From NCBI GenBank assembly GCA_958296135.2, contig CATQHZ020000001.1, positions 2,016,001-2,080,000 on the forward strand: a stretch of 64,000 nt of DNA, read 5' to 3'. This stretch comes from an uncultured Poribacteria bacterium. GTDB lineage: Bacteria; Poribacteria; WGA-4E; WGA-3G. The stretch's first letter is position 1. Each line of letters opens with the position of its first letter. Shown one piece after another: positions 1 to 64,000 of the stretch. Below the pieces are notes generated by a model. It saw only the letters and a list, made by a program, of their open reading frames with translations. It was not told the origin of the DNA and did not search any database. Made by a program: the position numbers and the translations under genes.

Positions 1-54
1 AGCGAGTCGTAACGCTGCTGGTCTGTGAGGAGGAAGAGAATGTTGGGTCTGTTT

Positions 55-639
55 TTATGAGTCATAGTTGTTCCCATTATCTTGATTCAGTTGTGCCGCG
101 AGGGAGTGCCACCACCTATTTTTTGCATTAACGCGCAACAGATGCGTGCTGCCCGGGGCATCGTTCGCGCCTAAGCCGCGTTCAATAATTTGCGTGTGTG
201 AATCTTGTTCTAGCTGCTTAGCAATTCTATTTTCAAGTCGTTCAGGCGAACGCAGGACAATGACGCTTACAATTTCCGCCGATTGGAGTTGCAAAAGAAA
301 ATCGATGTTCCAGTGCAAAGTTTTGCCGCGCCTTGGGAGCAGATTACCGATGCCCAAGCCGCATTCAGTAAATCGGCGTATCATCTCGCCGCGAATTGCG
401 TGGGGTGGCAAGTTTGCACTTCGCGCTGCGTGCCGAACGAGCCGCCGTGCTAGGGACATCGCGCCTTTCTCGGCGAGTGCCGAACCGACGTAGACATAGT
501 CACCGGCGGGTAGGAAAATCGGTTTTCCCTTTTTGAAGCGTCCGAATCGGAGTTCGGTGTCTTCTGCGAGTCGGATGCGCAGGAGGTATGTTCCGGCCTG
601 CGCATCCTCGCCGCTGACGGTGATGTCAGGAGTTTTCAT
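55..639 (-). CDS. DUF123 / GIY-YIG (Uri-like) nuclease family protein
   Basis: GTYLLRI...YVYVGSA...RRLVRH...LHWNIDFLL pattern typical of the DUF123 GIY-YIG-like family. Confidence 0.7.
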   Translation of the reverse strand: MKTPDITVSGEDAQAGTYLLRIRLAEDTELRFGRFKKGKPIFLPAGDYVYVGSALAEKGAMSLARRLVRHAARSANLPPHAIRGEMIRRFTECGLGIGNLLPRRGKTLHWNIDFLLQLQSAEIVSVIVLRSPERLENRIAKQLEQDSHTQIIERGLGANDAPGSTHLLRVNAKNRWWHSLAAQLNQDNGNNYDS

Positions 640-651
640 GGGAGCACCGAT

Positions 652-1251
652 TCAACTTTCTGTTTGTTGCCACATCCGAAATCGGTTTCGCAACGCACTT
701 AAAAGCCTATCCATGGATTTATCAATTTGCGCGATACGCGGGAGATTCATGGCGTTAACAAGGGCTTCCGTGTGCTCAATGCCTCCGGAAATTGGAACTA
801 GTCCCGCGGCAAGAACCGCTTCTATCAGATGACGCTTGTAACGGTCACGCTCGCATTTCTGGTCGGGAGCCGGGCACCCTTTTCCCAAAACCGTTTTGAA
901 TGCTTCCGAATCCAGGAGCAGCCACCGCTCAATATGCGGTTCGGGAATCGCGCAAATCACCAAGTCGGCAAAATTCGTAGAGATTGCTTGATCCATCTCC
1001 CTTTTTCGTGCTGAAAACCCAAGACAATTACTATCGGTACCGACGACAATCAGGTCAGGTAAAGGCTCCTTGTAGTGCCGTAAACCTTGTTGGTACAGTC
1101 TCAACTCAGTGATGACTTTTCCATGTCCGCCGCGAACACTATGGGCCCTGAGATTGATTTTAACATGGTATTTATCAGCAAACCGGTGGACCAAGGCCGT
1201 AAGAAAATCTTCATGGGCTTCGTCTTCGGCAAATAGGCTAATATTACGCAT
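652..1251 (-). CDS. DUF4276-like (TOPRIM-like) protein
   Basis: N-terminal LFAEDEAHEDF, GTDSN and IPEPHIERWLLLD motifs; ATG at 1251 overlaps the stop of the upstream ATPase. Confidence 0.6.
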   Translation of the reverse strand: MRNISLFAEDEAHEDFLTALVHRFADKYHVKINLRAHSVRGGHGKVITELRLYQQGLRHYKEPLPDLIVVGTDSNCLGFSARKREMDQAISTNFADLVICAIPEPHIERWLLLDSEAFKTVLGKGCPAPDQKCERDRYKRHLIEAVLAAGLVPISGGIEHTEALVNAMNLPRIAQIDKSMDRLLSALRNRFRMWQQTES

Positions 1252-2533
1252 CAAAATCCCCCCGCACGATACGTCCGGAAATAGCCAAATCATCTTCGGC
1301 ATCCAACGCTGTCTGAATTTCCGATGCCTTCCAAAATTGCCCTACATGTGTCTTCGTGAAAGGTTCAATCTCGGTGGCACCGTTAACCTTGCGACAAAGG
1401 TATACAGAGTCAATAGGAATGAGATCCGGCAAAAGCGGTGAATGCGTTGTGACGATAAATTGGGTATCTTGGAGGATTCTGCGGGTTTCCAAAATCCGAG
1501 CAATCCGTTGAATACGACGCGGATGGATGCCGTTTTCCGGTTCCTCGAACCCGACAAGGACCGGCGGCTTTTTTGCACCGCTGAGTGCTAAAAGCCCTAA
1601 AATGCGGAGCGTGCCTTCCGATACGATTCGGGTGGAAACCAGTTTTTCGCCTTCACGAAGATCCAACTCAACTTGTCCCAACTTATTGACACTGACATCA
1701 ATCCCTGTTATTGATGGGATAATGGCGTGCAGCGATTTTTCAACGGCCTTGAACTGAGGTTCATTGAGGGCCCGTAAGGTATTGAGAAACGCTGCAAGGT
1801 CTTCCCCCATCACCCCCACGTGGTCGACCTCCTTCACAGGATTCGGGAGCCGCATTCGCTCCCGAGGTTCAAAGTAGTAGGTGAACCAGTTCGCCAATTC
1901 TTCCTGCATCGCAACGACATGTGGGTAGTGAGGCGGATAATGCGACATGGAAAGAATACTGTAGTCAAGATGCCGCTCATAATAGAGTGGATGCGCCTGT
2001 CCCTCCATCCGCAAATGCAGCCGGCCTTCAACTTGTTCCAAAAACGGCTTCCGTTTCCGATTCACCTCGCCTTTGGTATTCAGTGCAGTGAGATATTCGT
2101 CTGCCACCTGCAAAATACCCAATTTGGGGAGCATTTCAATCTCAATGCGATACCGCAGATACTGCTCACGCACGAATCGCTTTGAAACCGATTTGCTTCC
2201 CGTCCTTTCTTGAATTCGTTGATTGACAGTCTCAACAACCCGGGGCGATAACTGAACATCAACTTCAAGAGTGAACGCCACTGTCTCGCGTTCCAACAGG
2301 CTCTTGATGCCTTCGTGTCCAAAAGTGAATGACTCTAGGGGGTACCCTCGGTATGGCAAATCAAATGCCTCTTTTAACGTCCGGCAAGTGATTATCCGGG
2401 AGAGAAGTTGTAAGGCATCAAGAAAATTACTCTTACCTGATGCGTTAGGGCCGATGAGCACCGCAAGCGGGTCCAGATTCACCTCCACATCCGCCAGCGA
2501 TTTGAACCCCTGAATTTTGATTCGTTTCAGCAT
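1244..2533 (-). CDS. AAA_21-type ABC/AAA ATPase
   Basis: MLKRIKIQGFKS start, Walker A GPNASGKSN, SEGTLR signature, Walker B FEEPENGIHP, TTHSP switch. Confidence 0.85.
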   Translation of the reverse strand: MLKRIKIQGFKSLADVEVNLDPLAVLIGPNASGKSNFLDALQLLSRIITCRTLKEAFDLPYRGYPLESFTFGHEGIKSLLERETVAFTLEVDVQLSPRVVETVNQRIQERTGSKSVSKRFVREQYLRYRIEIEMLPKLGILQVADEYLTALNTKGEVNRKRKPFLEQVEGRLHLRMEGQAHPLYYERHLDYSILSMSHYPPHYPHVVAMQEELANWFTYYFEPRERMRLPNPVKEVDHVGVMGEDLAAFLNTLRALNEPQFKAVEKSLHAIIPSITGIDVSVNKLGQVELDLREGEKLVSTRIVSEGTLRILGLLALSGAKKPPVLVGFEEPENGIHPRRIQRIARILETRRILQDTQFIVTTHSPLLPDLIPIDSVYLCRKVNGATEIEPFTKTHVGQFWKASEIQTALDAEDDLAISGRIVRGDFDA

Positions 2534-2549
2534 CGTTGTGTGCCTCCGC

Positions 2550-3347
2550 TCAATAGCCTAAACTTTGCAGATACTCCCGATTCACCTTCGCCGCTTCCGC
2601 CGGCGGACGCGGGGGATAGGGCCGGTCCAATTCCACAGAAACCCAGCCGCCATACCGTACCGCTTCAAGCCCTTCCAAAACTGCTTTGATATCAAGTCCG
2701 AGGTTTCCTGCACCGAGTTCTGCGAAGCGCGCCTGTTCACCGAACCGTTGCGTTCGGTAATCCCAAGTCTCGGGGTTATCGGCGTGACAGTCTTTGAGAT
2801 GGACATGCCCGATCCGATGCCGCAAACGTTCACTCTCAAAAACCTGCATCGGGTCACTGCCAGCGGCAAGCATGTGTCCTGTATCAAATAGCAGCCACAA
2901 CAGCGGCGCGGCGGCCAAAAGACGTTCAGCATCATCAACCGTCTCAAGTAGCGTGCCGAGGTGCGCGTGATGGAAGCCTTTCATCTGATGCACATCGCAG
3001 AACGCCAACACATCGTCTAGTGTTCGGGCGGCGTTCTCGAAATCTGCATCGCTCGGATTTGCACCGCCCCATTCGGAACGCCTTAATGACGGAACCTCCG
3101 CCGCCTCGTTGCCCAATGCAATGTTAAACCGAACTCTATCCAATCCCGCGCCGCCAGCGTTGACGATATGGAGTCCGAAACTGCGCGCCAGTGTCGCCAT
3201 CTCAACAAGTGCATCAGGACTATCAATGCCTAATCCTTCGACACCGTCCCATCCTGCGTCGGCGACTTCGCGTAGCACCTTCTCCGGGTTCTCGCGCTGT
3301 TCGCCGCCGAATTGGATAAGGTGACATGCGAGTCTGAATTTGCTCAT
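2550..3347 (-). CDS. Sugar phosphate isomerase/epimerase (IolE/xylose isomerase-like TIM barrel)
   Basis: HHAH, FDTGH, HVHLKD and VELD motifs; RBS aaggagg upstream of ATG 3347. Confidence 0.85.
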   Translation of the reverse strand: MSKFRLACHLIQFGGEQRENPEKVLREVADAGWDGVEGLGIDSPDALVEMATLARSFGLHIVNAGGAGLDRVRFNIALGNEAAEVPSLRRSEWGGANPSDADFENAARTLDDVLAFCDVHQMKGFHHAHLGTLLETVDDAERLLAAAPLLWLLFDTGHMLAAGSDPMQVFESERLRHRIGHVHLKDCHADNPETWDYRTQRFGEQARFAELGAGNLGLDIKAVLEGLEAVRYGGWVSVELDRPYPPRPPAEAAKVNREYLQSLGY

Positions 3348-3750
3348 GAGTATCCTCCTTCTGTATAGGGAAAAAAAGCGTAGATGGCGGCAACGAAATC
3401 GTCTCCTCATTGCGCGGAGATAGCCTCACAATCGGATTTTCTGGGGAGTTCCCAGAACAGGAACACTGAGAACGCATTGTTCGTGCCTCCTTGTCGATTT
3501 TGAACGCTTGGGTTGAGTCTATCCTATTTTTTGGAAAATAGCAAGAGAATTCTGGTGGCACCCACGGACGTTGAGCTCTGGGGAGTTGTTCCATCCCCTG
3601 GGTTTTACCGCCATCTCTCAAACTGGGTTTGCAACGCTTTGATGAGTCGGCTGAGTGAATCATTCCGCCGCGCCAATCGCTGAAAATTCATCTGAACATC
3701 CACCTCCAGGCGAAACGATAATTGTTCAGGAGAATAGCAAGTAAAAGCCT

Positions 3751-4710
3751 CTAATTCTCATGATAACTCTGCCCCCGAAGCGACGCGTGCCGAATCTCGT
3801 CCAATTCCTGCGCGGTGAAGACACCCGCCCGGTAGAGATTCCGATACTCATCGGAGACGCTCTGCCCGAATATCAGCAGATCATCGGTGTTCACACTCAC
3901 TCGCACGCCGCTATCATACAAGACTCGGATAGGATGCGCGGAGAGTTCTGGCACCACATCCAACATCACGTTACTCGTCGGACATACATTCAATTGGATG
4001 TCATTTTTGGCGAGCCACCGCATCACCTCGGTAGATTCAGCGGCACCAATGCCGTGCTGAACTTCGTCCAATTCTAGGGTGTCCACAGCGTGCCTGATTT
4101 CCTCCGCGCCGCCGAACTCGCCTATGTGCGCTTTCAGTTTCATACCCGCATCGCGCGCCTTTGTATACAATGGTTTCACTGCCTCTGGGGAACAGGCGGT
4201 TTCATCGTCATACAGATCGATCGAGTGAAAAATCCCTAATTCTATGGCGTGGTTCGCCAAGTCCATATCTTCTCGGTTGGCAGCACTCGTCCGAGGAAAA
4301 CCCAATTCCGGTCGCAGATTTATCTCCATCTTGTGGCAGTCAACCAAATTCTCAATAAATAGGCGGAGCCCTGTTAAACCGTCAGCATAGAATCCCGCAC
4401 AGCGGATGTCAAAACTCATCTCAAAAACGACAACGCCATCCCGAATTGCATCGCGCACGGCTGACGCTGCGACGAATTCAAGCCCTCGGCGGCACCGGAG
4501 ATGCGGGGCCAAAAACTTGCCCGCATACGCTAACATCCCTTCCAATCCACTCATTTTCGGTGGTGCTTTTTTCAACGGATGTCCCAACCAGCGTTCCACA
4601 TTTTCGAGGCGCGTGCCGAAGAAGGCATGGCAGTGCAAGTCTGCTTTGGGAATCGCCTTTATCGCAGTGAGATTGTCGGTTGAAAGTGCTTCAATAAACT
4701 CAAGTGCCAT
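3751..4710 (-). CDS. Adenosine deaminase family amidohydrolase
   Basis: PKADLHCH, HIGE, HGIG, CPTSN and VNTDD motifs. Confidence 0.8.
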   Translation of the reverse strand: MALEFIEALSTDNLTAIKAIPKADLHCHAFFGTRLENVERWLGHPLKKAPPKMSGLEGMLAYAGKFLAPHLRCRRGLEFVAASAVRDAIRDGVVVFEMSFDIRCAGFYADGLTGLRLFIENLVDCHKMEINLRPELGFPRTSAANREDMDLANHAIELGIFHSIDLYDDETACSPEAVKPLYTKARDAGMKLKAHIGEFGGAEEIRHAVDTLELDEVQHGIGAAESTEVMRWLAKNDIQLNVCPTSNVMLDVVPELSAHPIRVLYDSGVRVSVNTDDLLIFGQSVSDEYRNLYRAGVFTAQELDEIRHASLRGQSYHEN

Positions 4711-5407
4711 GTAGTATCCCTCCAGACTGATGCTTCAGCCTTAGCATTTCATTCCCCGTTTTCTGGAAATGATAGGGCACGCCTTCTACGGAGCAGATAA
4801 CGTTATCTGCTTCAAGCGCGGCAAGCACAGGCAATAAGAAAGGGGAAGGTTCGCTATTGAAATCAACAAGCGGAAAAATCCTAACTTCCTCCGCTACCCG
4901 CAGGAGTTCTCGGATAGACTGCAGATGAAACTCTAAATCTCTGTTACCCGAATAGAGAAAAAGAAAATGAGACGATAGTGCCAGGTCAAACTGTCTATCA
5001 GGAAAGGGGAGGTTCGGCAGTGCCGCGTCCACATACCTCCCTTGCCGCTTTCCGCATTCAAAATCCTCGCAGAACTGGTTCATCGCCTGCATGCGGCGTT
5101 TCGCCAATTCGTCCACAGAAGCGATGTGAGTCCAGACGAATTTGTCTTGATTCGCGCGCGTCTGCGCGATAACGTCATCGTAGGTAGCCTTGATTCGCGC
5201 GCGTAACTCCTGCACGGAATACCGATAAATCGGATCGATGGAGATTATCGGTGTTCCACGCTGATACATCTGTGAATTGAAGGAAGCCGGTCCGTCGCCG
5301 ACACCCACGATTTTCAACGAGAGTTCCTCCTGAGACAGCCCAAACATGTCTCGGTATTCATCGAATGACCGGCCCCAAGGGACGATTTCTGTGTAATGCA
5401 AGTCCAT
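4700..5407 (-). CDS. SAM-dependent methyltransferase-like protein
   Basis: PWGRSFDEY, VGDGPASFN and LPFPDRQFDLALSSHFLFLY motifs. Confidence 0.7.
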   Translation of the reverse strand: MDLHYTEIVPWGRSFDEYRDMFGLSQEELSLKIVGVGDGPASFNSQMYQRGTPIISIDPIYRYSVQELRARIKATYDDVIAQTRANQDKFVWTHIASVDELAKRRMQAMNQFCEDFECGKRQGRYVDAALPNLPFPDRQFDLALSSHFLFLYSGNRDLEFHLQSIRELLRVAEEVRIFPLVDFNSEPSPFLLPVLAALEADNVICSVEGVPYHFQKTGNEMLRLKHQSGGILHGT

Positions 5408-5408
5408 G

Positions 5409-6584
5409 TCAGCGCGCCTCCACCGTAGCGTTTTCTATCCACGCCTCATCGATTTCCATGCCGAAACCGGGGGCATCAGATGGCGCAACGTAGCCGTCTT
5501 TGATGACGGAAGTGCCGGGGAGTTTCACCATCTCTTCTAACGGGACACCGGGTGCCGAAACGCCTTCCGACCGTTCGCCCCACGTAATCGCTGGCATGGC
5601 CAAGGCGAGATGCTGTCCGTAGGGATAATTCATACCGCCGTGCGTAATCACAGAGATGCCGTTCGCCTCGGCGATGTGACAAATTTTGACCGCGGCGGTG
5701 ATGCCGCCGCACCATAAAATATCGGGTTGGAAAATGTCAACGAGTCGCCTGCCTGCCGCTGCTGCGAAGACTGTAGGCAGATACCAATGTTCTCCCGTCG
5801 CAAGCGTCTGCCACGGAATGCGCTGTCGGATCGTCTCATAACCGACAAAGTCATCAGCAGGAATGTAGTCCTCAAGCCATTTCAATCCGTAGGGTTTCAT
5901 AGTCTCGGCGACACGCACGGTGTGTTCCACGTCAAAGCCGGTCCAAGCATCCAACATGAGTTCAACATCCGGTCCGATTGTTTCCCGCGTGCTCGAAACC
6001 AGGTCTTCAAGTTTTCTCAGTCCGGTGAGCCCTTGCTCGGGGCCCCAGGGCGTGAAGAGTTTTGTCGCCTTGAATCCGAGCTCCATATACCACTCCTGAT
6101 CGAAGCCGGAGGCGTAGCAGAAAATCTGCTCCTTTTGCGGCCCGCCGAGCAGTTCATAAACCGGCCTGCCGAGCAGTTTGCCCTTGAGATCCCAGAGTGC
6201 GCAATCGACAGCACTGATGGCATAACTGGTGAGTCCGGTAGCACCGAAGGCGGTTGACAAGCGCACCATCATATCCCACAACTTCTCTGTCGCCATGCAA
6301 TTTTGCCCGATGAGATGTGGTGCAAAGTGCTCTGCGATGATGCGGGTTACGGGTGCGCCGTAAAGCGAAATTCCAAATCCCCACGTCCCGTCTTCGGCTG
6401 TCACAATGCAGGCAGGCCGTTTCCATTCAGACGAAGAAACGTGACGCTGCCCGCCATCAAGCGTCTGATAGCGAGAAACAGGACGATTGAGTTGAAACGT
6501 CCCTGCGCGGCTCGGCGTGCGCGGCCGTGTCTTTGGTTGCGGATTTAACGTGATTTCTATGGCGCGAATGTCTCTGATTTTCAT
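5409..6584 (-). CDS. Enolase superfamily (mandelate racemase / L-rhamnonate dehydratase-like)
   Basis: AISAVDCALWDLKGK, LMLD, WLED, ATGEH and QPDILWCGG motifs. Confidence 0.85.
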   Translation of the reverse strand: MKIRDIRAIEITLNPQPKTRPRTPSRAGTFQLNRPVSRYQTLDGGQRHVSSSEWKRPACIVTAEDGTWGFGISLYGAPVTRIIAEHFAPHLIGQNCMATEKLWDMMVRLSTAFGATGLTSYAISAVDCALWDLKGKLLGRPVYELLGGPQKEQIFCYASGFDQEWYMELGFKATKLFTPWGPEQGLTGLRKLEDLVSSTRETIGPDVELMLDAWTGFDVEHTVRVAETMKPYGLKWLEDYIPADDFVGYETIRQRIPWQTLATGEHWYLPTVFAAAAGRRLVDIFQPDILWCGGITAAVKICHIAEANGISVITHGGMNYPYGQHLALAMPAITWGERSEGVSAPGVPLEEMVKLPGTSVIKDGYVAPSDAPGFGMEIDEAWIENATVEAR

Positions 6585-6651
6585 GGAGCCTCCCCGTAGA
6601 TAATCCTGAATTTTCGGATGAAAGCCATTGATATGCCTCTTATCTGGTATT

Positions 6652-6681
6652 ATTATACATTAGTTTCGCAATTGATGTCAA
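6652..6681 (-). promoter_or_regulatory. sigma70-type promoter of the leftward gene cluster
   Basis: TTGACA-N18-TATAAT on the minus strand. Confidence 0.7.
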
Positions 6682-6794
6682 AAAATCCACTTTTCCAGCA
6701 GAACCATCGGAGCTCACCGGGATTGGGCACGCTCATTGAGGTAAAGATCCGGCAATCTTTACCTACGAAGGGGCGAGAGAATTTGAAAACTAAC

Positions 6795-6823
6795 TTGACA
6801 TTTGCGCACGATTTGTGTAAAAT
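6795..6823 (+). promoter_or_regulatory. sigma70-type promoter
   Basis: TTGACA-N17-TAAAAT upstream of ORF 6857. Confidence 0.7.
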
Positions 6824-6856
6824 GAACCTCAGAACCTCAACATCAGACATCAAACT

Positions 6857-8158
6857 ATGAAATCCACCGAAACCATCTTCTCCGCCGCATGGAAAACGCG
6901 CGCCAAAACCCGACACTCCGTTGCCGGCATCTGCACGTGGCACATTAATCTGAACCCACGCGCCATGCCCGCGATGGGATTTGCCAGTAGGCGCGACCTC
7001 CCGGTCTCGACTCCCACCAGTAGGAGAGACCTCCCGGTCTCGACTCCTTCAAATGCTTCACCCCAGTCGGGCGAGCGTGACGAACAGGCCCCCGCGCTAC
7101 ATGCCGCAAGTTCGTTACGCCATGTCGATTGGCGCGGCCCCTTTGCAACGCAAGCCGGCGCGCTCGTAGTAGAAATTACCACCGACAAAGGTTTGAAAGG
7201 CTACGGACTCGGCGGCGGCGGGCTCGCCGGTGCAATGATTATTGAGAGACATCTCCAACACTTCGTCCACGGCCGCGACCCGCTTGATGTGGAGGCTATC
7301 TGGGAACACCTGTATCATATCAGTTCTATTTATGGGCGGCGCGGCTTGGTTATTTACGCGCTCAGCGGCATAGAATTGGCTCTCGTCGATCTGTGTGGGA
7401 AGATCCTTGACGTGCCAGTCTACAGCCTTTTCACCGATACCCCTTGCCTTGAAACTCCCGCTTATGCCACCGGCCCCGATGTCGGTTACTACGCAGAAAA
7501 CGGCTTCGCCGCGTGCAAGTTGCCGCTCCGAAACGGGCTCGCTGAAGGCGAAGATGGCTTCGCAGAGAACGTAACGCAAATCTTCGCCGCGCGCGATGCC
7601 ATCGGCCCCAATGTGGAATTGATGGCAGACATCTATCTCCGATGGGATGTAGACTACACGCTTCGGTTTGCCGATGCAACTGCCGATGCGCAACTCAAAT
7701 GGATTGAGGAACCGATTCCGCTTGACGACTACGCCGGCATGGCGCAGTTGGTGCGCGAGGTGCAACCGACATGGATTGTCTCCGGTGAGCATGAATTCAC
7801 GCGCTACGGATTTCGCGAATTGCTGCGCTGGAAGGCGGCGGACATGATTCAGCCCGATGTCAGTTGGGCGGGTGGTTTCACCGAGTGCCTTCGTATTGCG
7901 CGTGAGGCGGCGGAACTCGGCATTCCGACGTGGCCCCATCAAGCCGGCACGCCGTGGGGGTTGCACCTGACCGCGTGCCTGCCGATGTCGTGCATGGCGG
8001 AGACATTCGGGCCTTCCCGCGAAGGCGTTGAGAATGAGTTGTATCGTCGATTGCGGCCCGTCCCGCGCGATGGGTTTTTCACGTTGGATGCGAAACCGGG
8101 GTTTGGGGTGGAGATTGATGAGGGGTTGCTGGAGGCGTATACGGTGGATAGGTTGTAA
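6857..8158 (+). CDS. Enolase superfamily dehydratase (RhmD-like) with in-frame REP insertions near the N-terminus
   Basis: SGIELALVDLCGK, WIEEP, SGEHE and QPDVSWAGG motifs; duplicated SRRDLPVSTP peptide from the repeats at 6987-7043. Confidence 0.8.
   Translation: MKSTETIFSAAWKTRAKTRHSVAGICTWHINLNPRAMPAMGFASRRDLPVSTPTSRRDLPVSTPSNASPQSGERDEQAPALHAASSLRHVDWRGPFATQAGALVVEITTDKGLKGYGLGGGGLAGAMIIERHLQHFVHGRDPLDVEAIWEHLYHISSIYGRRGLVIYALSGIELALVDLCGKILDVPVYSLFTDTPCLETPAYATGPDVGYYAENGFAACKLPLRNGLAEGEDGFAENVTQIFAARDAIGPNVELMADIYLRWDVDYTLRFADATADAQLKWIEEPIPLDDYAGMAQLVREVQPTWIVSGEHEFTRYGFRELLRWKAADMIQPDVSWAGGFTECLRIAREAAELGIPTWPHQAGTPWGLHLTACLPMSCMAETFGPSREGVENELYRRLRPVPRDGFFTLDAKPGFGVEIDEGLLEAYTVDRL
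6987..7100 (+). repeat. Two REP family A copies plus one inverted family B remnant inside a CDS
   Basis: GTAGG(A/C)G(A/C)GACCTCCCGGTCTCGA at 6987 and 7020 (33 bp period); ACAGGCCCCCGCGCTAC at 7084-7100. Confidence 0.85.
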
Positions 8159-8244
8159 CGGTGCAATCGAAAAACCACACAATACAATTGAGTCACTTTC
8201 AATTTCTCGCGTGCAATATTATCCGCACAAATTTGCAAAGACAG

Positions 8245-8279
8245 AAAAACCCCGCCGTGGGATTTCCGCGGCGGGGTTT
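8245..8279. terminator. Probable bidirectional intrinsic terminator
   Basis: AAAAACCCCGCCGTGG-gattt-CCGCGGCGGGGTTT hairpin between convergent genes. Confidence 0.7.
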
Positions 8280-8358
8280 AGGTACTTGTTCTCGCGAGAT
8301 TCCGATTAGTCTCCTCGTTGTTTCCGGAGGAGTTGCTCAACCTCTCTGGCAAACACCT

Positions 8359-9000
8359 TCAGGGTTTCCTACCGGGTGAGGGAATTGTCTTGTATTGCTC
8401 TCTTCTTCTGAGACGTTCCAACGCCCGTTTGTTTCCTTCACTTGGATCCAAGACGATGGCTGCCTTGAGTAACGCCGCCTGTTGGCTCGCGGACATGACG
8501 TATATGGCCCCTACCTCCATCGGTTGTCCCACCAGCACATTCGTGGGGTTCGACAGAATCCGCTGGAGCGTATCTCTTGCTATCTCCTGTTTTTCGTACT
8601 CTTCGCGTGTAATCCCCTGTGATTCTAGGAATTCTTCAAAAGAATTGTTGACATCATCGTGTTGAGGTCCTGTCGTTTCAGCGAGCTCTCCCTCAAACAA
8701 CTCTATCATTTCTTCTACTGTGAATTCCTGAACATTCTCGTCCGGCACCTCGGCCCCTTCCGTTTGTTCGCCCACCGCGGTGGTGTTTTCAACGATGGGG
8801 ACCCATGGGCCAGGCACCGCAGTTGCTGAGTCAGGTTCCTCAGGCACTGCGGATGCACCTACGGCATCAACAGGTTGCGTAACGATGATGGGCGGTTTCG
8901 GGAGGCTATCCACAAAGCGTCTTTTCTCGTGCTCTAGGAACAGCGTCCAAACCGTGCCCAAAACGATTAAAACGACGAAAGTGACAATGACTTTTTTCAT
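8359..9000 (-). CDS. Hypothetical membrane-anchored acidic protein
   Basis: RBS aaggagg; N-terminal hydrophobic helix MKKVIVTFVVLIVLGTVWTLFL followed by a Pro/Glu-rich linker. Confidence 0.6.
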   Translation of the reverse strand: MKKVIVTFVVLIVLGTVWTLFLEHEKRRFVDSLPKPPIIVTQPVDAVGASAVPEEPDSATAVPGPWVPIVENTTAVGEQTEGAEVPDENVQEFTVEEMIELFEGELAETTGPQHDDVNNSFEEFLESQGITREEYEKQEIARDTLQRILSNPTNVLVGQPMEVGAIYVMSASQQAALLKAAIVLDPSEGNKRALERLRRREQYKTIPSPGRKP

Positions 9001-9078
9001 CCGAATCCTCCTTATTGTAAAGGCACGAGACAGACAGCGTAAAAATGCTGCCTGTCCCGGCATTATAGGGAAACGTTC

Positions 9079-9393
9079 TCAGGACGAGCTGCTACTACAT
9101 GAACTGCACGTACCTGAGGCTACTACGCTGACTACGACACCGACAACATTACTGGCACTTAGATGGGATTCGCCATCCGCGTGCGTTATCGTTATCGTTT
9201 TTGTACCAACAACTCTGTATGCTGTTGCGGTTCCACACGATGAACACACCCGTAATTCTAACGCGTCAACAGTCAGAGTATACGAATGCGAGTCACCATG
9301 GGCATCAACCGTCTGAACGAATGGTGCTGCCATCATGAAACTGAACAGCATCATGATAGCAATTGCACATAAACCAAGAAGTGAAAACTTCAT
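9079..9393 (-). CDS. Small secreted protein with two CxxC motifs
   Basis: RBS aaggag; signal peptide ending VDA|HG; VCSSCG and TCSSCS motifs. Confidence 0.6.
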   Translation of the reverse strand: MKFSLLGLCAIAIMMLFSFMMAAPFVQTVDAHGDSHSYTLTVDALELRVCSSCGTATAYRVVGTKTITITHADGESHLSASNVVGVVVSVVASGTCSSCSSSSS

Positions 9394-9828
9394 CAGTCTT
9401 CTCCTTTTTGACTCCCCATAAAGGGAGCCGGAATTCATTGATGATAGAGAAAAATCAACTTGCGCAATCCAGTCTGAATCTGCATGCCCCTTTCTCGCTG
9501 ATGCAAGACATTTCGGTAGGGATGTTGGTGCTCGCGTTTCCCGGTTCAAGCACCGCCGCCTGCTGCCTTTCAACCCGTTTCACAGAGAAGCGGATTGCCC
9601 TCCATGCGTCGCACCCCTGTCTGAAGCGGTTTGCAATCGGCAGGCGATGAGACAGGCTCTCTCGCGCCGCTGCTGTCGCAACATTGACTCTTCTCCTCTC
9701 AATGTGCAGGAGACGTGTCTAATGATAACACATCCACTGCATGAAATCAACAATTAAACAACAATAAGGGTATCTACCTGTTTTCATGCCAAAAGCGGCA
9801 GATACCTTGTAGCGGACTGAAGTGGAGG

Positions 9829-10410
9829 CTAGGACTGCTTCTCCGGCGGCGATAAGTCACGGAGTGCCTCGGCAAGCCGCTGTCTTATCTTCCTCTTCCG
9901 CGACTTTACCGTGTTCTCGGGAATGCCCAGCATCTCCCCTATCTCCGCCGACGTGTACTCCGCCCACAACTTAGCCACGGCTACATACTTGGGACCCAGC
10001 TCCTTAAGAATCTCTAGCAATGCCGCCGCTCGAGGATCGCTCGGGAGCCCTCGGCGCGCTTCCCAGTCCACCGCTGCCCGACGCAGGTCTGCGGCGACTT
10101 CCAACGTCTGCTGTCGTCTTTGGATGGCGCGCCCGAAATCGGCGCACTTGTTACGCGCCACCTGCTTGAGCCATTTATCCACCTCGCGGATAGCGGTGGG
10201 GGCTTCGCGCGCCTGCTTCACAAAAGCATAGCAGATGTCCCCAAAGACATCGTTGACATCGTCGGGGTTGGTGATGCCTTTGTGGGTGATAATGGCGCGG
10301 AGGAGCCGCTCATATTTTAGCATGAGCGCATCGATAGCATCATCATCGCCGTTCTGGATTTGCGCCAGCAGTTCTGCGTCTGAGAGTTCAATAAGGTTTT
10401 GAGTCGCCAT
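9829..10410 (-). CDS. ECF sigma-70 family sigma factor
   Basis: SDAELLAQIQNGDDDA, region 2 DVNDVFGD...KWLKQVARNKCADF, region 4 EIGEMLGIPENTVKSR. Confidence 0.85.
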   Translation of the reverse strand: MATQNLIELSDAELLAQIQNGDDDAIDALMLKYERLLRAIITHKGITNPDDVNDVFGDICYAFVKQAREAPTAIREVDKWLKQVARNKCADFGRAIQRRQQTLEVAADLRRAAVDWEARRGLPSDPRAAALLEILKELGPKYVAVAKLWAEYTSAEIGEMLGIPENTVKSRKRKIRQRLAEALRDLSPPEKQS

Positions 10411-10473
10411 TTGATTCACAAGACATAGGGAACACCCGAAAGCACTGGAATTCCCTCTCCTGTGTGAAAACCA

Positions 10474-10971
10474 TTAACGAGCCGGCACAACGCTGCAATC
10501 GTAGAGCCAGACGCTGATAGACCACACCGATTCAATCTTTCCTTCAAGCGTCACTGTGTTACCGAGCATGCGGTTCAGTTGCCCTGCCGTGAATTCGGTG
10601 TTGAGTTCGCACCTCACGGTTTTATCGTCAACGGTTATCTCAACGTTATCAGCGGCAATCAGCTCGTAATTCGTCACATCGGTTACCCGGCCTGTCACTC
10701 GTGCAGTCCGGTTGAGATACTTCTGCCGCGCCTGATTTTTATCACGGCGGGCATCCGAAAAGATGGACAAGGATGACGCGTTGATGAGCAGGACCCTGTC
10801 GGGTGCTGTTCGCGTGATACGGCATGAATCAACGACATATTCATCGCCGAACGTCATCGCGTCAAGTTCAACAGTTTCGCCGGGGTTCATTGTCGTCACG
10901 GTGTCCCAGCAGCCGGTGGTGAATGCGACTGCGAGCAGTAGCATTCCTGTCAACATAAATTTCATAAGCAT
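10474..10971 (-). CDS. OB-fold (tRNA_anti-like) lipoprotein
   Basis: Lipobox-like TTGC; NQARQKYLNRTARVTGRVTDV...VTLEGKI pattern. Confidence 0.6.
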   Translation of the reverse strand: MLMKFMLTGMLLLAVAFTTGCWDTVTTMNPGETVELDAMTFGDEYVVDSCRITRTAPDRVLLINASSLSIFSDARRDKNQARQKYLNRTARVTGRVTDVTNYELIAADNVEITVDDKTVRCELNTEFTAGQLNRMLGNTVTLEGKIESVWSISVWLYDCSVVPAR

Positions 10972-11164
10972 TCTCCTTTGTTATGTCGGGATATACCCTA
11001 CACTGGGGGTGAAGCATCCCTGCGCGGCTTCAGTGCAAGAGCCCCTCCTTCGGGGTGCGCTGCCGCAGCCGAGATAGTCCCGATTTCAATTTAACACCTC
11101 TTCAAACGAAACAACCAGACTGCGCAGCGAGCCGAAGTGCGCGCGGCGGCTGCCCTTTCTGTGG

Positions 11165-11250
11165 AACCAGTTCACAGCGTGCCTCGGCAAGCCGCAGCTG
11201 CGCCAGCAATATTTCGTCCGAGAGTTCAATGAGGTTTTGAGTTGCCCTTT
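11165..11250 (-). pseudogene. 5' remnant of a second copy of the ECF sigma gene
   Basis: Encodes ATQNLIELSDEILLAQL versus ATQNLIELSDAELLAQI at 10410; the ATG position reads AGG. Confidence 0.65.
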
Positions 11251-11258
11251 AATTAACC

Positions 11259-11398
11259 AGACGTAGAAAAAACACAAAACGGTCACGAATTTTGAAAAAA
11301 AAGACTTTTTTTTCGGAAAAATCGACATTTTTGCAAAAATTGCGAAAAATGTCTAAATCTCTATGTTACAAGACGTGGAAAAAGGCAAAAACGGTCAC
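11259..11398 (-). promoter_or_regulatory. Two tandem candidate ECF-type promoters
   Basis: GTGACC-N17-CGTCT at 11286-11259 and again at 11398-11371. Confidence 0.5.
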
Positions 11399-11751
11399 TC
11401 GGGGTAAAAAAACGCGCTTTTTATGGTTCTCATTAAACCTGCAATTTGCCAAAAACATGTCTTCCAGAGCCCTTAAGGGCCGCTAGTCCTTAATTCAAAC
11501 GGAAGGCACGCGGGGCAGAAACTATAGACATTCAGATCCCAGCGGCCCTAAGGCGGCGTTTTTCGTCTAAATCCTGATTCAGAACAACAATAAGACAAAT
11601 AGCACGGCGAGGGACAGGTTTCCCCATCCTACGGTAGTGAGGCGCGTTCTTCAGTTTTCAAGGAAGGTTTAAACATGCAAAAATTTGCAAAATCTGGTAT
11701 CATATTCCTAATTTCCAAAATACTCACCAAAGGTTACAAGTTTGGCATACC

Positions 11752-13953
11752 ATGGATGACTTTTGTAGATACCTCACGTTTTTAATTCTTCTTTGCATCG
11801 GGAGTGGCACCGTCGGCGCGGCGGCGGAACGCAAAGTGACAGCATACCGAACCTATCAAAGCGTCGAAATCGACGGCGACCTGACGGAAGCAGATTGGCA
11901 GCACGCGATGCCGATTCGGCAATTCACGCAATTTGAACCCGATGAAGGCGCGCCGATGACTGAACCGACAGAGGTGCGAGTGCTTTATGATGCGAAACAC
12001 CTCTATTTTGGGTTCCTCTGCAGCGAATCGGAACCTGCGAAAATTATCGCGAATAAGATGCGCCGCGATACGATGCTGTGGGATAACGACAATGTCTTCG
12101 TCTTGTTGGATACCTACAACGACCGGCGCAGCGGGTTCTTCTTCCGGGTCAACCCGCTCGGTGCGCGCGAAGATGTGGCAATCATGGATAGCGGCGACAG
12201 CCGAAACGAAAACTGGAACGCTATCTGGGATGCCAAGACGAAAATGAACGCCACGAATTGGACAGCAGAAATCGCGATTCCGATCAGCCAGCTTCGGTTT
12301 AAGAGAGGAGAGACGCTGGAATGGGGACTTAATGTCGGCCGCACCATTCAAAAAAATCAGGAGGAGGGAACCTGGGCACCCGTGCCAGCGGCATATAATT
12401 GGCAGGCGCGCTATCGCACAACTAGCCTCGGCACGCTAACGGGACTCTCAGGAATTTCAACCCGGCGAAACATTGAGTTCCTCCCCTATCTGCTGCCTGG
12501 GGTGAGACGCACAGATACCGATGGTACAGACAGCGTGCTAGATCTGGGGGCGGACGCGAAAATTAGCCTCACCTCTAATCTCACGGGAGATCTCACCGTC
12601 AACACCGATTTCGCGCAAGTTGAAGCAGACCAGGAGCAGGCGAACTTAACGCGGTTTAGCCTCTTTTTCCCTGAAAAACGCCAGTTTTTCTTGGAAGGTG
12701 CAGGCATCTTTGATTTCGGGATTCCGCGCACTAGTTTCAACGCGCCGCCCCCGCTGCTGCTCTTCTACAGCCGCCGCATCGGCATCGCGGAAGCGCACGC
12801 TGTTCCTATCCTCGCAGGTGGAAAAGTTACCGGTAAAGTCGGCAACTACGGCGTTGGGTTGCTGAACGTCCTCACGGATAAATATGCCGCGGCGGCGACA
12901 GACGATGTGGATGCAGTGGACGTTCCGCGCACTAACTATTCCGTGCTACGAGTGAAACGCGACCTTTTTACCGGGTCAAACCTCGGCGTGATTGCGATTC
13001 ATAAGGGCGGTGCTGACATCCAGAATAGCGCGACCGGCGTTGATTTCGTCTATCGGCCTACGGATAAGATGAATTTTCGGGGGCTTTGGGCGCGCACGTT
13101 TGAAAGCACAGACCCGGCTGCTGGACACGCGGCTGTCCGGCCGAACGCGTGGTATTTCGGCGGGAATTGGCAAAGCACCGTGGCGCGATTGAACGCCTCC
13201 TATACCGACATCGGCGCGGATTTTAACCCGGAAGTCGGCTATGTGCAACGCGCAGGGGCCCGCTGGCTTCGTGCGGAGGCGCGAGGCACGCCTTACCTCC
13301 ATTGGCATGGGCTTCGTCGGCTGTGGATTGGCCCGGAGATGGATGTTATCCTCAATTCAGATAATCAGTTGGAAACGCGGACGTTCATCTGGAGCACATG
13401 GCTGGAATTGGAACGGGGCGGCTGGGGTGGTGTCCGCATCCGCAGAGAATTTGAATTCCTTGACGAAGATTTTGAGATCCGAGACGGCGTTATCATCCCG
13501 CCGGGCGAATATCACTATACCAACTACAGCGTCACGCTGAATGCGGAAGGAAACCAAAAATTTACCGGACGACTGTCGCTGAACTTCGGCGATTTCTACG
13601 ATGGTACGCGCCGTGGTTTCGATCTTCGAGTTGACTTCCGTCCAACGGGACGTTTCAGTCTTGAGCCACGCTACGAATTTAACCGCATCATGCTGCAGCA
13701 AGGCACGTTTAGTACGAACATCTTCGGCGGACGCATGGTCTACTCGTTTTCTACAGACCTGTTCGCGAAACTCTATCTGCAGTGGAACAGCGACAGAGAA
13801 CTGGTGACAGCGAATTTCTTGATCAACTATATCTATCGGCCCGGCAGCGATTTCTACTTCGTTTTCAACCAGACTTACGGTACGGAGAGTCTGTCAAGCG
13901 GCTTGCGAGATACGACGCTTGTCGCGAAGGTGACGTATTGGTGGAATCCGTAG
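11752..13953 (+). CDS. CBM9-like + DUF5916 outer-membrane protein
   Basis: Signal peptide, EIDGDLTEADW, WTAEIAIP, TVNTDFAQVEAD...FFPEKRQFFLEG, C-terminal KVTYWWNP. Confidence 0.85.
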   Translation: MDDFCRYLTFLILLCIGSGTVGAAAERKVTAYRTYQSVEIDGDLTEADWQHAMPIRQFTQFEPDEGAPMTEPTEVRVLYDAKHLYFGFLCSESEPAKIIANKMRRDTMLWDNDNVFVLLDTYNDRRSGFFFRVNPLGAREDVAIMDSGDSRNENWNAIWDAKTKMNATNWTAEIAIPISQLRFKRGETLEWGLNVGRTIQKNQEEGTWAPVPAAYNWQARYRTTSLGTLTGLSGISTRRNIEFLPYLLPGVRRTDTDGTDSVLDLGADAKISLTSNLTGDLTVNTDFAQVEADQEQANLTRFSLFFPEKRQFFLEGAGIFDFGIPRTSFNAPPPLLLFYSRRIGIAEAHAVPILAGGKVTGKVGNYGVGLLNVLTDKYAAAATDDVDAVDVPRTNYSVLRVKRDLFTGSNLGVIAIHKGGADIQNSATGVDFVYRPTDKMNFRGLWARTFESTDPAAGHAAVRPNAWYFGGNWQSTVARLNASYTDIGADFNPEVGYVQRAGARWLRAEARGTPYLHWHGLRRLWIGPEMDVILNSDNQLETRTFIWSTWLELERGGWGGVRIRREFEFLDEDFEIRDGVIIPPGEYHYTNYSVTLNAEGNQKFTGRLSLNFGDFYDGTRRGFDLRVDFRPTGRFSLEPRYEFNRIMLQQGTFSTNIFGGRMVYSFSTDLFAKLYLQWNSDRELVTANFLINYIYRPGSDFYFVFNQTYGTESLSSGLRDTTLVAKVTYWWNP

Positions 13954-14028
13954 AAGCCCGGCGGATAATCGTCTGGCGAGGGAAACCTGTCCCTCGCCAC
14001 GCTTGTGGGAAAGGCAAAGAGAGCACCC

Positions 14029-15147
14029 ATGAAAATTATTGAAGTCCAAACATATCTCGTTGACGTGCCGCCGCCGCATTGGGGTGGCAGACGCTGGATT
14101 TTTGTCAAACTTATCACCGACGAAGGTATTGAAGGCGCAGGCGAATGCACCTACCACACGCAACTCAATCACGTCGTCGTTGAATTAATCAAGGATTGGG
14201 GAGAACGCTTCCTCATCGGCGCGGATCCGTTCCGGATCGAAAAGATCTGGCATACACTCTATGAGGGCCCCGCGGTGCGGCACTCCGGCCCGCTGACTAC
14301 GCCTGCGATGAGCGCGATTGAGATGGCGTGCTGGGACATCGTCGGCAAGGCATTGAATCAGCCGATTTACAATCTGCTCGGCGGCATGTTCCATGAAAAA
14401 CTGCGCGCGTATTCCTACCTTTTGCAATGGCGGCGCGGCGATTCGCCCGAAAAGACTGCCGAACTCGCGCTCTCTTACGTAGAAAAGGGGTTCACCGCCG
14501 TGAAATTCGACCCGGTGGATCCGCGCGCCGTGGATAGACTGGAGACGCTGAACTACGCCGAGAGCGTCATTCGTGCCATCCGCGATGCTGTCGGGGATAG
14601 GTGCGATATCCTCATCGGGACGCACGGGCAGTTCAACACAAACAGTGCCATCCGTTTTGCCAAACGCGTCGAACCCTACGAACCACTCTGGTTTGAGGAA
14701 CCGGTGCCGCCGGAGAATATCAAGGAGATGGCGCGCGTCGCGCAGTCTACCAGCATCCCGATAGCCACCGGCGAACGGTTGCTCACGAAGTATGAATTCG
14801 TCGAGCTGCTGGAGCAACAGGCTGCCTCCATTTTGCAGATGGATCTGACGATAACGGGCGGCATCCTTGAGGCGAAGAAAATCGCGGCGATGGGTGAGGC
14901 ACACTATGCGCAGATCGCACCGCATCTCTACGGCGGCCCCATCGGTGGCGCGGCGAATATCCAATTGGATGTCTGTAGCCCCAATTTCCTGATTCAGGAA
15001 GGCATCCATAAATGGGACGGCTTCCACGCCGACATTCTGAAGGAGCCGCTCCAGTGGGAAGATGGGTATATCATTCCCTCGACGAAGCCGGGCCTCGGCG
15101 TTGAGTTGAACGATGCAGTTTTGCGGAAGCATGCCATCGCCGTGTGA
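14029..15147 (+). CDS. Mandelate racemase/galactonate dehydratase-like enolase superfamily enzyme
   Basis: SAIEMACWDIVGK, KFD, WFEEP, ATGER and APH motifs. Confidence 0.85.
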   Translation: MKIIEVQTYLVDVPPPHWGGRRWIFVKLITDEGIEGAGECTYHTQLNHVVVELIKDWGERFLIGADPFRIEKIWHTLYEGPAVRHSGPLTTPAMSAIEMACWDIVGKALNQPIYNLLGGMFHEKLRAYSYLLQWRRGDSPEKTAELALSYVEKGFTAVKFDPVDPRAVDRLETLNYAESVIRAIRDAVGDRCDILIGTHGQFNTNSAIRFAKRVEPYEPLWFEEPVPPENIKEMARVAQSTSIPIATGERLLTKYEFVELLEQQAASILQMDLTITGGILEAKKIAAMGEAHYAQIAPHLYGGPIGGAANIQLDVCSPNFLIQEGIHKWDGFHADILKEPLQWEDGYIIPSTKPGLGVELNDAVLRKHAIAV

Positions 15148-15241
15148 ACCCAATGCCAACCAAATAGACGCGGTTTGTAACCGCGCAGGTTTCTTAAAAA
15201 ACGCGCCTACCGACAGAAATATGGCATTTGCATCCGTGCTG

Positions 15242-16129
15242 TTATATTAATCCGCACAGGTAGTCCCGGCTCCGCAAGGCATCTGCCAACGAATGCAAAG
15301 TCGGCGTGTTTTCAAGCAGGAGATCGCCGGTATAGTTGCCTTTGCGCAAGCGTTCAGCGATGGCACGGAAATCGACAAACCCGTCGCTGACTTCCGATAG
15401 CACGCCGTCTTTCGTCTTCTGCTTGAAATGCACGGAAGTGAGGTCTGACATCTTTACCTCACGCCAGAACGCCTCAGGCGAATTCAGCGTTGTCCCGTCA
15501 GCACGATAGGTGTTCGTTTCGTCGTAGGTGAGTTTCGCGCCGCCAGCGACGGCTAGCCTCAAGGTTAACAGCGCGGATTGACGCGCGTTCTCCACAGCGA
15601 AAATCATCGGGTAGTCGGGTAAAAGCGCGTTATATCGTTGGAGGTTCGCGACAGCGGCGGCTTCGTCAATTTCACCTTCGGTGTCCAGATCGACGAGGCG
15701 GAACCGGGCGCGCGATGGACATAGTAGATACGCCAACTTCTTCGCCGTGATTATCGGTTGGGTGTCTCCCGGGTCTGAAAGCCAAGGATGGGCCATCGCA
15801 TAACTTAAGGTGAGCCCTTCTGCTTTTCGAGCGAAGGCGGCTACCTCTTCAAAAAGCGCGGGGTGCTTAGTGTGATGCCGTTTCCCATTCCACACCGCCT
15901 CGGAGAGGGTTTTCCACTCGGCATCGGAGTAATCGGGCATTGCCAATTCAAGTTGATTGATGATGGCCCCGAAGGCGGAATCGCGGAGGTAATCACCTTC
16001 GCGCACCTCCATATCGCGGAACCCATTCTGGCCGAATTCAACCACCAGGTCATCGAAGCGTGCACCGCCGTGTGAAACGTGCATCTCTACGCTCCAGATA
16101 TTCGTAACAATTCCAAGTTTTTCAAACAT
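15242..16129 (-). CDS. Divergent TIM-barrel (AP endonuclease 2 / sugar isomerase-like) protein
   Basis: AVEN, TYDETN, SVHFKQ, DGFVDF and LLEN motifs. Confidence 0.55.
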   Translation of the reverse strand: MFEKLGIVTNIWSVEMHVSHGGARFDDLVVEFGQNGFRDMEVREGDYLRDSAFGAIINQLELAMPDYSDAEWKTLSEAVWNGKRHHTKHPALFEEVAAFARKAEGLTLSYAMAHPWLSDPGDTQPIITAKKLAYLLCPSRARFRLVDLDTEGEIDEAAAVANLQRYNALLPDYPMIFAVENARQSALLTLRLAVAGGAKLTYDETNTYRADGTTLNSPEAFWREVKMSDLTSVHFKQKTKDGVLSEVSDGFVDFRAIAERLRKGNYTGDLLLENTPTLHSLADALRSRDYLCGLI

Positions 16130-16159
16130 GGTGATAACCTCAAAAAATCAGTTTTCCCA

Positions 16160-16355
16160 GTAGGAGAGCCCTCCTGCGTCTCAATACCGATGCCCCGGTC
16201 TCAATACCGATGTCCCGGTAGGAGAGCCCTCCCGCGTCTCGATTTCTTGCGCCCCGGTAGGAGAGACTCCCGCGGCTCGATACCGATGCCCCGGTAGGAG
16301 AGACCTCCCGCGTCTCGATACCGATGCCCCAGTAGGAGAGACCTCCCGGTCTCGA
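16160..16355 (+). repeat. Tandem array of 5 REP family A units in a divergent intergenic region
   Basis: GTAG starts at 16160, 16218, 16257, 16294 and 16332; unit GTAGGAGAGACCTCCCG(C)GTCTCGATACCGATGCCCC. Confidence 0.9.
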
Positions 16356-16357
16356 TA

Positions 16358-17044
16358 GTGAAGGAGACAAAACCGTTGACACAATTTACCGATGAACTCA
16401 GACAATTCGCCGCCCCGATTTGGGAGGCAGATCTGCAGCACCCCTTCGTCCGCGGCATTGCCGATGGCAGCCTTCCGACAGAAAAGTTTAAGTTCTACCT
16501 CATTCAGGACTATCTGTTCCTATTGGACTATAGCCGTGTGTTTGCGCACGGCGTTATCAAGGCACCCGATGAGGCGACGATGGCACTCTTTTCACAACTG
16601 CTCAACGAAACCCTCAACACGGAGATGGATTTGCACCGCGGGTATTGCGAAAAATTTGGCATCTCCGCCGCCGAGATGGAGCAGGCACCGGTAGCCCCAA
16701 CGACGCATGCCTATACTCGGCATGTGCTGCATGTCGCACAGAGCGGCACGCTGGCAGCCCTTATCTCAGGTGTTTTGCCGTGCCAGTGGGGTTACGCCGA
16801 GATAGGCACAACGTTGGCACAGCAGGGAGGTTCGCCCGAACCGCTCTATCAAGAGTGGATAGAGATGTATGCCTCCGAGGAATTCCTCGCCTTGGGCAAG
16901 TGGTTGCGCAGCCTCCTGAACAAGTTGACAGCAGAGAGCGGTTCCGCCGAGAAAGCGCGGTTGAAGGAGCATTTCCTGCTCAGCAGCCGTTATGAGTATC
17001 TCTTTTGGGAGCAGGCGTGGACGCAGGAGACATGGCAGATTTAA
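16358..17044 (+). CDS. tenA: Thiaminase II (start may be TTG 16376)
   Basis: HPFV, FKFYLIQDYLFL, LPCQWGY, YQEWIEMYAS and YEYLFWE motifs. Confidence 0.9.
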   Translation: MKETKPLTQFTDELRQFAAPIWEADLQHPFVRGIADGSLPTEKFKFYLIQDYLFLLDYSRVFAHGVIKAPDEATMALFSQLLNETLNTEMDLHRGYCEKFGISAAEMEQAPVAPTTHAYTRHVLHVAQSGTLAALISGVLPCQWGYAEIGTTLAQQGGSPEPLYQEWIEMYASEEFLALGKWLRSLLNKLTAESGSAEKARLKEHFLLSSRYEYLFWEQAWTQETWQI

Positions 17045-17095
17045 GAGCATTGCCGGGAGGCGCGGTTTTCAACCGCGCTCCTGCAGCATGCGCGC

Positions 17096-18979
17096 TTACA
17101 ACGCGCGTCTACCTGTATTGGGCAGAGCAACATGAAATACGGTGCCTTGTCCTAACGTGCTCTCAAGCCAGATGCGCCCACCGTGGCGCAGCACGATGTG
17201 TTTGGCAATGGCGAGGCCGAGGCCGAGGCCGCCCATTTCTCTGGCGCGTCCTTTGTCCACGCGATAAAACCGTTCAAACACGCGCGATTGCGACTCCAAC
17301 GGGATACCGATGCCGGTGTCTTTCACATGCACGATGAGTTCGTTCCCCGATACATCCGCCGAGACGCGAATCGTGCCACCGTCCGGCGTGTACTTAATTG
17401 CATTGTCAATGAGATTCACAAAAACTTGCATGAAGAGCTGTTTGTCTACCTTAACCCGCGGCACGGTTTCGGGGGTATCCCACTCCAAAACCACGCCTGA
17501 TTCCTCTAACACCGGCTCAAACACGTCCAGAATCGGTTCGTGAAAGGCGTTGAGGTGACAGGGGGCACGTTTCAATTCAACGTCACCCGATTCAAGCCGC
17601 GATAATTCAAGCAGATCGGCGACTAATCGCGAGAGACGCGCAGCGTGACTTAGGATTTTGATCAGGAATTCTTCGCGATTTTTTTTGCCGGCAACAGAAA
17701 AGTCAAACTCGCTGTTGAGTAGGGTTTCTGCGTAGCCTTGAATGGAGGTGAGGGGGGTTCGCAGTTCATGTGAGACATTCGCCACGAAATCTGCACGGAT
17801 GCGTTCTAGTTGCCGCACTTGGCTCACATCATGGATAACGATAAGGTACTCCCGGTCGGCAGCTCGGGTAGGCGGATCGACAGTGCCTTCGTTTTCACGA
17901 AAACCTTCCAGGTCTCGTAGCGCGGGGGCCTGTCCCCCGCGATGCTCCTCTGGCGCGGTGATGGGGACGACGGTAACCTCCGCCTCCGGCTCCATCAGAT
18001 TGCCAAGCCGAATTTCCGCGAAAGCGACAGTGCCAGTCTGTTCCGCCTTTTTGAGCAGTGCCTGCAGCTCCGGCTTTCTATTAATTTCTATCAGAGCCTT
18101 GCCGATGTATTCATCTGGGAGAACCAACATGGCAATAGCGGCGGGGTTCGCATAGGTAACCTCAGACGCGCCGTTGACAAGCAGCACGCCCTCTCCCATA
18201 TTCGTCAAGATGGTTTCAAAGCGATGGTGTGCCTGAGAAATTCTGTGAATTTGCCCCTGCACTCGACTTGCCATCATGTTGAAATTCCGGGAGAGCTGCC
18301 CCAATTCATTGCCGGAATTGACTGGCACCCGCGAGGTAATCTTTCCGGCGGCCAGCGATTGCGTCGTCTGAGTCAATTTCTGAATGGGCTTGACGATGGC
18401 ACCGGTGGTAAAAATGCTGAACAGAATCGCCAAGACGAGCCCCGCCACACTGACGAAGAGGAGCATGCGCCAGAGGTTGAAAACCGCGCTGTTGACAGTT
18501 TGCATCGGGAGTGCAACACGGCAGATGCCGAGCAGCTCCCCATCGCGTTCAATAGGCACGGCGAAATAACGGAATTCTGTTTCTGTCGTGGTGCTATACC
18601 GGTCGCGAAGACCGCGCCCTTTCTCTAATGCCGCCTGCACTTCTGGGCGACTGAGATGGTTGTCCATAGCGAGGAGTTCCGCGCCATTGCGCTCAGTATC
18701 TCCCCAGACGCGCCCATCAACATCGATGAAGGTCAAACGCATCTGTCCCGCCCCTCCGAGTCTATCTACGAGCCTGTCTATCTCGTGCGTGAACTCATCG
18801 GTTTTGGGCAATTTTTCAAGCAGAAATTCGCGGGAGAGTGCCGCCTGAATTTCTAATTCGCCGGTGATGCGGCTGCTGAGGGATGCCCTTAGCGTCGCAC
18901 CGAGGTAGAGATACATGGCGAATAGCACCAAAAGCACGATACCGATGTAACTGAACGTCAATTGTGTGCGGATGCTCAT
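17096..18979 (-). CDS. PhoR-like HAMP/PAS sensor histidine kinase
   Basis: Two TM helices, HAMP, FVANVSHELRTPLTSI, NLIDNAIKY, DTGIGI, GLGLGLAI; no adjacent response regulator. Confidence 0.9.
   Translation of the reverse strand: MSIRTQLTFSYIGIVLLVLFAMYLYLGATLRASLSSRITGELEIQAALSREFLLEKLPKTDEFTHEIDRLVDRLGGAGQMRLTFIDVDGRVWGDTERNGAELLAMDNHLSRPEVQAALEKGRGLRDRYSTTTETEFRYFAVPIERDGELLGICRVALPMQTVNSAVFNLWRMLLFVSVAGLVLAILFSIFTTGAIVKPIQKLTQTTQSLAAGKITSRVPVNSGNELGQLSRNFNMMASRVQGQIHRISQAHHRFETILTNMGEGVLLVNGASEVTYANPAAIAMLVLPDEYIGKALIEINRKPELQALLKKAEQTGTVAFAEIRLGNLMEPEAEVTVVPITAPEEHRGGQAPALRDLEGFRENEGTVDPPTRAADREYLIVIHDVSQVRQLERIRADFVANVSHELRTPLTSIQGYAETLLNSEFDFSVAGKKNREEFLIKILSHAARLSRLVADLLELSRLESGDVELKRAPCHLNAFHEPILDVFEPVLEESGVVLEWDTPETVPRVKVDKQLFMQVFVNLIDNAIKYTPDGGTIRVSADVSGNELIVHVKDTGIGIPLESQSRVFERFYRVDKGRAREMGGLGLGLAIAKHIVLRHGGRIWLESTLGQGTVFHVALPNTGRRAL
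17850..17960. repeat. REP family B copy within an in-frame insertion in the kinase PAS domain
   Basis: GTAGCGCGGGGGCCTGTCCCCCGCG at 17917-17941, read as RGGQAPALR. Confidence 0.75.
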
Positions 18980-19083
18980 TTTTCGTCTTTTTGTCCATGT
19001 CCAGAGAATGCTCAGCGAAGCCGAAACGCAGAAGCGGATGCCCGCCAAGGCACCCTAACCGAACCCTTCGCGCCAATACAAAA

Positions 19084-19863
19084 TTACCACGTGTCCCGGA
19101 CGCTAACGCCTTCTGTCTCCAAATAGGTTTTGATACTCTCAATCGTGAATTCGCCGTAGTGCGTGATGGAAGCGACGATGGCGGCATCGGCGTGGCTCTC
19201 AACGAAAACATCACGCAGGTGCTGCGGATTCCCCGCGCCGCCAGAAGCAATCACCGGCACCGGCACCTTATCGGCAATCGCACCCGTTAACGCGAGTTCA
19301 TAACCTGCCTTCGTGCCATCGGCATCGATGCTGTTAACGACGATTTCGCCCGCGCCGAGTGCCACGCCGCGCGCCGCCCACGCCAGCGCATCCCAGCCGA
19401 CCGGTTTTCTGCCACCATCGATATAGATTTCATAGCCGCTCGGAATCTGTTCGCTTTTCGGGACGCGTTTCACCTGCATGCTGAGCACGACACATTGGCT
19501 GCCGAACGCGCGCGCGCCTTCCGCGATTAACTGCGGGGTTCGCACCGCACCGGAGTCAATGCTCACCTTTTCCGCACCAGCAAGGAGAACGCGGCGCATA
19601 TCCTCAAGTGTCCGCAACCCACCGCCGACAGAGAAAGGAATAAAGATTTCGGCGGCGACAGCGGAGACAACATCGAGCATGATGTCGCGCCGTTCGTTGC
19701 TCGCCGTGATGTCGTAAAAGACGAGTTCATCCGCGCCGCCTTCGTAGTAAAAGCGCGCCATTTCCACCGGGTCGCCGACATCAACGTTGCCTTTGAAAGC
19801 GATGCCTTTCGTCACCTTCCCCGCGCGCACGTCTAAACATGGAATAATCCGTTTTGTTAGCAT
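19084..19863 (-). CDS. hisF: Imidazole glycerol phosphate synthase cyclase subunit
   Basis: [36 protein letters not shown] and ASGGAG motifs. Confidence 0.95.
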
Positions 19864-19977
19864 TTTTCGTCATTTGAGTCTTCGTCCCTATCCACTCTAA
19901 TTCGGGCGAGCCCGAACTGTTTGAGCTCAGGCGAGTCCAAACTATAGAACCGGGGACGAAATAATTCTGATTCTCCA

Positions 19978-21615
19978 TCACGATAATTTCCGCTTAAACA
20001 TTTCCACAATCTCGTCAAACTCTTTCACTCTCAACGCTTTATACATGCCTGCAAGCACGATAACACCGATGCCGATAGGAATAAACACGCCGCTGACTCG
20101 CGTCACGAAACCCTCCGTGCCGAGCCAGTCGCCCTCAATAATCCCGTTCGCCACCCAGCAGCTGAGCCCCATCGCTACCGAGGCGATGACGGTTTTCAAC
20201 GTCAGGGGGATGAGCGAGGAGAGTCCCAATCTGCCGACTTTGCGGTGCAGCAGCACCAATAAAACCGAAAAATTCAGCGTCACCGTCACAACGGTTGAAA
20301 GCACGACTGCACGATGATCTGGAAATATCCCGCGGTAAATAAACAGATAGTTCAGCGCGATGTTGAGCGTAACGGCGCAAACGCTAACAATCACCGGGGC
20401 ACGGATGTCTTTGTAGGCGTAAAATCCATCTGTCACGATTTTGAGTGCCGAAAACCCGCACAACCCGAAGGCATAAACAAACAACGCGCCGCCCGTTGCA
20501 AGCGTGTCTACCCCCGAGGTCTGCCCGCGTTCATAAAGCAGGCGGCAGATAGGCTGAGACAGCACCATCAACCCGACAGAAGCCGGTATCGTCAACGTTA
20601 GCATTAACCGTAACGCGCCAGAGAGCGCGCTGCGGAACTTGTCCGTTTCACCCGCAGTGGCGAACCGTGCGAGTTGCGGCAGTGCCACTGTCGAAATCGC
20701 CACACCGAATATCCCGATAGGCAGATGCATCACGCGGTAGGCTCTGCCGAGCCATGTCAACCACCCCGAACCCGAGGTAATAAATAAGGTATTCGTAAAC
20801 TGATTCACCTGCACCGCCGCCACGCCTAACACCGCCGGTCCGATGAGGCTGACAACTTGCCGCACCCTCGCATCGCGGAGACTGAGGCGCGGCCGATACC
20901 GAAAGCCTACCTGATACATCGAAGGCACCTGAATCAGGAACTGCGCGAGCCCCCCAACGACAACTCCCACCGCCATTCCTGTCACCGGATGCATCCCCAC
21001 CCGTTGGCATACATAATAGCCGCCGACCCCGAGCGCGAGGGAACTGACGTTAAAGAGAGAAGACGCGCACGCCGGAATGCCGAATTTGCCCTTGCTGTTG
21101 AGTAACCCCATCGCAATCGCCGCAAGCGAGACAAAAAGGAGGTAGGGGAACATCAACTGCGTCAGATAGACTGTCAGTTCAATTTTACTGCTGAACCCGA
21201 AGTGCGCGGTGGCATCTAACGCCTCTTCAAACCCATCGCGCGCCAGCACTTTGGTGATGAGTATCGGAGAAAAGGCGATACCTAGCACTGTTATCCCGAT
21301 TAAAACGAGGCCGGTCAGGTTGAAAACGCGGTTTGCCAGATGCCACGCCGCTTCTTCTCCGTCTTCGCCTTCTGTTGCGAGGAAGGTGGTAATAAATGCC
21401 TTGCTCAAGATGCCTTCGCCGAACAGATCTCGCAGGAAATTCGGGATGCGGAACGCCAAGTTAAAGGCATCCGCGCCGGTCCGCGCCGGAAAATAGAACG
21501 CTATCGCAACCTCGCGGGCGAGGCCGAGAATCCGCGAGCCCATCACAGCGAGACTGACAATCCCCGCCGCACGGGTGACATTTTGATTTAGCGTTGATTT
21601 GGATTCGTTTTCCAT
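19978..21615 (-). CDS. murJ: Lipid II flippase MurJ (MviN)
   Basis: SRILGLAREV, DAFNLAFRIPNFLRDLFGEG, LPIGIFGVAISTVALP. Confidence 0.92.
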   Translation of the reverse strand: MENESKSTLNQNVTRAAGIVSLAVMGSRILGLAREVAIAFYFPARTGADAFNLAFRIPNFLRDLFGEGILSKAFITTFLATEGEDGEEAAWHLANRVFNLTGLVLIGITVLGIAFSPILITKVLARDGFEEALDATAHFGFSSKIELTVYLTQLMFPYLLFVSLAAIAMGLLNSKGKFGIPACASSLFNVSSLALGVGGYYVCQRVGMHPVTGMAVGVVVGGLAQFLIQVPSMYQVGFRYRPRLSLRDARVRQVVSLIGPAVLGVAAVQVNQFTNTLFITSGSGWLTWLGRAYRVMHLPIGIFGVAISTVALPQLARFATAGETDKFRSALSGALRLMLTLTIPASVGLMVLSQPICRLLYERGQTSGVDTLATGGALFVYAFGLCGFSALKIVTDGFYAYKDIRAPVIVSVCAVTLNIALNYLFIYRGIFPDHRAVVLSTVVTVTLNFSVLLVLLHRKVGRLGLSSLIPLTLKTVIASVAMGLSCWVANGIIEGDWLGTEGFVTRVSGVFIPIGIGVIVLAGMYKALRVKEFDEIVEMFKRKLS

Positions 21616-21682
21616 TCTGTAAGGCGACAATTCAGACTAAATTACGTTGATGCTACTAGCCGCTGATGAATTTCGTTTATCC

Positions 21683-21711
21683 TTGACATCTTCCCCAAAT
21701 TCGTGTAAATT
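21683..21711 (+). promoter_or_regulatory. sigma70-type promoter
   Basis: TTGACA-N17-TAAATT upstream of ORF 21754. Confidence 0.6.
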
Positions 21712-21753
21712 ACCAATAGACGCAATTCTCACAACATCACAGGAGAACCGAAA

Positions 21754-22134
21754 ATGCAACAAAAACGATACTTCACCCTGGAAGAAGCCAACCAGTGCAT
21801 ACCAGAATTGACCGAGGACATCCTCGCGCTGCAGGCACTGAAAAGCGAACTCGCTGAGCTCCACGCCGAACTCACGCCGATGTTTGAGGTGATCTCCTCG
21901 AACGGTGGAGATAAACGCTCGCCGGCATTCCTCCGCGCAGGCGCGCAATTCCGACAAACCTTTGAACGCATCGCACGCAGCGGCTGCCACCTCAAAGGAC
22001 TTGACCCGGGCCTCGTCGATTTCCCGCACCTACGCGATGGCAAAGAGGTCTACCTCTGCTGGCGGCTCGGTGAACAAGAAATCCGATACTGGCACGAGAC
22101 AGATACCGGTTTTGCGGGCCGAAAGCCTTTGTAG
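21754..22134 (+). CDS. DUF2203 family protein
   Basis: FTLEEAN...LKGLDPGLVDFP...VYLCWRLGE...WHETDTGFAGRKPL. Confidence 0.85.
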   Translation: MQQKRYFTLEEANQCIPELTEDILALQALKSELAELHAELTPMFEVISSNGGDKRSPAFLRAGAQFRQTFERIARSGCHLKGLDPGLVDFPHLRDGKEVYLCWRLGEQEIRYWHETDTGFAGRKPL

Positions 22135-22140
22135 GCACGA

Positions 22141-22225
22141 ACGCGAGGGACAGGCTCACGCCATGCCACGAGCGCGAGGGGAACCCTCGGCGATTAGTGA
22201 TCGCCGGGTTTTCCCACGCGCTACA
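22141..22225. repeat. REP family B composite between convergent genes
   Basis: GCGAGGGACAGG and GAGGGGAACCCTCGGCGATT..GATCGCCGGG; reverse-complement match to units at ~52020-52075. Confidence 0.7.
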
Positions 22226-23048
22226 AACTTTGGCGCGCGATGCCATAAAAATGATTCGTCGGGCCGTGCCCGTGCCCAATATCCAACGCGTGGCGGATGG
22301 CGTTCGTGATATACGCCTTCGCCGCGCGGACCGCCTCCGTGAGCTCCTTGCCGTGCGCGAGCTGCGTCGCGATGGCGGCGGAATAGGTGCAACCCGTGCC
22401 GTGTGTATTCTGCGTATTGATGCGCTCCGCCTCAAAAAAGTGCCACTCTCCACCGAAATATAGCACATCTGTCGCCTGCGCACCGCCGAGATGGCCGCCT
22501 TTTACCAGCACCGCCTCGCATCCTAACGCCGCAATAATCTGCGCCGCGGCTTTAGCATCCGCCGTAGTCTGGATTTCCTGTTGCGCCAGCAATTCTGCCT
22601 CGTAAATGTTCGGTGTGATGAGCGTGGCAAGCGGAATCAACTCCGTCTTAAGACTCGCAATTGCCTCTTCTTTTAATAAAGGAAACCGACTCTTGGAGAT
22701 CATCACCGGGTCTACGACGATAGGCGCGCGCTTAGAAATCGCGCCCGCGGGAGACTGAGAGATGTGCTGACGCAACTTCCGCGATACCGCCGCCACAATC
22801 CCCGATGAAGAGAGCATCCCGGTCTTGACGCTAGACACGTCAAAGTCGGTGAAGACAGCATCCAGTTGTGCCTCAATGAGGGGAATCGGCAGATCGAACG
22901 CGCTCGTCACCGCTACCGTATTCTGCGCCGTGACAGAGGTGATTGCGGACATCGCGAATCCCCCGTTTGCGGAGATGGCTTTGATGTCCGCCTGTATCCC
23001 GGCACCGCCGCCGGAGTCTGAACCTGCGATGGTTAAGATTTGTTTCAT
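22221..23048 (-). CDS. thiD: Hydroxymethylpyrimidine/phosphomethylpyrimidine kinase
   Basis: LTIAGSDSGGGAGIQAD, VVDPVM, TPNIYEA, VKGGH and NTHGTGCT motifs. Confidence 0.95.
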   Translation of the reverse strand: MKQILTIAGSDSGGGAGIQADIKAISANGGFAMSAITSVTAQNTVAVTSAFDLPIPLIEAQLDAVFTDFDVSSVKTGMLSSSGIVAAVSRKLRQHISQSPAGAISKRAPIVVDPVMISKSRFPLLKEEAIASLKTELIPLATLITPNIYEAELLAQQEIQTTADAKAAAQIIAALGCEAVLVKGGHLGGAQATDVLYFGGEWHFFEAERINTQNTHGTGCTYSAAIATQLAHGKELTEAVRAAKAYITNAIRHALDIGHGHGPTNHFYGIARQSL

Positions 23049-23050
23049 CG

Positions 23051-23638
23051 TTATCCTTCAGCGTCCGGCCGCGCGATGTGAAAGTCCACTTCGTGCTCGT
23101 CGTAAGCATCAAAAATTGCTCGGCAGAACGCCATCATCTTGTCATCCTGAATTGAGACCGCGGTTTCATACATTCTGATGAAGAAGCGTTTCCCGGCCTC
23201 AGACTGGGAATAGTTCTTCTTCATCAGGTTGTGTTGAGAACAGAGCGTTTGAGCGTTTTTAAGGGTGTTGGTGCCGCCCTTATCTTTCGGGATGATGTGG
23301 TCTACGGTGAGGGTAATCCCATCTTCGCGTCCGCGTCCACAGACAACACACCGATAACTATCTCGTGCCAAAATCGCTTCTTTATCCCGTGCCGAGAACT
23401 CAAGTAGTTCAACTTCGTGAACGTAGTCCGGATCATATTTGTAGACACCGGTTCTCACCTTAATCAGTTGACCTTTCTGATGGAGTTGTCTGATAACCCG
23501 CCACGGATCGCGCGGTGGGTTGTCATGTTCTTCAAGGTACTGCTCCGTTACCCAATCAACAACTGGACCATGCGACAGCTCTTGATTCGGATGATTCTCA
23601 AAATACTCCATGACAAGTCCCTCAATCGTTTTCGCCAT
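23051..23638 (-). CDS. HNH endonuclease with N-terminal winged-helix-like region
   Basis: CVVCG...VDHIIPKDKGG...NAQTLCSQHN; overlaps the MTase stop. Confidence 0.85.
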   Translation of the reverse strand: MAKTIEGLVMEYFENHPNQELSHGPVVDWVTEQYLEEHDNPPRDPWRVIRQLHQKGQLIKVRTGVYKYDPDYVHEVELLEFSARDKEAILARDSYRCVVCGRGREDGITLTVDHIIPKDKGGTNTLKNAQTLCSQHNLMKKNYSQSEAGKRFFIRMYETAVSIQDDKMMAFCRAIFDAYDEHEVDFHIARPDAEG

Positions 23639-24422
23639 GTGCATTCTCCTTTTTTTCAAACAGACGCAGCTGCTCAGTTGCCTGACAGACCCGCTCCTTA
23701 GCGAGTTTGCAGTAGCCTTCGTCAACTTCGATCCCGATGCCTTTGCGCTTGTTTAAATGCGCCGCGACTAAGGTGGTGCCGCTGCCCATGAACGGATCGA
23801 GAACCGTATCGTGGACGTAACTGAAAAGTTTGATGCACCGACGCGGCAGTTCAACCGGAAATGGCGCGGGGTGCCCGATCCGCTTCTTGCTCTCACCGGG
23901 AAACGTCCAGAGCCCATTTGTCCACTCCATGAACTCCTTCTTATTCATATCCGATTGCCCGCTCCCGCTCGTTTTCTTCCATTGCTCCTTGTAGAGAATG
24001 ACAATTAGTTCAACCGGTGCAATGACGTAAGGCGCGGATGCCTTCAGCCACGAGCCCCAAGCGGTTCGTCGGGAGATGTTGCCCTCGTTCCAAATAATCG
24101 TGGAGTGGTATTGAAACCCGATATCCGTTGCGAGTTTGGTTAGGTCAGCACCGACGTGCTTCTGTCCCCCTTTATTTTTATCCAGAGGTATGTTGAGACA
24201 GAAGCGGCCATCGGACTTGAGCCACTGGAAGCATCGGGAAAACCACGCCTCGGAAAAGGCGAGGTACTCGGTGTAAGAGAGTGCATCGTCATTTGAGTTG
24301 TATTTGATGTCAACGTTATACGGAGGCGATGTGACAATGAGATCAACGCTGTTTTCCTTGATTGCCCGGGTTGTAAGCACGTTCTCGTTGATTATCGCGG
24401 CGTGTTCGTCGGTAAAAAACAT
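23622..24422 (-). CDS. DNA amino-methyltransferase (beta-class, likely N4-mC)
   Basis: TSPPY catalytic motif precedes HPAPFP and VLDPFMGSGTT. Confidence 0.9.
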   Translation of the reverse strand: MFFTDEHAAIINENVLTTRAIKENSVDLIVTSPPYNVDIKYNSNDDALSYTEYLAFSEAWFSRCFQWLKSDGRFCLNIPLDKNKGGQKHVGADLTKLATDIGFQYHSTIIWNEGNISRRTAWGSWLKASAPYVIAPVELIVILYKEQWKKTSGSGQSDMNKKEFMEWTNGLWTFPGESKKRIGHPAPFPVELPRRCIKLFSYVHDTVLDPFMGSGTTLVAAHLNKRKGIGIEVDEGYCKLAKERVCQATEQLRLFEKKENAHGEND

Positions 24423-24488
24423 AATTGTTTTTCCGCTGTGTAGGTAGTAGCGACTTCAAAGTTGATAAGCACTACTAGTTTCATGGGA

Positions 24489-25346
24489 CTATTCGCCCCT
24501 TTCAATTAGCTGCTTGAAATCCGGGACGAAATGCTCAAACGACTTCACCTTGTCGCTCTCCTCAAGAATCGCCGAGGTGAGGACATAAGTGCCATCAAGC
24601 TCGTTTTCTGCGATAGCCCTTTCCTTCCTAGCAAGAAACGTGCTCGCCAAGAACTCGCCCCTATCAAGCGTGACAAAATAGACCTTGATGTGCGCTGTCA
24701 CTTTACTTGCCAGAAGTTTGGATCTCCAATAGGAGGCTTTGGCAATTCGCCATCCTGACGTGACTTCGGATAAAATGACAGCGATGACCTTGGAATTTTT
24801 CGGGTCGTAAACGACAGTATCAACATCCGGTAGGTAGAAACCGAATTTGCCGAAATCTACCGACAAATTCCGGTTAACAGCCACCAATTCTGGAGACAGG
24901 CTTGCGCCTCGCTCTAATTCTCGGAGGCTGATTACCTTTATGCCGTGTGCCTCTATCGGTTCAGTGAGAAGATGCTGAATGCGTTCTTCAAACCGTTTCC
25001 CTTTCAAAGCACGCCATCTCAGCAAATCGGCCTCTCGCAGTTCCGGTCCGACATCCTCAAGGATAACCGCTTCTTCAAGACCTCCGCACAAAACCACTTC
25101 CCCATAGTGTTCTATGAGGTCGTCCATAACGTGGCTTGTGTATGCGGCTCTCCTGAAATCGACGACATCCCGCGCTATTAGGGTATCCACGAGGACAGGG
25201 TCGGGGGTATATCCTATCTCGTAGAGGGTATCAGACAACAGGTTTCTCATTCCATCAAGAGGCCTGCCCCCATGACGCGGTGTCGGGATAGGACCTCGTG
25301 CTGTCGGGGCGGCTACGAGGGGTTTGAGTCCAGGTGGTTGTTTCAT
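24489..25346 (-). CDS. BsaWI-family type II restriction endonuclease-like protein, catalytic motif degenerate
   Basis: WRALKGKRFE, RNLSVDFGKFGFYLPDVD, HIKVYFVT and EESDKVK match my recollection of the BsaWI family. Confidence 0.65.
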   Translation of the reverse strand: MKQPPGLKPLVAAPTARGPIPTPRHGGRPLDGMRNLLSDTLYEIGYTPDPVLVDTLIARDVVDFRRAAYTSHVMDDLIEHYGEVVLCGGLEEAVILEDVGPELREADLLRWRALKGKRFEERIQHLLTEPIEAHGIKVISLRELERGASLSPELVAVNRNLSVDFGKFGFYLPDVDTVVYDPKNSKVIAVILSEVTSGWRIAKASYWRSKLLASKVTAHIKVYFVTLDRGEFLASTFLARKERAIAENELDGTYVLTSAILEESDKVKSFEHFVPDFKQLIERGE

Positions 25347-25349
25347 AAC

Positions 25350-27206
25350 TTAGGCATCTCCGTTGTTGCGAAGATACTCACGGCCGGCATCGGTGATTTC
25401 CCAGAGGCCTTGTGGAGAATCGCGTTTCATTAAACCCTTACGCACCAATTCCCACCGCATGCTATGGGTTCGGTTTTTCCAATACGGCTGCCCACTCGCC
25501 AAGCACTCTAGGTCTTTTGGCCCGAGCTCATCTACCATTAACAGGCGAATCCTCTTGAGCACTACGTGAGTTGCTGCAAAGCCATTGAGTTGCTCTAAGG
25601 CCTTTAAAATAGGCAACTTATAACGACTTCGCGGAAGAGGGACCTGCCGCGTTAACATCCCGGTGATGTCTGGCGGCACCTGAACGCCGTTTTGCTGCTC
25701 AAAGTCCGCGACGCTTTCATAATCGTTATGAAATGACGCGATGATATCCGCGCCCATGTCTCTAGCAACCGTTAGGTCTGCTTTGGCTTTGTCCCATTCC
25801 CTTAGGCGCAGCCACACTTTGCCGCGATTGCAGTAGGCATGGGCATAATTGGGATTGAGTGCTATCGCCGTGGTATAGTCTGCAATAGCCGTGTCAAAAT
25901 CGCCTTTTATGCCGTAAGCAACGCCGCGGTTGTTATAGGCCTTGGCATGATCGGGATTGAGTGCTATCGCCGTGTTAAAGTCTTGGATAGCCGTGTCAAA
26001 ATCGCCCTTGGTGCTATAAGCGTTACCGCGGTTGTTATAGGCATCGGCAAACTGGGGATTGAGTGCTATCGCCGTGTTAAAGTCTTTGAGGGCATTGTCA
26101 AAATCCCCTTTTTTGTCGTAAGCAATGCCACGGTTGTTATAGGCCTCGGCATAATTGAGATTGAGTGCTATCGCCGTGTCAAAGTCTTTGATAGCATTGT
26201 CAAAATCGCCCTTGGTGCTATAAGCGTTACCGCGGTTGTTATAGGCATCGGCAAGCTGGGAATTGAGTGCTATCGCCGTGTTATAGTCCTGAATGGCGTT
26301 GTCAACATCGCCTCTTTCGCCATAAGCAACGCCGCGGTTGTTATAGGCATCGGCATCATCGGGTTTGAGTTCTATCGCCGTGGTATAGTCTGCAATAGCA
26401 TTGTCAAGTTCGCCTTTTTCGTTGTAAGCAATGCCGCGGTTGTTATAGGCCTCCGACATATCGGGTTTCTGTGCCAAAGCCTCGGTATAATGCCCCACGG
26501 ATTTGTCATACCACTTCCGTTTTTCTGCCCGCGTTTTCGCTGAATCTCCTCGATTTTGACAGGTCATCCCTTTATGAAACTGCGTGTAGGCACTTTCATG
26601 GATGCTCCGGTTCGTGATAAATCCATGGAGGTCATTGTAGATAGTTTCGGTGGAAATGTCGTGGTGCTTCCGCAGGTAGTTTAGCATAGACTGTTTAAGT
26701 TCTTTTGGGACAGTCACTACCGCGTCCGGTTCAACAAAACCTTTGGATGCTTGCACGAATATGCTTTTCTGGGATTCCACGCGATTAATCGTCTTCGGCG
26801 GTTTTTCGACCTCGTAGTCGTCCGATTCCTTTTCTAGCAAGATAACCCGGCCGACTTTGTCACGCTCTCCATCACAAGCAAAGAAAAGAGCAATGAGGTA
26901 GTCAGTCGTAAAGTCAATTAGGTTGGTTTTCCCGCCATAGTGTTGGAGTGCTGTCAGGATCTCCAAATCGTTGGCGGTTTCGCGGGTATACTTTCTCGCC
27001 TCGTCCAGAATTTCTTTTTGGACGATATCTATCTCGAAACTTTTCTCCTCAATATCTTTCACATAGTCGCGATAGAGGGTTGAAGAGACTTTCTCATAGT
27101 ATTCAGGCTCGCCGCGAAAGATGTAGTCACCGCTAGCCGATTTCTCAGCTATCTCGCAGATCTTTTTCAGAACGCAGTTGAGTTCGTTTTGTTGTCGTGT
27201 GTTCAT
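25350..27206 (-). CDS. FRG domain + TPR array (7 NRG units) + C-terminal Mrr_N-like winged helix
   Basis: YIFRGE, LQHYGGKTNLIDFTTD, ALFFAC, SQKSIF; 34-aa repeats; tail PILKALEQLNG...WKNRTHSMRWELVRKGLM...GLWEITDAGREYL. Confidence 0.85.
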   Translation of the reverse strand: MNTRQQNELNCVLKKICEIAEKSASGDYIFRGEPEYYEKVSSTLYRDYVKDIEEKSFEIDIVQKEILDEARKYTRETANDLEILTALQHYGGKTNLIDFTTDYLIALFFACDGERDKVGRVILLEKESDDYEVEKPPKTINRVESQKSIFVQASKGFVEPDAVVTVPKELKQSMLNYLRKHHDISTETIYNDLHGFITNRSIHESAYTQFHKGMTCQNRGDSAKTRAEKRKWYDKSVGHYTEALAQKPDMSEAYNNRGIAYNEKGELDNAIADYTTAIELKPDDADAYNNRGVAYGERGDVDNAIQDYNTAIALNSQLADAYNNRGNAYSTKGDFDNAIKDFDTAIALNLNYAEAYNNRGIAYDKKGDFDNALKDFNTAIALNPQFADAYNNRGNAYSTKGDFDTAIQDFNTAIALNPDHAKAYNNRGVAYGIKGDFDTAIADYTTAIALNPNYAHAYCNRGKVWLRLREWDKAKADLTVARDMGADIIASFHNDYESVADFEQQNGVQVPPDITGMLTRQVPLPRSRYKLPILKALEQLNGFAATHVVLKRIRLLMVDELGPKDLECLASGQPYWKNRTHSMRWELVRKGLMKRDSPQGLWEITDAGREYLRNNGDA

Positions 27207-27551
27207 CTTCTCTCCTCAGTGATAGTCAAAAATGTGCCCCTAATAGGGACGATACGAATAAACTCTCCGGAGTTGCAGCGTCTTCTTCTGCAAGTTGACT
27301 GCCTCCATCATTGAGTTTCGGGTTTTGACGCGCGGGTAAACAGCGCGGCGTTTCTTGTCGAAGCGGTGCTGCGCTTCGGCGGGTCCGAGTGTCTGGAATC
27401 GTTCACGAACCCTTGCAAAAATAGGATACCACAAAACGCTCAAATTTGCAACGAAAAACGTAATGATAACGTTAGTTTACTACAAAAAAGCGGTGTATGT
27501 CAAGAAAAAAAGATGAGCGAATTCGGATGTGGCGCGTTTCAGGTTCTGGAA
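27207..27551 (-). repeat. Cassette joint copy 1 (spacer with twin promoters + structured leader)
   Basis: Near-identical to 31708-32004, 33817-34035 (leader part) and 29515-29668 (spacer part). Confidence 0.9.
27423..27503 (-). promoter_or_regulatory. Tandem promoters carried by the joint
   Basis: TTGACA-N18-TAAACT (27503-27474) and TTGCAA-N17-TATCCT with TG extension (27451-27423); conserved in the other joints. Confidence 0.6.
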
Positions 27552-27680
27552 CTATTCCCGCGTCAGCATTTCCGCGAGGTCTGGCGGCACCTGAACATCG
27601 TTTTTCTGCTCAAAGTCCGCGACGCTTTCGTAATAGTTATGAAATGAGGCGGTGATATCCGCGCCTTTGGCTTTGGCTAT
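27552..27680 (-). pseudogene. Orphan 3' end of an FRG-TPR gene
   Basis: Encodes AKGADITASFHNYYESVADFEQKNDVQVPPDLAEMLTRE*, the C-terminus of the paralogs, without an upstream gene body. Confidence 0.85.
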
Positions 27681-28108
27681 GTCGCTTGCAATACCGCAAT
27701 CGTTTCTTGTTGCTTTTGGACGCTCTCCTGCAGTTTGCTCAACTTTTTATAAAGAAAACCGCCCACCGCCAAAACCAAGGGGACTAGCGCAATCATGAAG
27801 TTTCGCTGATCTGTGATACGCTGGCTTTGCCCGCGGATTTCGCCCTTCATCTCGCTCACCTCGGCTCTCGTCTCACTCAGTTCAGTCCTTACTGCGCTGA
27901 GTTCAACTTTCGTCTCGCTGAGTTCAGTTTTCATCGCGCTGAGTTCAGCTTTCATCGCGCTGAGTTCGGTTTTTATTTCGCTGAGTTCAGTCTTCACCTG
28001 CGCTGCGGCGGCGTTCCCGATGGCTTTAATCTCCTCTCCGCTGAGCTCGCCGAACGTCGGCGCATTCCAGAGCAGTAGTGCCACGAAAACAATCACATAG
28101 ACTCTCAT
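27677..28108 (-). CDS. Exported/membrane coiled-coil protein with 21-bp heptad repeats
   Basis: Signal peptide, (ELSAMKA/ELSETKV) heptads, C-terminal TM helix; RBS aaggag. Confidence 0.7.
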   Translation of the reverse strand: MRVYVIVFVALLLWNAPTFGELSGEEIKAIGNAAAAQVKTELSEIKTELSAMKAELSAMKTELSETKVELSAVRTELSETRAEVSEMKGEIRGQSQRITDQRNFMIALVPLVLAVGGFLYKKLSKLQESVQKQQETIAVLQAT

Positions 28109-28211
28109 TTCTGTCTCCTTTAGTAGTCGCGTCCAAAGGATCTTTGTATAACGCTGCGTCATTGCTTGCTAAATCGGTTTTGCGCAGCCAATTCACCGAT
28201 TCTGTCACCGG

Positions 28212-29276
28212 TTATTCGGCTAAATGCTGCAAGAATGTCTCCAGGTCTGGAACCTGTCCGGCGACAGGAAGTAGCTGCTTGAGGCGTTCCACCTCTGTGA
28301 CGTTTTCAAAGGTGGGGCGCAAGGCCTGCACGACTGTCGGGTTGAATCGCGATTCAAGGATAACCATAAGGCCGTCAATAGTTGCACTTCGTTTGCCTTG
28401 TTCGCGGGCTTGTGCCGCTTGTTCACGGGCTTGTGCTGCTTGTTCGCGGGCTTGTTCGCGGGCTTGTTCGCGGGCTTGTGCTGCTTGTTCACGGGCTTGT
28501 GCCGCTTGTTCACGGGCTTGTGCCGCTTGTTCCACAACTTGCGATACGCGCTGATTCGCTTCCGCCATGAGGGCGGCTTCCTGCTCCGCGAAGCGGCTCT
28601 GAAAGAGACTTTGAAGATAAGGTGAATGTTCCACGAGATCCCTCCGAATAAAACGATTAAGTTGTTCCTCACTATAGCCAGCACTGCCAAATACACCCAG
28701 CAACGCCATTAAGTCTGCCAGAAGGGCATCCGGCACCGGCGCAGCCGCTGTGGCACGAACACACTCACGCAACCAAGCATCGGCATCCATCCCCGGCGGC
28801 GGCTGCATCAGCGGCGTGAAAGGCAACAACGCCGGTTCCTGCGCCTCCAACACCGAAACACCGTCTATCTCACTCAACCGCAGCACCTTATACCGCAAGG
28901 AAAAGTGATGCGCCTCACCCCACTGGCACGCATACCCACCCAGATCCTGTCGCCCAGCACGCGGATGCAAATAGATGACACTGCAATACACCGGCACCTC
29001 ATGTTCCGAAATGAGATAGCCGCAATACCCCGTCATCCGGAAGTGCATCTCTTTCTCGCGGCTGTCGTGCAATTGCACTTCGGTATGTGCTATCGCCTCT
29101 TCGCCGTTGATAAGCATTCGCACCGTGCTATCGCCACGCCGCACCCACATCCGCTGCTGTTCCGTGTCCAGTCTGCTGAGCACCTTGATGTCGGATGTCT
29201 CCAACAGGTACTTCAGGATGGGTTCACCAAGTTCCAGTAGCAAATGTTTGGCTGCACTATCGTAAGGCGTTCGCAT
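28212..29276 (-). CDS. Rpn/YhgA-like PD-(D/E)XK putative transposase/nuclease with heptad repeat
   Basis: YDSAAKHL, RRGDS...HTEVQ...MHFRM, LLPFTPLM; EQAAQAR repeats at 28398-28532. Confidence 0.75.
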   Translation of the reverse strand: MRTPYDSAAKHLLLELGEPILKYLLETSDIKVLSRLDTEQQRMWVRRGDSTVRMLINGEEAIAHTEVQLHDSREKEMHFRMTGYCGYLISEHEVPVYCSVIYLHPRAGRQDLGGYACQWGEAHHFSLRYKVLRLSEIDGVSVLEAQEPALLPFTPLMQPPPGMDADAWLRECVRATAAAPVPDALLADLMALLGVFGSAGYSEEQLNRFIRRDLVEHSPYLQSLFQSRFAEQEAALMAEANQRVSQVVEQAAQAREQAAQAREQAAQAREQAREQAREQAAQAREQAAQAREQGKRSATIDGLMVILESRFNPTVVQALRPTFENVTEVERLKQLLPVAGQVPDLETFLQHLAE

Positions 29277-29514
29277 TAAATTATACCTCAATTGGTTTCG
29301 TCATGTTAAGCCGTTTTTTACGGCACATTTTTTACACAGCGGCAACCGATAGTGCTTCCTGATGTGGGATGATACCCTCAGTAGGCGAGGCGTAAGTCTT
29401 CCGCACTGCTATGCTAGCCGCCCTAGCGCAGGACGCAAAAATTTCCTGCCTCCATTGTGCCTGCAGTGGTACCCTTCCGTGAGTCTAAGATGTCTCCGCT
29501 CCTTTCGGCAGCAA

Positions 29515-29668
29515 ACGTTCACGAACCTATGTCAAGAATAGGATATCACAAAACGCTCAAATTTGCAACGAAAAACGTAATGATAACGTTAGTTTACTAC
29601 AAAAAAGCGATTGATGTCAAGAAAAAAAGACAAACGAATTCGGAAGTGGCGCGTTTCAGGTTCTGGAG
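29515..29668 (-). repeat. Cassette joint copy 2 (spacer/promoters, leader truncated)
   Basis: Same sequence as 27400-27551; homology stops just beyond CGTTCACGAAC. Confidence 0.9.
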
Positions 29669-31036
29669 CTATTCCCGCGTCAGCATTTCCGCGAGGGCTG
29701 GCGGCACCTGAACGCCGTTTTGCTGCTCAAAGTCCGCGACGCTTTCATAATCGTTATGAAATGACGCGATGATATCCACACCTTTGTCCCTGGCAACCGT
29801 TAGGTCTGCTTTGGCTTTGTCCCATTCGTGGAGGTGCATCCACGCTTCGCCGCGATTGCAATAGGTTTCGGCATCATCGGGATTGAGTTCTATTGCCGTG
29901 TTAAAGTCTTTGATGGCGGTGTCAAAATCGCCTTTTCGGTGGTAAGTAACGCCGCGATTGTTGTAGGCATCGGCATAATTGGGGTTGAGTTCTATCGCCG
30001 TGGTATAGTCTGCAATAGCCGTGTCAAAATCGCCCTTTTTGAGGTAGGCCACCCCACGATTATAAGAGGCCAGAGCAAGATTTGGTTTGAGTTCTACCGC
30101 TCTTGCAAAGTCGCTGACGGCCTGGTCGTATCTGCCTATTCCAACGTAGATGGTGCCTCGGTTATTGTAGACCTCGGCAGCATCAGGTTTCAAGTTTATC
30201 GCTGTGCTAAAATCACTGATGGCCTTGTCCTCCTCACCTATGCTGGCGTAAACGTTGCCGCGATTGTTATAGGCTTCGACATAATCGGGTTTCAACTTCA
30301 GAGCCTCAGTATAATGCGCGATGGATTTTTCATAATTCGCGTTATTTTGACACCGCAAACCGCTACAAAGTTCCTCAAAGGCCGTGTGATAGATTCCTTG
30401 TATCCTAATAAATCCATGAAGATCGTTGTAGATGGTTTTTGCGGAGATATTGTGGAACTTTCGCAGATAATCCAGCATAGGAATTTTGATGGATGCCGGC
30501 ATCGTCACAACATCTTCCGGGTCAAATTCGACAAATCCTTGGCGAGGTTGAACAAATACACTTTTCTGGGCCATCACGCGATTAAGTGGTTTGCTCGGTT
30601 CGCGAGGGATGTCAATTAGTTCTTCTAGATCGTCCCTTCTCCGCAAGATAATCCTGCCATCCTCATCATGGGAGCCGTCGCATGCGAAGAAGAGGGCCAC
30701 ACGAGAGTCGCTCGTAAACTCAATTAGATTGGTTGCTCCCCCATGAAAATGAAGTTCAGTTAGGATTTCAAAATCGCTGTCGGCGGCGATTCCAGGGAGA
30801 TGTTCTCTCACCGTCTCCAGCAATTTATCTTGAATGGCCTCTGCATCAAAGTAAGATCCCACACTCCTCAGGTGTTGGTTGTAGAGGGTCGACGAAACTC
30901 TCGGATAGTATGCAGGTTCACCGCGGAAAATGTAGTCAACGCTGGCGGACTTGTCCTCGATTTTCCGGATGATCTTCCGCACCTTGCCGAGTGCGTTTTG
31001 GTGTGAGGGGTTCATCATTTTCATAAAGGTCACCAT
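29669..31036 (-). CDS. FRG domain + TPR array (5 NRG units)
   Basis: YIFRGE, LHFHGGATNLIEFTSD, ALFFAC; TPRs; shared C-terminus. Confidence 0.85.
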   Translation of the reverse strand: MVTFMKMMNPSHQNALGKVRKIIRKIEDKSASVDYIFRGEPAYYPRVSSTLYNQHLRSVGSYFDAEAIQDKLLETVREHLPGIAADSDFEILTELHFHGGATNLIEFTSDSRVALFFACDGSHDEDGRIILRRRDDLEELIDIPREPSKPLNRVMAQKSVFVQPRQGFVEFDPEDVVTMPASIKIPMLDYLRKFHNISAKTIYNDLHGFIRIQGIYHTAFEELCSGLRCQNNANYEKSIAHYTEALKLKPDYVEAYNNRGNVYASIGEEDKAISDFSTAINLKPDAAEVYNNRGTIYVGIGRYDQAVSDFARAVELKPNLALASYNRGVAYLKKGDFDTAIADYTTAIELNPNYADAYNNRGVTYHRKGDFDTAIKDFNTAIELNPDDAETYCNRGEAWMHLHEWDKAKADLTVARDKGVDIIASFHNDYESVADFEQQNGVQVPPALAEMLTRE

Positions 31037-31092
31037 ATCTAGCGTGCAAAGGCTACTGATGCAGGTTAATTGGAAAGTTGCCTTCGCTCCAC

Positions 31093-31668
31093 TTAAAGTT
31101 GTCTGGATGGGGACAAGTTTATCCTATTTGAATCTGGTATCCCCACAAAGTCTTCTTTGGGCTGAACAATCTTTTCTGCTTCCGCTTTCACGCTTCCGTC
31201 TACAACGTTGGATTTAGACAGATACTTTTGGAAGGCGGATACAGTTTCTTGCTCGTTTCCAAGAGTGATGGAATAGAACTTCCGATTTCTCCATGAAACA
31301 TGCGTTTTGTAAGACAGATAAAAGTCCCACGTTTTGCCATTAGTCAGAACGCCAAGGTCAATTCCCTGCTGGAAAACATAGCGGGCTATCTGCCTTTGAG
31401 ATGCCTCGTCCGATTCAATTTTGACACGCCACCGTTTGCACTCAACGAACACCAGAGGTTTTGCCTCATGTTGTAAGGCATAGTCAACCTTGCCATTTGC
31501 AGCCCTCCGTTCTGGGAGAACCTCTAAAGTCTCCAAATTGCTGTCATTCCAGCCTAGGGCCCTAAGGATAGGTAGAACGACAAACTGTTTCGTCGCGAAT
31601 TCGTCAAAGTCGCGGGCTTCAATGGTTCCCGTAAACTGCACAATGTGAGCGATGGTTTGTTCCAGCAT
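31093..31668 (-). CDS. Stand-alone HsdR N-terminal (type I REase-like) nuclease domain protein
   Basis: EFATKQFVVLPILRALGW, EVLPE, VDYAL, VECK, QIARY and GVLTNGKTWDFY motifs. Confidence 0.8.
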   Translation of the reverse strand: MLEQTIAHIVQFTGTIEARDFDEFATKQFVVLPILRALGWNDSNLETLEVLPERRAANGKVDYALQHEAKPLVFVECKRWRVKIESDEASQRQIARYVFQQGIDLGVLTNGKTWDFYLSYKTHVSWRNRKFYSITLGNEQETVSAFQKYLSKSNVVDGSVKAEAEKIVQPKEDFVGIPDSNRINLSPSRQL

Positions 31669-31707
31669 GTTTCCTCTTCGTATCAGCAATTGCCTGCCTG
31701 AACGGGC

Positions 31708-32004
31708 CGAATAAACTCTCCGGAGTTGCAGCGTCTTTTTCTGCAAGTTGACTGCCTCCATCGTTGAGTTTCGGGTTTTGACGAGCGGGCAAACGGCGCG
31801 GCATTTCTTGCCGAAGCGGTGCTGCGCTTCGGAGGGTCCGAGTGCCTGCAACCGTTCACGAACTCTTGCAAGAATAGGATATCACAAAATGCACAATTTT
31901 TCAACGAAAAACGTAATGATAACGTTAGTTTACTATAAAAAAGCGGTGTATGTCAAGAAAAAAAGACCTGCGAATTTAGATGTGGCGCATTTCAGGTTCT
32001 GGAG
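31708..32004 (-). repeat. Cassette joint copy 3
   Basis: Spacer + leader homologous to 27256-27551. Confidence 0.9.
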
Positions 32005-33816
32005 CTATTCCCGCGTCAGCATTTCCGCGAGGGCTGGCGGCACCTGAACATCGTTTTTCTGCTCAAAGTCCGCGACGCTTTCATAATCGTTATGAAATGA
32101 CGCGATGATATCCGCGCCCATGTCTCTGGCAACCGTTAGGTCTGCTTTGGCTTTGTCCCATTCGCGGAGGTGCAGCCACGCTTCGCCGCGATTGTAATAG
32201 GTTTCGGCATCATCGGGATTGAGTGCTATTGCCGTGTTAAAGTCTTTGATGGCGGTGTCAAAATCGCCTTTTTTGTCGTAAGCAATGCCGCGGTTGTAAT
32301 AGGCATCGGCGAGCTGGGGATTGAGTGCTATCGCCGTGGTATAGTCTTTGATGGCGGTGTCAAAATCGCCTTTTCTACCGTAAGCAATGCCGCGGTTGTA
32401 ATAGGCATCGGCGAGCTGGGGATTGAGTGCTATCGCCGTGGTATAGTCTTTGATGGCGGTGTCAAAATCGCCTTTTTTGCCGTAAGCAATGCCGCGATTG
32501 TTGTAGGCCTCGGCAAGCCTGGGATTAAGTTCTATCGCCGTGTTATAGTCTTTGATGGCGGTGTCAAAATCGCCTTTTTCGTGGTAAGCAGCACCACGGT
32601 TGTAATAGGCCTCGGCAAGCTGGGGATTGAGTGCTATCGCCGTGTTAAAGTCTGCAATAGCCATGTCAAAATCGCCTTTTCTACCGTAAGCAGTGCCACG
32701 GTTGTTATAGGCCTTGGCATCATCGGGATTGAGTGCTATTGCCGTGTTAAAGTCTCTGACGGCGGTGTCAACATCGCCTTTTCTACCGTAAGCAATGCCG
32801 CGGTTGTTATAGGCCTCGGCATAATTGGGGTTGAGTTCTATTGCCTTGGTATAGTCCTGAATGGCATCGTCAAAATCGCCCTTGTTGCTATAAGCAATGC
32901 CGCGGTTGTAATAGACCTCGGCATAATTGGGGTTGAGTTCTATCGCCTTGGTATAGTCTTTGATGGCGTTGTTAAATTCGTCTTTTTTGCCGTAAGCGTT
33001 ACCGCGGTTGTTATAGGCTACTACAAAATCGGGTTTGAGTTCTATCGCCTTGCTAAAGTGTCGGATGGCCTCGTCATACAAACGTTTATCATTGGCAGAA
33101 CGACCTCTGTAAAGTTCCTCGTAAGCCCTATGATGGATATCCTGTATTCTGATGAATCCATGCAGGTCGTTATAGACAGTTTTCGCAGATATGTTGTGAT
33201 ACTTCCGCAGGTAATCCGACATAGGTTCTTTGAGTTCTGCCGGAATCACAACAACATCCTTGTCTCGGTCGAATTCAACGAAGCCTCGGCAAGGGCGAAC
33301 GAATATGCTCTTTTGAGCGATAACACGATTAAGGGGATTGCTCGGTTCGCGCGGGTTTTCAACGAGATTTTTTATTTTCGCTCTTTTTTTTACGATAATT
33401 CTTCCATTCTTGCCGGAGGAACCGTCGCATGCGAAGAAGAGAGCCACGCGCGAATCGGTCGTAAAGTCGATCAAATTCGTTTTGCCACCGTAGTGTTGAA
33501 GTTCGGTGAGGGTTTCAAAATCATGGGCTGGTTCGGAGGGGATCCCTATTGCTGTGTCTGGTCTCCTCATTGGGGTTTCAAAGTCGCTGGTTGTTCCGGG
33601 GAGATGCTCTTTCGCTGCGGTTAGCATCTCCTTTTGGAAATCTTCCACATTGGATCCATCTGTCAGAATTTCTTCGTATTCGCGGTAGAGGGTTGAGGAG
33701 ACTTCCTCATAGCATTCAGGCTCGCCGCGAAAGATGTAGTCACCGCTGGCGGATTTGTCCTCTATTTCCCGGATGATGTCCCGAACCCGACTGAGTTCGT
33801 CTTGTTGTGTGTTCAT
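32005..33816 (-). CDS. FRG domain + TPR array (9 NRG units)
   Basis: YIFRGE, LQHYGGKTNLIDFTTD, ALFFAC; near-identical 102-bp repeats. Confidence 0.88.
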   Translation of the reverse strand: MNTQQDELSRVRDIIREIEDKSASGDYIFRGEPECYEEVSSTLYREYEEILTDGSNVEDFQKEMLTAAKEHLPGTTSDFETPMRRPDTAIGIPSEPAHDFETLTELQHYGGKTNLIDFTTDSRVALFFACDGSSGKNGRIIVKKRAKIKNLVENPREPSNPLNRVIAQKSIFVRPCRGFVEFDRDKDVVVIPAELKEPMSDYLRKYHNISAKTVYNDLHGFIRIQDIHHRAYEELYRGRSANDKRLYDEAIRHFSKAIELKPDFVVAYNNRGNAYGKKDEFNNAIKDYTKAIELNPNYAEVYYNRGIAYSNKGDFDDAIQDYTKAIELNPNYAEAYNNRGIAYGRKGDVDTAVRDFNTAIALNPDDAKAYNNRGTAYGRKGDFDMAIADFNTAIALNPQLAEAYYNRGAAYHEKGDFDTAIKDYNTAIELNPRLAEAYNNRGIAYGKKGDFDTAIKDYTTAIALNPQLADAYYNRGIAYGRKGDFDTAIKDYTTAIALNPQLADAYYNRGIAYDKKGDFDTAIKDFNTAIALNPDDAETYYNRGEAWLHLREWDKAKADLTVARDMGADIIASFHNDYESVADFEQKNDVQVPPALAEMLTRE

Positions 33817-34074
33817 CTTCTTTCCTTGATGATAGTCAAAAATGTGCCCCTAATAGGGACGATACGAATAAACTCTCCGGAGTTGCAGCGTCTTCTTCTG
33901 CAAGTTGACTGCCTCCATCGTTGAGTTTCGGGTTTTGACGCGCGGGAAAACGGCGCGGCGTTTCTTGCCGAAGCGGTGCTGCGCCTCGGTAGGTGCGAGT
34001 GTCGCGCTTCTTGGCTGCGAACGTTCACGAACCTGTGTTAAACATAGGATACCATAAACCGCATAAAATTGCAA
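33817..34074 (-). repeat. Leader copy with promoter at the island's upstream edge
   Basis: Near-identical to 27207-27410; TTGCAA-N17-TATCCT at 34074-34046. Confidence 0.85.
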
Positions 34075-34088
34075 GGAAAAAACGGACG

Positions 34089-34763
34089 CTAGATTTCGTT
34101 TGAATCCGATACCTCCTGAAATCTATTTTCCTCTAATTTTGGCAACATGTCAAGCGTCCTTAAGGCATCGAGATACCGTTTCGCCTGCTCTCCTGCACCG
34201 GTGGGAGACATCACGCCTGACATCACGGCGATGCCAGAAGCCCCCGACTCGATGCATGCCGCAACTCGTTCTGGCGTAATCCCACCGAGTGCAAAAATGG
34301 GAATCTTTACCTGTTTCGCTAGCCGCGCAAGATTCGCTACGCCGACTGCAGGGCCGTATCCCGGCTTGCTCGCGGTAAGGTAGATGGGACTGTAAGTGAC
34401 GAAATCAGCCCCTTCGGCTTCGCGTTTTTTGGCTTCGTCAACATTGTGAATGGAACAGCCAATCTGCAAAGTTTCGCCAGCGCGTTGTAAGCGCGCTGTT
34501 GCGTGTGCAGGCAAATGAACCCCCGCAGCTCCAACTGCCCGTGCAACCTTGACATTTCGGTTGATGAAAAGCGCGGCATCGTAAGACAGGCACCGAACAG
34601 CAATCGGTTTTGCCATTTGATATAAGGCGAGCTCGTCTAAGTCTTTTTCGCGCAATTGGATAGCGCGCACGCCTGCATCTAGCAGTTCTGAGATGACATC
34701 TAATAACGGGGTTGGGGCGCAGCGGTGCCGGTCGGTGATAGCATATAGATTAAAACCGCTCAT
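34089..34763 (-). CDS. thiE: Thiamine phosphate synthase (ThiE/TenI family)
   Basis: LYAITDR, IQLREKD, GVHL, SPIYLTASKP and FALGGI motifs. Confidence 0.8.
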   Translation of the reverse strand: MSGFNLYAITDRHRCAPTPLLDVISELLDAGVRAIQLREKDLDELALYQMAKPIAVRCLSYDAALFINRNVKVARAVGAAGVHLPAHATARLQRAGETLQIGCSIHNVDEAKKREAEGADFVTYSPIYLTASKPGYGPAVGVANLARLAKQVKIPIFALGGITPERVAACIESGASGIAVMSGVMSPTGAGEQAKRYLDALRTLDMLPKLEENRFQEVSDSNEI

Positions 34764-34765
34764 GC

Positions 34766-36220
34766 TCACGTAGTTTTGCGGCGGAGGCGCGCTGCGAACG
34801 CGCCATCAACGCCGTGTTCATGCGGGAAGGTCTGGACGAAGCCTTCAGGCGTTAGCGCGCTCGGTGGAAGGTGAGGTAAAAACGGCCGTGCGTGCTCCAC
34901 GGTATACATCGGAAACGCCGCTAGAAACCGACGGATAATCTCTTCGTTCTCCTGCGGTTCTACGCTACAAGTGCTATAGACAAGCACGCCGCCGCGTTTA
35001 ATATGCGGTGCGGCGTTCCGCAGCAGATTGAACTGCAATTCGCAGAGCGCGCTGAGTTGCGCAGCAGTCCTATTCCATCGGATATCTGGGTGCCGCCGCA
35101 GCGTGCCAAACCCCGAACAGGGCGCATCGATAAGCACGGCATCGGCATTTGTGATAAACCCGAGCTCTGCCTTCGTGGCATCGAGCACCTGTGTTTCAAC
35201 GTTGAGCGCGCCGATGCGTCGACAGTTGTTTTTTAAGCGCGCGAGCCGCTGCTCGGAGATATCCGCGGCAATGATTTTGCCTGAGTTGCCCATTAGGTGC
35301 GCGAGATGCGTCGTTTTGCCGCCAGGTGCTGCACACAAATCAACGACGAGCTGCATCTCTGCCGGCGCGAGCAGCGGCGCGACGAGCATCGCACTCTCGT
35401 CTTGCACATAGATATCGTCGCGATTCAGTACCGACTTTAAGGTTCTTTCGCCCTCTGGCGCGTTGTCCCGCTCGGCAGTATCAAACGTGGTGGGTTCGCG
35501 GTTGACGAATACCAATCCATCGGGCGCGAGCGTGGAGACTTGTGTGGATATCCCACTTGCCTTGAGGGATTCGCGGAGCTCCTTCACTTGTGTGAGGAGG
35601 CAATTCATCCGAAAGGCGAGGGGTGCTGTGTGGTTACTGGCGCGGCAGAACGCGAGCGTCCACGAAACCCCGCGCGTCTCAAGCCACTGTTTCACTAGCC
35701 ACGTCGGATAAGACTGGGAGAGGGAAATGTGTTCAACCGGATTCTCGCCGAGCGGCGGATAGGTTAACGCGTGTCCCTCGCGTTGCACGGAGCGCAAAAC
35801 GCCGTTGATGAACCCCGCTGTTTTGCTGCCGCTCTTCGCCTGGAACCCACGCCTACCGGTGCGAGCTCTCCTTTTGTAGCCGGAACCTCCCGAGCCCAAT
35901 GCCCGTTTTGCCAATTGGACAGTCTCAAAAATCGCCGCGTGCGCGGGAATGCCGTCCAAGTGCAATAACTGAAACGCGCCGAGGCGGAGGATGTGACGGT
36001 GACGCATATCCACCTGAAACCGGGGATTGATGAAGTGATTCAGCACCCAATCGAGCTGCTTCTGCCATCGGACAACACCATAGACGAGCCCGTTTACCAA
36101 TCGCCGGTCGCGGCCGCTGATAGCGTGTTTTTGGAACGCGCTGTCAACGACAACAGACACCGATGCACGGGTTTGCGAGATAGACAGCAGGCACTCTAGT
36201 GCAACTTCGCGAACGCTCAT
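34766..36220 (-). CDS. rsmB: 16S rRNA m5C967 methyltransferase RsmB/Sun
   Basis: NusB-like N-terminus, VQDES, DLCAAPGGKT, DAPCSGFG and YSTCS motifs. Confidence 0.92.
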   Translation of the reverse strand: MSVREVALECLLSISQTRASVSVVVDSAFQKHAISGRDRRLVNGLVYGVVRWQKQLDWVLNHFINPRFQVDMRHRHILRLGAFQLLHLDGIPAHAAIFETVQLAKRALGSGGSGYKRRARTGRRGFQAKSGSKTAGFINGVLRSVQREGHALTYPPLGENPVEHISLSQSYPTWLVKQWLETRGVSWTLAFCRASNHTAPLAFRMNCLLTQVKELRESLKASGISTQVSTLAPDGLVFVNREPTTFDTAERDNAPEGERTLKSVLNRDDIYVQDESAMLVAPLLAPAEMQLVVDLCAAPGGKTTHLAHLMGNSGKIIAADISEQRLARLKNNCRRIGALNVETQVLDATKAELGFITNADAVLIDAPCSGFGTLRRHPDIRWNRTAAQLSALCELQFNLLRNAAPHIKRGGVLVYSTCSVEPQENEEIIRRFLAAFPMYTVEHARPFLPHLPPSALTPEGFVQTFPHEHGVDGAFAARLRRKTT

Positions 36221-36303
36221 GTCAAATTTTTCCTTCAGGCGGATGTCTCTATACGGCCGGACAAATAGAGCCCCCGGTCGGATACGGAGACCCGCCTGTC
36301 CGA

Positions 36304-36576
36304 TTACGCTTCCTGCGCGATAAGCGCGTTCAGTTTGCGGTTGAGGCGCGACTTTTGGCGGTTCGCCGTGCCTTTTTTGATGACACCCTTGCCAGCCGCC
36401 CGGTCGAGCAGACTCGCCGAAGAGCGGCACAATCCCTGCGCGGCTTCAACGTTGCCAGAGGCGAGGGCTTCCTCGGTTTGTCTGAGCTGCGTGCGCAGCG
36501 TCGCTTTACGGTGTCGGTTTCTCACACGTTTGGTTTCATCCGCACGTGCATGCTTCATTGCTGATTTTCGATGCAC
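36304..36576 (-). CDS. rpsT: 30S ribosomal protein S20
   Basis: KSAMKHAR...RNRHRKATLRT...LDRAAGKGVIKKGTANRQKSRL; GTG start after aaggag. Confidence 0.92.
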   Translation of the reverse strand: MHRKSAMKHARADETKRVRNRHRKATLRTQLRQTEEALASGNVEAAQGLCRSSASLLDRAAGKGVIKKGTANRQKSRLNRKLNALIAQEA

Positions 36577-36623
36577 AAGTAAAACTCCTTTTTTCATCTA
36601 AAGTTGGCAATCTTGCCTATATA

Positions 36624-36652
36624 ATAATACCACAAAATCGCTGGTTTGTCAA
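36624..36652 (-). promoter_or_regulatory. rpsT promoter
   Basis: TTGACA-N17-TATTAT with TG extension. Confidence 0.7.
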
Positions 36653-36765
36653 CTTTTTTTATTTTTTGTATTTCGCAATGCGTTCGGTAAGCAGGTCTGG
36701 TGCAAGAGACGGTATCTTGCCAGAGCGCAGTGACGTTGTCACTCTTTGCATTCCAGGCAACACCC

Positions 36766-37626
36766 CTACAACATCTCCCTCGTCAATGTATACACATGCC
36801 GCAGCCACGAGGCATAATAGAGCCCGTTCGCATAACAGAAATAGAGCACCTTCAGGCAGAGGATGACGATGATACAGGCTGCCAACGCCGAGAGCAAACC
36901 TATGTCCAACAACCGCATTCCTGTCAACACTGTTTGGAAATGCGCAGCCCCTTCGGCATCCGGTGAAAATCCGCGGCTCTCAACCGATTCGCCGAGCTGC
37001 GTCGCATGGCGGATGTTACCTGCCAAAATCGGACGAAAACTGTTAAGGCCCCCGCGCACAGTGGCGAACAGATTCACCCGTAGATAACGGAATCCGCGTA
37101 ATCTCTGTGAGCGGAGGACTGTCGCAGCCTCGTTCGCAATCACGGGTATGAAATGAAGCGCGGTTGTTACCATGAAGGCGAGTGTGCCTGGCACTCGCAG
37201 TCGCACCAAGGCGCGCAGCAAGTCGCGGGGTTGCGTCGTCCAGATAATGAAACAGCCGATAGTAAGCGTCGTGTTGAAACGGAGGGACTGGACAATACCG
37301 TGGAATAATCCTTCGCGGTAGACGCGGATGCCGCCTGTCATTTCGCCGATGAACGGAAATTCGGGGGGAACAAGTGTCAGCAGCACCGTGCGCGGCGATG
37401 CGTTGTAGAAAATCGCCTGACTGTAAATTAACCCCCACGTCGTAAAGAAGAGGAAGACGAGCAGCAAGCGGATTTGTCGGAGCGTCGGCTTCAACACAGC
37501 ACCGAACGTCAGACTGGCAAGGAAGCAGACGAGCAGCGCGCTTGGACTATCCAGCAGAATGACGAGACATCCGCTCATCAGCATCATGAGGATTTTGGCA
37601 CGAGGGGTTAGGTGAATCTGTTGCAT
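36766..37626 (-). CDS. ECF transporter transmembrane T component
   Basis: PRAKI, LRVP...FMVTTALHFIP, SQRLRG and SVESRGF motifs. Confidence 0.85.
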   Translation of the reverse strand: MQQIHLTPRAKILMMLMSGCLVILLDSPSALLVCFLASLTFGAVLKPTLRQIRLLLVFLFFTTWGLIYSQAIFYNASPRTVLLTLVPPEFPFIGEMTGGIRVYREGLFHGIVQSLRFNTTLTIGCFIIWTTQPRDLLRALVRLRVPGTLAFMVTTALHFIPVIANEAATVLRSQRLRGFRYLRVNLFATVRGGLNSFRPILAGNIRHATQLGESVESRGFSPDAEGAAHFQTVLTGMRLLDIGLLSALAACIIVILCLKVLYFCYANGLYYASWLRHVYTLTREML

Positions 37627-37674
37627 AGGTGCGTCTTCTTCCAAACTTGTTCGGGTGGATATAGAAATCCACCC

Positions 37675-39243
37675 TTACATGAGCGAGATTTGTCGCAGAA
37701 ACTCGGTGTCGGGAGGCCCGTCAAAAATCAGTTCGCCTTCCCGAAGTAGCAGCACCCGGTCGGCGTATGTCAGCGTGAGTTGCGCATCGTGCGTGGCGAA
37801 GATGAGACTTCTGTTTTCTCGCTTGATTTCCACGCACAATTCGCGCATCAACTGATGCAGATGCTGCGCGTCCTGCCCGGTTGTCGGTTCGTCAAGCAGA
37901 AAGAGTTCGGGGTAAAGTGAGAAGTTTGCCGCGACAGCGACGCGCTGTCGTTGCCCGCGTGAAAGCGAATAAGGTGCCTCTGAGGCAAGTCCCCCCAGGT
38001 CAAATCGCGAGAGGGTATCGGCTACTCGGTTTTGGAGGAGTTTCGGGGCTACCTTGAGATTTTTCGGGCCAAAAGCCACCTCATCGGCAACAGTTTCGGC
38101 TTGCAATAGCAAATCTGGATTCTGGAAGACGATGCCCACTTTTCCGGCGAGTTGGTGGGGTTTGGGACGCTTCTTTCGGGTTACGTTTCTATCTCCAATG
38201 CGGAGCTCGCCATCTGTCAGGCGAAGCAGGCCCGCCATGAGATGAATTAAGGTTGTTTTTCCGGAGCCGTTCGCGCCCATGACAGCTACCACTTCGCCAC
38301 GGCAGACCTCGTAGGAAATCGGCTTCAACGCAGGAGCATCGGTGTTTGGATAACGGAAACTGACGTTGCAGACGCTGAGCAATCGGGACCGGGAAGATGC
38401 GTCTGCGCGTCGATACCGGGACACCTCGCCTGCAGAAGAGCGACATCGGGACCGGGAGATTGCTGCTACGTTTCGATAGCGGGCGGACTCTCCCACTGGG
38501 ATTTCAGGGACTTGCACCCCTAAACGGTGATAGGGCCCTGAATCGGAGAATGCCTCATCCTTCGGTTTATCCAAGCAGAGCTCACCCTCAGCCATGAGCC
38601 AGACCCGGGTGCATAACGGCGCAACCTCGGCGGTTCGGTGCGTCGCTAAAATCGTTGTAACTCCCAAATCGGTATTCAGTCGTTTGACGATGCTGAGGAT
38701 GTCCTTGGTCCCGCGAAAATCGAGGTGGCTTGTCGGTTCATCAAGGAGGAGCACCTTCGGTTGCATCGCGCAGAAGCAGGCAAGCGCGACGCGCTGTTTT
38801 TCGCCGCCGGAGAGTTCTGAAATCCGCCGTTCTCGGAAGCCTTGCAACCCGACTTGTGCGAGTGCCGCGTCAATGCACGGCGCAACCTGTTCAGGTGGGA
38901 AGCCGAAGTTTTCTAGTCCAAACGCGATTTCGTCTTCAACGCGCGCGCAAAAGAGTTGTTCGTCAGGATTTTGGAATAAAAGTCCCACCTGCCTACACGT
39001 TACTGCGAGCGGCTGCGCCGCCACATTTTTCCCGCTGAGAAGAACGCTGCCACTGAGCGTTCCTGCTGAGGAATGTGGGATTAAGCCGTTCATCGTGCGC
39101 AGCAACGTGGATTTACCGCAGCCTGTCGGGCCGGTGAGCAACACGAAATCGCCGGATGCAACGGTGGCACTGATGCCACGGAGCGTCGGTGTCTCACGAC
39201 TCGGATAGGTAAAACGGAGATTCTCTATCTCAATAGGCAGCAT
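37675..39243 (-). CDS. ECF transporter fused double ATPase; linker made of decayed REP copies
   Basis: Two NBDs (GPTGCGKST/LSGGEKQR and GANGSGKTT/LSRGQRQR), FQNPD twice. Confidence 0.9.
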   Translation of the reverse strand: MLPIEIENLRFTYPSRETPTLRGISATVASGDFVLLTGPTGCGKSTLLRTMNGLIPHSSAGTLSGSVLLSGKNVAAQPLAVTCRQVGLLFQNPDEQLFCARVEDEIAFGLENFGFPPEQVAPCIDAALAQVGLQGFRERRISELSGGEKQRVALACFCAMQPKVLLLDEPTSHLDFRGTKDILSIVKRLNTDLGVTTILATHRTAEVAPLCTRVWLMAEGELCLDKPKDEAFSDSGPYHRLGVQVPEIPVGESARYRNVAAISRSRCRSSAGEVSRYRRADASSRSRLLSVCNVSFRYPNTDAPALKPISYEVCRGEVVAVMGANGSGKTTLIHLMAGLLRLTDGELRIGDRNVTRKKRPKPHQLAGKVGIVFQNPDLLLQAETVADEVAFGPKNLKVAPKLLQNRVADTLSRFDLGGLASEAPYSLSRGQRQRVAVAANFSLYPELFLLDEPTTGQDAQHLHQLMRELCVEIKRENRSLIFATHDAQLTLTYADRVLLLREGELIFDGPPDTEFLRQISLM

Positions 39244-39272
39244 AAAGCTCCCCAACAGACTCAAGAGGCATG

Positions 39273-39458
39273 TTATGGCACCGGAATCTCCAAATCTCTA
39301 CAGAGTTTCCTCACTAGAAATTTGTTTAATTCCCGGTGGCGTGGCACGGGAGCACTCTTCCGGATTCCTCGATTAACGTAGATAGTATGATTGCCTCCCT
39401 CGCGGAGGAACTCACAACCCTTCTTTTCAAGGTGCCGGATCAACTCACGTCTTTTCAT
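39273..39458 (-). CDS. hicA: HicA family toxin (mRNA interferase)
   Basis: MKRRELIRHL...REGGNHTIY...VPRH motif. Confidence 0.85.
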   Translation of the reverse strand: MKRRELIRHLEKKGCEFLREGGNHTIYVNRGIRKSAPVPRHRELNKFLVRKLCRDLEIPVP

Positions 39459-39672
39459 GACAGACAGAGATAGGTTCGCGAATAACCTCTTGCATCTCTG
39501 CGATGTATTCTTCGGCAAGCGTCCGGTTCGCCTCAAGCGTTAACGCAATTGCCTCGTGAAGATTCGCACGCGCTTCCTCAAGCGTTCTTCCTTGCGTATT
39601 CGCGCCCGGCAATTCTTCGACAAACCCGACGTACCCTTCGGGAACTTTCTTAAAAACAGCGTTGAATTGCAT
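39445..39672 (-). CDS. hicB: HicB family antitoxin (short form)
   Basis: GYVGFVEELPGANTQGRTLEEARANLHEAI. Confidence 0.85.
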   Translation of the reverse strand: MQFNAVFKKVPEGYVGFVEELPGANTQGRTLEEARANLHEAIALTLEANRTLAEEYIAEMQEVIREPISVCHEKT

Positions 39673-39709
39673 CGAAAGTCTCCTCATACGGGGTTTCATC
39701 TCCGCCTGC

Positions 39710-41695
39710 TTACGACTGCAGCTCTTCAATTTGCACGGGGACGCACCCGAAAAGTTGTTCTAAATGCCGCGTGATGGACTCCTGAAAAGCGTCAAACGTC
39801 TCTTGGACGTTCTGCTTGAAGTCGTCGTGCAGTTGTTCGTGCTGTGCGCGGACGCGGGCGAATAGGTTCTGCACGTAAGCCTGCACTTCACCGAGCCTGT
39901 CGCTCTGCGCCTTCGCGAAGCCGGAAACCGTAGCCTTGAACGCGCTGAACTCCGCCTCCAAGTATTCCTGGAACACCGATGTCTGGAATCCGGCGAGTGC
40001 GTCATGCGCCGCGTATCGGAAGTCCTCATGAATCGTCTCGTACTCCGCTTTGACGCGGGTAAAGAGTTGCTGCGCGTATTGATTCACTTCGCCCATCCAT
40101 TCGTCTTGCGTCTTGGCGAATTGCGCGATGTGCGCCTTGAACGCGTCCATTTCGCTGGCGAGGAGGTTCCGGAAATCCTCAACAGCGACGGTGTGGCGCG
40201 TCATTTTCTCCAGATGGTAGCCCATGACAGCAAACCGCACTGCCTCCGGTAACATCGCACGATGGTCTTTCAGCACCTTCGCGAGGTACCGGACATAAGA
40301 GGGCCCCTGTTTCGAGAAAAGTTGCCGTTGGATGGAGCGGAAAAATCCGATGAGCTCCATTTTACCGACACTTCTGACACTATGCCCGGTCGGACGCATG
40401 TGCTTTAAGAGCGTGAGGCACCGGTCGAAATAGTTTTTCAGCGTCGGATCATAGAGCGTCGAGATAACCCGGCCGTATTCGGAGATGAGTTTCTCGCGCG
40501 GCATCTCTGGGACGAAATTCAGCGTCATGTCGGTGTTATTGCCGCTGGATTCCACGAGGAGCCGGTCCTCCTGTTTTAGGCGGTGCCAGAGGTCTGTCTC
40601 TTTCAACGCTGTCAGCAGGCCCGCCATCGCCATGGGGATGCCAGCTTCTTGAATGAAGTCAATGTGCGAGTCAAACTCCGTGTCGCCATCAAGGCCGATG
40701 ATGAACCCGCCGGTGACTTCCATGCCCTTGCTCTGAATTTTGCGCACGGCGCGGAGCAGGTAGCTGCCGGCATCCTCATCCTTGCTGGTGTTCTGTCCCT
40801 TGGAAGTGCTGAGGAGCGCGGCATCGTTCGGGCTCTCAATGCCGAGGAATACCATGTTAAACCCGGCATCGCTCATTGCGTCAAGCATCTCCGGGATTTC
40901 AACGAGGTTGACGCTCGCCTCGGTATAGAGCGAGAAGGGGAAGTTCCGTTTCTCCTGCCATTCGGTGACAGCAGGCAGCAAGCGCATGGCATCGCGCTTG
41001 TTGCCGATGAAGTTATCATCAACGACAAACATCGCGCCTTTCCAACCGAGTTGGTAAAGCAGCTCAAATTCCGAGAGCATCTGCTCGTTCGTCTTGGTGC
41101 GTGGCACGCGGCCGAACAACTTCGTGATGTCGCAGAATTCGCAGTTAAACGGGCATCCGCGCGAAAATTGGAGTGCCATCGAGCCGTAAGCACTGATATC
41201 AATCAGATCATAGCGTGGCATCGCTGCCAAGGTAATCGACGGTTTGCGCGCCTCGCGGTAGACATCCTTCGCGGTGCCGCTCTCAAAATCTGTTAAGAAC
41301 CCTTCAAACGTCTCTTCAACTTCGCCGAAGAGAAAATGGTCTACGGTGCCATCGCATTCTTCTCGGATGTTGTCATAGTAAGAAGTCGGGTGCGGTCCGC
41401 CCGCGACGACAGGCACGCCCGCGCGGTTACATCGCTGCACCACCTGATAAAACGATTCTTTCTGGACAATCATCGTTGAGGTGAGGACGACATCTGCCCA
41501 CTCCAGATGCGCCGCAGTCAGCGGTTCTATGTTCATATCAACGGCTTTCAGCCGATAATTCTTGGGGAACATCCCAGCAATCGTCAAGAGGCCGAGGGGC
41601 GGCATCGATGATTTTTTCCCGACGAAGTCTAAGGCGTATTTAAAACCCCAAAACGAGGGCGGAAACTCCGGATAAACAAATAAGGCATTTGGCAT
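39710..41695 (-). CDS. B12-binding radical SAM protein (DUF4070-type) with duplicated helical C-terminal extension
   Basis: PPLGLLT, GGPHPT, SRGCPFNCEFC, DDNFIGN, GIES. Confidence 0.88.
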   Translation of the reverse strand: MPNALFVYPEFPPSFWGFKYALDFVGKKSSMPPLGLLTIAGMFPKNYRLKAVDMNIEPLTAAHLEWADVVLTSTMIVQKESFYQVVQRCNRAGVPVVAGGPHPTSYYDNIREECDGTVDHFLFGEVEETFEGFLTDFESGTAKDVYREARKPSITLAAMPRYDLIDISAYGSMALQFSRGCPFNCEFCDITKLFGRVPRTKTNEQMLSEFELLYQLGWKGAMFVVDDNFIGNKRDAMRLLPAVTEWQEKRNFPFSLYTEASVNLVEIPEMLDAMSDAGFNMVFLGIESPNDAALLSTSKGQNTSKDEDAGSYLLRAVRKIQSKGMEVTGGFIIGLDGDTEFDSHIDFIQEAGIPMAMAGLLTALKETDLWHRLKQEDRLLVESSGNNTDMTLNFVPEMPREKLISEYGRVISTLYDPTLKNYFDRCLTLLKHMRPTGHSVRSVGKMELIGFFRSIQRQLFSKQGPSYVRYLAKVLKDHRAMLPEAVRFAVMGYHLEKMTRHTVAVEDFRNLLASEMDAFKAHIAQFAKTQDEWMGEVNQYAQQLFTRVKAEYETIHEDFRYAAHDALAGFQTSVFQEYLEAEFSAFKATVSGFAKAQSDRLGEVQAYVQNLFARVRAQHEQLHDDFKQNVQETFDAFQESITRHLEQLFGCVPVQIEELQS

Positions 41696-42111
41696 AATCT
41701 GTGTTCCTCTGCAACAGGACTGAGGCAAAATTCCATCATTACCCGTAGGCGCGCTTGCAAAGCACGCTCATCGTGACGTGCGCGTTTGATGAAGTTTTAG
41801 TATCAAAACGGACAATTGTCCTATCGGCGGTTTGCACATCTATTGCACCCGCCTGTCAGGGCGGATGTCTCTAGCCGCGCGTAGCCCGCGGAAAAAATGA
41901 GCCGTTTATTTCTTTAAACCTCATCAAAACGCCCCTACGGGGCCTATTTTGCGTCTATCCTATCCCATTTAATGCAAATTAAGCAAGTTTATATAATATA
42001 ATACCACATTTTACGCTTTTTAGCAAATTTATTTTTTTCAGTCAAAGTTTGGTTTGCATTGAAGGTGCCCCACGTGTTAAAATAGTCCCATAAAATACGA
42101 GATGGAGGACG

Positions 42112-43932
42112 TTGCTAGACACCATGATACGCGTGCACCTGTTGGCCCTGCTCAGTTTACTTTTTTATGCCACCGTTCCCAAAGTGATGTGCGAGGTTGA
42201 CAACGTTTCCACGCCTGCGGTGCAGCGTTACCATATTCGCCACATTCGCTTTGAAGGCAATGCACACCTCACTCGGCCAACGTTGGAAACCCATTTCGGG
42301 TTACAAGAAGGGAAAGCCTACGCCGGTGCCGAGATAGTGGCGGGTTTTGAGCGGATTGTCGCCGAATATCGGAAAGCGGGGTTTGTATTCGCGGAGATAA
42401 CGCCTGAAGTCGCCTCCCTTGCGGAAAAACAGGTATCCCTCGTCGCTAAAATCGTTGAAGGGAAACGCCTCCGCACCGGCGCGATAACGGTAAATTGGGA
42501 GCAACCGAATGCAATGCCTTTTTCTGAGGCCGATATTCGCCGGGAACTCGGTTTACGGGAAGGGCAATTTTTCACGCAGACTGTGCTGACGCGCGGCATT
42601 GAGAAAATTCACACCCTGTATAGCGAACACGGCTATCCCAAAATTGAGGTGGAGCCCACGGATTTTCAGTTTTCATCGGAGAAAGGCACCGTTGATTTTC
42701 AATTGCATGTCCGAGCGGGGGCACAAATTCGCATCGGTGAGGTAAAAGTCAGCGGACTGAAGAAGACGAAAGAGGCTGTGGTGCTACGCGAAATTCCGCT
42801 CAAACCCAACGAACGCTTCGATCAGCGCAAGATTGATACCAGTTACCGCCGCTTGCGAAATTTAGGCTACTTCTATCAAATTAACCCCAATGTGCTGGAG
42901 GCAGCTGAAGCGGACGACACGATTAACTTTCACGCGCGGGTAACCGAAGCGCGCACCGGCAGACTAAGCGGTGTCATCGGTTACGCGCCGCCGGACTCAG
43001 AAGCAGATAGCGCGCCGCAACTCACCGGCGTGTTTGAGGCACGCGAAACGAATCTATTGGGCACCGGCAGACAAGTCAACTTCTACTGGAAAACCGGCTT
43101 GCGTAGCACCTTGCGATTCGGCTATGAGGAACCGTGGATATTGGGTAAACCGATAGCCATCGGTGTAGCATACGGGCAGCTCACACAGCGCAATCCTTAC
43201 ACAGAAAGTGAATCCGAAGAGCAATTTGCCAGTCTGAGCGGCCGAACCAATTTCGGGAGAGTCTTTGAGGGCGTTTTGACGCTCGGGTATAAGCGTATCA
43301 ACGTTCCGAATACTAGTTTTCCCACAGAAAGTGAGAATGGTTTTCTATACCCGCCCGATACAACTCTATCAGAGCCAGCGGCTTACAGCGGCACGAAATA
43401 TAGCCTCACGCTTCAGTTAACACGAGATACCCGCGACTACTTCCTGAACCCGACCCGGGGCAGGCGCGACAGCATCGCCTTTGAAATTTCGCGCAGCGAC
43501 TTCCGGCTCCGCAAAGTCTGGCTCTCTCTACAACAATATTTTCCGACGTGGCGGAAGCAGACGGTCGCGATAGAGTTGCACGGTGCCGCCGCCTGGGGCA
43601 GGAACATCCCGCCGACTGAACTTTTCTACCTCGGCGGCGCGAACACTTTGCGCGGTTACGATGAGGATTGGTTTGCCGGCCCCCGCCGAGTCTATGCCAC
43701 CCTAGAATATCGGTTTCTCATTGGACAGACATCGCAGGTGTTCGCTTTCACTGATGTGGGCGCGGTAACCTTGATAGAACAGCCCTCCGTTTTCGACAGA
43801 CTGCGGGTAGGCTATGGACTCGGCGTACGGCTTGAATCGAAGGGCGGCATCCTACGCATGGATTATGGGCTCGCCGCTGGCGATTCGGCATTGCGAGGGA
43901 AGATTCATGTTAATCTCGGCGCAGCGTTTTAA
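42112..43932 (+). CDS. Omp85/BamA-TamA family outer membrane protein with POTRA domains
   Basis: POTRA-like repeats, NLLGTG, FYLGGANTLRGY, C-terminal F. Confidence 0.88.
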   Translation: MLDTMIRVHLLALLSLLFYATVPKVMCEVDNVSTPAVQRYHIRHIRFEGNAHLTRPTLETHFGLQEGKAYAGAEIVAGFERIVAEYRKAGFVFAEITPEVASLAEKQVSLVAKIVEGKRLRTGAITVNWEQPNAMPFSEADIRRELGLREGQFFTQTVLTRGIEKIHTLYSEHGYPKIEVEPTDFQFSSEKGTVDFQLHVRAGAQIRIGEVKVSGLKKTKEAVVLREIPLKPNERFDQRKIDTSYRRLRNLGYFYQINPNVLEAAEADDTINFHARVTEARTGRLSGVIGYAPPDSEADSAPQLTGVFEARETNLLGTGRQVNFYWKTGLRSTLRFGYEEPWILGKPIAIGVAYGQLTQRNPYTESESEEQFASLSGRTNFGRVFEGVLTLGYKRINVPNTSFPTESENGFLYPPDTTLSEPAAYSGTKYSLTLQLTRDTRDYFLNPTRGRRDSIAFEISRSDFRLRKVWLSLQQYFPTWRKQTVAIELHGAAAWGRNIPPTELFYLGGANTLRGYDEDWFAGPRRVYATLEYRFLIGQTSQVFAFTDVGAVTLIEQPSVFDRLRVGYGLGVRLESKGGILRMDYGLAAGDSALRGKIHVNLGAAF

Positions 43933-43937
43933 AGGGG

Positions 43938-43966
43938 TTGACAAAAGCCGAAATTTGTGGTATACT
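43938..43966 (+). promoter_or_regulatory. sigma70-type promoter
   Basis: TTGACA-N17-TATACT with TG extension. Confidence 0.75.
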
Positions 43967-44016
43967 ATATTCTGTTCAGAACACACAGTAGTGTTTTGCA
44001 CAAAAGGAGGACATCC

Positions 44017-44223
44017 ATGCTCAATGTCAATCCTAGATACTTGGTGAATGCCAAAGGACGGAAGACTGCGGTTGTTCTATCAATGAAGGCATATCGCCTT
44101 CTGATGGAACACATTGAGGATTTAGAGGATACGCTGGAAATGGATGCCGCGGTTAGGACTGAGACAGAATTTCAGGACTATCGCGAAATTCGAGCCGAGT
44201 TGAAAGCAGCGGGAAAACTTTGA
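44017..44223 (+). CDS. Small antitoxin-like protein
   Basis: RYLVNAKGRKTAVVLSMKAY...IEDLED pattern; RBS aggagg. Confidence 0.6.
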   Translation: MLNVNPRYLVNAKGRKTAVVLSMKAYRLLMEHIEDLEDTLEMDAAVRTETEFQDYREIRAELKAAGKL

Positions 44224-44343
44224 GCTCACCGGCGATTTATACCGTCAAGCTAAACGACAATTGCGGTGCAGGCAGAACCGAACACCGCTTTTGATTGAAC
44301 CGTAGGCGCGCTTTCCAAGCGCGCTGTTCAAAAGGAGAAGTGA

Positions 44344-46137
44344 ATGACAAACAACAAGAAACTGCGCAGTTGGGTTGAAGAAACCGCACAACTGTGCCAA
44401 CCCGATAACATCTATTGGTGCGATGGCTCACAAGAAGAGAATGAACGGCTGTGCGAGGAACTCGTCCAAAAAGGCACCTTTGTTCGGTTGGATCCGGCGA
44501 AGCGGCCTGGAAGTTATCTCGCGCGCTCGAACCCGGAAGATGTCGCCCGCGTGGAAGGCCGCACCTTCATCTGCGCGAACACCCCAACTGAGGCAGGACC
44601 GACTAACAATTGGCACGATGCAGACGAGATGAAAGCCACCTTAACAGGGCTCTTTAAAGGATGCATGAAGGGCAGAACGATGTATGTTGTGCCGTTCAGC
44701 ATGGGCCCGCTCGGTTCGCCGATTTCGCAGATTGGGGTGGAGATTAGCGATTCGCCCTACGTCGTTGTCAATATGCGGATTATGACGCGCATGGGCAGCA
44801 CGGTGTTAGATGTCCTCGGCGCAGATGGCGATTTTGTGCCGTGCTTACACTCTGTCGGCATGCCACTAGAAGAAGGACAGGAGGATGTCGTCTGGCCGTG
44901 CAATCCGGACAACAAATACATCGTCCATTTTCCGGAGGAACGTTCGATCTGGTCCTTCGGCAGCGGCTATGGCGGCAACGCGCTGCTCGGTAAAAAATGC
45001 TACGCGCTCCGCATCGCATCCGTGATGGCGAAAAATGACGGCTGGATGGCGGAACACATGCTGATTGTCGGCTTGACAAGCCCTGAAGGCGAAAAGACTT
45101 ACGTCGCAGCGGCGTTCCCGAGTGCGTGTGGCAAAACGAACCTCGCCATGCTCACACCAACGATTCCGGGGTGGAAGGCAGAGTGCATCGGGGATGATAT
45201 TGCTTGGATGAAATTTGGCGATGACGGCCGGCTCTACGCCATCAACCCCGAAGCAGGCTTCTTCGGTGTCGCCCCCGGCACCTCGATGCACACCAACCCG
45301 AACGCGATGCACACCTTGGCATCCAATTCTATCTTTACGAACGCCGCCCTCACCCCTGACACCGATGTCTGGTGGGAAGAACAGACTGATGAACCGCCCG
45401 AGACCTTAACAAGTTGGCTCGGCGAAGAGTGGCACCCCAGCGATGAAAAGACAGCAGCGCATCCGAACGCGCGGTATACGACACCTGCATCGCAGTGCCC
45501 CATCATCGATGCGAACTGGGAGAGCCCAACCGGGGTTCCCATCTCGGCGATTCTCTTCGGCGGCAGACGTGCAACGACGGTGCCGCTCGTCTATGAGGCG
45601 TTCAATTGGCAGCACGGCACGTTTATCGGCTCCGCGATGTCTTCTGAACGCACCGCCGCCGCCGCAGGCACAGTCGGCGAACTCCGACGCGACCCGATGG
45701 CGATGCTCCCCTTCTGCGGCTATAACATGGGTGACTACTTCACACACTGGTTGCAAATGGGGAAAAGCACCGATGAAAGCAAGCTGCCGAAAATTTTCTA
45801 CGTCAATTGGTTCCGGAAGGATGCCGATGGCGGGTGGCTGTGGCCCGGATTCGGCGAAAATAGCCGCGTGCTGAAGTGGATTGTTGAGCGCGTCATCGGG
45901 AAAGCGGAAGCGGTTGAAACACCGATTGGTTACCTGCCTGCCCCCAGCGCGATTGACACGCACGGCTTAGATGTCACCGAAGAGCAAATGGCGGAGCTGC
46001 TGAACGTTGATATTGAAGAGTGGCTGAACGAAATTGACTCCATTCGGGAGCATTATGAACGTTTCGGCGACCGGTTGCCGGCGGCGTTATCGGAAGAACT
46101 AAAGGCACTGGAAGCGCGGTTGCGTGAGAGCCGCTAA
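44344..46137 (+). CDS. pckG: Phosphoenolpyruvate carboxykinase (GTP)
   Basis: [34 protein letters not shown] and [13 protein letters not shown] motifs. Confidence 0.96.
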
Positions 46138-46310
46138 TCTGGCAAACTAAGCATCTGTAGTTTGCGCTCGTCTATCGCAAATGTCGCAAATATGTCAAGA
46201 CCGCGTGGCACACGTGACAGCGCTTCAGACGCGCTCCACCTAGGGCGGCGAAACGAATCAAATGAATTTCATATAAAGCGTTGTGCACGATTGCTTAGGA
46301 GGAGTTGACG

Positions 46311-47198
46311 ATGGAAGACAACTATCGCGTTGCACCGCCAGGATTCACACCGGCGCAATGGCAGACGTTTAACGAAGACGGCATCATCTTCATTGAGGAT
46401 GCACTCTCTGAGGAAGACATTGATGCCTATATTGACGCAATCGACCGGGTGGCGACGACGCACCCGAAGTATACCCAAGGCGGGTATCTCGGCATGGAGA
46501 ACATTGTTGAACGTGACAAGGTTTTCGCAGGCCTGATCGATCATTCGCGACATGTCGGTTTCGCCTATGATCTGTTCGGCGAACTGCTGAAACTCCATCA
46601 GAGCCAGTTTTTCTTGCGGCCGCCGGGCGGCAAGCAGTATAATCAGTGGCACCCCGATGGCGCGCGGGCCCTACCCTACGGCGTGTTTTCACCGAAACTG
46701 CCGCTGCAAATCAAAATTGGGTATTGGCTCACCGGGCTGCCGCGGGAGAAAATGGGCAATCTGGTGGTGTTACCGGGTAGCCATCGGCAGCAGTATATGG
46801 ACGGCTACGATACGCACAAGAGCCTTCCGGGCGAGAAAGTCCTCTGTCCGCGCAAAGGCACGATGACGGTGATGCACTCCAGCATCTGGCATCGCGTGGA
46901 GCCGAATGAGAGCAATGTGGTGCGTTACAACATCTTCATCGCGTATTGTCCATCGTGGGTGACACCGGCAGACCGGTTTCATTCCTCACCGGAATGGCTG
47001 GGGACGTTGAACCGCGAGCAGCGCATCATTATGCGGAGTTATTCGCATGCGTATCACAACGCGAAGCCGCCCGCGTCAGATTTCCCGCTCTTTTTAGCAC
47101 GGGAGACAGGTACGGAGACAGATGCCGGGGCGTATCAGCCGCACGTCCAACTGCATCGCCGCAAACGGCAGACGATGCACGAGCAGCTCTCTCGGTAG
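46311..47198 (+). CDS. Phytanoyl-CoA dioxygenase (PhyH) family protein
   Basis: WHPD, GNLVVLPGSH and IWH motifs. Confidence 0.85.
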   Translation: MEDNYRVAPPGFTPAQWQTFNEDGIIFIEDALSEEDIDAYIDAIDRVATTHPKYTQGGYLGMENIVERDKVFAGLIDHSRHVGFAYDLFGELLKLHQSQFFLRPPGGKQYNQWHPDGARALPYGVFSPKLPLQIKIGYWLTGLPREKMGNLVVLPGSHRQQYMDGYDTHKSLPGEKVLCPRKGTMTVMHSSIWHRVEPNESNVVRYNIFIAYCPSWVTPADRFHSSPEWLGTLNREQRIIMRSYSHAYHNAKPPASDFPLFLARETGTETDAGAYQPHVQLHRRKRQTMHEQLSR

Positions 47199-47253
47199 GA
47201 GAGCCCTCCCGCGCCCCGATGCCCCCGATAGGCGCGCTTTCAAAGCGCGCCTT
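47195..47253 (+). repeat. REP family A + family C pair overlapping the stop codon
   Basis: GTAGGAGAGCCCTCCCG... followed by AGGCGCGCTTTCAAAGCGCGCCT. Confidence 0.8.
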
Positions 47254-47423
47254 GGCATCGGAAGTTTCATCACAATGCACAACGCCTAGTAGATGCCCGA
47301 GGCTGAGCGCGAAGCGTTTGTGAATACCTTAATCCATGAAAACCTCTATAGTTTGCGCTCGCTAGATAACAGTTTGGGCTCAGGCGAGCTCAAACGACGA
47401 CAGCGCGCGAGAGAACAGACGCT

Positions 47424-48554
47424 ATGAAAACATTATTCCTCAAAGACATGCGATACCGCCGGGCACGCGTCGTGCTGACGGCACTCGGCATCACCGTGCT
47501 GATGTCGCTCATCCTACTGTTGGGCGGCATCATGAACGGCATGCGTATCCAAGCGCGGCAGTATGTAGAGGCCACCGGTGCCAACGTCTGGATTTCCGCC
47601 GAAGGTTCTGGCGGTGCCTTCATCGGGTTCTCCCTCGTCGTTGAGGAATACATGGCGTGGCTGAATTCGTCGCCCGGCTTAGTCCCCGATTCTGCCTCGC
47701 CGCTGATCTTCGCGCAGGCGCGCCCAACTGTCCGAGGAAAGTCAACGAAGGCAATCGTTGTCGGCTATAAACTGGGGAAACTCGGCGGCCCGACGCGGGT
47801 AATTGAGGGGCGGCTGTTTACACCGAGCAAGTTCAAGGATTTTCGTCCCGAAGACCAGGCTCCTTTTGAGGTAGTTATCGATGAAAAGATGGGACTTGAA
47901 ATCGGCGAACAGATTTCAATCGGTAACGAGAAATTGCGGGTTGTCGGCAAAGCGAAAAGCCTGATGTTCGTTTTGGATACGCCGCTGCTTTTCATGGATG
48001 TCCGCATCGCGCAGAAGGTGCTGCTCGGCAACTATCCGCACGTCAATATGATGATTGCCAAAACGACCGGAAACCAGCCTGCATCAGGGCTCGCGACAGA
48101 TTTAGATGCCCTAGAAACCATCGAAGCACGCACCTTAAAGCAGACACTCGGAAACATCATCGAGTATTATGTCGACGAACCGATGAAAGCGGTGCAATTC
48201 CTGAGAGTCATGCTCTGGCTGGCAGCAGGGCTTCTCGTCGGTATGATAACCTACGTCACGATGCTTGAGAAGACGCAGGAGATCGGCGTGCTAAAGGCAA
48301 TCGGCGCGTCAAACGGATACGTGATGTCCCTGCTCTTGAAGCAAGTCGCGCTTATCTCGGTGGGCGGCGTTCTGTGCGGATTGGTTCTCGCATATCTGTT
48401 CGCGGCGGCGGCACCCATCTTCGTCGCAATTCACTTTGCGGAGTCGCTCATCGTAGCGGGGATTAGCCTGATTGTGTGTTGCGTGAGCGGCTATGTGGCG
48501 GCGCGGAAGGCAATCACCGTCGATCCGATGATAGCGTTCCGGGGTGAGCTCTAG
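47424..48554 (+). CDS. ABC transporter permease (MacB/FtsX-like)
   Basis: 4-TM layout, EIGVLKAIGAS, DPMIAFR. Confidence 0.85.
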   Translation: MKTLFLKDMRYRRARVVLTALGITVLMSLILLLGGIMNGMRIQARQYVEATGANVWISAEGSGGAFIGFSLVVEEYMAWLNSSPGLVPDSASPLIFAQARPTVRGKSTKAIVVGYKLGKLGGPTRVIEGRLFTPSKFKDFRPEDQAPFEVVIDEKMGLEIGEQISIGNEKLRVVGKAKSLMFVLDTPLLFMDVRIAQKVLLGNYPHVNMMIAKTTGNQPASGLATDLDALETIEARTLKQTLGNIIEYYVDEPMKAVQFLRVMLWLAAGLLVGMITYVTMLEKTQEIGVLKAIGASNGYVMSLLLKQVALISVGGVLCGLVLAYLFAAAAPIFVAIHFAESLIVAGISLIVCCVSGYVAARKAITVDPMIAFRGEL

Positions 48555-48635
48555 TCGGGTAGGAACAATCTCAGGTAAGCGCGGTTTGAAACCGTGCCTA
48601 CGGGAAAAATCTTGATTCTTCCGAGCGGAGGCATT

Positions 48636-49307
48636 ATGGCAGCTATTGTAGAAGGCACAAACTTAACCAAACGCTTCGGCACCGGCGATGCCACCGTTGT
48701 CGCAATTGATTCGGTGGACATTGCCATTCAAGAGAGCGAATTGGTGATGATTATGGGCGACAGCGGCTGCGGCAAGACAACGCTGATCAGCCTTCTCGGC
48801 TGTATCTTAACGCCTGATGAAGGCGAACTCCGCATTGATAGTGAAACTATCCATCAAGCTACGCGTGACATGAGCCAAATCCGCCGCGAGAAAATCGGGT
48901 TTGTCTTCCAACTGTTTCACCTTTTGCCCTACCTCACCGCACTAGAAAACGTGATCGTTGCGATGGACATTGCGCGAACCAACGCCGAGGAAGCGGAGGA
49001 CCGCGCACAAGAATTGCTGATGCAAGTCGGCTTGGCAGAACGACTGCATCACCGTCCCGCGCAGTTGTCTGGCGGTGAGAAACAGCGCGTATCGTTTGCG
49101 CGAGCCCTTGCCAACCGCCCGAAAATCATCTTCGCCGATGAACCGACTGCCAACCTCGACAGCCGCCAGAGCGATAATCTGATGAGCCTGATTCAGGAAC
49201 TGCGCCAAGAACACCAGACCACGATTGCCATTGTCACGCACCACGAGGGGTTGAAAGCGAACGCTGACCGGGTTATCCTCATGAAAGACGGAAGGATTGT
49301 CGCATGA
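48636..49307 (+). CDS. ABC transporter ATP-binding protein (LolD/MacB-like)
   Basis: GDSGCGKTT, LSGGEKQRV, ADEPTANLD. Confidence 0.9.
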   Translation: MAAIVEGTNLTKRFGTGDATVVAIDSVDIAIQESELVMIMGDSGCGKTTLISLLGCILTPDEGELRIDSETIHQATRDMSQIRREKIGFVFQLFHLLPYLTALENVIVAMDIARTNAEEAEDRAQELLMQVGLAERLHHRPAQLSGGEKQRVSFARALANRPKIIFADEPTANLDSRQSDNLMSLIQELRQEHQTTIAIVTHHEGLKANADRVILMKDGRIVA

Positions 49308-50689
49308 GGGGAATGAGACTAGTTGCAATTAGCGTGTTGATTTTCGCGCTCGGCCTCCAAATCCACGCGCAGGATGCACCAATGGAGGAGAAGAAACTGC
49401 TAACGGGCGCAGTCGAAACCCGTCCCTTTGCTAAAAGTGGTTTATATGGCGGCGGTTTGACCTTCATTGATGGAAACGCCTACGTTCAACTTCAGTTGCA
49501 ACCCGATATTCCCATCGGGAAACTCGGGTTGGGGTTGGACCTGGTGATGCTTTACAATCCGTTCGCGGAAGCCGATGAATCCCAATTTCTCGCGGAAGAT
49601 GGCGAAGACTGGAACAACCCTAGCACATGGCTGCGGCTCATTCGCTATATCCGTTACGGGCAACCGAATGAGCCGTTCCATTTCCGTTTCGGAGAGTTAG
49701 ACTATCTGACGCTTGGGCACGGTTCAATTATGTCCGGCTATTCCAACTACGATAGGCGCGGCGTGCAGCTGAACCTCAGAAACTCCGACAACCGATTCGG
49801 CGTTGAGACGATGCTCAACGATATTGGCGCGCCGACAATTTTTGGGGGGAGAGCGTTTCTCCGTCCCTTTCAACGCACCGAAAATAACAGTCTCTTCACC
49901 CGATTTGAAGTGGGAACGACTTATCTTACCGACATCGATCCGAACGTGCAAGAAATCGGCGAGGAACCGCTCATCGCGCTGGGTGCTGATGTCGGATTTC
50001 CGATTTTTGAGACCGGCACGTTTCGGTTGAACGTGTATGACGATGTCGTTTTTTTGAATACAGTAGGAGGGACCGCCCGGTCCCGATACCCCGAAAATCA
50101 AGACCAGGAGGGCTCTCCTACGGGAACAACGAGGCTCACGTGGGGGAACGCTGTCGGCGTAGGGTTCGCTTGGACGCAAGCCGTTTTCAAACTCGAATAC
50201 CGCTTCTTCAGCGACGGCTACATCCCCTCCGTGTTTGATTATACGTATGAATCTGCGAAGATAGGTTTGCCGCAGACAGACGTGCCGCAGTTTTTAGGCT
50301 TGGAGACAGACATCGCGGCGCGACGCGGCTATTTCTCACAGCTGATCTGGCAGCCGTTGCCGCAATTCTATTTTTTAGGCACGTTTGAGAACTACACCGA
50401 CAGCGAACCGAAACTCTATGTCGGTATCACGGAATCAGGGATAGTGCCGAGGCTGTCCGCGCGGGCGTTCTACACAAAGCGAGACATCGGCGAAGGTGGA
50501 GATACCAACTTCTTCGGAGATCTGTTTGACTTGGACGAGAAGTCGGCATTCAGTATAGAGCTCCGCTATGCGATTTATCCGCCATTAGAGACGATTATCC
50601 TCCGAGAATACCGTTTCCGGCGCGTTGAAACGAAGTTTGAACCGATTCATAAAACGTCAGTGATGTTGGGAGTTAAGAGAGAATTTTAA
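49304..50689 (+). CDS. Hypothetical exported, probably outer-membrane beta-barrel protein
   Basis: Signal peptide, IRYIRYG...LTLGHGSIMSGYSN, C-terminal F; contains an in-frame REP doublet at 50063-50121. Confidence 0.6.
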   Translation: MRGMRLVAISVLIFALGLQIHAQDAPMEEKKLLTGAVETRPFAKSGLYGGGLTFIDGNAYVQLQLQPDIPIGKLGLGLDLVMLYNPFAEADESQFLAEDGEDWNNPSTWLRLIRYIRYGQPNEPFHFRFGELDYLTLGHGSIMSGYSNYDRRGVQLNLRNSDNRFGVETMLNDIGAPTIFGGRAFLRPFQRTENNSLFTRFEVGTTYLTDIDPNVQEIGEEPLIALGADVGFPIFETGTFRLNVYDDVVFLNTVGGTARSRYPENQDQEGSPTGTTRLTWGNAVGVGFAWTQAVFKLEYRFFSDGYIPSVFDYTYESAKIGLPQTDVPQFLGLETDIAARRGYFSQLIWQPLPQFYFLGTFENYTDSEPKLYVGITESGIVPRLSARAFYTKRDIGEGGDTNFFGDLFDLDEKSAFSIELRYAIYPPLETIILREYRFRRVETKFEPIHKTSVMLGVKREF

Positions 50690-50725
50690 TGCCCTCAGGC
50701 GCGGCAGAACCCTCGCCTTGTTGCA

Positions 50726-50987
50726 GTAGGAGAGACCTCCCGCGTCTCGATGCAATACCGTAGGAGAAACCTCCCGCGTCTCGATGCAATACCGTAGGAT
50801 AACCTTCCCGCGTCTCGATGCAATACCATAGGAGAAACCACCCGCTCTCAATGTAATACCGTAGGAGAAACCACCCGCTCTCAATGTAATACCGTAGGAG
50901 AAACCACCCGCTCTCAATGTAATACCGTAGGAGAGACCTCCCGGTCTCGATGCAATACCTTAAGAGAAACCACCCCGGTCTCGATGC
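50726..50987 (+). repeat. Tandem array of 8 REP family A units (33-34 bp period)
   Basis: Unit starts at 50726, 50760, 50794, 50828, 50861, 50894, 50927 and 50960. Confidence 0.92.
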
Positions 50988-51044
50988 CGATTCCGGTCTT
51001 AACAGACCTGAAGAGCAGTCATTTTCAAAAGGAGAAGTTTTCTC

Positions 51045-51920
51045 ATGAAAAGAACAGTTTTTACCTCAATGCTAGCGTTAGTCCTCGCCTGCCTCTTCAC
51101 TATCGGATGCAGCGTACGCAGCGGCGATAATCCGCCACTGATAGAAACACCAACGCCCGAGGGCATGGTGCTCATTCCCGCCGGGCAATTCCAGATGGGC
51201 AGTAACGATGCAGAAGCCGGCTACAATGAGCAACCGGTGCATACCGTCCACGTGGACGCGTTCTACATGGACGCATACGAAGTGACGAACGCGCAGTTCA
51301 AGGCATTTGTCGATGCGAATCCACAGTGGCACAAACACAATAGTGCTGCCAAGTTCCACGACGGCAATTACCTCAAGGACTGGGATGGCAATAACTATCC
51401 GGCTGGGAAAGCCAACCATCCGGTGACGCGTGTGAGTTGGTATGCGGCGATGGCGTATGCAGACTGGGCAGGAAAGCGGCTGCCAACCGAGGCAGAGTGG
51501 GAATACGCCGCACGCGGCGGGCTCGCTGAAAAGAAGTATCCCTGGGGCAAAAAGATTTCTGTCGAAGATGCCAACTACGGTTGGCATGCCGGCGATACGA
51601 CTGCCGTTGGGCAGTATGCGGCGAACCGCTATGGGTTATACGACATGACAGGTAACGTGTGGGAATGGTGCCTTGATGAGTATGATGCAGGTTTCTACGC
51701 TGAGTCTCATAACAGCCGGAATCCGCTTTCGGGTGCGGAGAGTCTCCAAGGAATCCTTGATAACTTCACCAGTCTCCCGACCGGTACCTTCCGCGTGTTG
51801 CGGGGCGGGTCTTTGGCCGATAGCGAGCGGATCGTGCGCGTCGCCACTCGAAGCTCCAATCCGCCGACGACTGCCAAGCCGGTCATCGGTTTTCGTTGTG
51901 CGAGGGATGTGACTCCTTGA
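51045..51920 (+). CDS. FGE-sulfatase (SUMF1/CLec fold) domain lipoprotein
   Basis: Lipobox TIGC, FQMGS, YEVTNAQF, RLPTEAEWEYAARGG, GNVWEW, RVLRGGS, GFRC. Confidence 0.9.
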   Translation: MKRTVFTSMLALVLACLFTIGCSVRSGDNPPLIETPTPEGMVLIPAGQFQMGSNDAEAGYNEQPVHTVHVDAFYMDAYEVTNAQFKAFVDANPQWHKHNSAAKFHDGNYLKDWDGNNYPAGKANHPVTRVSWYAAMAYADWAGKRLPTEAEWEYAARGGLAEKKYPWGKKISVEDANYGWHAGDTTAVGQYAANRYGLYDMTGNVWEWCLDEYDAGFYAESHNSRNPLSGAESLQGILDNFTSLPTGTFRVLRGGSLADSERIVRVATRSSNPPTTAKPVIGFRCARDVTP

Positions 51921-51944
51921 ATCTTAAAGCCTTTACTCCTTCTA

Positions 51945-52500
51945 ATCTGGCTTTCCTTTTACCGTAGGGCGAGGGACAGACCCCGCGCTACGGTTACTAA
52001 AAAAACGCCTCTTAAACCGTAGGGCGAGGGCCCGGCGATCGCGAATCGCCGAGGGTTTCCCTCGCCGTGCCCCGGGCGTACTCGCGAAACGTAGGGGAAA
52101 AAGCCAACTGGCGCGACAACGATCGCGGGGGACAGTGGACATCTCTGCAGCGAGGCTGCAGAGATGATAGCGTTAAGGCGTGACGGCCCCCGCGCTACGG
52201 TGGGGCAGAGACCCCTGCACTTCACCGTAGGGCGAGGGTTTCCCTCGCCATGTTGGATCGTTTCAAAAAAACGCCCGGGCCTCTGGGCTGCGGGCGTTTT
52301 TCGGTTTGACCGAGCAATCGCGGGGGACAGGCCCCCGCGCTACGGTGGAGAAGAAACCGTCTGCTTCACCGTAGGGCGAGGGCCCGGCGAGCGCGAATCG
52401 CCGAGGGTTTCCCTCGCCATGCCCCGGTCGTATCAGAAAACGCCCGGGGCCTCTGGCTTTCCTTTTACCGTAGGACGAGGACCTGTCCCTCGCCATCGCT
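51945..52500. repeat. BIME-like mosaic of REP family B units
   Basis: Multiple CCGTAGGGCGAGGG and GGGACAGGCCCCCGCGCTACGG in both orientations; ~60 bp direct repeat at ~52017 and ~52369. Confidence 0.85.
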
Positions 52501-53473
52501 ACGCAAAAGACACCCCCAACTTAACACTCCGCTCCGGATGGTTATCCATCTCCTCATAAGCCGTGGCGGCATCGGCGAAAGGCACCACCGGGTCCACGAT
52601 GTCCTCGCAATCAAACCTACCTTCGGAGAGCCACTTCCAGCACGTATCAATAATACGCCCGAAATTCCAGCGCGGATGATCTCGGTTGGGCTCACTGTTG
52701 GCCCGCGCAAAGATAAGGTTCGGGATGTTGAAATGCGCAACGGCACCCAAGTCAAGCCCGCCTTTACACTCCTTCGCCCATCCCGCAACGACAACCGTGC
52801 CCTCAAACGCGACACTGCGGATAGCATCGTCAAGCGCGTGGTAATTGGCACTCGTTTCAATGGCGACATCAACGCCGAGGCCGCCGGTGGCTTCATGCAG
52901 CACCTCGCCGACATTGCACGCAGTTGGATCGAGCACCAGGTCTGCACCAGTCTTTTCCGCGACGGCGCGCCGCCCTGCAATCGGTTCTATGGCGGCGACG
53001 AAATCCGCGCCTGCCACCTTCGCGAATTGTTGTGTCACTAACCCTATCGCACCGAGCCCGAAGACTGCCACCCGGTCGCCGACGCGCACCTGTCCATCGC
53101 GAATCGCGGCAAGCGCAAAGTGCGCCGGATCATAGCAGACCGCCTCTTTCCACGTCATCCGCGCCGGCATCTTGAGGAGCCGCTGCGCGTTCCACGTGTG
53201 CGTCTCCTTAAGGTGCCCGTGTCCCGCGACGCGCTCGCCGAGTTCAACGCCCTCAACTTCGTCGCCGATTTCAATCACTCTACCGACGCACATATTTCCG
53301 AGGCCTTGTGGAAAGCCGGCACCGCGGAGTCCATAATACATCGTCATTTCAGTGCCGCGTTTGGGCGCGCCGAAGTCAACTTGGACGCGCACGCTATCGA
53401 CAGGTAAGGGGCCGTCTTCGTATTCTCTTAAGACCGGTTGACGGGGTGCAAGTGCAACTAATTCTTTTGGCAT
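52499..53473 (-). CDS. Zinc-binding (MDR) alcohol dehydrogenase-like protein
   Basis: GRVIEIGDEV, VFGLGAIG and GVDVAIE motifs. Confidence 0.85.
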   Translation of the reverse strand: MPKELVALAPRQPVLREYEDGPLPVDSVRVQVDFGAPKRGTEMTMYYGLRGAGFPQGLGNMCVGRVIEIGDEVEGVELGERVAGHGHLKETHTWNAQRLLKMPARMTWKEAVCYDPAHFALAAIRDGQVRVGDRVAVFGLGAIGLVTQQFAKVAGADFVAAIEPIAGRRAVAEKTGADLVLDPTACNVGEVLHEATGGLGVDVAIETSANYHALDDAIRSVAFEGTVVVAGWAKECKGGLDLGAVAHFNIPNLIFARANSEPNRDHPRWNFGRIIDTCWKWLSEGRFDCEDIVDPVVPFADAATAYEEMDNHPERSVKLGVSFA

Positions 53474-53754
53474 GGTTTTCTCCTATTTTCTGCAGGGCGA
53501 GAGCGCATGAAGTTTAAGAACAAATCGGGTTATTTCCCAAATTGCCTCTCCTTCCCGTAAGACGAAGGCAGTCAAGCCGAAACGCTGCCATCTCTGCCGC
53601 CTTGCTGCAGAGATGGCCACCGTCCCTCGCCATGCCACGACCGCGGGGGACAGGCCCCCGCGCTACGTTCCAAGGAAGTTATCGTCTCTGCACAAGGGAA
53701 AAAGGACCCAATTATTTTCTGAAACTTCATCTGATCTCGCCATGTGGGTATCTA

Positions 53755-56253
53755 CTAATGCGGGATGCCCAATTGGTGCATCCGGCGATGAATTGCCTCG
53801 CGCGCTTGATTGAACGGCCGAGACAAAAATTCCAGATGGTCTGCTTCGCCGTGGTGGTGTGTCACAGTGCCGGGATGATGATGGCGGGCACGCTCGCGGA
53901 TGTAAGACAACCCACCTTCAATCAGCGTCAGCATGTAATTGGCTGTCTCGGGGTCGAACATCCACCACTCTTCACCGACAGCGATGTAGACTGGGGAGGT
54001 GTGCGCGATAATGCCGCGTCCCCATCCATCGTGGTGCGGGACAGCTTGCGCATACCCAGGTCCGCCACAGCGCGCCGCAATCCACGAGTGCTTTTCAATT
54101 CTCAGGTTCGCCTTCAGGCGCAGCTGGCGCGTTCCGTTTTTATCCTCCGTAGATGCAACGACTTGCCCTGCCTGAACAATTTGCAACGTATGGATAGGGA
54201 AAATCGAATCCGCTGATGCTTCCACTTCAACCGTGCCGCCGTTGCCGGGCAGATTGATGGTGCTACCGATTGGCTGTCCATCAACGGTAAGTCGAATCAT
54301 CGGGCCGCCGCTGAGGAAGGTGTTCCCGGCACTCATGTATTTGCACCAGTTATCGTAGTTGAATTCCTCATCGTCAGGGATATGGACGTAGGTGCGGTAA
54401 ACACCGACCGGCACGTCGCTAGACATTTTATCTGTTCCGCCAACGAGGGGCAATTTATAGCCGCAATTGAGATAGCGGTAGTATTCAATGTGGCCATACA
54501 TCGCATTCGTCAGGTATTCGACAGCGTCCACGCGCCCAGTTGCGATGAGCGTCGCCGGTTCGCAGTTCGGATTGGGGATGTGCGGCAGCACGACGGTGCC
54601 GCCTTGCGCATGGCAAGCATCAGCCCAGTGCGAAAGCGTCGTCTCCATGTTTCCGCCGAGTTCTGCCTCACCGGGGCCATCGGAACACCACGGCGCAACC
54701 TGCTCTTTCAAACCGAGCAAGGTGAGATGCCCTAGGACATGCTGCCGATTCTCCTGCGTGGCATAGACAATGCTCCTGCCATCATCCGACACCGCCGGTC
54801 TGCCGATGAACTCCTCGGTATTCGTGAAGAGATGTCCCCACTGCGAGAGGAGCAGGTTGACTACCCCGAGGTCTTCGCCTTGCGCTTCGGTGTGCGCACC
54901 TTGTGTGGAGAGGAAATGGACGTGCGTGTCGCCGCTAAAATAGCGTTCCGCGTTCATATTACACCACCGCTTGAGACGCAGTGTGAGCTCGCGTTGCCCC
55001 GGTTTAATCTCCACAGTGGTTCGCAGCGGCGTGTACTCATAGCCGCGGGCGACATCGACGATAACCTCGCCGCGCGGCAGCCAGCCTTGACAGGTGCCAT
55101 CAATATAGGCGTAGCTGATCTGGCCCAGCCGCACATCGCCGCCGACATCAATATGCCACGTGCCCATGTTGGAATTAACGTGCGCGTGGTGTCCGTGCGG
55201 CGCATAAGGCACACCGTGCGGCGAACGGAAGTGGACGCGGCACGGCACCGGCTTGTTCGTGTCGTCGTCAAGGACGGTGGTATGCACCCAATTCCTGCCG
55301 CTATCAATCAGTTGCACCTTGACCCGCTCGTTTGGTTGCACCGTGCCTTTTGCTTCGACTTCGCCCCAATTCACCGTGCCAAGCGTTTCGCCGTGGTTCT
55401 TGATTGCCACGCTTGCCGAGGGAGTGGCGGATACCTCCACATACGCCGGACTGCTTTTGTTGTTTTGGGATTCGCCCCACCCCCTGAAATCGTCGTTGAT
55501 GAAAGCATCGGTGGCGTTTTCGGGGAGCGGATAGGGGTAAGTTGCGACACCCCGGTCGACCTCCACTTCCATATCAAACGGTTTATCGGCATCCTCCTGC
55601 TGTGGGAGAGTCACCTTGAGTTCGCGGCGCGGGTGCCGAGGCACCGGGGCCTCGGCAAGATAACCGAGAGTGATGGCGGCGATGATGAATTTTCGCTCCA
55701 TCGGCTGAATCGTAACGGATTCAATTGCCACGTCCGGTCTCGGATTTTCCCAAATCCACAAGTAGTAGTCGCGCGGATAAGTTTGGTATGTCTCGGTTTG
55801 GCGATTGCCAGCGGAACCCCATGGGCCCTGGTGGCGGTTGATGAGCCCCTCCTTCTGGTCTGGCACAGCGAGGAATGGTTGTTGTCCCCATCCTTGCGGC
55901 AAGGCGGCAATCTCAAACCGCTCGCGAATCGGGACGTTCACCGTCGCGCCATCGGCATAGCAGAAAACGTAATTGGCGATGTGCTTGCCGATCGGTTCGC
56001 CTTCAAAAACGTGTGATTCCAAAAGACGGTGCGCTACGATGACCCGGCGCGGTTTCGCTGCAATCGGCACACTGATAGGCTCGGGGTTGATACCTTCACC
56101 GAAACCAAGGAAACACGCGAGGTTTCCTTCTCCGATTTGGAACGGCAAGCCGTGGAACGTTTGTGAACCGAGGGCGGGATTGGCTCGCTCACCGAGGATG
56201 TCCGCACCGACGTTGCACAAATCGGAGAGTGCGACAGGTTGATAGTCTTGCAT
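53755..56253 (-). CDS. CehA/McbA family PHP-type metallohydrolase
   Basis: SGDTHVHF, QENRQH..GHL, YRYLNCG..LPLVGGTD and AHTSPVY motifs. Confidence 0.8.
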   Translation of the reverse strand: MQDYQPVALSDLCNVGADILGERANPALGSQTFHGLPFQIGEGNLACFLGFGEGINPEPISVPIAAKPRRVIVAHRLLESHVFEGEPIGKHIANYVFCYADGATVNVPIRERFEIAALPQGWGQQPFLAVPDQKEGLINRHQGPWGSAGNRQTETYQTYPRDYYLWIWENPRPDVAIESVTIQPMERKFIIAAITLGYLAEAPVPRHPRRELKVTLPQQEDADKPFDMEVEVDRGVATYPYPLPENATDAFINDDFRGWGESQNNKSSPAYVEVSATPSASVAIKNHGETLGTVNWGEVEAKGTVQPNERVKVQLIDSGRNWVHTTVLDDDTNKPVPCRVHFRSPHGVPYAPHGHHAHVNSNMGTWHIDVGGDVRLGQISYAYIDGTCQGWLPRGEVIVDVARGYEYTPLRTTVEIKPGQRELTLRLKRWCNMNAERYFSGDTHVHFLSTQGAHTEAQGEDLGVVNLLLSQWGHLFTNTEEFIGRPAVSDDGRSIVYATQENRQHVLGHLTLLGLKEQVAPWCSDGPGEAELGGNMETTLSHWADACHAQGGTVVLPHIPNPNCEPATLIATGRVDAVEYLTNAMYGHIEYYRYLNCGYKLPLVGGTDKMSSDVPVGVYRTYVHIPDDEEFNYDNWCKYMSAGNTFLSGGPMIRLTVDGQPIGSTINLPGNGGTVEVEASADSIFPIHTLQIVQAGQVVASTEDKNGTRQLRLKANLRIEKHSWIAARCGGPGYAQAVPHHDGWGRGIIAHTSPVYIAVGEEWWMFDPETANYMLTLIEGGLSYIRERARHHHPGTVTHHHGEADHLEFLSRPFNQAREAIHRRMHQLGIPH

Positions 56254-56498
56254 AAGATGCCTCCTTATACTGTTCCTCTGCCCGTAGCGCGAGGCGAAAC
56301 TATTGAGCGTACCAAGCATCGCATCGCCTTTATATCCTGCCTTTAACCGTAGTGCGAGGGCCTGTCCCTCGCGGTCTGCCGCCTGGAGCCAAAACGGCTC
56401 TTGGTCCGTGAACCAATGCCCGTTTCCTAGCTGATATCGTCCTCGCCCTACGAAGGGTGCAGCAGTTTTGAAACGTCGCAGCGGTTTTTAGATGATGA

Positions 56499-57494
56499 TT
56501 AAAGCGGCAGCCCGATTGCCACCCCCTGTTCGGAGGATAGATAGAACGCCTGCATCAACTCCGTCAGGTTGCGTCCATCTTCGATGGTAATCGTCATCGG
56601 TTCGTCGCGGAGGATGGCGTTAATCCACTGCTGCATCGGTTCCGGCGGTGCCGAGGGCGCGTTAGCGATGTATTCCGCTTTCTCCTCATCGGAAAGTTTA
56701 CGGGTTTCAAAGTGCATTTCCCCATGCCCGGCGACGAAAGAACCTTCCGTGCCATAGAGCTCTAGCAGATTCGGTCCTGAGCGGTGCGTCCACGCGACAT
56801 CAATAACACCCAACGCCTTGTTCGCGAATTCAACGACAGAGACGCTGTTATCGTCAATAGCGTAGTTGCCGGTGAAGTTATTAATCTTGGCGATGGTGCT
56901 TTTCGGCTCGCCCATCAGCCATCTGATGACATCAACACGGTGACAGCCGAGGTCGAACAAGGCACCGCCACCAGCGCGTGCCGCATCGGCGAACCACGCG
57001 CTCGTGCCGTTGAACCATTTGTCGAGTCCGGCGGAATGCGCGATGCGTCCCCTTCCGAACGTCAAATCGCCGAGGAGGCCATCGTCAAGTGCCTTCTTGG
57101 CAAATAAGATTTCTGGATTGCATCGAGATGGCAAGGAAATCATGAACTTCACGCCTGCCTTCTCAACGGCGGAAATGATGGCATCGCAGCCGTCAACGTC
57201 AATAGCTAGTGCCTTCTCGGTGAAGATATGTTTCCCAGCTTCGGCGGCGGCTATCATGACTCGCGGATGGTCGGACGTGATGGCATCCACAGAGACTGCG
57301 TCTACATCGTCACGGCTGAGGACTTCGTCCAGGGCTGTGTAGAAGGGAACGCCGTATTGTTCGGCAGCGTTTCTGCCGCCGTACTCCTCTTCGTCCCAGA
57401 CAGCGACGAGTTCGGTTTCGGGGTTATCGTTAATTTTTCGGGCGTATCCACCGGCGTGGACATGCGCCATGCTGAGCTTGGCAACTCGGATCAT
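56499..57494 (-). CDS. Gfo/Idh/MocA oxidoreductase
   Basis: AGKHIFTEK and GGGALFDLGCH motifs. Confidence 0.88.
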   Translation of the reverse strand: MIRVAKLSMAHVHAGGYARKINDNPETELVAVWDEEEYGGRNAAEQYGVPFYTALDEVLSRDDVDAVSVDAITSDHPRVMIAAAEAGKHIFTEKALAIDVDGCDAIISAVEKAGVKFMISLPSRCNPEILFAKKALDDGLLGDLTFGRGRIAHSAGLDKWFNGTSAWFADAARAGGGALFDLGCHRVDVIRWLMGEPKSTIAKINNFTGNYAIDDNSVSVVEFANKALGVIDVAWTHRSGPNLLELYGTEGSFVAGHGEMHFETRKLSDEEKAEYIANAPSAPPEPMQQWINAILRDEPMTITIEDGRNLTELMQAFYLSSEQGVAIGLPL

Positions 57495-57587
57495 TGGGTT
57501 CTCCTCTGTCTGAATTTCAAATTTGCAGGATTAACGGGAGGCGAGGGACAGGCCCTCGCCCTACGATGAAGGGGACGGTAAACGTGG

Positions 57588-58361
57588 TTACCGGATGCGG
57601 CCAACGGAGGAACGCGTCGCGAAATGATTCCACCCGCGAAGCACCAATTGCACGTTCGTGTGCCGGTTCTCGGCTTCGACCTGGTCATCGCCAGCGTGCA
57701 TCTGAACGAGGACACTCTTGCGCGTCCGGTTTGAACGATTTGGCATGGACCCGTGCAAGGTAAAATAACTGAAGAAGAGGACATCGCCGGGTTCCGCCTC
57801 CAAGACGGTCGCGTCCTCGATCGGATACTGTTCGGTGATAGCCTCGTTCTGTCCGCTACCCATCATGCCATCGGTGCGTCTCAACCGCTTGTGCGAACCG
57901 GGATAAACGCGCACACAGCCCATCTCATCGGTAGCATCCGAAACATAGATGATGGCGGCCATCATCGTATCCTTGACAGAGGGGAAATATTGCCAATCTT
58001 GGTGCATCGGGAACGGCGCGCCTCTCTCCGGCGGTTTGCAGAAAAGTTTGGAGTGGTGCAGCAGAATATCCGGCCCGAGGACCGCCTCGGTGATGTCAAG
58101 GAATCTCTCCTGCAAAAACGCTTGCATCCACACGGCAGAGAAACTCTGGATATTATGCGTGTGAATGATAACGGATTCGCCACCGTCCAGCGCGTCCATC
58201 AGTCTGCCGCCCCATCGGGCGTTGACGTTCTCATCGCTCTTGAGGAGCTGATCGACGACCCGGTCGAAATCGTGCTCCATCGCTCTCACTTCTTCAGGCG
58301 AATAGACACCCTTGGCGAAGTAATAGCCGTTTTCGTGAAAGAAGTTTCCGATATCTGACAT
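57588..58361 (-). CDS. Phytanoyl-CoA dioxygenase (PhyH) family protein
   Basis: MHQD, GCVRVYPGSH and LHGSMPN motifs. Confidence 0.88.
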   Translation of the reverse strand: MSDIGNFFHENGYYFAKGVYSPEEVRAMEHDFDRVVDQLLKSDENVNARWGGRLMDALDGGESVIIHTHNIQSFSAVWMQAFLQERFLDITEAVLGPDILLHHSKLFCKPPERGAPFPMHQDWQYFPSVKDTMMAAIIYVSDATDEMGCVRVYPGSHKRLRRTDGMMGSGQNEAITEQYPIEDATVLEAEPGDVLFFSYFTLHGSMPNRSNRTRKSVLVQMHAGDDQVEAENRHTNVQLVLRGWNHFATRSSVGRIR

Positions 58362-58454
58362 TGGGGTTTTGTTACCTCAATTCGGTGTGAGCGGAAACCA
58401 TAGAAATCCGCCCTGACACAGAACAGCTTCCGTAGTCGCTGTTTGAAACCGCGC

Positions 58455-59198
58455 CTACGGCGCGTCTTCGGTTATCTCAAAAAATAGGTTAACGAGCCAA
58501 TTGGGCACCGGGTTATCCGCTGCAACCTCTCGTTCCAACTGACTGAGCGTGTTAAAGACAGCGAACTGCCCTTCGTTGAGGATGCCAACCTTATTGCATA
58601 GCCTTGGTACATCGTCAATCTGATTTGTGGCAATGACGACGGTTTTTCCCATCGCGCGGAGTTCGTTGAGCAATTCTATCATCTCAATCTGCCCGCGTGC
58701 ATCCAGCGGCGCGAGCGGTTCGTCAAGTAGCCACAACTCCGGTTCGTGCAAGAAGGTTTTGGCGAATAAGAGCCGCTGCCGTTCGCCGGTTGACAACGCG
58801 CCGATTTTCACGTCGCGCAGCGGTTCAATGTCCATCAGATCCAGCACTGCATCGATTGCCGTAGTGCGTTCGCGGCGTTCCATGCGATACGCCGCGGCGA
58901 AAAAATCGAGGTACGCCGCGGCAGACAATTCAGGGTATCCTTCAAACGCAACCGGCACATATCCGATGAGCGGCCGCACCTGTTTCAGGTTGCTGAAGGC
59001 ATCGTAACCGGCGATAGAGACGGAGCCGGATGTTGGCTCTATCAACGTCGCCAAGAGATTGAGCAGGAGCGTTTTGCCCGCGCCGTTTTTTCCGAGTAGT
59101 GCAAGGCACTCGCCGCTCTCCACCTGAAACGTGAGGGAGATGAGATACGGCTCTTTGTCAAAGGATTTGCACAGGTTTTGGACATCCAGCATTTTCAA
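58455..59198 (-). CDS. ABC transporter ATP-binding protein
   Basis: GKNGAGKT, LSTGERQR, LLDEP. Confidence 0.85.
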   Translation of the reverse strand: MKMLDVQNLCKSFDKEPYLISLTFQVESGECLALLGKNGAGKTLLLNLLATLIEPTSGSVSIAGYDAFSNLKQVRPLIGYVPVAFEGYPELSAAAYLDFFAAAYRMERRERTTAIDAVLDLMDIEPLRDVKIGALSTGERQRLLFAKTFLHEPELWLLDEPLAPLDARGQIEMIELLNELRAMGKTVVIATNQIDDVPRLCNKVGILNEGQFAVFNTLSQLEREVAADNPVPNWLVNLFFEITEDAP

Positions 59199-59272
59199 TT
59201 AATTCTGTAGGGCGAGCTCGCCGTGTTTGCGAGCTTGCAACGCGCGCAAACGGGCGGCACGGAAACCCACCG

Positions 59273-60277
59273 TTAACGCAAATCTACCTTCACCGGCATG
59301 CCGAGTTTTGCGGATTCCCACGCGGCTTCAGTTAATTGAATGACGCGCAAGCCGTTCTCCACGCCGATAGGGTTCTCTGTCCGTTCGCCGCGGATGAGCT
59401 CAATGAAGACCGCGTCTTTGTTGGCACCCTCTGGCATATCTGCCGCAGGCACCTCAACGAGGCCGCCCTCTTTTTCTTGGCGGTAAAGTTTGCCGGCGCG
59501 GAGGTAAAGCGCGCCTCCCTCCATCCAGATTGAGAAATCTTCCTGAACGCCGCCATACGCATGCCCGACGATGCTGATATTGCACAGCGCACCGGTATCA
59601 AACTTGATTGACATCGCGGTGAGGACATCCACCTCAATGTCAAGGTTATCTATCATCGCGAAGACGGTGTCCGGACTCGCCTCTAACACCCAGAGGAGGA
59701 TGTCGATGAGGTGACTGCCGGAATCGTTGAGCTGCCCACCGCCGCCGAGGAACGGATCTTGCCGCCACTTTCCCTGTTGATTCCGATACCAATTCTGCGA
59801 CTGATGCGCCTCCACAAAATGGACAGGACCGAGCGCGCCGCTCTGGACGACTTGCCGGCAATATTGATACGTCGGACTCAGGTGCCGTTGATAACCGATG
59901 AGCAGATGCAATCCTGTCTCTTCGACTTTTGCGATGACCTGCTTCGCGTGGGATACGGTGCAAACCATCGGCTTTTCGGTGTGCACGTGACATCCTGCGT
60001 CAAGCGACTCCATGATATGCTGAAAATGGAGCCCGTGCGGCGAACTGATGACGACAGCATCCGGGTTGACTGCAGCGAGCATCTCACCGGAGTCGGCGTA
60101 GGTTCGGAGCGATGCATCCAAGCCGACGTTCTCTTTGAATGCCGCGAGCGAGTTTTCACTCGGGTCAGCGAGGGCGACAATCTCCACGCCTTCCACGCGA
60201 GAGACGCTGCGTCCGTGTCCGCGTGCATTCCCGCCACATCCGATGAAGGCGACGTTGATTTTCTGTTTGGTTGTCAT
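59273..60277 (-). CDS. Gfo/Idh/MocA oxidoreductase
   Basis: IGCGGNA, HTEKP and GGGQLNDSGSH motifs. Confidence 0.88.
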   Translation of the reverse strand: MTTKQKINVAFIGCGGNARGHGRSVSRVEGVEIVALADPSENSLAAFKENVGLDASLRTYADSGEMLAAVNPDAVVISSPHGLHFQHIMESLDAGCHVHTEKPMVCTVSHAKQVIAKVEETGLHLLIGYQRHLSPTYQYCRQVVQSGALGPVHFVEAHQSQNWYRNQQGKWRQDPFLGGGGQLNDSGSHLIDILLWVLEASPDTVFAMIDNLDIEVDVLTAMSIKFDTGALCNISIVGHAYGGVQEDFSIWMEGGALYLRAGKLYRQEKEGGLVEVPAADMPEGANKDAVFIELIRGERTENPIGVENGLRVIQLTEAAWESAKLGMPVKVDLR

Positions 60278-60414
60278 GAGATAGGATTCGGTTTCCTTTT
60301 TAGGTTTGGGGTTAATTTATCATCATTTGCAAAAAAAGTCAAGAATTTTCGGAAAATAAAAAAGAGGCAAGCCGAAGACTTACCTCTTTAGACGATTAGG
60401 CGGGAAGATCATTT

Positions 60415-62013
60415 CTACTTCCGCACCAGCATCTTCTTGGTTGCGGTGAAATCTCCCACCGTGAGTGTATAGAAATAGGCCCCGCTTGCAACGGGTTCGC
60501 CCTGAACATTGCGGCCATCCCAATACGCTGCACGGCTGCGGCTCTGATACACACCTGCAGGCAATTGTCCCAACGCCAGCGTGCGAACCAACTTTCCATC
60601 CGCCGCATGGATTGTGACAGTGACTCCAGCGCGGGTTGCCAATTGGTAGGGTATCCACGTTTCCGGGTTGAACGGATTGGGATAGTTGGCAAACAGGGCT
60701 GTTTCCGTGGGTGGTGCTTCGACAAACGTTAACGCCGCCAGTAGCCGTTTTAGCGCGGCAATTCCTTCTGGTTCTGCATTAACTTGTCTTGCATCGCGAA
60801 TCCACCTCTCCACATCCGCCTCCGTAAATCCGTAGGAGCGAGTTCCAGTTCTTGATTGCTTTGCGAGGGCAGGTGCAGCTGCAGTATCTATGGCTTTTGC
60901 AACCAATATCAGATCTTCAATATCTATGGTGCCATCGTTGTTGATATCCGCTCTTCGATTCGCGCCTCCCGCGACGGTTTTACCGTAGTTATTCGCTACC
61001 GCGATGATGTCTCGAAACGTGACCTTCCCATCGTTATTGACATCCACAGGGAGCAATTTCCACAATCGGATGGTGCCATCGTCGCTGCCGCTCGCGAAGG
61101 TTTTCCCATAAGGCGAAAATGCCATTGCGCGAACCCTGTTGCTATGTCCCGTGAGGAGCGCTATATACTTTCCGCTTTTTGGGTTCCACAAACGGATTTG
61201 GCCGCAGCAGTCTCCGCTCGCGAGAATATTCCCATTCGGCGCGAAGGCTACTGATGCCACACTATTTGCGTGCCCTTTGAGAGCACGCAGGGTCCGCTTG
61301 GTTTTCAGAGACCAGATGCGAATGGTTTCGTCACTGCTACCGCTGGCGAGTGTCTGCCCATCGGGACTCCAGGCCACCGAGTTAATAGGGCCTTGATGTC
61401 CTCGGAGGACAGCCAAGCTTTTACCGTTGTTCGGGTTCCATAACCGCACGGTGCCATCGTCGCCCGCGCTGGCGAGTGTCTGCCCATTCGGGCTCCAGGC
61501 CACCGCCCAGACTCTACTTGCGTGTCCTTTCAGCGTGCGCACGTGCCGCAGGTTGTTAGCATCAGCCAAGTTCCAGATGCGGACGGTTTTGTCGTCGCTC
61601 CCACTGGCAAGGAGATACTCCCCTGGCTTGAAAGCTAAACTCAGGACAGCATCGGTATGCCCCGCAATCTCACCACGCCAAGCACCTTGAGATGCATATC
61701 GCGTTCTGATTCGATAGTTCTTTTCACCACCGTGGGCAACGATAAATGGCTTACGCGACGAAATGGCAACGGCCCAAATAGACTCGTCTTGACGCTGATA
61801 CCATTTCTCACCCCCGGTGTTGACATCCCACGCGATGAGTGTGCCGTGATTGCTTCCACTGAGCAGCGTTCCACTATCTCTGAAGGCTACTGACTCAACA
61901 ACGCCTTGCCATTCCATGGTAGTGGTGGGGACATATTCCTCAGCAGCTGCAGGTGTCAGTGCCATTATGGCGGTTAGCAGCAATGTAAAAGGGAAAAACA
62001 TCGTTTTTTTCAT
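60415..62013 (-). CDS. Secreted WD40 beta-propeller + dockerin-like + FlgD/Ig-like C-terminal domain protein
   Basis: Signal peptide, GH...WS/FSP..LASGS.D.T.R.W repeats, DVNNDG/DINNDG pair, NYPNPFNPETWIPY...YWDGRN. Confidence 0.88.
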   Translation of the reverse strand: MKKTMFFPFTLLLTAIMALTPAAAEEYVPTTTMEWQGVVESVAFRDSGTLLSGSNHGTLIAWDVNTGGEKWYQRQDESIWAVAISSRKPFIVAHGGEKNYRIRTRYASQGAWRGEIAGHTDAVLSLAFKPGEYLLASGSDDKTVRIWNLADANNLRHVRTLKGHASRVWAVAWSPNGQTLASAGDDGTVRLWNPNNGKSLAVLRGHQGPINSVAWSPDGQTLASGSSDETIRIWSLKTKRTLRALKGHANSVASVAFAPNGNILASGDCCGQIRLWNPKSGKYIALLTGHSNRVRAMAFSPYGKTFASGSDDGTIRLWKLLPVDVNNDGKVTFRDIIAVANNYGKTVAGGANRRADINNDGTIDIEDLILVAKAIDTAAAPALAKQSRTGTRSYGFTEADVERWIRDARQVNAEPEGIAALKRLLAALTFVEAPPTETALFANYPNPFNPETWIPYQLATRAGVTVTIHAADGKLVRTLALGQLPAGVYQSRSRAAYWDGRNVQGEPVASGAYFYTLTVGDFTATKKMLVRK

Positions 62014-62132
62014 TCGATTTCTCCTGCTGAATAGAGGCGGATATGAATGACATCCGCCTTTACGTTAGACATGGGTAACACATTTTTCCGCGAAAAATTC
62101 AAGAATTTCGGATTTTCTCGACATTCATTGAG

Positions 62133-62161
62133 ATTATACACAAATTGCGGTGACATGTCAA
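62133..62161 (-). promoter_or_regulatory. Consensus sigma70 promoter of the WD40 gene
   Basis: TTGACA-N17-TATAAT. Confidence 0.75.
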
Positions 62162-62328
62162 ATAATTTGTATGCAGCAAGAATACTATCATCCTGCAAAT
62201 CCGTGATTCAGACAGCATGACGAGGGACAGGCCCTCGCCCGACAACGCGCAGCGAGACGCTGCAATTTGCAATAACCTCGGATCTCTGCTAAAATGGCTC
62301 CAAAGCAATTCGCGAGAGGAGATAGCAG

Positions 62329-62925
62329 ATGGCACGACAACTCAGAATGGTCCGGCCCGATTTGGAACATTTACCGAAACTGGAACTCCCACCCGGCTAC
62401 GGCATACGAACCTACCGAGAAGGCGACGAGGTGTATTGGGCAAATATCATCAGCGATTCGTTCGGCGGAAAACAGCGCACCGCCGAAGACACGCGCAATG
62501 AGATTACCGGGCAAGAACTCTTCGTCCCAGAGGGACTCTATTTCGCAACGCATAAAGGCACGCTAGTCGGCACAGCATGTGCATGGCGGCAAACTGTTGA
62601 CGAAACCGAGGTCGGCTATGTCCACATGGTGGGAGTTGCATCCGCGCACACCGGACATAAACTTGGCAAATGGGTATCGCTGGCTGTGCTTACCTATTTT
62701 CGCGACCACGGGTTTCGGTGCGCGATGTTGGATACCGACGATTTTCGCATCCCGGCAATCAAAACCTATCTGAATCTGGGGTTCGTGCCAGTCTACGTTG
62801 AGAAGGAGCAACCGAAACGGTGGCGGGACATCTTTGAGAAATTGGAACTCCTGTCCATGTCAGACCGGATTGCCAAGATTCGGGAGACACTTCCGGCGGA
62901 ATTGTGGGCGAAGGTGTCGCGTTAG
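62329..62925 (+). CDS. GNAT family N-acetyltransferase
   Basis: VHMVGV..AHTGHKLG, LDTDDFRIPAIKTYLNLGF. Confidence 0.85.
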   Translation: MARQLRMVRPDLEHLPKLELPPGYGIRTYREGDEVYWANIISDSFGGKQRTAEDTRNEITGQELFVPEGLYFATHKGTLVGTACAWRQTVDETEVGYVHMVGVASAHTGHKLGKWVSLAVLTYFRDHGFRCAMLDTDDFRIPAIKTYLNLGFVPVYVEKEQPKRWRDIFEKLELLSMSDRIAKIRETLPAELWAKVSR

Positions 62926-62933
62926 AGACAGAA

Positions 62934-64000
62934 ATGAAAGATTACGAAAAATGGGTGATGCCCGCGATTCTTCTTGTCGGTTTGGGATTGCGCCTCATCG
63001 GTTTAAACGTCGGTTTGCCAAACTCGCCAGATCCGCGCGAGATGCTGATCGCGCAAGATGTCTTGAATCTGATGCACTTTACTGCACCGCCAGAAATCTA
63101 TAACTGGCCGGGGACAGCGTGGTTTTATCTCATCGCGGTGATAGGGAAATTGTTCGCGATTGGGAAATCGCTCCTATCGGAAGGCATCGCGACCGGGAGA
63201 TCGCTCCTACAAGAAGGCATCGCGACCGGGAGGTCGCTCCTACAAGAAGGCACCGCGACGGGGGAGTCGCTCCTACAAGAAGGCATCGCGACCGGGAGGT
63301 CGCTCCTACAAGAAGATGTGATTTTGTTGGCGCGGTTTGTCAATGTGCTGTTGTCAACCGCGACACTGTGGTTTACCTATCGTCTCGGCGCGTGCTGTTA
63401 TCACAGACGGGTGGGGCAGACAGCGGCGGGGTTCCTCGCTGTGGCGATGTTACATGCGACGAACGAATCGCGTTTCGCACTAGTTGATATTCCTGCCACG
63501 TTTTGTGTGACGCTGTTTCTGTGGGTTTTGATGCGCGGGCAAACGGGCGACTATGAACGACGGCCGCCCGGACGCTCCTTAGCCGTTTGGCTTGGCATCA
63601 TCGCCGGGGCCGGTCTCGCCGTTAAATGGACGACAGCTTTTGTCGGATTATCGGCGTTGGTTTTTATCGGAACAACGCGCTTACACGTTCGGCAGGTTTT
63701 GATGCTCATCGGCGTTTCCGCGCTCACCTTTACGCTCCTCTGTCCTTATTGGCTCATCGATCTGGTTTCTCCAACATGGAACCTCTTCTTTGAGGATTTT
63801 TGGTATGAAGCGACGCACTATCAACGCGGGCATTTCGGATTATTTCCCTCGGACGGATATGGAAATCCATCCTTACAAACCTGGGGGGCTGCGTGGATAG
63901 ATAGGTTCGCTTACTTGTGGACGCTTTTGAAGTGGGGAATGGGATGGCCCCTGGCTCTCCTCGCGCTCTTTGGGATAATGCACGCGCTCGCTACGCGGAG
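62934..64000 (+). CDS. ArnT/PMT-like (GT-C) glycosyltransferase, truncated by the window end; absent from the ORF track
   Basis: Manual translation is open to the end: MKDYEKW...GLRLIGLNVGLP..PDPRE...LLARFVNVLLSTAT...SRFALVDIP...GLAVKW. Confidence 0.8.
   Translation, partial: MKDYEKWVMPAILLVGLGLRLIGLNVGLPNSPDPREMLIAQDVLNLMHFTAPPEIYNWPGTAWFYLIAVIGKLFAIGKSLLSEGIATGRSLLQEGIATGRSLLQEGTATGESLLQEGIATGRSLLQEDVILLARFVNVLLSTATLWFTYRLGACCYHRRVGQTAAGFLAVAMLHATNESRFALVDIPATFCVTLFLWVLMRGQTGDYERRPPGRSLAVWLGIIAGAGLAVKWTTAFVGLSALVFIGTTRLHVRQVLMLIGVSALTFTLLCPYWLIDLVSPTWNLFFEDFWYEATHYQRGHFGLFPSDGYGNPSLQTWGAAWIDRFAYLWTLLKWGMGWPLALLALFGIMHALATR
63153..63312 (-). repeat. 4 full + 1 partial 33-bp REP family A units, in frame in the glycosyltransferase
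   Basis: Unit AAGGCATCGCGACCGGGAGGTCGCTCCTACAAG, reverse complement of the GTAGGAGCGACCTCCCGGTCGCGA motif. Confidence 0.92.

What the first reader, a model, noticed from the sequence alone, without database searches (positions are those of the whole stretch)
6987..63876. GTAG-family REP palindromes repeatedly inserted in frame into protein-coding genes
Seen: at least four short palindrome families headed by GTAG/GTAA: A GTAGGAGAGACCTCCCGGTCTCGA, B GTAG(G/C)GCG(A/G)GGG(A/C)CTGTCCC(T/C)CGC, C GTAGGCGCG..T(C)AA..CGCGCC and D GTAAGG.TGGATTTC.ATATCC. They occur intergenically and also inside about 8 CDSs without breaking frame: dehydratase 6987-7100, kinase 17850-17960, thiD ~22718-22755, rsmB ~35838-35897, ECF ATPase 38383-38496, OMP 50063-50121, WD40 protein 60832-60855 (weak) and glycosyltransferase 63153-63312 and 63851-63876. 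Stems show compensatory changes (GAGACC/GGTCTC, GCGACC/GGTCGC, GGGACC/GGTCCC), implying selection on the hairpin. Known: GTAG + hairpin is the REP signature recognised by RAYT/TnpA-REP HUH nucleases; REPs are normally extragenic, and coding insertion is the hallmark of Rickettsia palindromic elements. Inference: an active REP system that generates new peptide segments, including in core enzymes.
Basis: partly seen in the sequence, partly recalled or inferred. Interest (0 to 1): 0.85.

Follow-up and report, generated by a model that had tools for sequence, protein, structure and literature searches.

The report
REP palindromes built into protein genes
A sponge-symbiont (Poribacteria) genome carries about three thousand short GTAG-headed palindromic repeats, and a sizeable minority sit in frame inside working genes as extra loop peptides; this kind of event is known from other bacteria but is unusually frequent here.

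Summary
The window lies in a 5.0-Mb Candidatus Poribacteria chromosome with about 3,000 GTAG/GTAA-headed hairpin repeats in four families (A-D). The genome has two REP-associated tyrosine transposase (RAYT) genes. One is flanked by family A arrays and the other by family B arrays.

I tested nine claimed in-gene sites against orthologues. Eight are lineage-specific, in-frame insertions in loops or linkers: the enolase-superfamily enzyme, histidine kinase, ThiD, RsmB, tandem ABC ATPase, an outer-membrane-like protein, and two sites in a glycosyltransferase. The WD40 site is not supported.

The host genes are under purifying selection (dN/dS 0.10-0.21). By my own rough gene calls, 315 of 2,119 REP clusters lie deep inside 253 ORFs. 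Inside genes, the spacing of tandem copies is a multiple of three in 67 of 71 pairs, against 181 of 491 elsewhere, so these segments are very probably translated.

Intragenic copies are more eroded than intergenic ones. The hairpin is therefore not being preserved within genes.

In-frame GTAG REPs are already described (Di Nocera 2013, Opitutus terrae; Rickettsia RPEs). This is a new, unusually heavy case of a known kind, not a new mechanism.

The parts
6984..7100 (+). In-frame insertion in the variable N-terminal linker of an enolase-superfamily (MR_MLE) enzyme, gene 6857-8158(+). It holds two family A REPs (6987-7008 and 7020-7041, 33 nt apart) and a decayed inverted family B-like copy at about 7070-7099.
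   Evidence: Seven relatives from other genera lack 32-33 aa here, while both flanks are conserved. Congener G002 has one family A copy and a perfect family B copy at the same site. Congener G001 has only a short remnant.
17894..17947 (-). 54-nt in-frame insertion in a histidine kinase, gene 17096-19048(-), between the PAS and HisKA matches. It contains a perfect family B REP at 17917-17941.
   Evidence: The insertion is not in either congener (G001, G002) and not in 9 relatives from other genera. Next to it lies an older extra segment of about 15 aa, specific to the genus.
22722..22751 (-). 30-nt in-frame insertion (10 aa) in ThiD (HMP-P kinase), gene 22221-23048(-). It is a decayed family C palindrome.
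   Evidence: It is shared with congener G001, whose copy is 2 mismatches from family C. It is not in G002 or in 9 other relatives. It aligns as a 10-residue gap against solved ThiD structures 7R8Y and 7L07. In the model it lies in a helix-to-strand loop, residues 98-109, with low pLDDT.
35833..35904 (-). Extra segment of about 24 aa in RsmB, ORF 34766-36430(-); the true start is near codon 66. It lies after the NusB-like domain and holds degenerate family A-like sequence.
   Evidence: G002 has a shorter insert at the same site with a family A copy at 3 mismatches. G001 and 6 of 9 relatives from other genera have none; the 3 g5 genomes carry a short 6-7 aa extra there.
38383..38496 (-). Degenerate family A-like copies in the hypervariable linker between the two ATPase domains of a tandem ABC ATPase, gene 37675-39264(-).
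   Evidence: G002 has three family A copies in the same linker, two perfect and one at 2 mismatches. The linker varies in length in all relatives, so the size of the indel here is ambiguous.
50063..50121 (+). Inverted pair of family A REPs, heads outward (REPIN-like), in a variable loop of a 461-aa protein with no Pfam match, gene 49304-50689(+).
   Evidence: G002 has tandem family A copies in the same loop. Ten relatives from other genera have unrelated loop sequence of variable length.
63154..63315 (+). Tandem array of 4.9 units of 33 nt (family A REP plus an 11-nt spacer, REP on the minus strand). It is translated as repeats of GIATGRSLLQE in a PMT_2-type glycosyltransferase, gene 62904 to beyond the window end.
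   Evidence: Congener G002 has a single unit-equivalent, 132 nt shorter (4 x 33). Ten relatives from other genera have none.
63864..63893 (+). 30-nt in-frame insertion (10 aa) in the same glycosyltransferase. It overlaps a family D-like palindrome (reverse complement GTAAGGATGGATTTCCATATCC, 63851-63876).
   Evidence: It is shared with G002 only and is not in 10 relatives from other genera.
50726..50987 (+). Intergenic tandem array of 7.8 units of 33 nt of family A, just downstream of gene 49304-50689.
16194..16357 (+). Intergenic array with period 38 nt (4.4 copies), ending in a perfect family A REP at 16332-16353.
13971..62243 (.). Further census hits (families B, C, D) that lie in no called gene or only at its edge: 13971-13998, 15164-15186, 17056-17078, 17090-17112, 37653-37678, 41745-41767, 41855-41880, 44302-44324, 47228-47254, 48575-48601, 52319-52343, 52470-52494, 53642-53666, 56349-56379, 57540-57564, 58432-58458, 59229-59251, 62219-62243.
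   Evidence: (up to 3 mismatches to a frequent variant) and the gene map.
60832..60855 (-). Claimed WD40 site. It is not supported as a REP insertion.
   Evidence: It has 6 of 22 mismatches. The length difference is only 3 aa, and the comparison is with paralogues, not orthologues.

Best explanation
The repeats are GTAG-headed REP elements in four families, belonging to a REP/RAYT system in a Candidatus Poribacteria chromosome.

Proposed course of events:
1. RAYT enzymes (HUH single-strand DNA transposases) recognise the GTAG head plus hairpin and spread the units.
2. Most units land between genes.
3. Insertions into genes survive only when they keep the frame, avoid the one frame that reads TAG, and fall in tolerant loops or inter-domain linkers.
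4. Once inside a gene, a unit with its spacer can be duplicated in tandem. Only periods that are multiples of three persist (33, 30 or 36 nt for family A; 48 or 60 nt for family B).
5. The fixed segments are translated as short Gly/Pro/Ser/Arg/Thr-rich loop peptides and then decay by point mutation.

Shown here: the families and their copy numbers; the RAYT genes and their cognate flanks; lineage-specific in-frame indels at eight sites; the frame constraint; purifying selection on the hosts; and the erosion of copies inside genes.

Inferred: that RAYT is the mobilising enzyme; that arrays grow by slippage or unequal exchange; that the peptides are neutral or nearly so; and that the system is still active.
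For: Families and abundance:
- Searches give 3,413 hits, collapsing to 3,004 non-overlapping elements. All are on contig C1.

RAYT genes:
- RAYT1 is flanked on both sides by family A arrays and RAYT2 by family B arrays.
- RAYT1 scores 127.6 bits against NF047646 (cut-off 80).
- the best solved relative is 4ER8, the E. coli TnpA-REP protein.

Lineage-specific in-frame indels:
- Enolase-superfamily enzyme.
- Histidine kinase and OMP-like protein.
- ABC ATPase and RsmB.
- ThiD and the two glycosyltransferase sites.

Distribution in relatives:
- Families A and B are abundant only in the window's genus. Counts (A/B) are G000 399/926, G001 132/968 and G002 1,940/4,217. G004 has 9/6.
- Family A also has 2-14 mostly GTGG-headed matches in three genomes of one genus and 1 in G018. 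Family B has 1 each in G016 and G018. Each family gave no match in more than 20 of the 30 relatives searched.

Frame constraint:
- Spacing of tandem copies is a multiple of 3 in 67 of 71 pairs inside genes against 181 of 491 elsewhere (Fisher p = 8e-22).
- Per array it is 38 of 42 against 98 of 291 (p = 1e-12).
- The frame that reads TAG is used by 1 of 392 intragenic elements, and that copy has a mismatch. The other five frames are all used.

Host genes:
- dN/dS against a congener is 0.10-0.21 for the 7 host genes of the 8 supported sites.
- In a random sample of 40 of the 253 host ORFs, 25 have the REP inside or between Pfam-matched stretches. These include transketolase, phosphoglucomutase, MurD, UbiE-type methyltransferase, CstA, MFS and ABC ATPases.

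Array growth:
- The duplicated unit includes the spacer, which points to duplication of whole units rather than repeated insertion of single REPs.
Against: - No direct evidence of transposition, and none of translation. No RNA run was listed, and no proteome data are available.
- No cognate RAYT was identified for families C and D.
- RAYT2 is below the NCBIfam cut-off (57.3 against 80 bits), though above the Pfam Y1_Tnp cut-off.
- The genome-wide counts rest on my own crude dicodon gene caller. Of the 40 sampled hosts, 14 could not be confirmed by Pfam, and in 1 the REP lies upstream of the domain, so the start codon may be called too far upstream.
- In the ABC ATPase the linker is hypervariable in every relative, so insertion cannot be cleanly separated from ordinary linker turnover there.
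- G002's single unit at glycosyltransferase site 1 has the same net length as the REP-free orthologues. That needs an insertion followed by a deletion, or some other history.
Confidence: 0.85

Rival explanations
1. The fixed in-gene REP segments are not neutral passengers. They have been co-opted, for example as copy-number-variable loops that diversify surface or sensor proteins, or as mRNA hairpins that tune translation or decay of the host gene.
For: - Copy number at the same site differs between congeners: glycosyltransferase 5 units against 1, OMP-like loop an inverted pair against tandem copies, enolase-family enzyme 2 against 1.
- Several hosts are envelope or sensor proteins.
- Frame use is uneven. 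Family A uses the sense frame VGETSRSR in 53 of 120 cases, and family C uses ARLxSAPT in 62 of 104.
Against: - Hosts span unrelated housekeeping enzymes.
- Intragenic copies are more eroded and their stems less often intact than intergenic ones.
- Inverted pairs, which form the longest hairpins, are nearly absent inside genes (6 against 317).
- No functional data exist.
Confidence: 0.1
2. Most REP-bearing 'genes' are annotation artefacts. On this view the REPs lie upstream of true start codons, between genes, or in pseudogenes, and only look intragenic because REPs are open in five of six frames.
For: - 141 clusters lie within 40 codons of an ORF's 5' end and 160 overlap a gene edge.
- One sampled host (L110) has the REP upstream of its only domain.
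- The longest rsmB ORF overshoots the true start by about 65 codons.
- Di Nocera 2013 makes the same caution for N-terminal REPs.
Against: - For the 8 supported window sites, conserved protein sequence continues on both sides of the insert.
- dN/dS is 0.10-0.21.
- The multiple-of-three spacing is specific to the internal class.
- In 25 of 40 sampled hosts the REP is inside or between Pfam matches.
Confidence: 0.04
3. The segments are ordinary variable loops or protein-level repeats, and their resemblance to REPs is coincidental or results from gene conversion of a peptide motif.
For: Several host sites are length-variable in all relatives (the OMP-like loop and the ABC ATPase linker).
Against: - The same DNA unit is read in five different frames and both orientations, giving unrelated peptides.
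- Perfect or near-perfect matches to intergenic REP variants occur inside genes.
- 4 or fewer mismatches occurred in 1 of 400 control genic windows.
Confidence: 0.01

Closest known systems
Intragenic GTAG REPs described by Di Nocera, De Gregorio and Rocco 2013 (BMC Genomics 14:522, PMC3733652), most numerous in Opitutus terrae
   Same: GTAG-headed hairpins of 20-30 nt in several families per genome; family-specific RAYT genes flanked by REPs ('REPtrons'); single, grouped and dimer copies read in frame inside known enzymes; insertions thought to sit in loops or linkers; stem sub-families with complementary changes (passages and Additional file 3 read).
   Different: - A different phylum (Poribacteria), with unrelated stem and loop sequences.
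- A larger scale by my census: 315 internal clusters in 253 ORFs, against about 69 rows for O. terrae. The two counts were made by different methods, so the comparison is rough.
[quoted passage not shown] Here the grouped in-gene copies are direct tandem arrays with in-frame periods, and inverted pairs are nearly excluded from genes.
Rickettsia palindromic elements (RPEs; Ogata et al. 2000, cited in PMC3733652; the details of that paper are recalled, I did not read it)
   Same: Palindromic repeats inserted in frame into functional genes, adding peptide segments that are tolerated at the protein surface.
   Different: RPE-1 is longer (about 100-150 bp, recalled). In Di Nocera's scheme the Rickettsia REP-sized elements are CGTC-tagged, not GTAG-tagged. 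No dedicated RAYT is reported for them. I did not test sequence relatedness.
REPIN/RAYT systems of Pseudomonas and E. coli (Bertels and Rainey 2011, PMC3116915; Nunvar et al. 2010, PMC2817692; search listing and abstracts only)
   Same: One RAYT gene per REP family, flanked by its REPs; hundreds of copies; inverted doublets (317 adjacent inverted pairs here).
   Different: Those systems are described as essentially extragenic. Here about 15% of clusters are deep inside ORFs, and long direct tandem arrays are common.

Membership tests
REP / RAYT (REPtron) system | Short (about 20-40 nt) imperfect palindromes at high copy number | tested here: met
   Units are 22-27 nt with 6-9 bp stems. There are 3,004 non-overlapping elements at up to 3 mismatches.
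REP / RAYT (REPtron) system | Conserved GTAG (or close variant) tetranucleotide at one end | tested here: met
   8.0% of GTAG sites are followed by a perfect hairpin, against 1.6-3.3% for controls. The head is intact in 69-95% of elements, depending on family and location. Family D has a GTAA head.
REP / RAYT (REPtron) system | A Y1 HUH transposase (RAYT) gene flanked by the cognate REPs | tested here: met
   Met for families A and B. RAYT1 is above the NCBIfam equivalog cut-off. RAYT2 is above only the Pfam cut-off. I found no cognate gene for families C and D.
REP / RAYT (REPtron) system | RAYT binds and cleaves its REP hairpin | not testable with these tools
   This needs biochemistry. An HxH motif (PDHVHAV) and a C-terminal Y-x-Y-x-NP stretch align to E. 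coli TnpA-REP 4ER8. Which tyrosine is catalytic comes from recall and was not tested.
REP / RAYT (REPtron) system | Predominantly extragenic location | tested here: met
   1,450 of 2,119 clusters are intergenic, although called genes cover 87% of C1. Still, 315 clusters are deep inside ORFs.
In-frame intragenic REPs (as in Opitutus terrae and Rickettsia) | The insert keeps the reading frame, and conserved protein continues on both sides | tested here: met
   Met at 8 of 9 claimed sites. The WD40 site is not met.
In-frame intragenic REPs (as in Opitutus terrae and Rickettsia) | The insert is missing from orthologues of relatives | tested here: met
   Relatives from other genera, which lack families A and B, lack the segments. 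The histidine kinase insert is missing even from both congeners.
In-frame intragenic REPs (as in Opitutus terrae and Rickettsia) | The host protein is expressed with the insert | not testable with these tools
   The evidence is indirect only: dN/dS 0.10-0.21 and the multiple-of-three spacing. No RNA holder was listed.
Rickettsia palindromic elements (as a family) | Sequence or size relatedness to RPE families | not tested
   I fetched no RPE sequence. By size and head motif these elements are GTAG REPs, not RPEs. I do not file them as RPEs.

The most novel reading that the evidence does not exclude
In this Poribacteria genus a burst of REPs has rewritten loops and linkers in more than 5% of all proteins. 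The congener G002 holds about 6,000 copies of families A and B alone. In-frame tandem REP arrays may then act as contingency loci, whose 10-20-residue modules expand and contract to diversify envelope, sensor and repeat proteins of a sponge symbiont. That would make this a proteome-scale, transposon-driven source of new peptide segments rather than a handful of tolerated accidents.
Probability: 0.12. Interest if true: 0.8.

Novelty: new member of a known kind. Interest (0 to 1): 0.5.

Why it matters
- It extends in-frame REP insertion to an uncultured candidate phylum of sponge symbionts. By a rough count, a few hundred host genes are affected. That is several times the largest case tabulated in 2013, and the hosts include core enzymes.
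- The contrast in tandem spacing (a multiple of three inside genes, no such bias outside) is a simple test that needs only the genome sequence. It shows that the segments are read by the ribosome, and it could be applied to any REP-rich genome.
- Poribacteria MAG annotations will contain many proteins with odd low-complexity inserts and over-extended N-termini. Short-read assemblies will break at these arrays.
- Copy-number differences between congeners offer natural experiments on how much insertion a loop can tolerate.
- This does not reveal a new mechanism.

Tried and rejected
- **RNA evidence.** The look-up of sequencing runs listed no RNA holder, so expression remains open.
- **Read support for the array.** I laid contigs of four runs, all from one sample that is probably the source of the assembly, on the glycosyltransferase. 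Short contigs break at the 33-nt array but tile it without differences. One single-base insertion appears at 63670 in two runs. This is not independent support and shows no copy-number polymorphism.
- **G004's OMP-like loop.** I suspected from the peptide 'LETAPT' that it carries a family C REP. No family A-D match at up to 4 substitutions was found in that locus, so I dropped the idea.
- **Left part of the histidine kinase insert region (17850-17915).** No REP match; the best was 9 of 24 mismatches. The older genus-level segment is of unknown origin.
- **ThiD model.** Quality is only moderate (mean pLDDT 64, 10-row alignment). I used it only to place the insert in a loop, together with the gap against solved ThiD sequences.
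- **Rfam.** No family reached its gathering score in the window.
- **Earlier notes of this scan.** Nothing was found.
- **First hairpin scan.** It timed out, and I rewrote it.
- **Literature.** Searches for Poribacteria with 'palindromic', 'repetitive extragenic' or 'RAYT' gave no paper on REPs in this phylum, judged from titles and abstracts in the listings only. The 'rayt' hits were not opened and their listed titles and abstracts do not mention REPs.

Full report
**What is there**

The window is G000:C1:2016001-2080000 of a 5.19-Mb assembly. Tandem Repeats Finder shows:
- 33-nt arrays at 6984-7047, 50726-50987 and 63154-63315;
- a 38-nt array at 16194-16357.

Genome-wide, the commonest 12-mers are all pieces of GTAG-headed palindromes. 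A perfect hairpin of 6 bp or more follows 2,176 of 27,350 GTAG sites (8.0%), against 1.6-3.3% for 15 control tetranucleotides.

The variants sort into four families:
- A: GTAGGAG(A/G)GAC(C/A)TCC..GTC(T/C)C
- B: GTAG(C/G)GCG.GG.C.TGT.CC.CGC(G/C)
- C: the full palindrome GTAGGCGCG(C/G)TTT(C/G)AAA(G/C)CGCGCCTAC
- D: GTAAGGGCGGAT......ATCCGCCC

Within each family there are many sub-families whose two stem arms change together.

A census at up to 3 mismatches to the 56 commonest variants gave 3,413 hits, all on C1. These collapse to 3,004 non-overlapping elements (B 1,445; C 635; A 618; D 249; other 57) in 2,119 clusters.

**The transposases and the organism**

Two Y1_Tnp (PF01797) genes are in the genome, both outside the window.
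- RAYT1 (G000:C1, about 3,734,397-3,734,870, minus strand) has family A arrays on both sides.
- RAYT2 (about 4,791,065-4,791,610, minus strand) has family B arrays on both sides.

RAYT1 scores 127.6 bits against NCBIfam NF047646, 'REP-associated tyrosine transposase' (cut-off 80). RAYT2 scores 57.3 bits, below that cut-off. The closest solved structure to RAYT1 is E. coli TnpA-REP, 4ER8.

Six of the seven relatives of RAYT1 found in the genome collection are Candidatus Poribacteria MAGs at 66-67% identity; the seventh is a weak Marinobacter match (31%, E = 4e-4). The window therefore comes from a sponge-symbiont lineage. RAYT-family matches occur in 21 of the 31 genomes searched (G000 and 30 relatives), 17 of them above the cut-off.

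Counts of families A and B (A/B):
- G000: 399/926
- G001: 132/968
- G002: 1,940/4,217
- G004: 9/6
- Family A also has 2-14 mostly GTGG-headed matches in three genomes of one genus and 1 in G018; family B has 1 each in G016 and G018.
- Each family gave no match in more than 20 of the 30 relatives searched.

Families A and B are thus abundant only in the window's own genus. Family C is more widely spread: G002 277, G004 74, G012 24, G007 19, G009 1.

**The claimed in-gene sites**

For each host I took the orthologous loci from about 20-30 related genomes and aligned them.

1. *Enolase-superfamily enzyme, 6857-8158.* The N-terminal 43 residues and everything from HVDWRGPF onward are conserved in all nine relatives aligned. 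The two family A copies sit in the short variable linker between them and add 32-33 residues. G002 has one family A copy and a perfect family B copy there. G001 has only a remnant.

2. *Histidine kinase, 17096-19048.* A 54-nt insertion at 17894-17947 holds a perfect family B REP. It is missing from both congeners and from nine relatives in other genera. It lies beside an older genus-specific segment of about 15 residues, between the PAS and HisKA matches.

3. *ThiD, 22221-23048.* There is a 30-nt insertion at 22722-22751.
   - It is shared with G001, where it is 2 mismatches from family C.
   - It is missing from G002 and from nine other relatives.
   - It aligns as a 10-residue gap against solved ThiD proteins 7R8Y and 7L07.
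   - In a moderate-quality model it falls in a helix-to-strand loop with low confidence.

4. *RsmB.* About 24 extra residues follow the NusB-like domain. The DNA is degenerate in the window (5 of 22 mismatches). G002 has a family A copy at 3 mismatches at the same place. G001 and six relatives from other genera have nothing there; the three g5 genomes carry a short 6-7 residue extra. The longest ORF overshoots the real start by about 65 codons.

5. *Tandem ABC ATPase, 37675-39264.* The linker between the domains is hypervariable in every relative. The window has degenerate family A-like copies (4 of 22 mismatches). G002 has three family A copies in the same linker, two perfect and one at 2 mismatches.

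6. *The 461-aa protein 49304-50689.* It has no Pfam match, and its outer-membrane nature is not verified. An inverted family A pair sits in a variable loop. G002 has tandem family A copies in that loop.

7. *PMT_2 glycosyltransferase, 62904 onward, first site.* Five 33-nt units stand where G002 has one (a 132-nt difference) and other genera have none.

8. *PMT_2 glycosyltransferase, second site.* A 30-nt family D-like insertion at 63864-63893 is shared only with G002.

9. *WD40 protein.* Only paralogues were available. The length difference is 3 residues and the match is 6 of 22 mismatches, so this site is not supported.

As a control for the weak matches, I scanned 400 random REP-free genic windows of 100 nt. 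One reached 4 or fewer mismatches, and four reached 5 or fewer.

**Are the hosts real, working genes?**

dN/dS between the window genome and a congener is 0.10-0.21 for the seven host genes of the eight supported sites, at dS 0.39-0.84.

For the genome-wide view I built a rough dicodon gene caller, which called 3,814 ORFs covering 87% of C1. Cluster locations:

| Location of cluster | Clusters |
|---|---|
| Intergenic | 1,450 |
| Overlapping a gene edge | 160 |
| Within 40 codons of an ORF's 5' end | 141 |
| Within 40 codons of an ORF's 3' end | 21 |
| Internal, with one weakly scoring flank | 32 |
| Internal, at least 40 codons from both ends, both flanks coding-like | 315 |

The last class comprises 392 elements in 253 ORFs.

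I scanned a random sample of 40 of these 253 hosts against Pfam:
- in 25, the REP lies inside or between Pfam-matched stretches;
- in 14, Pfam could not decide;
- in 1, the REP lies upstream of the only domain.

The confirmed hosts include transketolase, phosphoglucomutase, MurD, a UbiE-type methyltransferase, a menaquinone-synthesis protein, an FtsJ/TlyA-type methyltransferase, FGGY and PfkB kinases, NAD(P)HX dehydratase, CstA, an MFS transporter and ABC ATPases.

**The frame test**

Where two same-strand copies are neighbours, their spacing is a multiple of three:
- in 67 of 71 pairs inside genes, against 181 of 491 elsewhere (Fisher p = 8e-22);
- counted per array, in 38 of 42 against 98 of 291 (p = 1e-12).

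Family A arrays have periods of 32, 33 and 35 nt outside genes, but 33, 30 and 36 nt inside. Family B arrays have periods of 47-60 nt outside, but 48 and 60 nt inside.

The one frame in which GTAG reads as a TAG stop is used by 1 of 392 intragenic elements, and that copy is mutated. All five other frames and orientations are used and give unrelated peptides: VGETSRSR, SRRDLPVS, ETGRSLLQ, RDREVSPT, VARGPVPRD, RGGQAPALR, ARLxSAPT and others.

This pattern is what selection on a translated frame would produce. It argues against coincidental protein repeats and against removal of the segments before translation.

Adjacent inverted pairs are nearly missing inside genes, 6 against 317 elsewhere.

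**State of the in-gene copies**

Copies inside genes are further from their family variant. Mean mismatches are 1.53 against 0.95 for family A and 1.42 against 0.84 for family B. They also keep a perfect stem less often: 35% against 57% for A and 40% against 63% for B.

Once fixed in a gene, the hairpin erodes. Because the census stops at 3 mismatches, older in-gene copies such as those in thiD, rsmB and the ABC ATPase are not counted.

**Mechanism**

*Shown:* the families, the cognate RAYT flanks, the lineage-specific in-frame indels, the frame filter, purifying selection on the hosts, the decay of in-gene copies, and copy-number differences at the same site between congeners.

*Inferred:*
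- RAYTs mobilise the units as single-stranded hairpins, as established for E. coli TnpA-REP (PMC8266576; abstract only).
- Selection removes all insertions except in-frame ones in tolerant loops.
- Arrays grow by duplication of the whole unit including its spacer, through slippage or unequal exchange.

One puzzle remains. G002's single unit at glycosyltransferase site 1 has the same net length as the REP-free orthologues. That implies an insertion followed by a compensating deletion.

**Comparison with what is known**

Di Nocera et al. 2013 (PMC3733652) define GTAG and CGTC REP super-families, describe REPtrons, and list REPs inside ORFs of several species. The list has about 69 rows for Opitutus terrae, including core enzymes. 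The authors also caution that REPs at N-termini may be extragenic (passages and Additional file 3 part 1 read). Rickettsia RPEs are the classic in-frame case cited there.

The present finding is the same kind of thing in a new phylum. By my rough count it is heavier, and in-frame tandem arrays are prominent. My searches found no paper on REPs or RAYTs in Poribacteria (listings only).

**Verdict**

In detail: eight of nine sites hold. This is a new member of a known kind, of moderate interest.

Noticed in passing
G000 contigs C2 (143,886 bp), C3 (17,136 bp), C4 (15,139 bp): These contigs have 36.8%, 67.0% and 60.3% G+C, against 54.4% for C1, and carry none of the 3,413 REP hits. They may be plasmids, phage or binning contaminants rather than part of this organism.
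   Followed up: no
window 25820-26508, 29848-30100, 32185-33049: Long 102-nt (34-aa) tandem repeats lie inside large minus-strand ORFs. The 102-nt (34-aa) period would fit TPR units, but I did not scan these ORFs. They are unrelated to the REPs.
   Followed up: no
L001 about 1100-1210 and 2170-2280 (G000:C1 near 3,734,000-3,735,300): A direct repeat of about 110 nt (…GACAGAAACTAGACACCTCAGCGAAGTTAACAAAC…) flanks RAYT1 on both sides, inside the REP arrays. It may be a duplication of the gene's upstream region.
   Followed up: no
G000:C1 whole contig: The orientation of family A REPs flips between the two arms defined by the GC-skew extremes (minimum at 4.92 Mb, maximum at 1.59 Mb): 80 plus to 176 minus on one arm, 221 plus to 141 minus on the other (Fisher p = 2e-13). 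Families B and D show no bias. The arms are very unequal, and the origin and terminus were not otherwise checked. The bias could reflect strand-specific insertion relative to replication.
   Followed up: partly
genome G002 (same genus): G002 holds about five times more family A and B copies than the window genome: 1,940 and 4,217 at up to 1 mismatch in 5.7 Mb. REP load thus differs strongly between congeners.
   Followed up: partly
window 34766-36430 (-): The longest rsmB ORF starts about 65 codons upstream of the conserved start (MSVREVALECLL…). The upstream part is not conserved in relatives, so automatic annotation would over-extend this gene.
   Followed up: partly
window 6857-8158 and genome-wide: The genome has 28 matches to this enolase-superfamily (MR_MLE) enzyme, and relatives have 7-65. 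This is a large paralogous family of sugar-acid dehydratase-like genes.
   Followed up: no

Follow-up and report, generated by a model that had tools for sequence, protein, structure and literature searches.

The interval between thiE and thiD holds a defence island that probably arose by tandem duplication of an FRG-TPR gene and was afterwards kept mosaic by homologous recombination, its units being separated by two-layer joints with a leader that we read as a cis-acting RNA. The joint elements are repeated along the array, the heads and tails of the FRG-TPR genes have discordant histories, and the mosaics differ between species. The more novel result of the analysis is the leader family itself, whose members lie for the most part ahead of restriction and defence genes.

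Layout of the thiE-thiD island

The window, that is, the whole stretch of 64,000 nt that was analysed, comes from a genome referred to here as G000, and two congeners (G001 and G002) served for comparison. The host is a sponge-symbiont bacterium of a Candidatus Poribacteria genus. The entire 11-kb island of G000 lies between thiE and thiD, and all features given below with coordinates are on the minus strand. Its upstream core flank is thiE, encoding thiamine phosphate synthase (34089-34769, minus strand; NCBIfam TIGR00693, E 9.9e-42), and its downstream core flank is thiD (22221-23048; Pfam Phos_pyr_kin, 6.4e-93). The synteny of thiE is kept in both congeners, thiE and thiD are adjacent to each other at 6 of 11 loci from other genera, and thiD is present in 17 of 17 genomes of the family.

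A first-pass annotation had described a minus-strand array with repeated joints, and Pfam and repeat searches placed all of its elements at or near the positions given there. FRG-TPR, HsdR_N, Rpn-like and coiled-coil genes are split by four joints, and a type II restriction-modification (RM) system and an HNH gene come after them. FRG-TPR9 (32005-33816) consists of an FRG head of the ART superfamily, nine TPRs and a tail (Pfam FRG 3.3e-13; TPR_1 in 9 stretches; PADLOC PDC-S15 3.8e-16). It is followed by a gene with an HsdR_N domain (31093-31851; Pfam HSDR_N 9.3e-08), whose reading frame is open from 31851 with a likely ATG at 31668 and which in G002 is fused to an FRG-TPR gene. FRG-TPR5 (29669-31036; Pfam and PADLOC PDC-S15) represents in the tree a third FRG lineage without an orthologue in either congener. 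The next gene encodes a 359-aa protein (28212-29291) with its own promoter-like site at 29280-29309 (11/12 consensus match). It had been labelled Rpn, a label that found no Pfam or NCBIfam match at E<=0.01 and persists as a lead from a language model, which relates the N-terminal part to Rpn/DUF2887 clusters (ESM Atlas score 0.96); the C-terminal part contains 21-nt tandem repeats (28376-28563, repeat family D7). Beyond it lies a 161-aa protein with hydrophobic ends (27677-28162) that gave coiled-coil matches only. The last FRG gene, FRG-TPR7-tail-Mrr_N (25350-27206; Pfam FRG 6.5e-16, Mrr_N 5e-08), also carries the tail internally, upstream of Mrr_N, and in the tree FRG7 is orthologous to the only FRG gene that G001 has and to FRGb in G002. 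The island closes with a BsaWI-like REase (24489-25346; Pfam), an N6_N4 DNA methylase (23622-24422; Pfam; PADLOC MTase_II 9.8e-98) and an HNH endonuclease (23051-23725; Pfam). All three FRG heads match both FRG (E 3e-08 to 6.5e-16) and PADLOC PDC-S15 (2.3e-10 to 3.9e-19).

Two layers in each joint

The joint is a composite of two unrelated layers. One is gene-specific and consists of the conserved C-terminal tail of FRG-TPR genes plus a 100-nt downstream spacer; the other consists of a promoter and a two-domain leader of ~170 nt. Tail, spacer and promoter together form a 300-nt repeat in three copies (27416-27715, 29533-29832 and 31869-32168; 82-92% identity). The leader is repeated at 27192-27393 and 33802-34003 (94%) with a partial copy at 31645-31846, and a 79-nt promoter block occurs in four copies.

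Ahead of FRG-TPR9, a promoter-like site P2 (TTGCAA-17-TATCCT, 34046-34074; consensus match only) precedes leader copy L9 (33860-34032), defined by alignments and by a match to the leader model R1 at 33860-33962 (109.5 bits). The 5′ domain of L9 begins at GTTCGTGAACG (34032), and a terminator-like hairpin with a T run (33837-33860) lies between L9 and the FRG9 start codon. The gene-specific part of joint 1 (31905-32154) includes the tail (32005-32154) and a 100-nt spacer with the promoter-like site P1 (31927-31956). Its leader part (31703-31904) includes P2 (31876-31904) and leader copy LH (R1 match 31703-31805), in which homology to the other leader copies stops after AGAGTTTATTCG (31708). Joint 2 (29443-29818) is made of the tail (29669-29818), P1 within the spacer (29591-29620), P2 (29540-29568) and a short leader variant. 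This joint had been called truncated, and its leader is indeed short, but the promoter and the 5′ domain of the leader are kept and the leader ends in the core at ~29443. G002 has kept the same variant, which makes the truncation an old one. In joint 3, the gene-specific part (27452-27690) is an orphan tail from 27552 to ~27690 plus a spacer with P1 (27474-27503), and the leader part (27227-27451) contains P2 (27423-27451) and leader copy L7, which R1 matches at 27250-27352, and closes with a terminator-like hairpin (27227-27250). The orphan tail, noticed already in the first pass, is real: it has no gene body, follows the coiled-coil gene immediately past its stop codon and is 91.3% identical to the FRG9 tail. 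In G002 the corresponding position is taken by the tail of a gene with TPRs only, which fits the earlier suggestion that a gene body was replaced while the joint was kept.

Two promoters per joint had also been proposed. Consensus matches are there, but the 9 promoter-like sites counted in a scan compare with 7.0 +/- 2.9 in shuffled sequence; the promoters, the transcription start site and the leader RNA itself are predictions. When a 509-nt joint was compared with the whole genome, 5 of the 14 matches fell in the array and the other nine were pieces of 24-98 nt. Tail and spacer are thus private to this locus, whereas the promoter-leader part recurs genome-wide at the head of other defence operons.

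Concerted evolution of tails and spacers

The joints had been described as alike in spite of diverged FRG domains, and synonymous divergence bears this out: between FRG9 and FRG5, dS falls from 1.35 over the FRG domain to 0.072 over the last TPR and the tail. Such a drop within one gene pair cannot be explained by selection at the protein level. Nucleotide identity of the FRG domains tracks orthology (84.6% for G0_FRG9/G2_FRGa and 88.3% for G0_FRG7/G2_FRGb, against 67-73% for paralogues), whereas that of the tails tracks the genome (89.5-94.8% within G000 versus 80-82% to orthologues). The spacers are 88-93% identical within G000 versus 72-77% to G002. Grouping by genome was rejected for the FRG tree (p-AU 0.0009) and the orthologue pair was rejected for the tail tree (p-AU 0.026), the tail tests covering 81 codons of six genes from three genomes.

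These comparisons indicate that tails and spacers have been homogenised within each genome by gene conversion. FRG9 itself is a chimera with b-type leader and first codons and an a-type body, given that its unit is 93-98% identical to L7 across the leader and 82-90% identical to G2_FRGa across the body. The joints do recombine, as had been proposed earlier, tails and spacers taken together being 88-95% identical within G000 versus 72-82% to the orthologues of the congener. The leaders are 85-91% identical within G000 and 81-90% between species; with values so similar, they give no clear signal of conversion themselves.

Variation among congeners and at a second hotspot

The thiE-thiD site carries one, two or three FRG-TPR genes in the three congeners, arranged in different mosaics. 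In G001, HsdR_N-Mrr_N and a 188-aa ORF are followed by a leader and a single FRG-TPR10-Mrr_N. In G002, the order is leader, HsdR_N-FRG-TPR9 fusion, a joint with a 480-nt repeat insert, FRG-TPR5, short leader, TPR-only gene and RM. Unit order and number thus differ among the three, and the fixed order expected from one old tandem duplication was not seen.

Arrays of leader-headed units exist at two loci. At the second hotspot, orthologous tandem leaders head unrelated cargo. In G000 they precede ParB_N, HTH_ParB and a 341-aa gene; in G002 they precede HATPase_c_3 and a 370-aa gene, after which come a third leader and, behind it, a helicase and AAA_23. Homology stops there directly past ...GTTTATTTA, the 3′ end of the leader. 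Overall, the break points of the cargo vary and fall at the leader 3′ end, inside the leader core, after the P2 hairpin or inside a coding sequence.

A leader family linked to defence operons

G000 contains 11 full and 3 partial copies of the leader, and its congeners contain 9 and 15 full copies. An nhmmer search of G000 returned 15 hits (E<0.01), and CM R1 returned 11 hits in G000, 9 in G001 and 15 in G002. The same model had no hit in 58 genomes of 12 other genera and, at E<=0.5, none in 34 genomes from 5 other genera of the same family, and the leader had no match at E<=1 among 4227 Rfam families. On these searches, the family appears confined to one genus. The full R1 model (1-117) is covered by 34 of the 35 matches, and the remaining one covers 33-106. 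For every copy whose downstream gene was read, the leader lies upstream of that gene and in the same orientation. In the leader tree, the copies group by locus across species and not by genome, which argues against exchange between loci via the leaders.

The predicted 5′ domain contains helices P1 and P1a. The 3′ domain comprises, besides a P2 hairpin, the outer stem AACUC/GAGUU, the stem GGAG/CUCC, the internal loop GCAGUCAAC, which is invariant, and a further stem, UUGCAG/CUGCAA, whose tip varies. In the 3′ domain, 89.3% of cells are paired versus 30-45% with slid partners, and the covariation score was reached by 0 of 500 shuffles. The corresponding values for the 5′ domain are 73.4% versus 27-47%, and no pairing support was found for the outer extension of the 5′ helix. 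Double changes occur at 11 of 23 pairs in the 3′ domain and at 8 of 16 in the 5′ domain, a modest covariation in a highly conserved core, among related sequences and in an alignment (A3) that was fitted to the model. In the helices, G-U combinations outnumber A-C ones (66 versus 22). Single-sequence folding energy was not better than that of shuffles (z -0.43), and the variable tip was no more stable than expected (mean z -0.09 for 33 copies). We read the leader as a cis-acting RNA, which would be transcribed, folded and regulatory, possibly by attenuation.

Among the operons headed by the leader, 27 of 31 start with restriction or defence genes, as judged from domain names; orthologous loci of the three genomes are not independent in this count, and the leader tree resolves about 16 distinct loci. 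Ten further head or downstream proteins were compared with PADLOC and eight matched a model at E<=1e-8; the matches include DrmMII (8e-164), TmtA (1e-103 and 3e-194), CARF-HEPN (1e-121) and HerA (2e-30). In each genome of the genus, about a dozen defence operons that are unrelated in other respects have a leader of this family at their head. Leader copies of the Dcm type and HerA type are arranged in tandem without an intervening promoter, and those of the SACS type have a different promoter (TTGACA/TATAAT), so that the folded part, and not the promoter, is what stays constant.

Origin of the array and competing explanations

In the scenario that we consider probable, an FRG-TPR immune gene would have been duplicated in tandem between thiE and thiD. 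Within each genome, tails and spacers would then be homogenised by gene conversion or unequal crossing-over, with the 102-nt TPR repeats and the tails supplying the homology for exchange, and the FRG heads would escape homogenisation and retain their old divergence. Recombination within tails, TPRs, leaders and the conserved 5′ part of the coding sequence may add, remove or re-pair units. Illegitimate insertions, of which the Rpn-like and coiled-coil pair may be an example, would also add units, and no dedicated site-specific machinery would take part in this turnover.

The first-pass annotation had compared the array to an integron. A true system of that kind, with the joints or the folded leader as ssDNA serving as dedicated sites by which an unidentified recombinase moves cassettes, could account for the exchanged cargo and the sharp end of homology at the second hotspot, for the existence of two arrays of leader-headed units and for the changing unit order. 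We regard it as very unlikely, because the genome (94.7% complete) has 0 matches to PF00589, the tyrosine recombinase family (positive control 14/14), the break points lie at several positions, the tail and spacer are specific to one paralogue family and the repeat, unlike attC, stands 5′ of genes with promoter-like sites. The three-to-one excess of G-U over A-C shows a fold in the sense strand alone, a pattern compatible with RNA and also with sense-strand DNA. No alternative joint is supported by the contigs; the one candidate, from 30294 to 33152, has depth 3 and a side of 25. Varying break points, the missing recombinase and leaders that group by locus argue together for homologous and illegitimate recombination at a defence hotspot; the recombining joints and the shifting cassette order of the earlier interpretation hold, but the integron analogy is not supported as a mechanism. 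An assembly artefact, in which repeated units were joined wrongly or duplicated, is extremely improbable. Joint copies differ by 6-18% and can be told apart, every unique segment is covered at even depth (26-30 versus 21-24 in the flanks in run X1), contigs at 27600-28434, 28494-29576 and 30005-31768 bridge borders between unique and repeated sequence, and homologous joints occupy the same site in two other assemblies of the genus. The contigs come from four runs of a single sample, from which the assembly itself may derive, and among the 32 pieces listed, with 275 more beyond the listing, none spans a whole joint, so that unit order rests on the assembly itself.

One old tandem triplication, static since, in which strong purifying selection on tail, promoter and leader kept the joints alike, would agree with the nearly equal leader identities within and between genomes (81-91%) and with the tail being a conserved protein module, found also in FRG-TPR genes elsewhere in the genome. 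It is highly improbable in view of the drop in synonymous divergence inside one gene pair, the genome-specific likeness of a non-coding spacer, the discordant head and tail trees and the different unit order and number in the three congeners. The leader might alternatively act at the DNA level, as a promoter with operators for a shared transcription factor or as the relic of a spreading repeat. Its restriction to one genus with 9-15 copies per genome, a block GGTTCGTG directly past the -10 site in a possible operator position and the unremarkable stability of the whole fold and of its variable tip would suit such a module, which we nevertheless think unlikely. Nested helices are preserved through double changes, G-U is favoured over A-C, the folded part persists where the promoter is missing or different, nearly all matches cover the whole R1 model, the copies keep their position and orientation relative to genes, and grouping by locus across species is unlike an active mobile repeat.

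Relation to known systems

Defence islands and hotspots sit between conserved core genes. The thiE-thiD array resembles them as an 11-kb restriction and defence block with different content in three congeners, but differs from the usual islands in being dominated by recombining tandem paralogues and in having a leader common to defence operons elsewhere in the genome. Orphan modules of Rhs/CDI systems recombine via a retained stretch of the conserved region. The array likewise keeps a gene-less conserved fragment, the orphan tail, and its shared tracts let neighbours re-pair modules by homologous recombination. It is, however, a mirror image of the Rhs/CDI arrays reported with orphan toxin modules (PMC3967940), in that conservation lies in the 3′ end and the intergenic leader, and the module that varies is the FRG head at the N terminus. 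Pfam found neither an Rhs or CdiA core nor immunity genes in the array, and its proteins are putative cytoplasmic immune sensors, unlike secreted toxins. Phage-defence cassettes have been reported from chromosomal and mobile integrons (bioRxiv 10.1101/2024.07.02.601719; PMC12614218). As in these, a row of defence genes is split by a recurring non-coding element, expression signals stand at the head, content varies among close relatives and one hotspot keeps its head element while the cargo differs. In contrast to integrons, the genome has no IntI or other tyrosine recombinase, the repeat with its promoter-like sites and leader is 5′ of each gene and not 3′ as attC is, junction positions vary and the repeat consists in part of coding sequence from a single gene family. 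The FRG domain (PF08867) has been assigned to the ART superfamily, with a proposed role as an antiviral effector that may be an NADase (PMC9503650). The three array heads match this domain and the PADLOC candidate PDC-S15 but continue into 5-9 TPRs and a tail specific to the family, and in one of them also into Mrr_N; their activity is putative.

In T-box and riboswitch classes, a structured leader precedes many operons of one functional theme. The leader family follows this pattern, as one class of 5′ leader, sometimes in tandem, before many operons of a single theme. It differs in having no Rfam match, in its occurrence in one genus only, in its theme, anti-phage defence, and in that no ligand, partner or general expression platform was identified for it. 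WYL-domain (BrxR-type) transcription factors have been reported to co-localise with diverse defence systems (PMC9122601). The leader, in its predicted role, would similarly be a regulatory device shared by many unrelated defence systems, but as a cis element with RNA-like conservation and with no linked regulator gene found, in place of a protein regulator beside each system. A shared folded leader on about a dozen defence operons hints that the immune arsenal of these bacteria may be under common control.

The defence island between thiE and thiD

The interval between thiE (34089-34769) and thiD (22221-23048), the upstream and downstream core flanks on the minus strand, is an 11-kb block in which the leader, FRG-TPR genes, cargo, orphan tail, and restriction-modification and HNH genes follow one another in the minus-strand order proposed by the first-pass annotation. 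The leader is the first element of the island and precedes FRG-TPR9 (32005-33816), which ends in a joint, that is, an FRG-TPR tail followed by a 100-nt spacer, a promoter and a further leader. Next come an HsdR_N gene (31093-31851 as an open reading frame, with its likely ATG at 31668) and FRG-TPR5 (29669-31036), whose joint has a short leader; a 359-aa gene (28212-29291) and a coiled-coil gene (27677-28162); an orphan FRG-TPR tail (27552 to about 27690) with its own joint; and an FRG-TPR7-tail-Mrr_N gene (25350-27206), after which lie genes for a BsaWI-like restriction endonuclease, an N6_N4 methylase and an HNH protein. All these genes are on the minus strand, and the FRG-TPR, HsdR_N and restriction-modification genes were assigned with Pfam. 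Pfam and PADLOC matches, together with synteny with two congeneric genomes (G001 and G002), identify the island as a defence-gene cluster between conserved core genes whose content varies in relatives. In six of 11 loci of other genera thiE abuts thiD, which indicates that the island is an insertion in this genus.

All three FRG genes of the array pass the Pfam cut-off for FRG, and their heads match the PADLOC model PDC-S15 with E values from 2.3e-10 to 3.9e-19. The FRG domain has been assigned to the ART superfamily and is a proposed antiviral effector, possibly an NADase (PMC9503650). The domain is widespread in the group, being present in 25 of the 31 genomes searched, and the source genome (G000) has seven matches, three of them inside the array. 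For the name Rpn given earlier to the 359-aa protein there is a language-model lead only; searches of Pfam, NCBIfam and PADLOC returned no Rpn-type match. Inside the gene of this protein, a 21-nt tandem repeat in seven registers (28376-28563) encodes a series of E-, Q-, A- and R-rich heptads.

Two layers of the joint

The joints proved to be alike among copies: all four align as described, and three 300-nt copies of tail, spacer and promoter are 82-92% identical. The leader copies in the array are 94% identical and a repeat finder resolved the 102-nt TPR unit in 19 registers. The joint regarded as truncated does have a shorter leader, but its promoter and leader 5′ domain are still present; FRG7 is fused to Mrr_N as noted, but the tail also sits internally in this gene, which had been overlooked. 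As for the two promoters claimed for each spacer, the consensus matches exist, and each array unit has its own predicted promoter-like sites P1 and/or P2, but their number (9, against 7.0 +/- 2.9 in shuffles) is not in excess.

When the joint was sought elsewhere, a 509-nt query gave 14 matches in the 5.19-Mb genome, five of which fall in the array, whereas the other nine are pieces of 24-98 nt. A profile of promoter and leader gave 15 hits at E<0.01 in the same genome, corresponding to the three queries, one short copy in joint 2 and 11 hits at further loci, two of which carry tandem pairs. These searches indicate that the joint is made of two layers: tail and spacer are private to the array locus, and the leader belongs to a dispersed family.

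Concerted evolution of the array

In G001 and G002 both flanks of the island are syntenic and the content is different. The G001 island contains a promoter, an HsdR_N-Mrr_N gene, a 188-aa open reading frame, a leader, a single FRG-TPR10-Mrr_N gene, a methylase and an HNH gene. That of G002 starts with a leader and an HsdR_N-FRG-TPR9 fusion, followed by a tail and a spacer with an insert of about 480 nt that consists of short dispersed repeats; it continues with a leader, FRG-TPR5, a short leader, a TPR-only gene whose tail has decayed, and a spacer, and ends with a methylase-like gene, a restriction endonuclease and an HNH gene. The two relatives differ in their units, so that the single fixed order set against cassette exchange at the outset is not what they present. 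Pieces of the G002 insert (L053:11546-12025) give 479 blastn hits in G000 and are found in the window at 17916-17948, 50925-50957, 52317-52345, 53639-53667 and 57540-57574; two other G002 leaders (L058 and L060) also have similar pieces immediately upstream.

The divergence of the FRG domains alongside similar joints was borne out by the comparison of paralogues, whose heads are 67-73% identical at the nucleotide level while the G000 tails are 89.5-94.8% identical. The heads are old lineages that follow orthology: FRG9 pairs with the G002 gene G2_FRGa (84.6%), the FRG7 head groups with the G002 gene G2_FRGb (88.3%) and the G001 gene (82.6%), and FRG5 stands alone. The G000 tails, in contrast, are just 80-82% identical to their own orthologues, and the non-coding spacers are 88-93% alike within G000 versus 72-77% to orthologues. 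AU tests rejected both a grouping of the heads by genome (p-AU 0.0009) and a grouping of orthologous tails (p-AU 0.026). Between FRG9 and FRG5, dS falls from 1.35 in the head to 0.072 in the last TPR and tail; between FRG9 and FRG7 the corresponding values are 2.23 and 0.27, and the species-level dS of thiD is about 0.33-0.40. Protein-level selection is unable to reduce dS, so exchange of the 3′ parts has taken place after the species diverged. The tandem paralogues have evolved in concert, by gene conversion or unequal crossing-over that has affected tails and spacers.

Exchange has also produced mosaics. The FRG9 unit is a chimera: its leader shares 93-98% identity with that of FRG7, and its body shares 82-90% identity with G2_FRGa from about +128 onwards. 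The orphan tail, previously taken as the sign of a replaced gene body, sits at the position of the tail of the G002 TPR-only gene; this fits the replacement of a TPR-only gene body by the 359-aa and coiled-coil genes, which bear their own promoter-like site. Between orthologues, dN/dS is 0.15-0.30 in the FRG heads and 0.10-0.13 in thiD. The heads evolve under purifying selection, and diversifying selection on them is unsupported by these values. The last TPR and tail have a dN/dS of about 0.5-0.8 between species over 81 codons and are near-uniform within the genome. Speculatively, such fast change between species and uniformity in the genome could reflect a partner, or a phage-borne inhibitor, that the tails have in common.

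A dispersed leader family restricted to the genus

A covariance model of the leader 3′ domain (R1; 117 positions, 23 pairs) identified 11 copies in G000, and nine and 15 in the two other species of the genus. The model found no match in 58 genomes of 12 other genera and, at E<=0.5, none in 34 genomes of the five other genera of the family. Scanning positions 26500-35000 of the window on both strands with the Rfam 15 covariance models gave no match at E<=1. The leader core pattern occurs in 14 stretches of public genome contigs, 12 of them in records titled Candidatus Poribacteria; the other two (Ktedonobacterales and Anaerolineae) and one short stretch in public metagenome contigs were taken as chance, and these genome and metagenome contigs yielded no additional relatives. 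Three further G000 loci have the 5′ domain only, namely joint 2, a methylase with an HsdR_N domain and a CARF-HEPN gene.

In most copies the first open reading frame begins 18-75 nt past the leader motif on the same strand, and each leader copy points towards its downstream gene wherever that gene was read. Tandem copies are found at two loci. In the leader tree, copies cluster by locus across the three species and by genome only inside two arrays, which rules out a genome-wide homogenisation of leaders. An origin as a MITE-like mobile repeat is likewise at odds with the clustering by locus and with the orientation of the copies towards their genes. The Dcm-type and HerA-type copies are in tandem without a promoter between them, and the SACS-type copies have a different promoter, so it is the folded part and not the promoter that is constant in the family. 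The promoter was also considered for this role and rejected: nhmmer with the promoter and 5′ domain strongly recovers just its 10 input copies, and the promoter part alone gives weak hits throughout the genome.

In the predicted fold, the 5′ domain of the leader has a helix P1 (GGUUCG with CGGACY) around a hairpin P1a. The 3′ domain would comprise a hairpin P2, an outer stem AACUC/GAGUU, a stem GGAG/CUCC, the invariant internal loop GCAGUCAAC and a stem UUGCAG/CUGCAA with a variable tip, and the leader copies have their 3′ end at AGAGUUUAUUC. Besides the two domains, leader copies have in common one or two variable hairpins. In the 35 R1 matches, which are related sequences in an alignment fitted to the model (A3), 89.3% of cells are paired versus 30-45% with slid partners, double changes occur in 11 of the 23 pairs, and the covariation score was reached by none of 500 shuffles. 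In the 5′ domain, 73.4% of cells are paired versus 27-47%; its core helices pair well and the outer extension does not. Across the leader helices G-U pairs outnumber A-C (66 versus 22), as expected if the sense strand folds. The fold gains no support from the folding energy of the FRG7 leader as a single sequence, which is ordinary relative to shuffles (z -0.43), or from the last helix, whose variable tip has ordinary stability (mean z -0.09; below -1 in three of 33 copies). A downstream complement to the loop GCAGUCAAC, as a pseudoknot or Shine-Dalgarno masking would have, was discarded, a match of at least 6 nt being present in six of 34 copies versus eight of 34 in the upstream control.

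Most leader-headed operons start with putative defence genes

The link between the leader and defence genes became evident when the first downstream genes were read with Pfam and the heads were counted with tandem copies grouped. Restriction or defence-type genes, a label judged from domain names, start 27 of the 31 leader-headed operons, a count in which orthologous heads of the three genomes are non-independent, the leader tree resolving about 16 distinct loci. The nine heads of G000 are, in the array, FRG-TPR9, HsdR_N (then FRG-TPR5) and FRG-TPR7-Mrr_N with its restriction-modification genes and, at other loci, ParB_N with HTH_ParB, a C5 methylase with a GHKL ATPase, HerA, HsdR_N with a coiled coil, a Sacsin-domain protein and an AAA_15/AAA_21 ATPase. 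G002 has 14 heads, 13 of restriction or defence type, and adds GmrSD, a PAPS reductase with HNH_2, HsdR_N-Tubulin_2, nSTAND1 with HEPN, PLD-SNF2, a NOV_C protein and a ResIII helicase with an SMC-like ATPase. Its remaining leader (L062:478-595) is followed, 166 nt downstream, by a gene for a secreted-looking LRR-dockerin-FlgD_ig protein and then by a sulfatase gene. Five of the eight G001 heads are of restriction or defence type; the others are a ParA-like pair, one without a Pfam match and one cut by the contig end.

When 10 further head or downstream proteins were searched with PADLOC, eight matched a model at E<=1e-8. Matches include DrmMII (8e-164), TmtA (1e-103 and 3e-194), MTase_I (1e-288), CARF-HEPN (1e-121), NsnB (3e-44), HerA (2e-30) and, weakly, LmuB; the GHKL ATPase reached only 9e-10 and the ParB_N protein had no PADLOC match. 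HsdR_N recurs as the first domain behind leaders, either alone or fused to Mrr_N, FRG-TPR or N6_Mtase. Six genes of leader-headed operons have no Pfam match at E<=1e-4 (L068:3348-4997, L015:1300-2325, L017:939-2531, L022:1298-2506, L055:6913-8025 and L064:2786-4216) and are candidates for new defence components.

Probable recombination at defence hotspots

A second hotspot was identified by comparing G000 (C1 3056478-3056957; L015) with G002 (L055:6437-6555, 9706-9824 and 10225-10343). Its flanks (79-91%) and tandem leaders (83-86%) are orthologous, the cargo is unrelated, and homology stops directly past the leader 3′ end. The cargo consists of ParB_N, HTH_ParB and a 341-aa gene in G000, and of HATPase_c_3, a 370-aa gene, a third leader copy, a ResIII helicase and an SMC-like ATPase in G002. 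The third leader copy, lying between two blocks of cargo, makes this locus a second array.

Such a locus is what would be expected from an integron-like system in which the leader serves as the platform for incoming cassettes, and the exchange of tails and spacers and the mosaics agree with the cassette exchange originally proposed. However, the break points vary. At joint 2 the break lies inside the leader core and is an old event common to G000 and G002. At G000:C1 1242920-1243028, a decayed remnant whose upstream sequence and leader 5′ part are 86% identical to the G002 copy heading the TmtA/NOV_C gene, the break falls after the P2 hairpin, the core and 4.0 kb of cargo having been lost and 1.3 kb of other sequence being present instead. 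A further break lies within a coding sequence, past an HsdR_N domain that stands behind the same leader in both species and continues into Tubulin_2 in G002 (L063:531-3347) and into a coiled coil in G000 (L018:1673-4039). The clustering of leaders by locus across species also speaks against an integron-like system. The array is integrase-free, as had been claimed: the search for PF00589 gave no match in the whole 94.7%-complete source genome and was positive in 14 of 14 control genomes. Not even a Xer-type tyrosine recombinase was detected in G000 by this search.

Whereas an integron has IntI beside the array, an attC site 3′ of each cassette and promoterless cassettes under one common promoter, the island belongs to a genome with no detected tyrosine recombinase, its repeat is located (by inspection) 5′ of the genes, homology breaks at four kinds of place and the units have predicted promoter-like sites of their own. 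Rhs and CDI arrays, in turn, are built on an Rhs or CdiA core with toxin-immunity pairs, domains that Pfam did not find in the island; the two have in common just the logic of an orphan fragment that keeps a recombining tract. Given the varied break points, the lack of PF00589 and the clustering by locus, we read the system as the product of homologous and illegitimate recombination at defence hotspots, where the leader would owe its retention to its function and its upstream position rather than to a role as a recombination site.

The assembly is the basis for the order of the island units. In the contigs of four runs, all taken from one sample, no alternative joint is supported, and none of the contig pieces listed spans a whole joint. 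One contig of run X3 (depth 3 versus about 112; side 25) joins 30294 to 33152, skipping 2857 nt, and links the first TPR regions of FRG5 and FRG9; this junction was discounted as weak, but if real it would be a recombinant of two units.

Possible mode of action and significance

The leader is probably part of the mRNA and would act in cis. In both FRG copies of the window, the leader is followed by a terminator-like hairpin (27227-27250 and 33837-33860) and a T run, which makes attenuation one candidate mode; no general expression platform was seen among the leader copies. It is possible, although we consider it unlikely, that the leader responds to infection as a riboregulator, either a riboswitch or an attenuator to which a protein or small RNA binds, and that it places the whole variable immune arsenal of the genus on one signal and remains as a fixed platform at the hotspots during cargo exchange. 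If so, restriction-modification systems, a DISARM-type methylase, Tiamat-like genes, HerA, a PARIS/OLD-like ATPase, GmrSD, CARF-HEPN, FRG-TPR and others would be under its control, and the platform would do the job of an integron promoter and attI without a recombinase.

The co-ordination of dozens of unrelated and often toxic defence systems in bacteria is, to our knowledge, poorly understood, and the shared devices known so far are protein regulators encoded beside single systems. A limited search of the literature on shared leaders of defence systems and on FRG in defence found no such element described. In three genomes of an uncultivated group of sponge symbionts, about a dozen unrelated defence operons per genome are headed by one putative cis element, whose conservation is RNA-like and which stays when the cargo changes. 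The array itself is a clean natural case of immune-gene paralogues with sensor and tail parts made uniform in a genome and effector heads that remain distinct. If the leader is a regulator, it would give direct access to control of the whole arsenal and could serve as a sequence tag by which new defence genes of this lineage are found.
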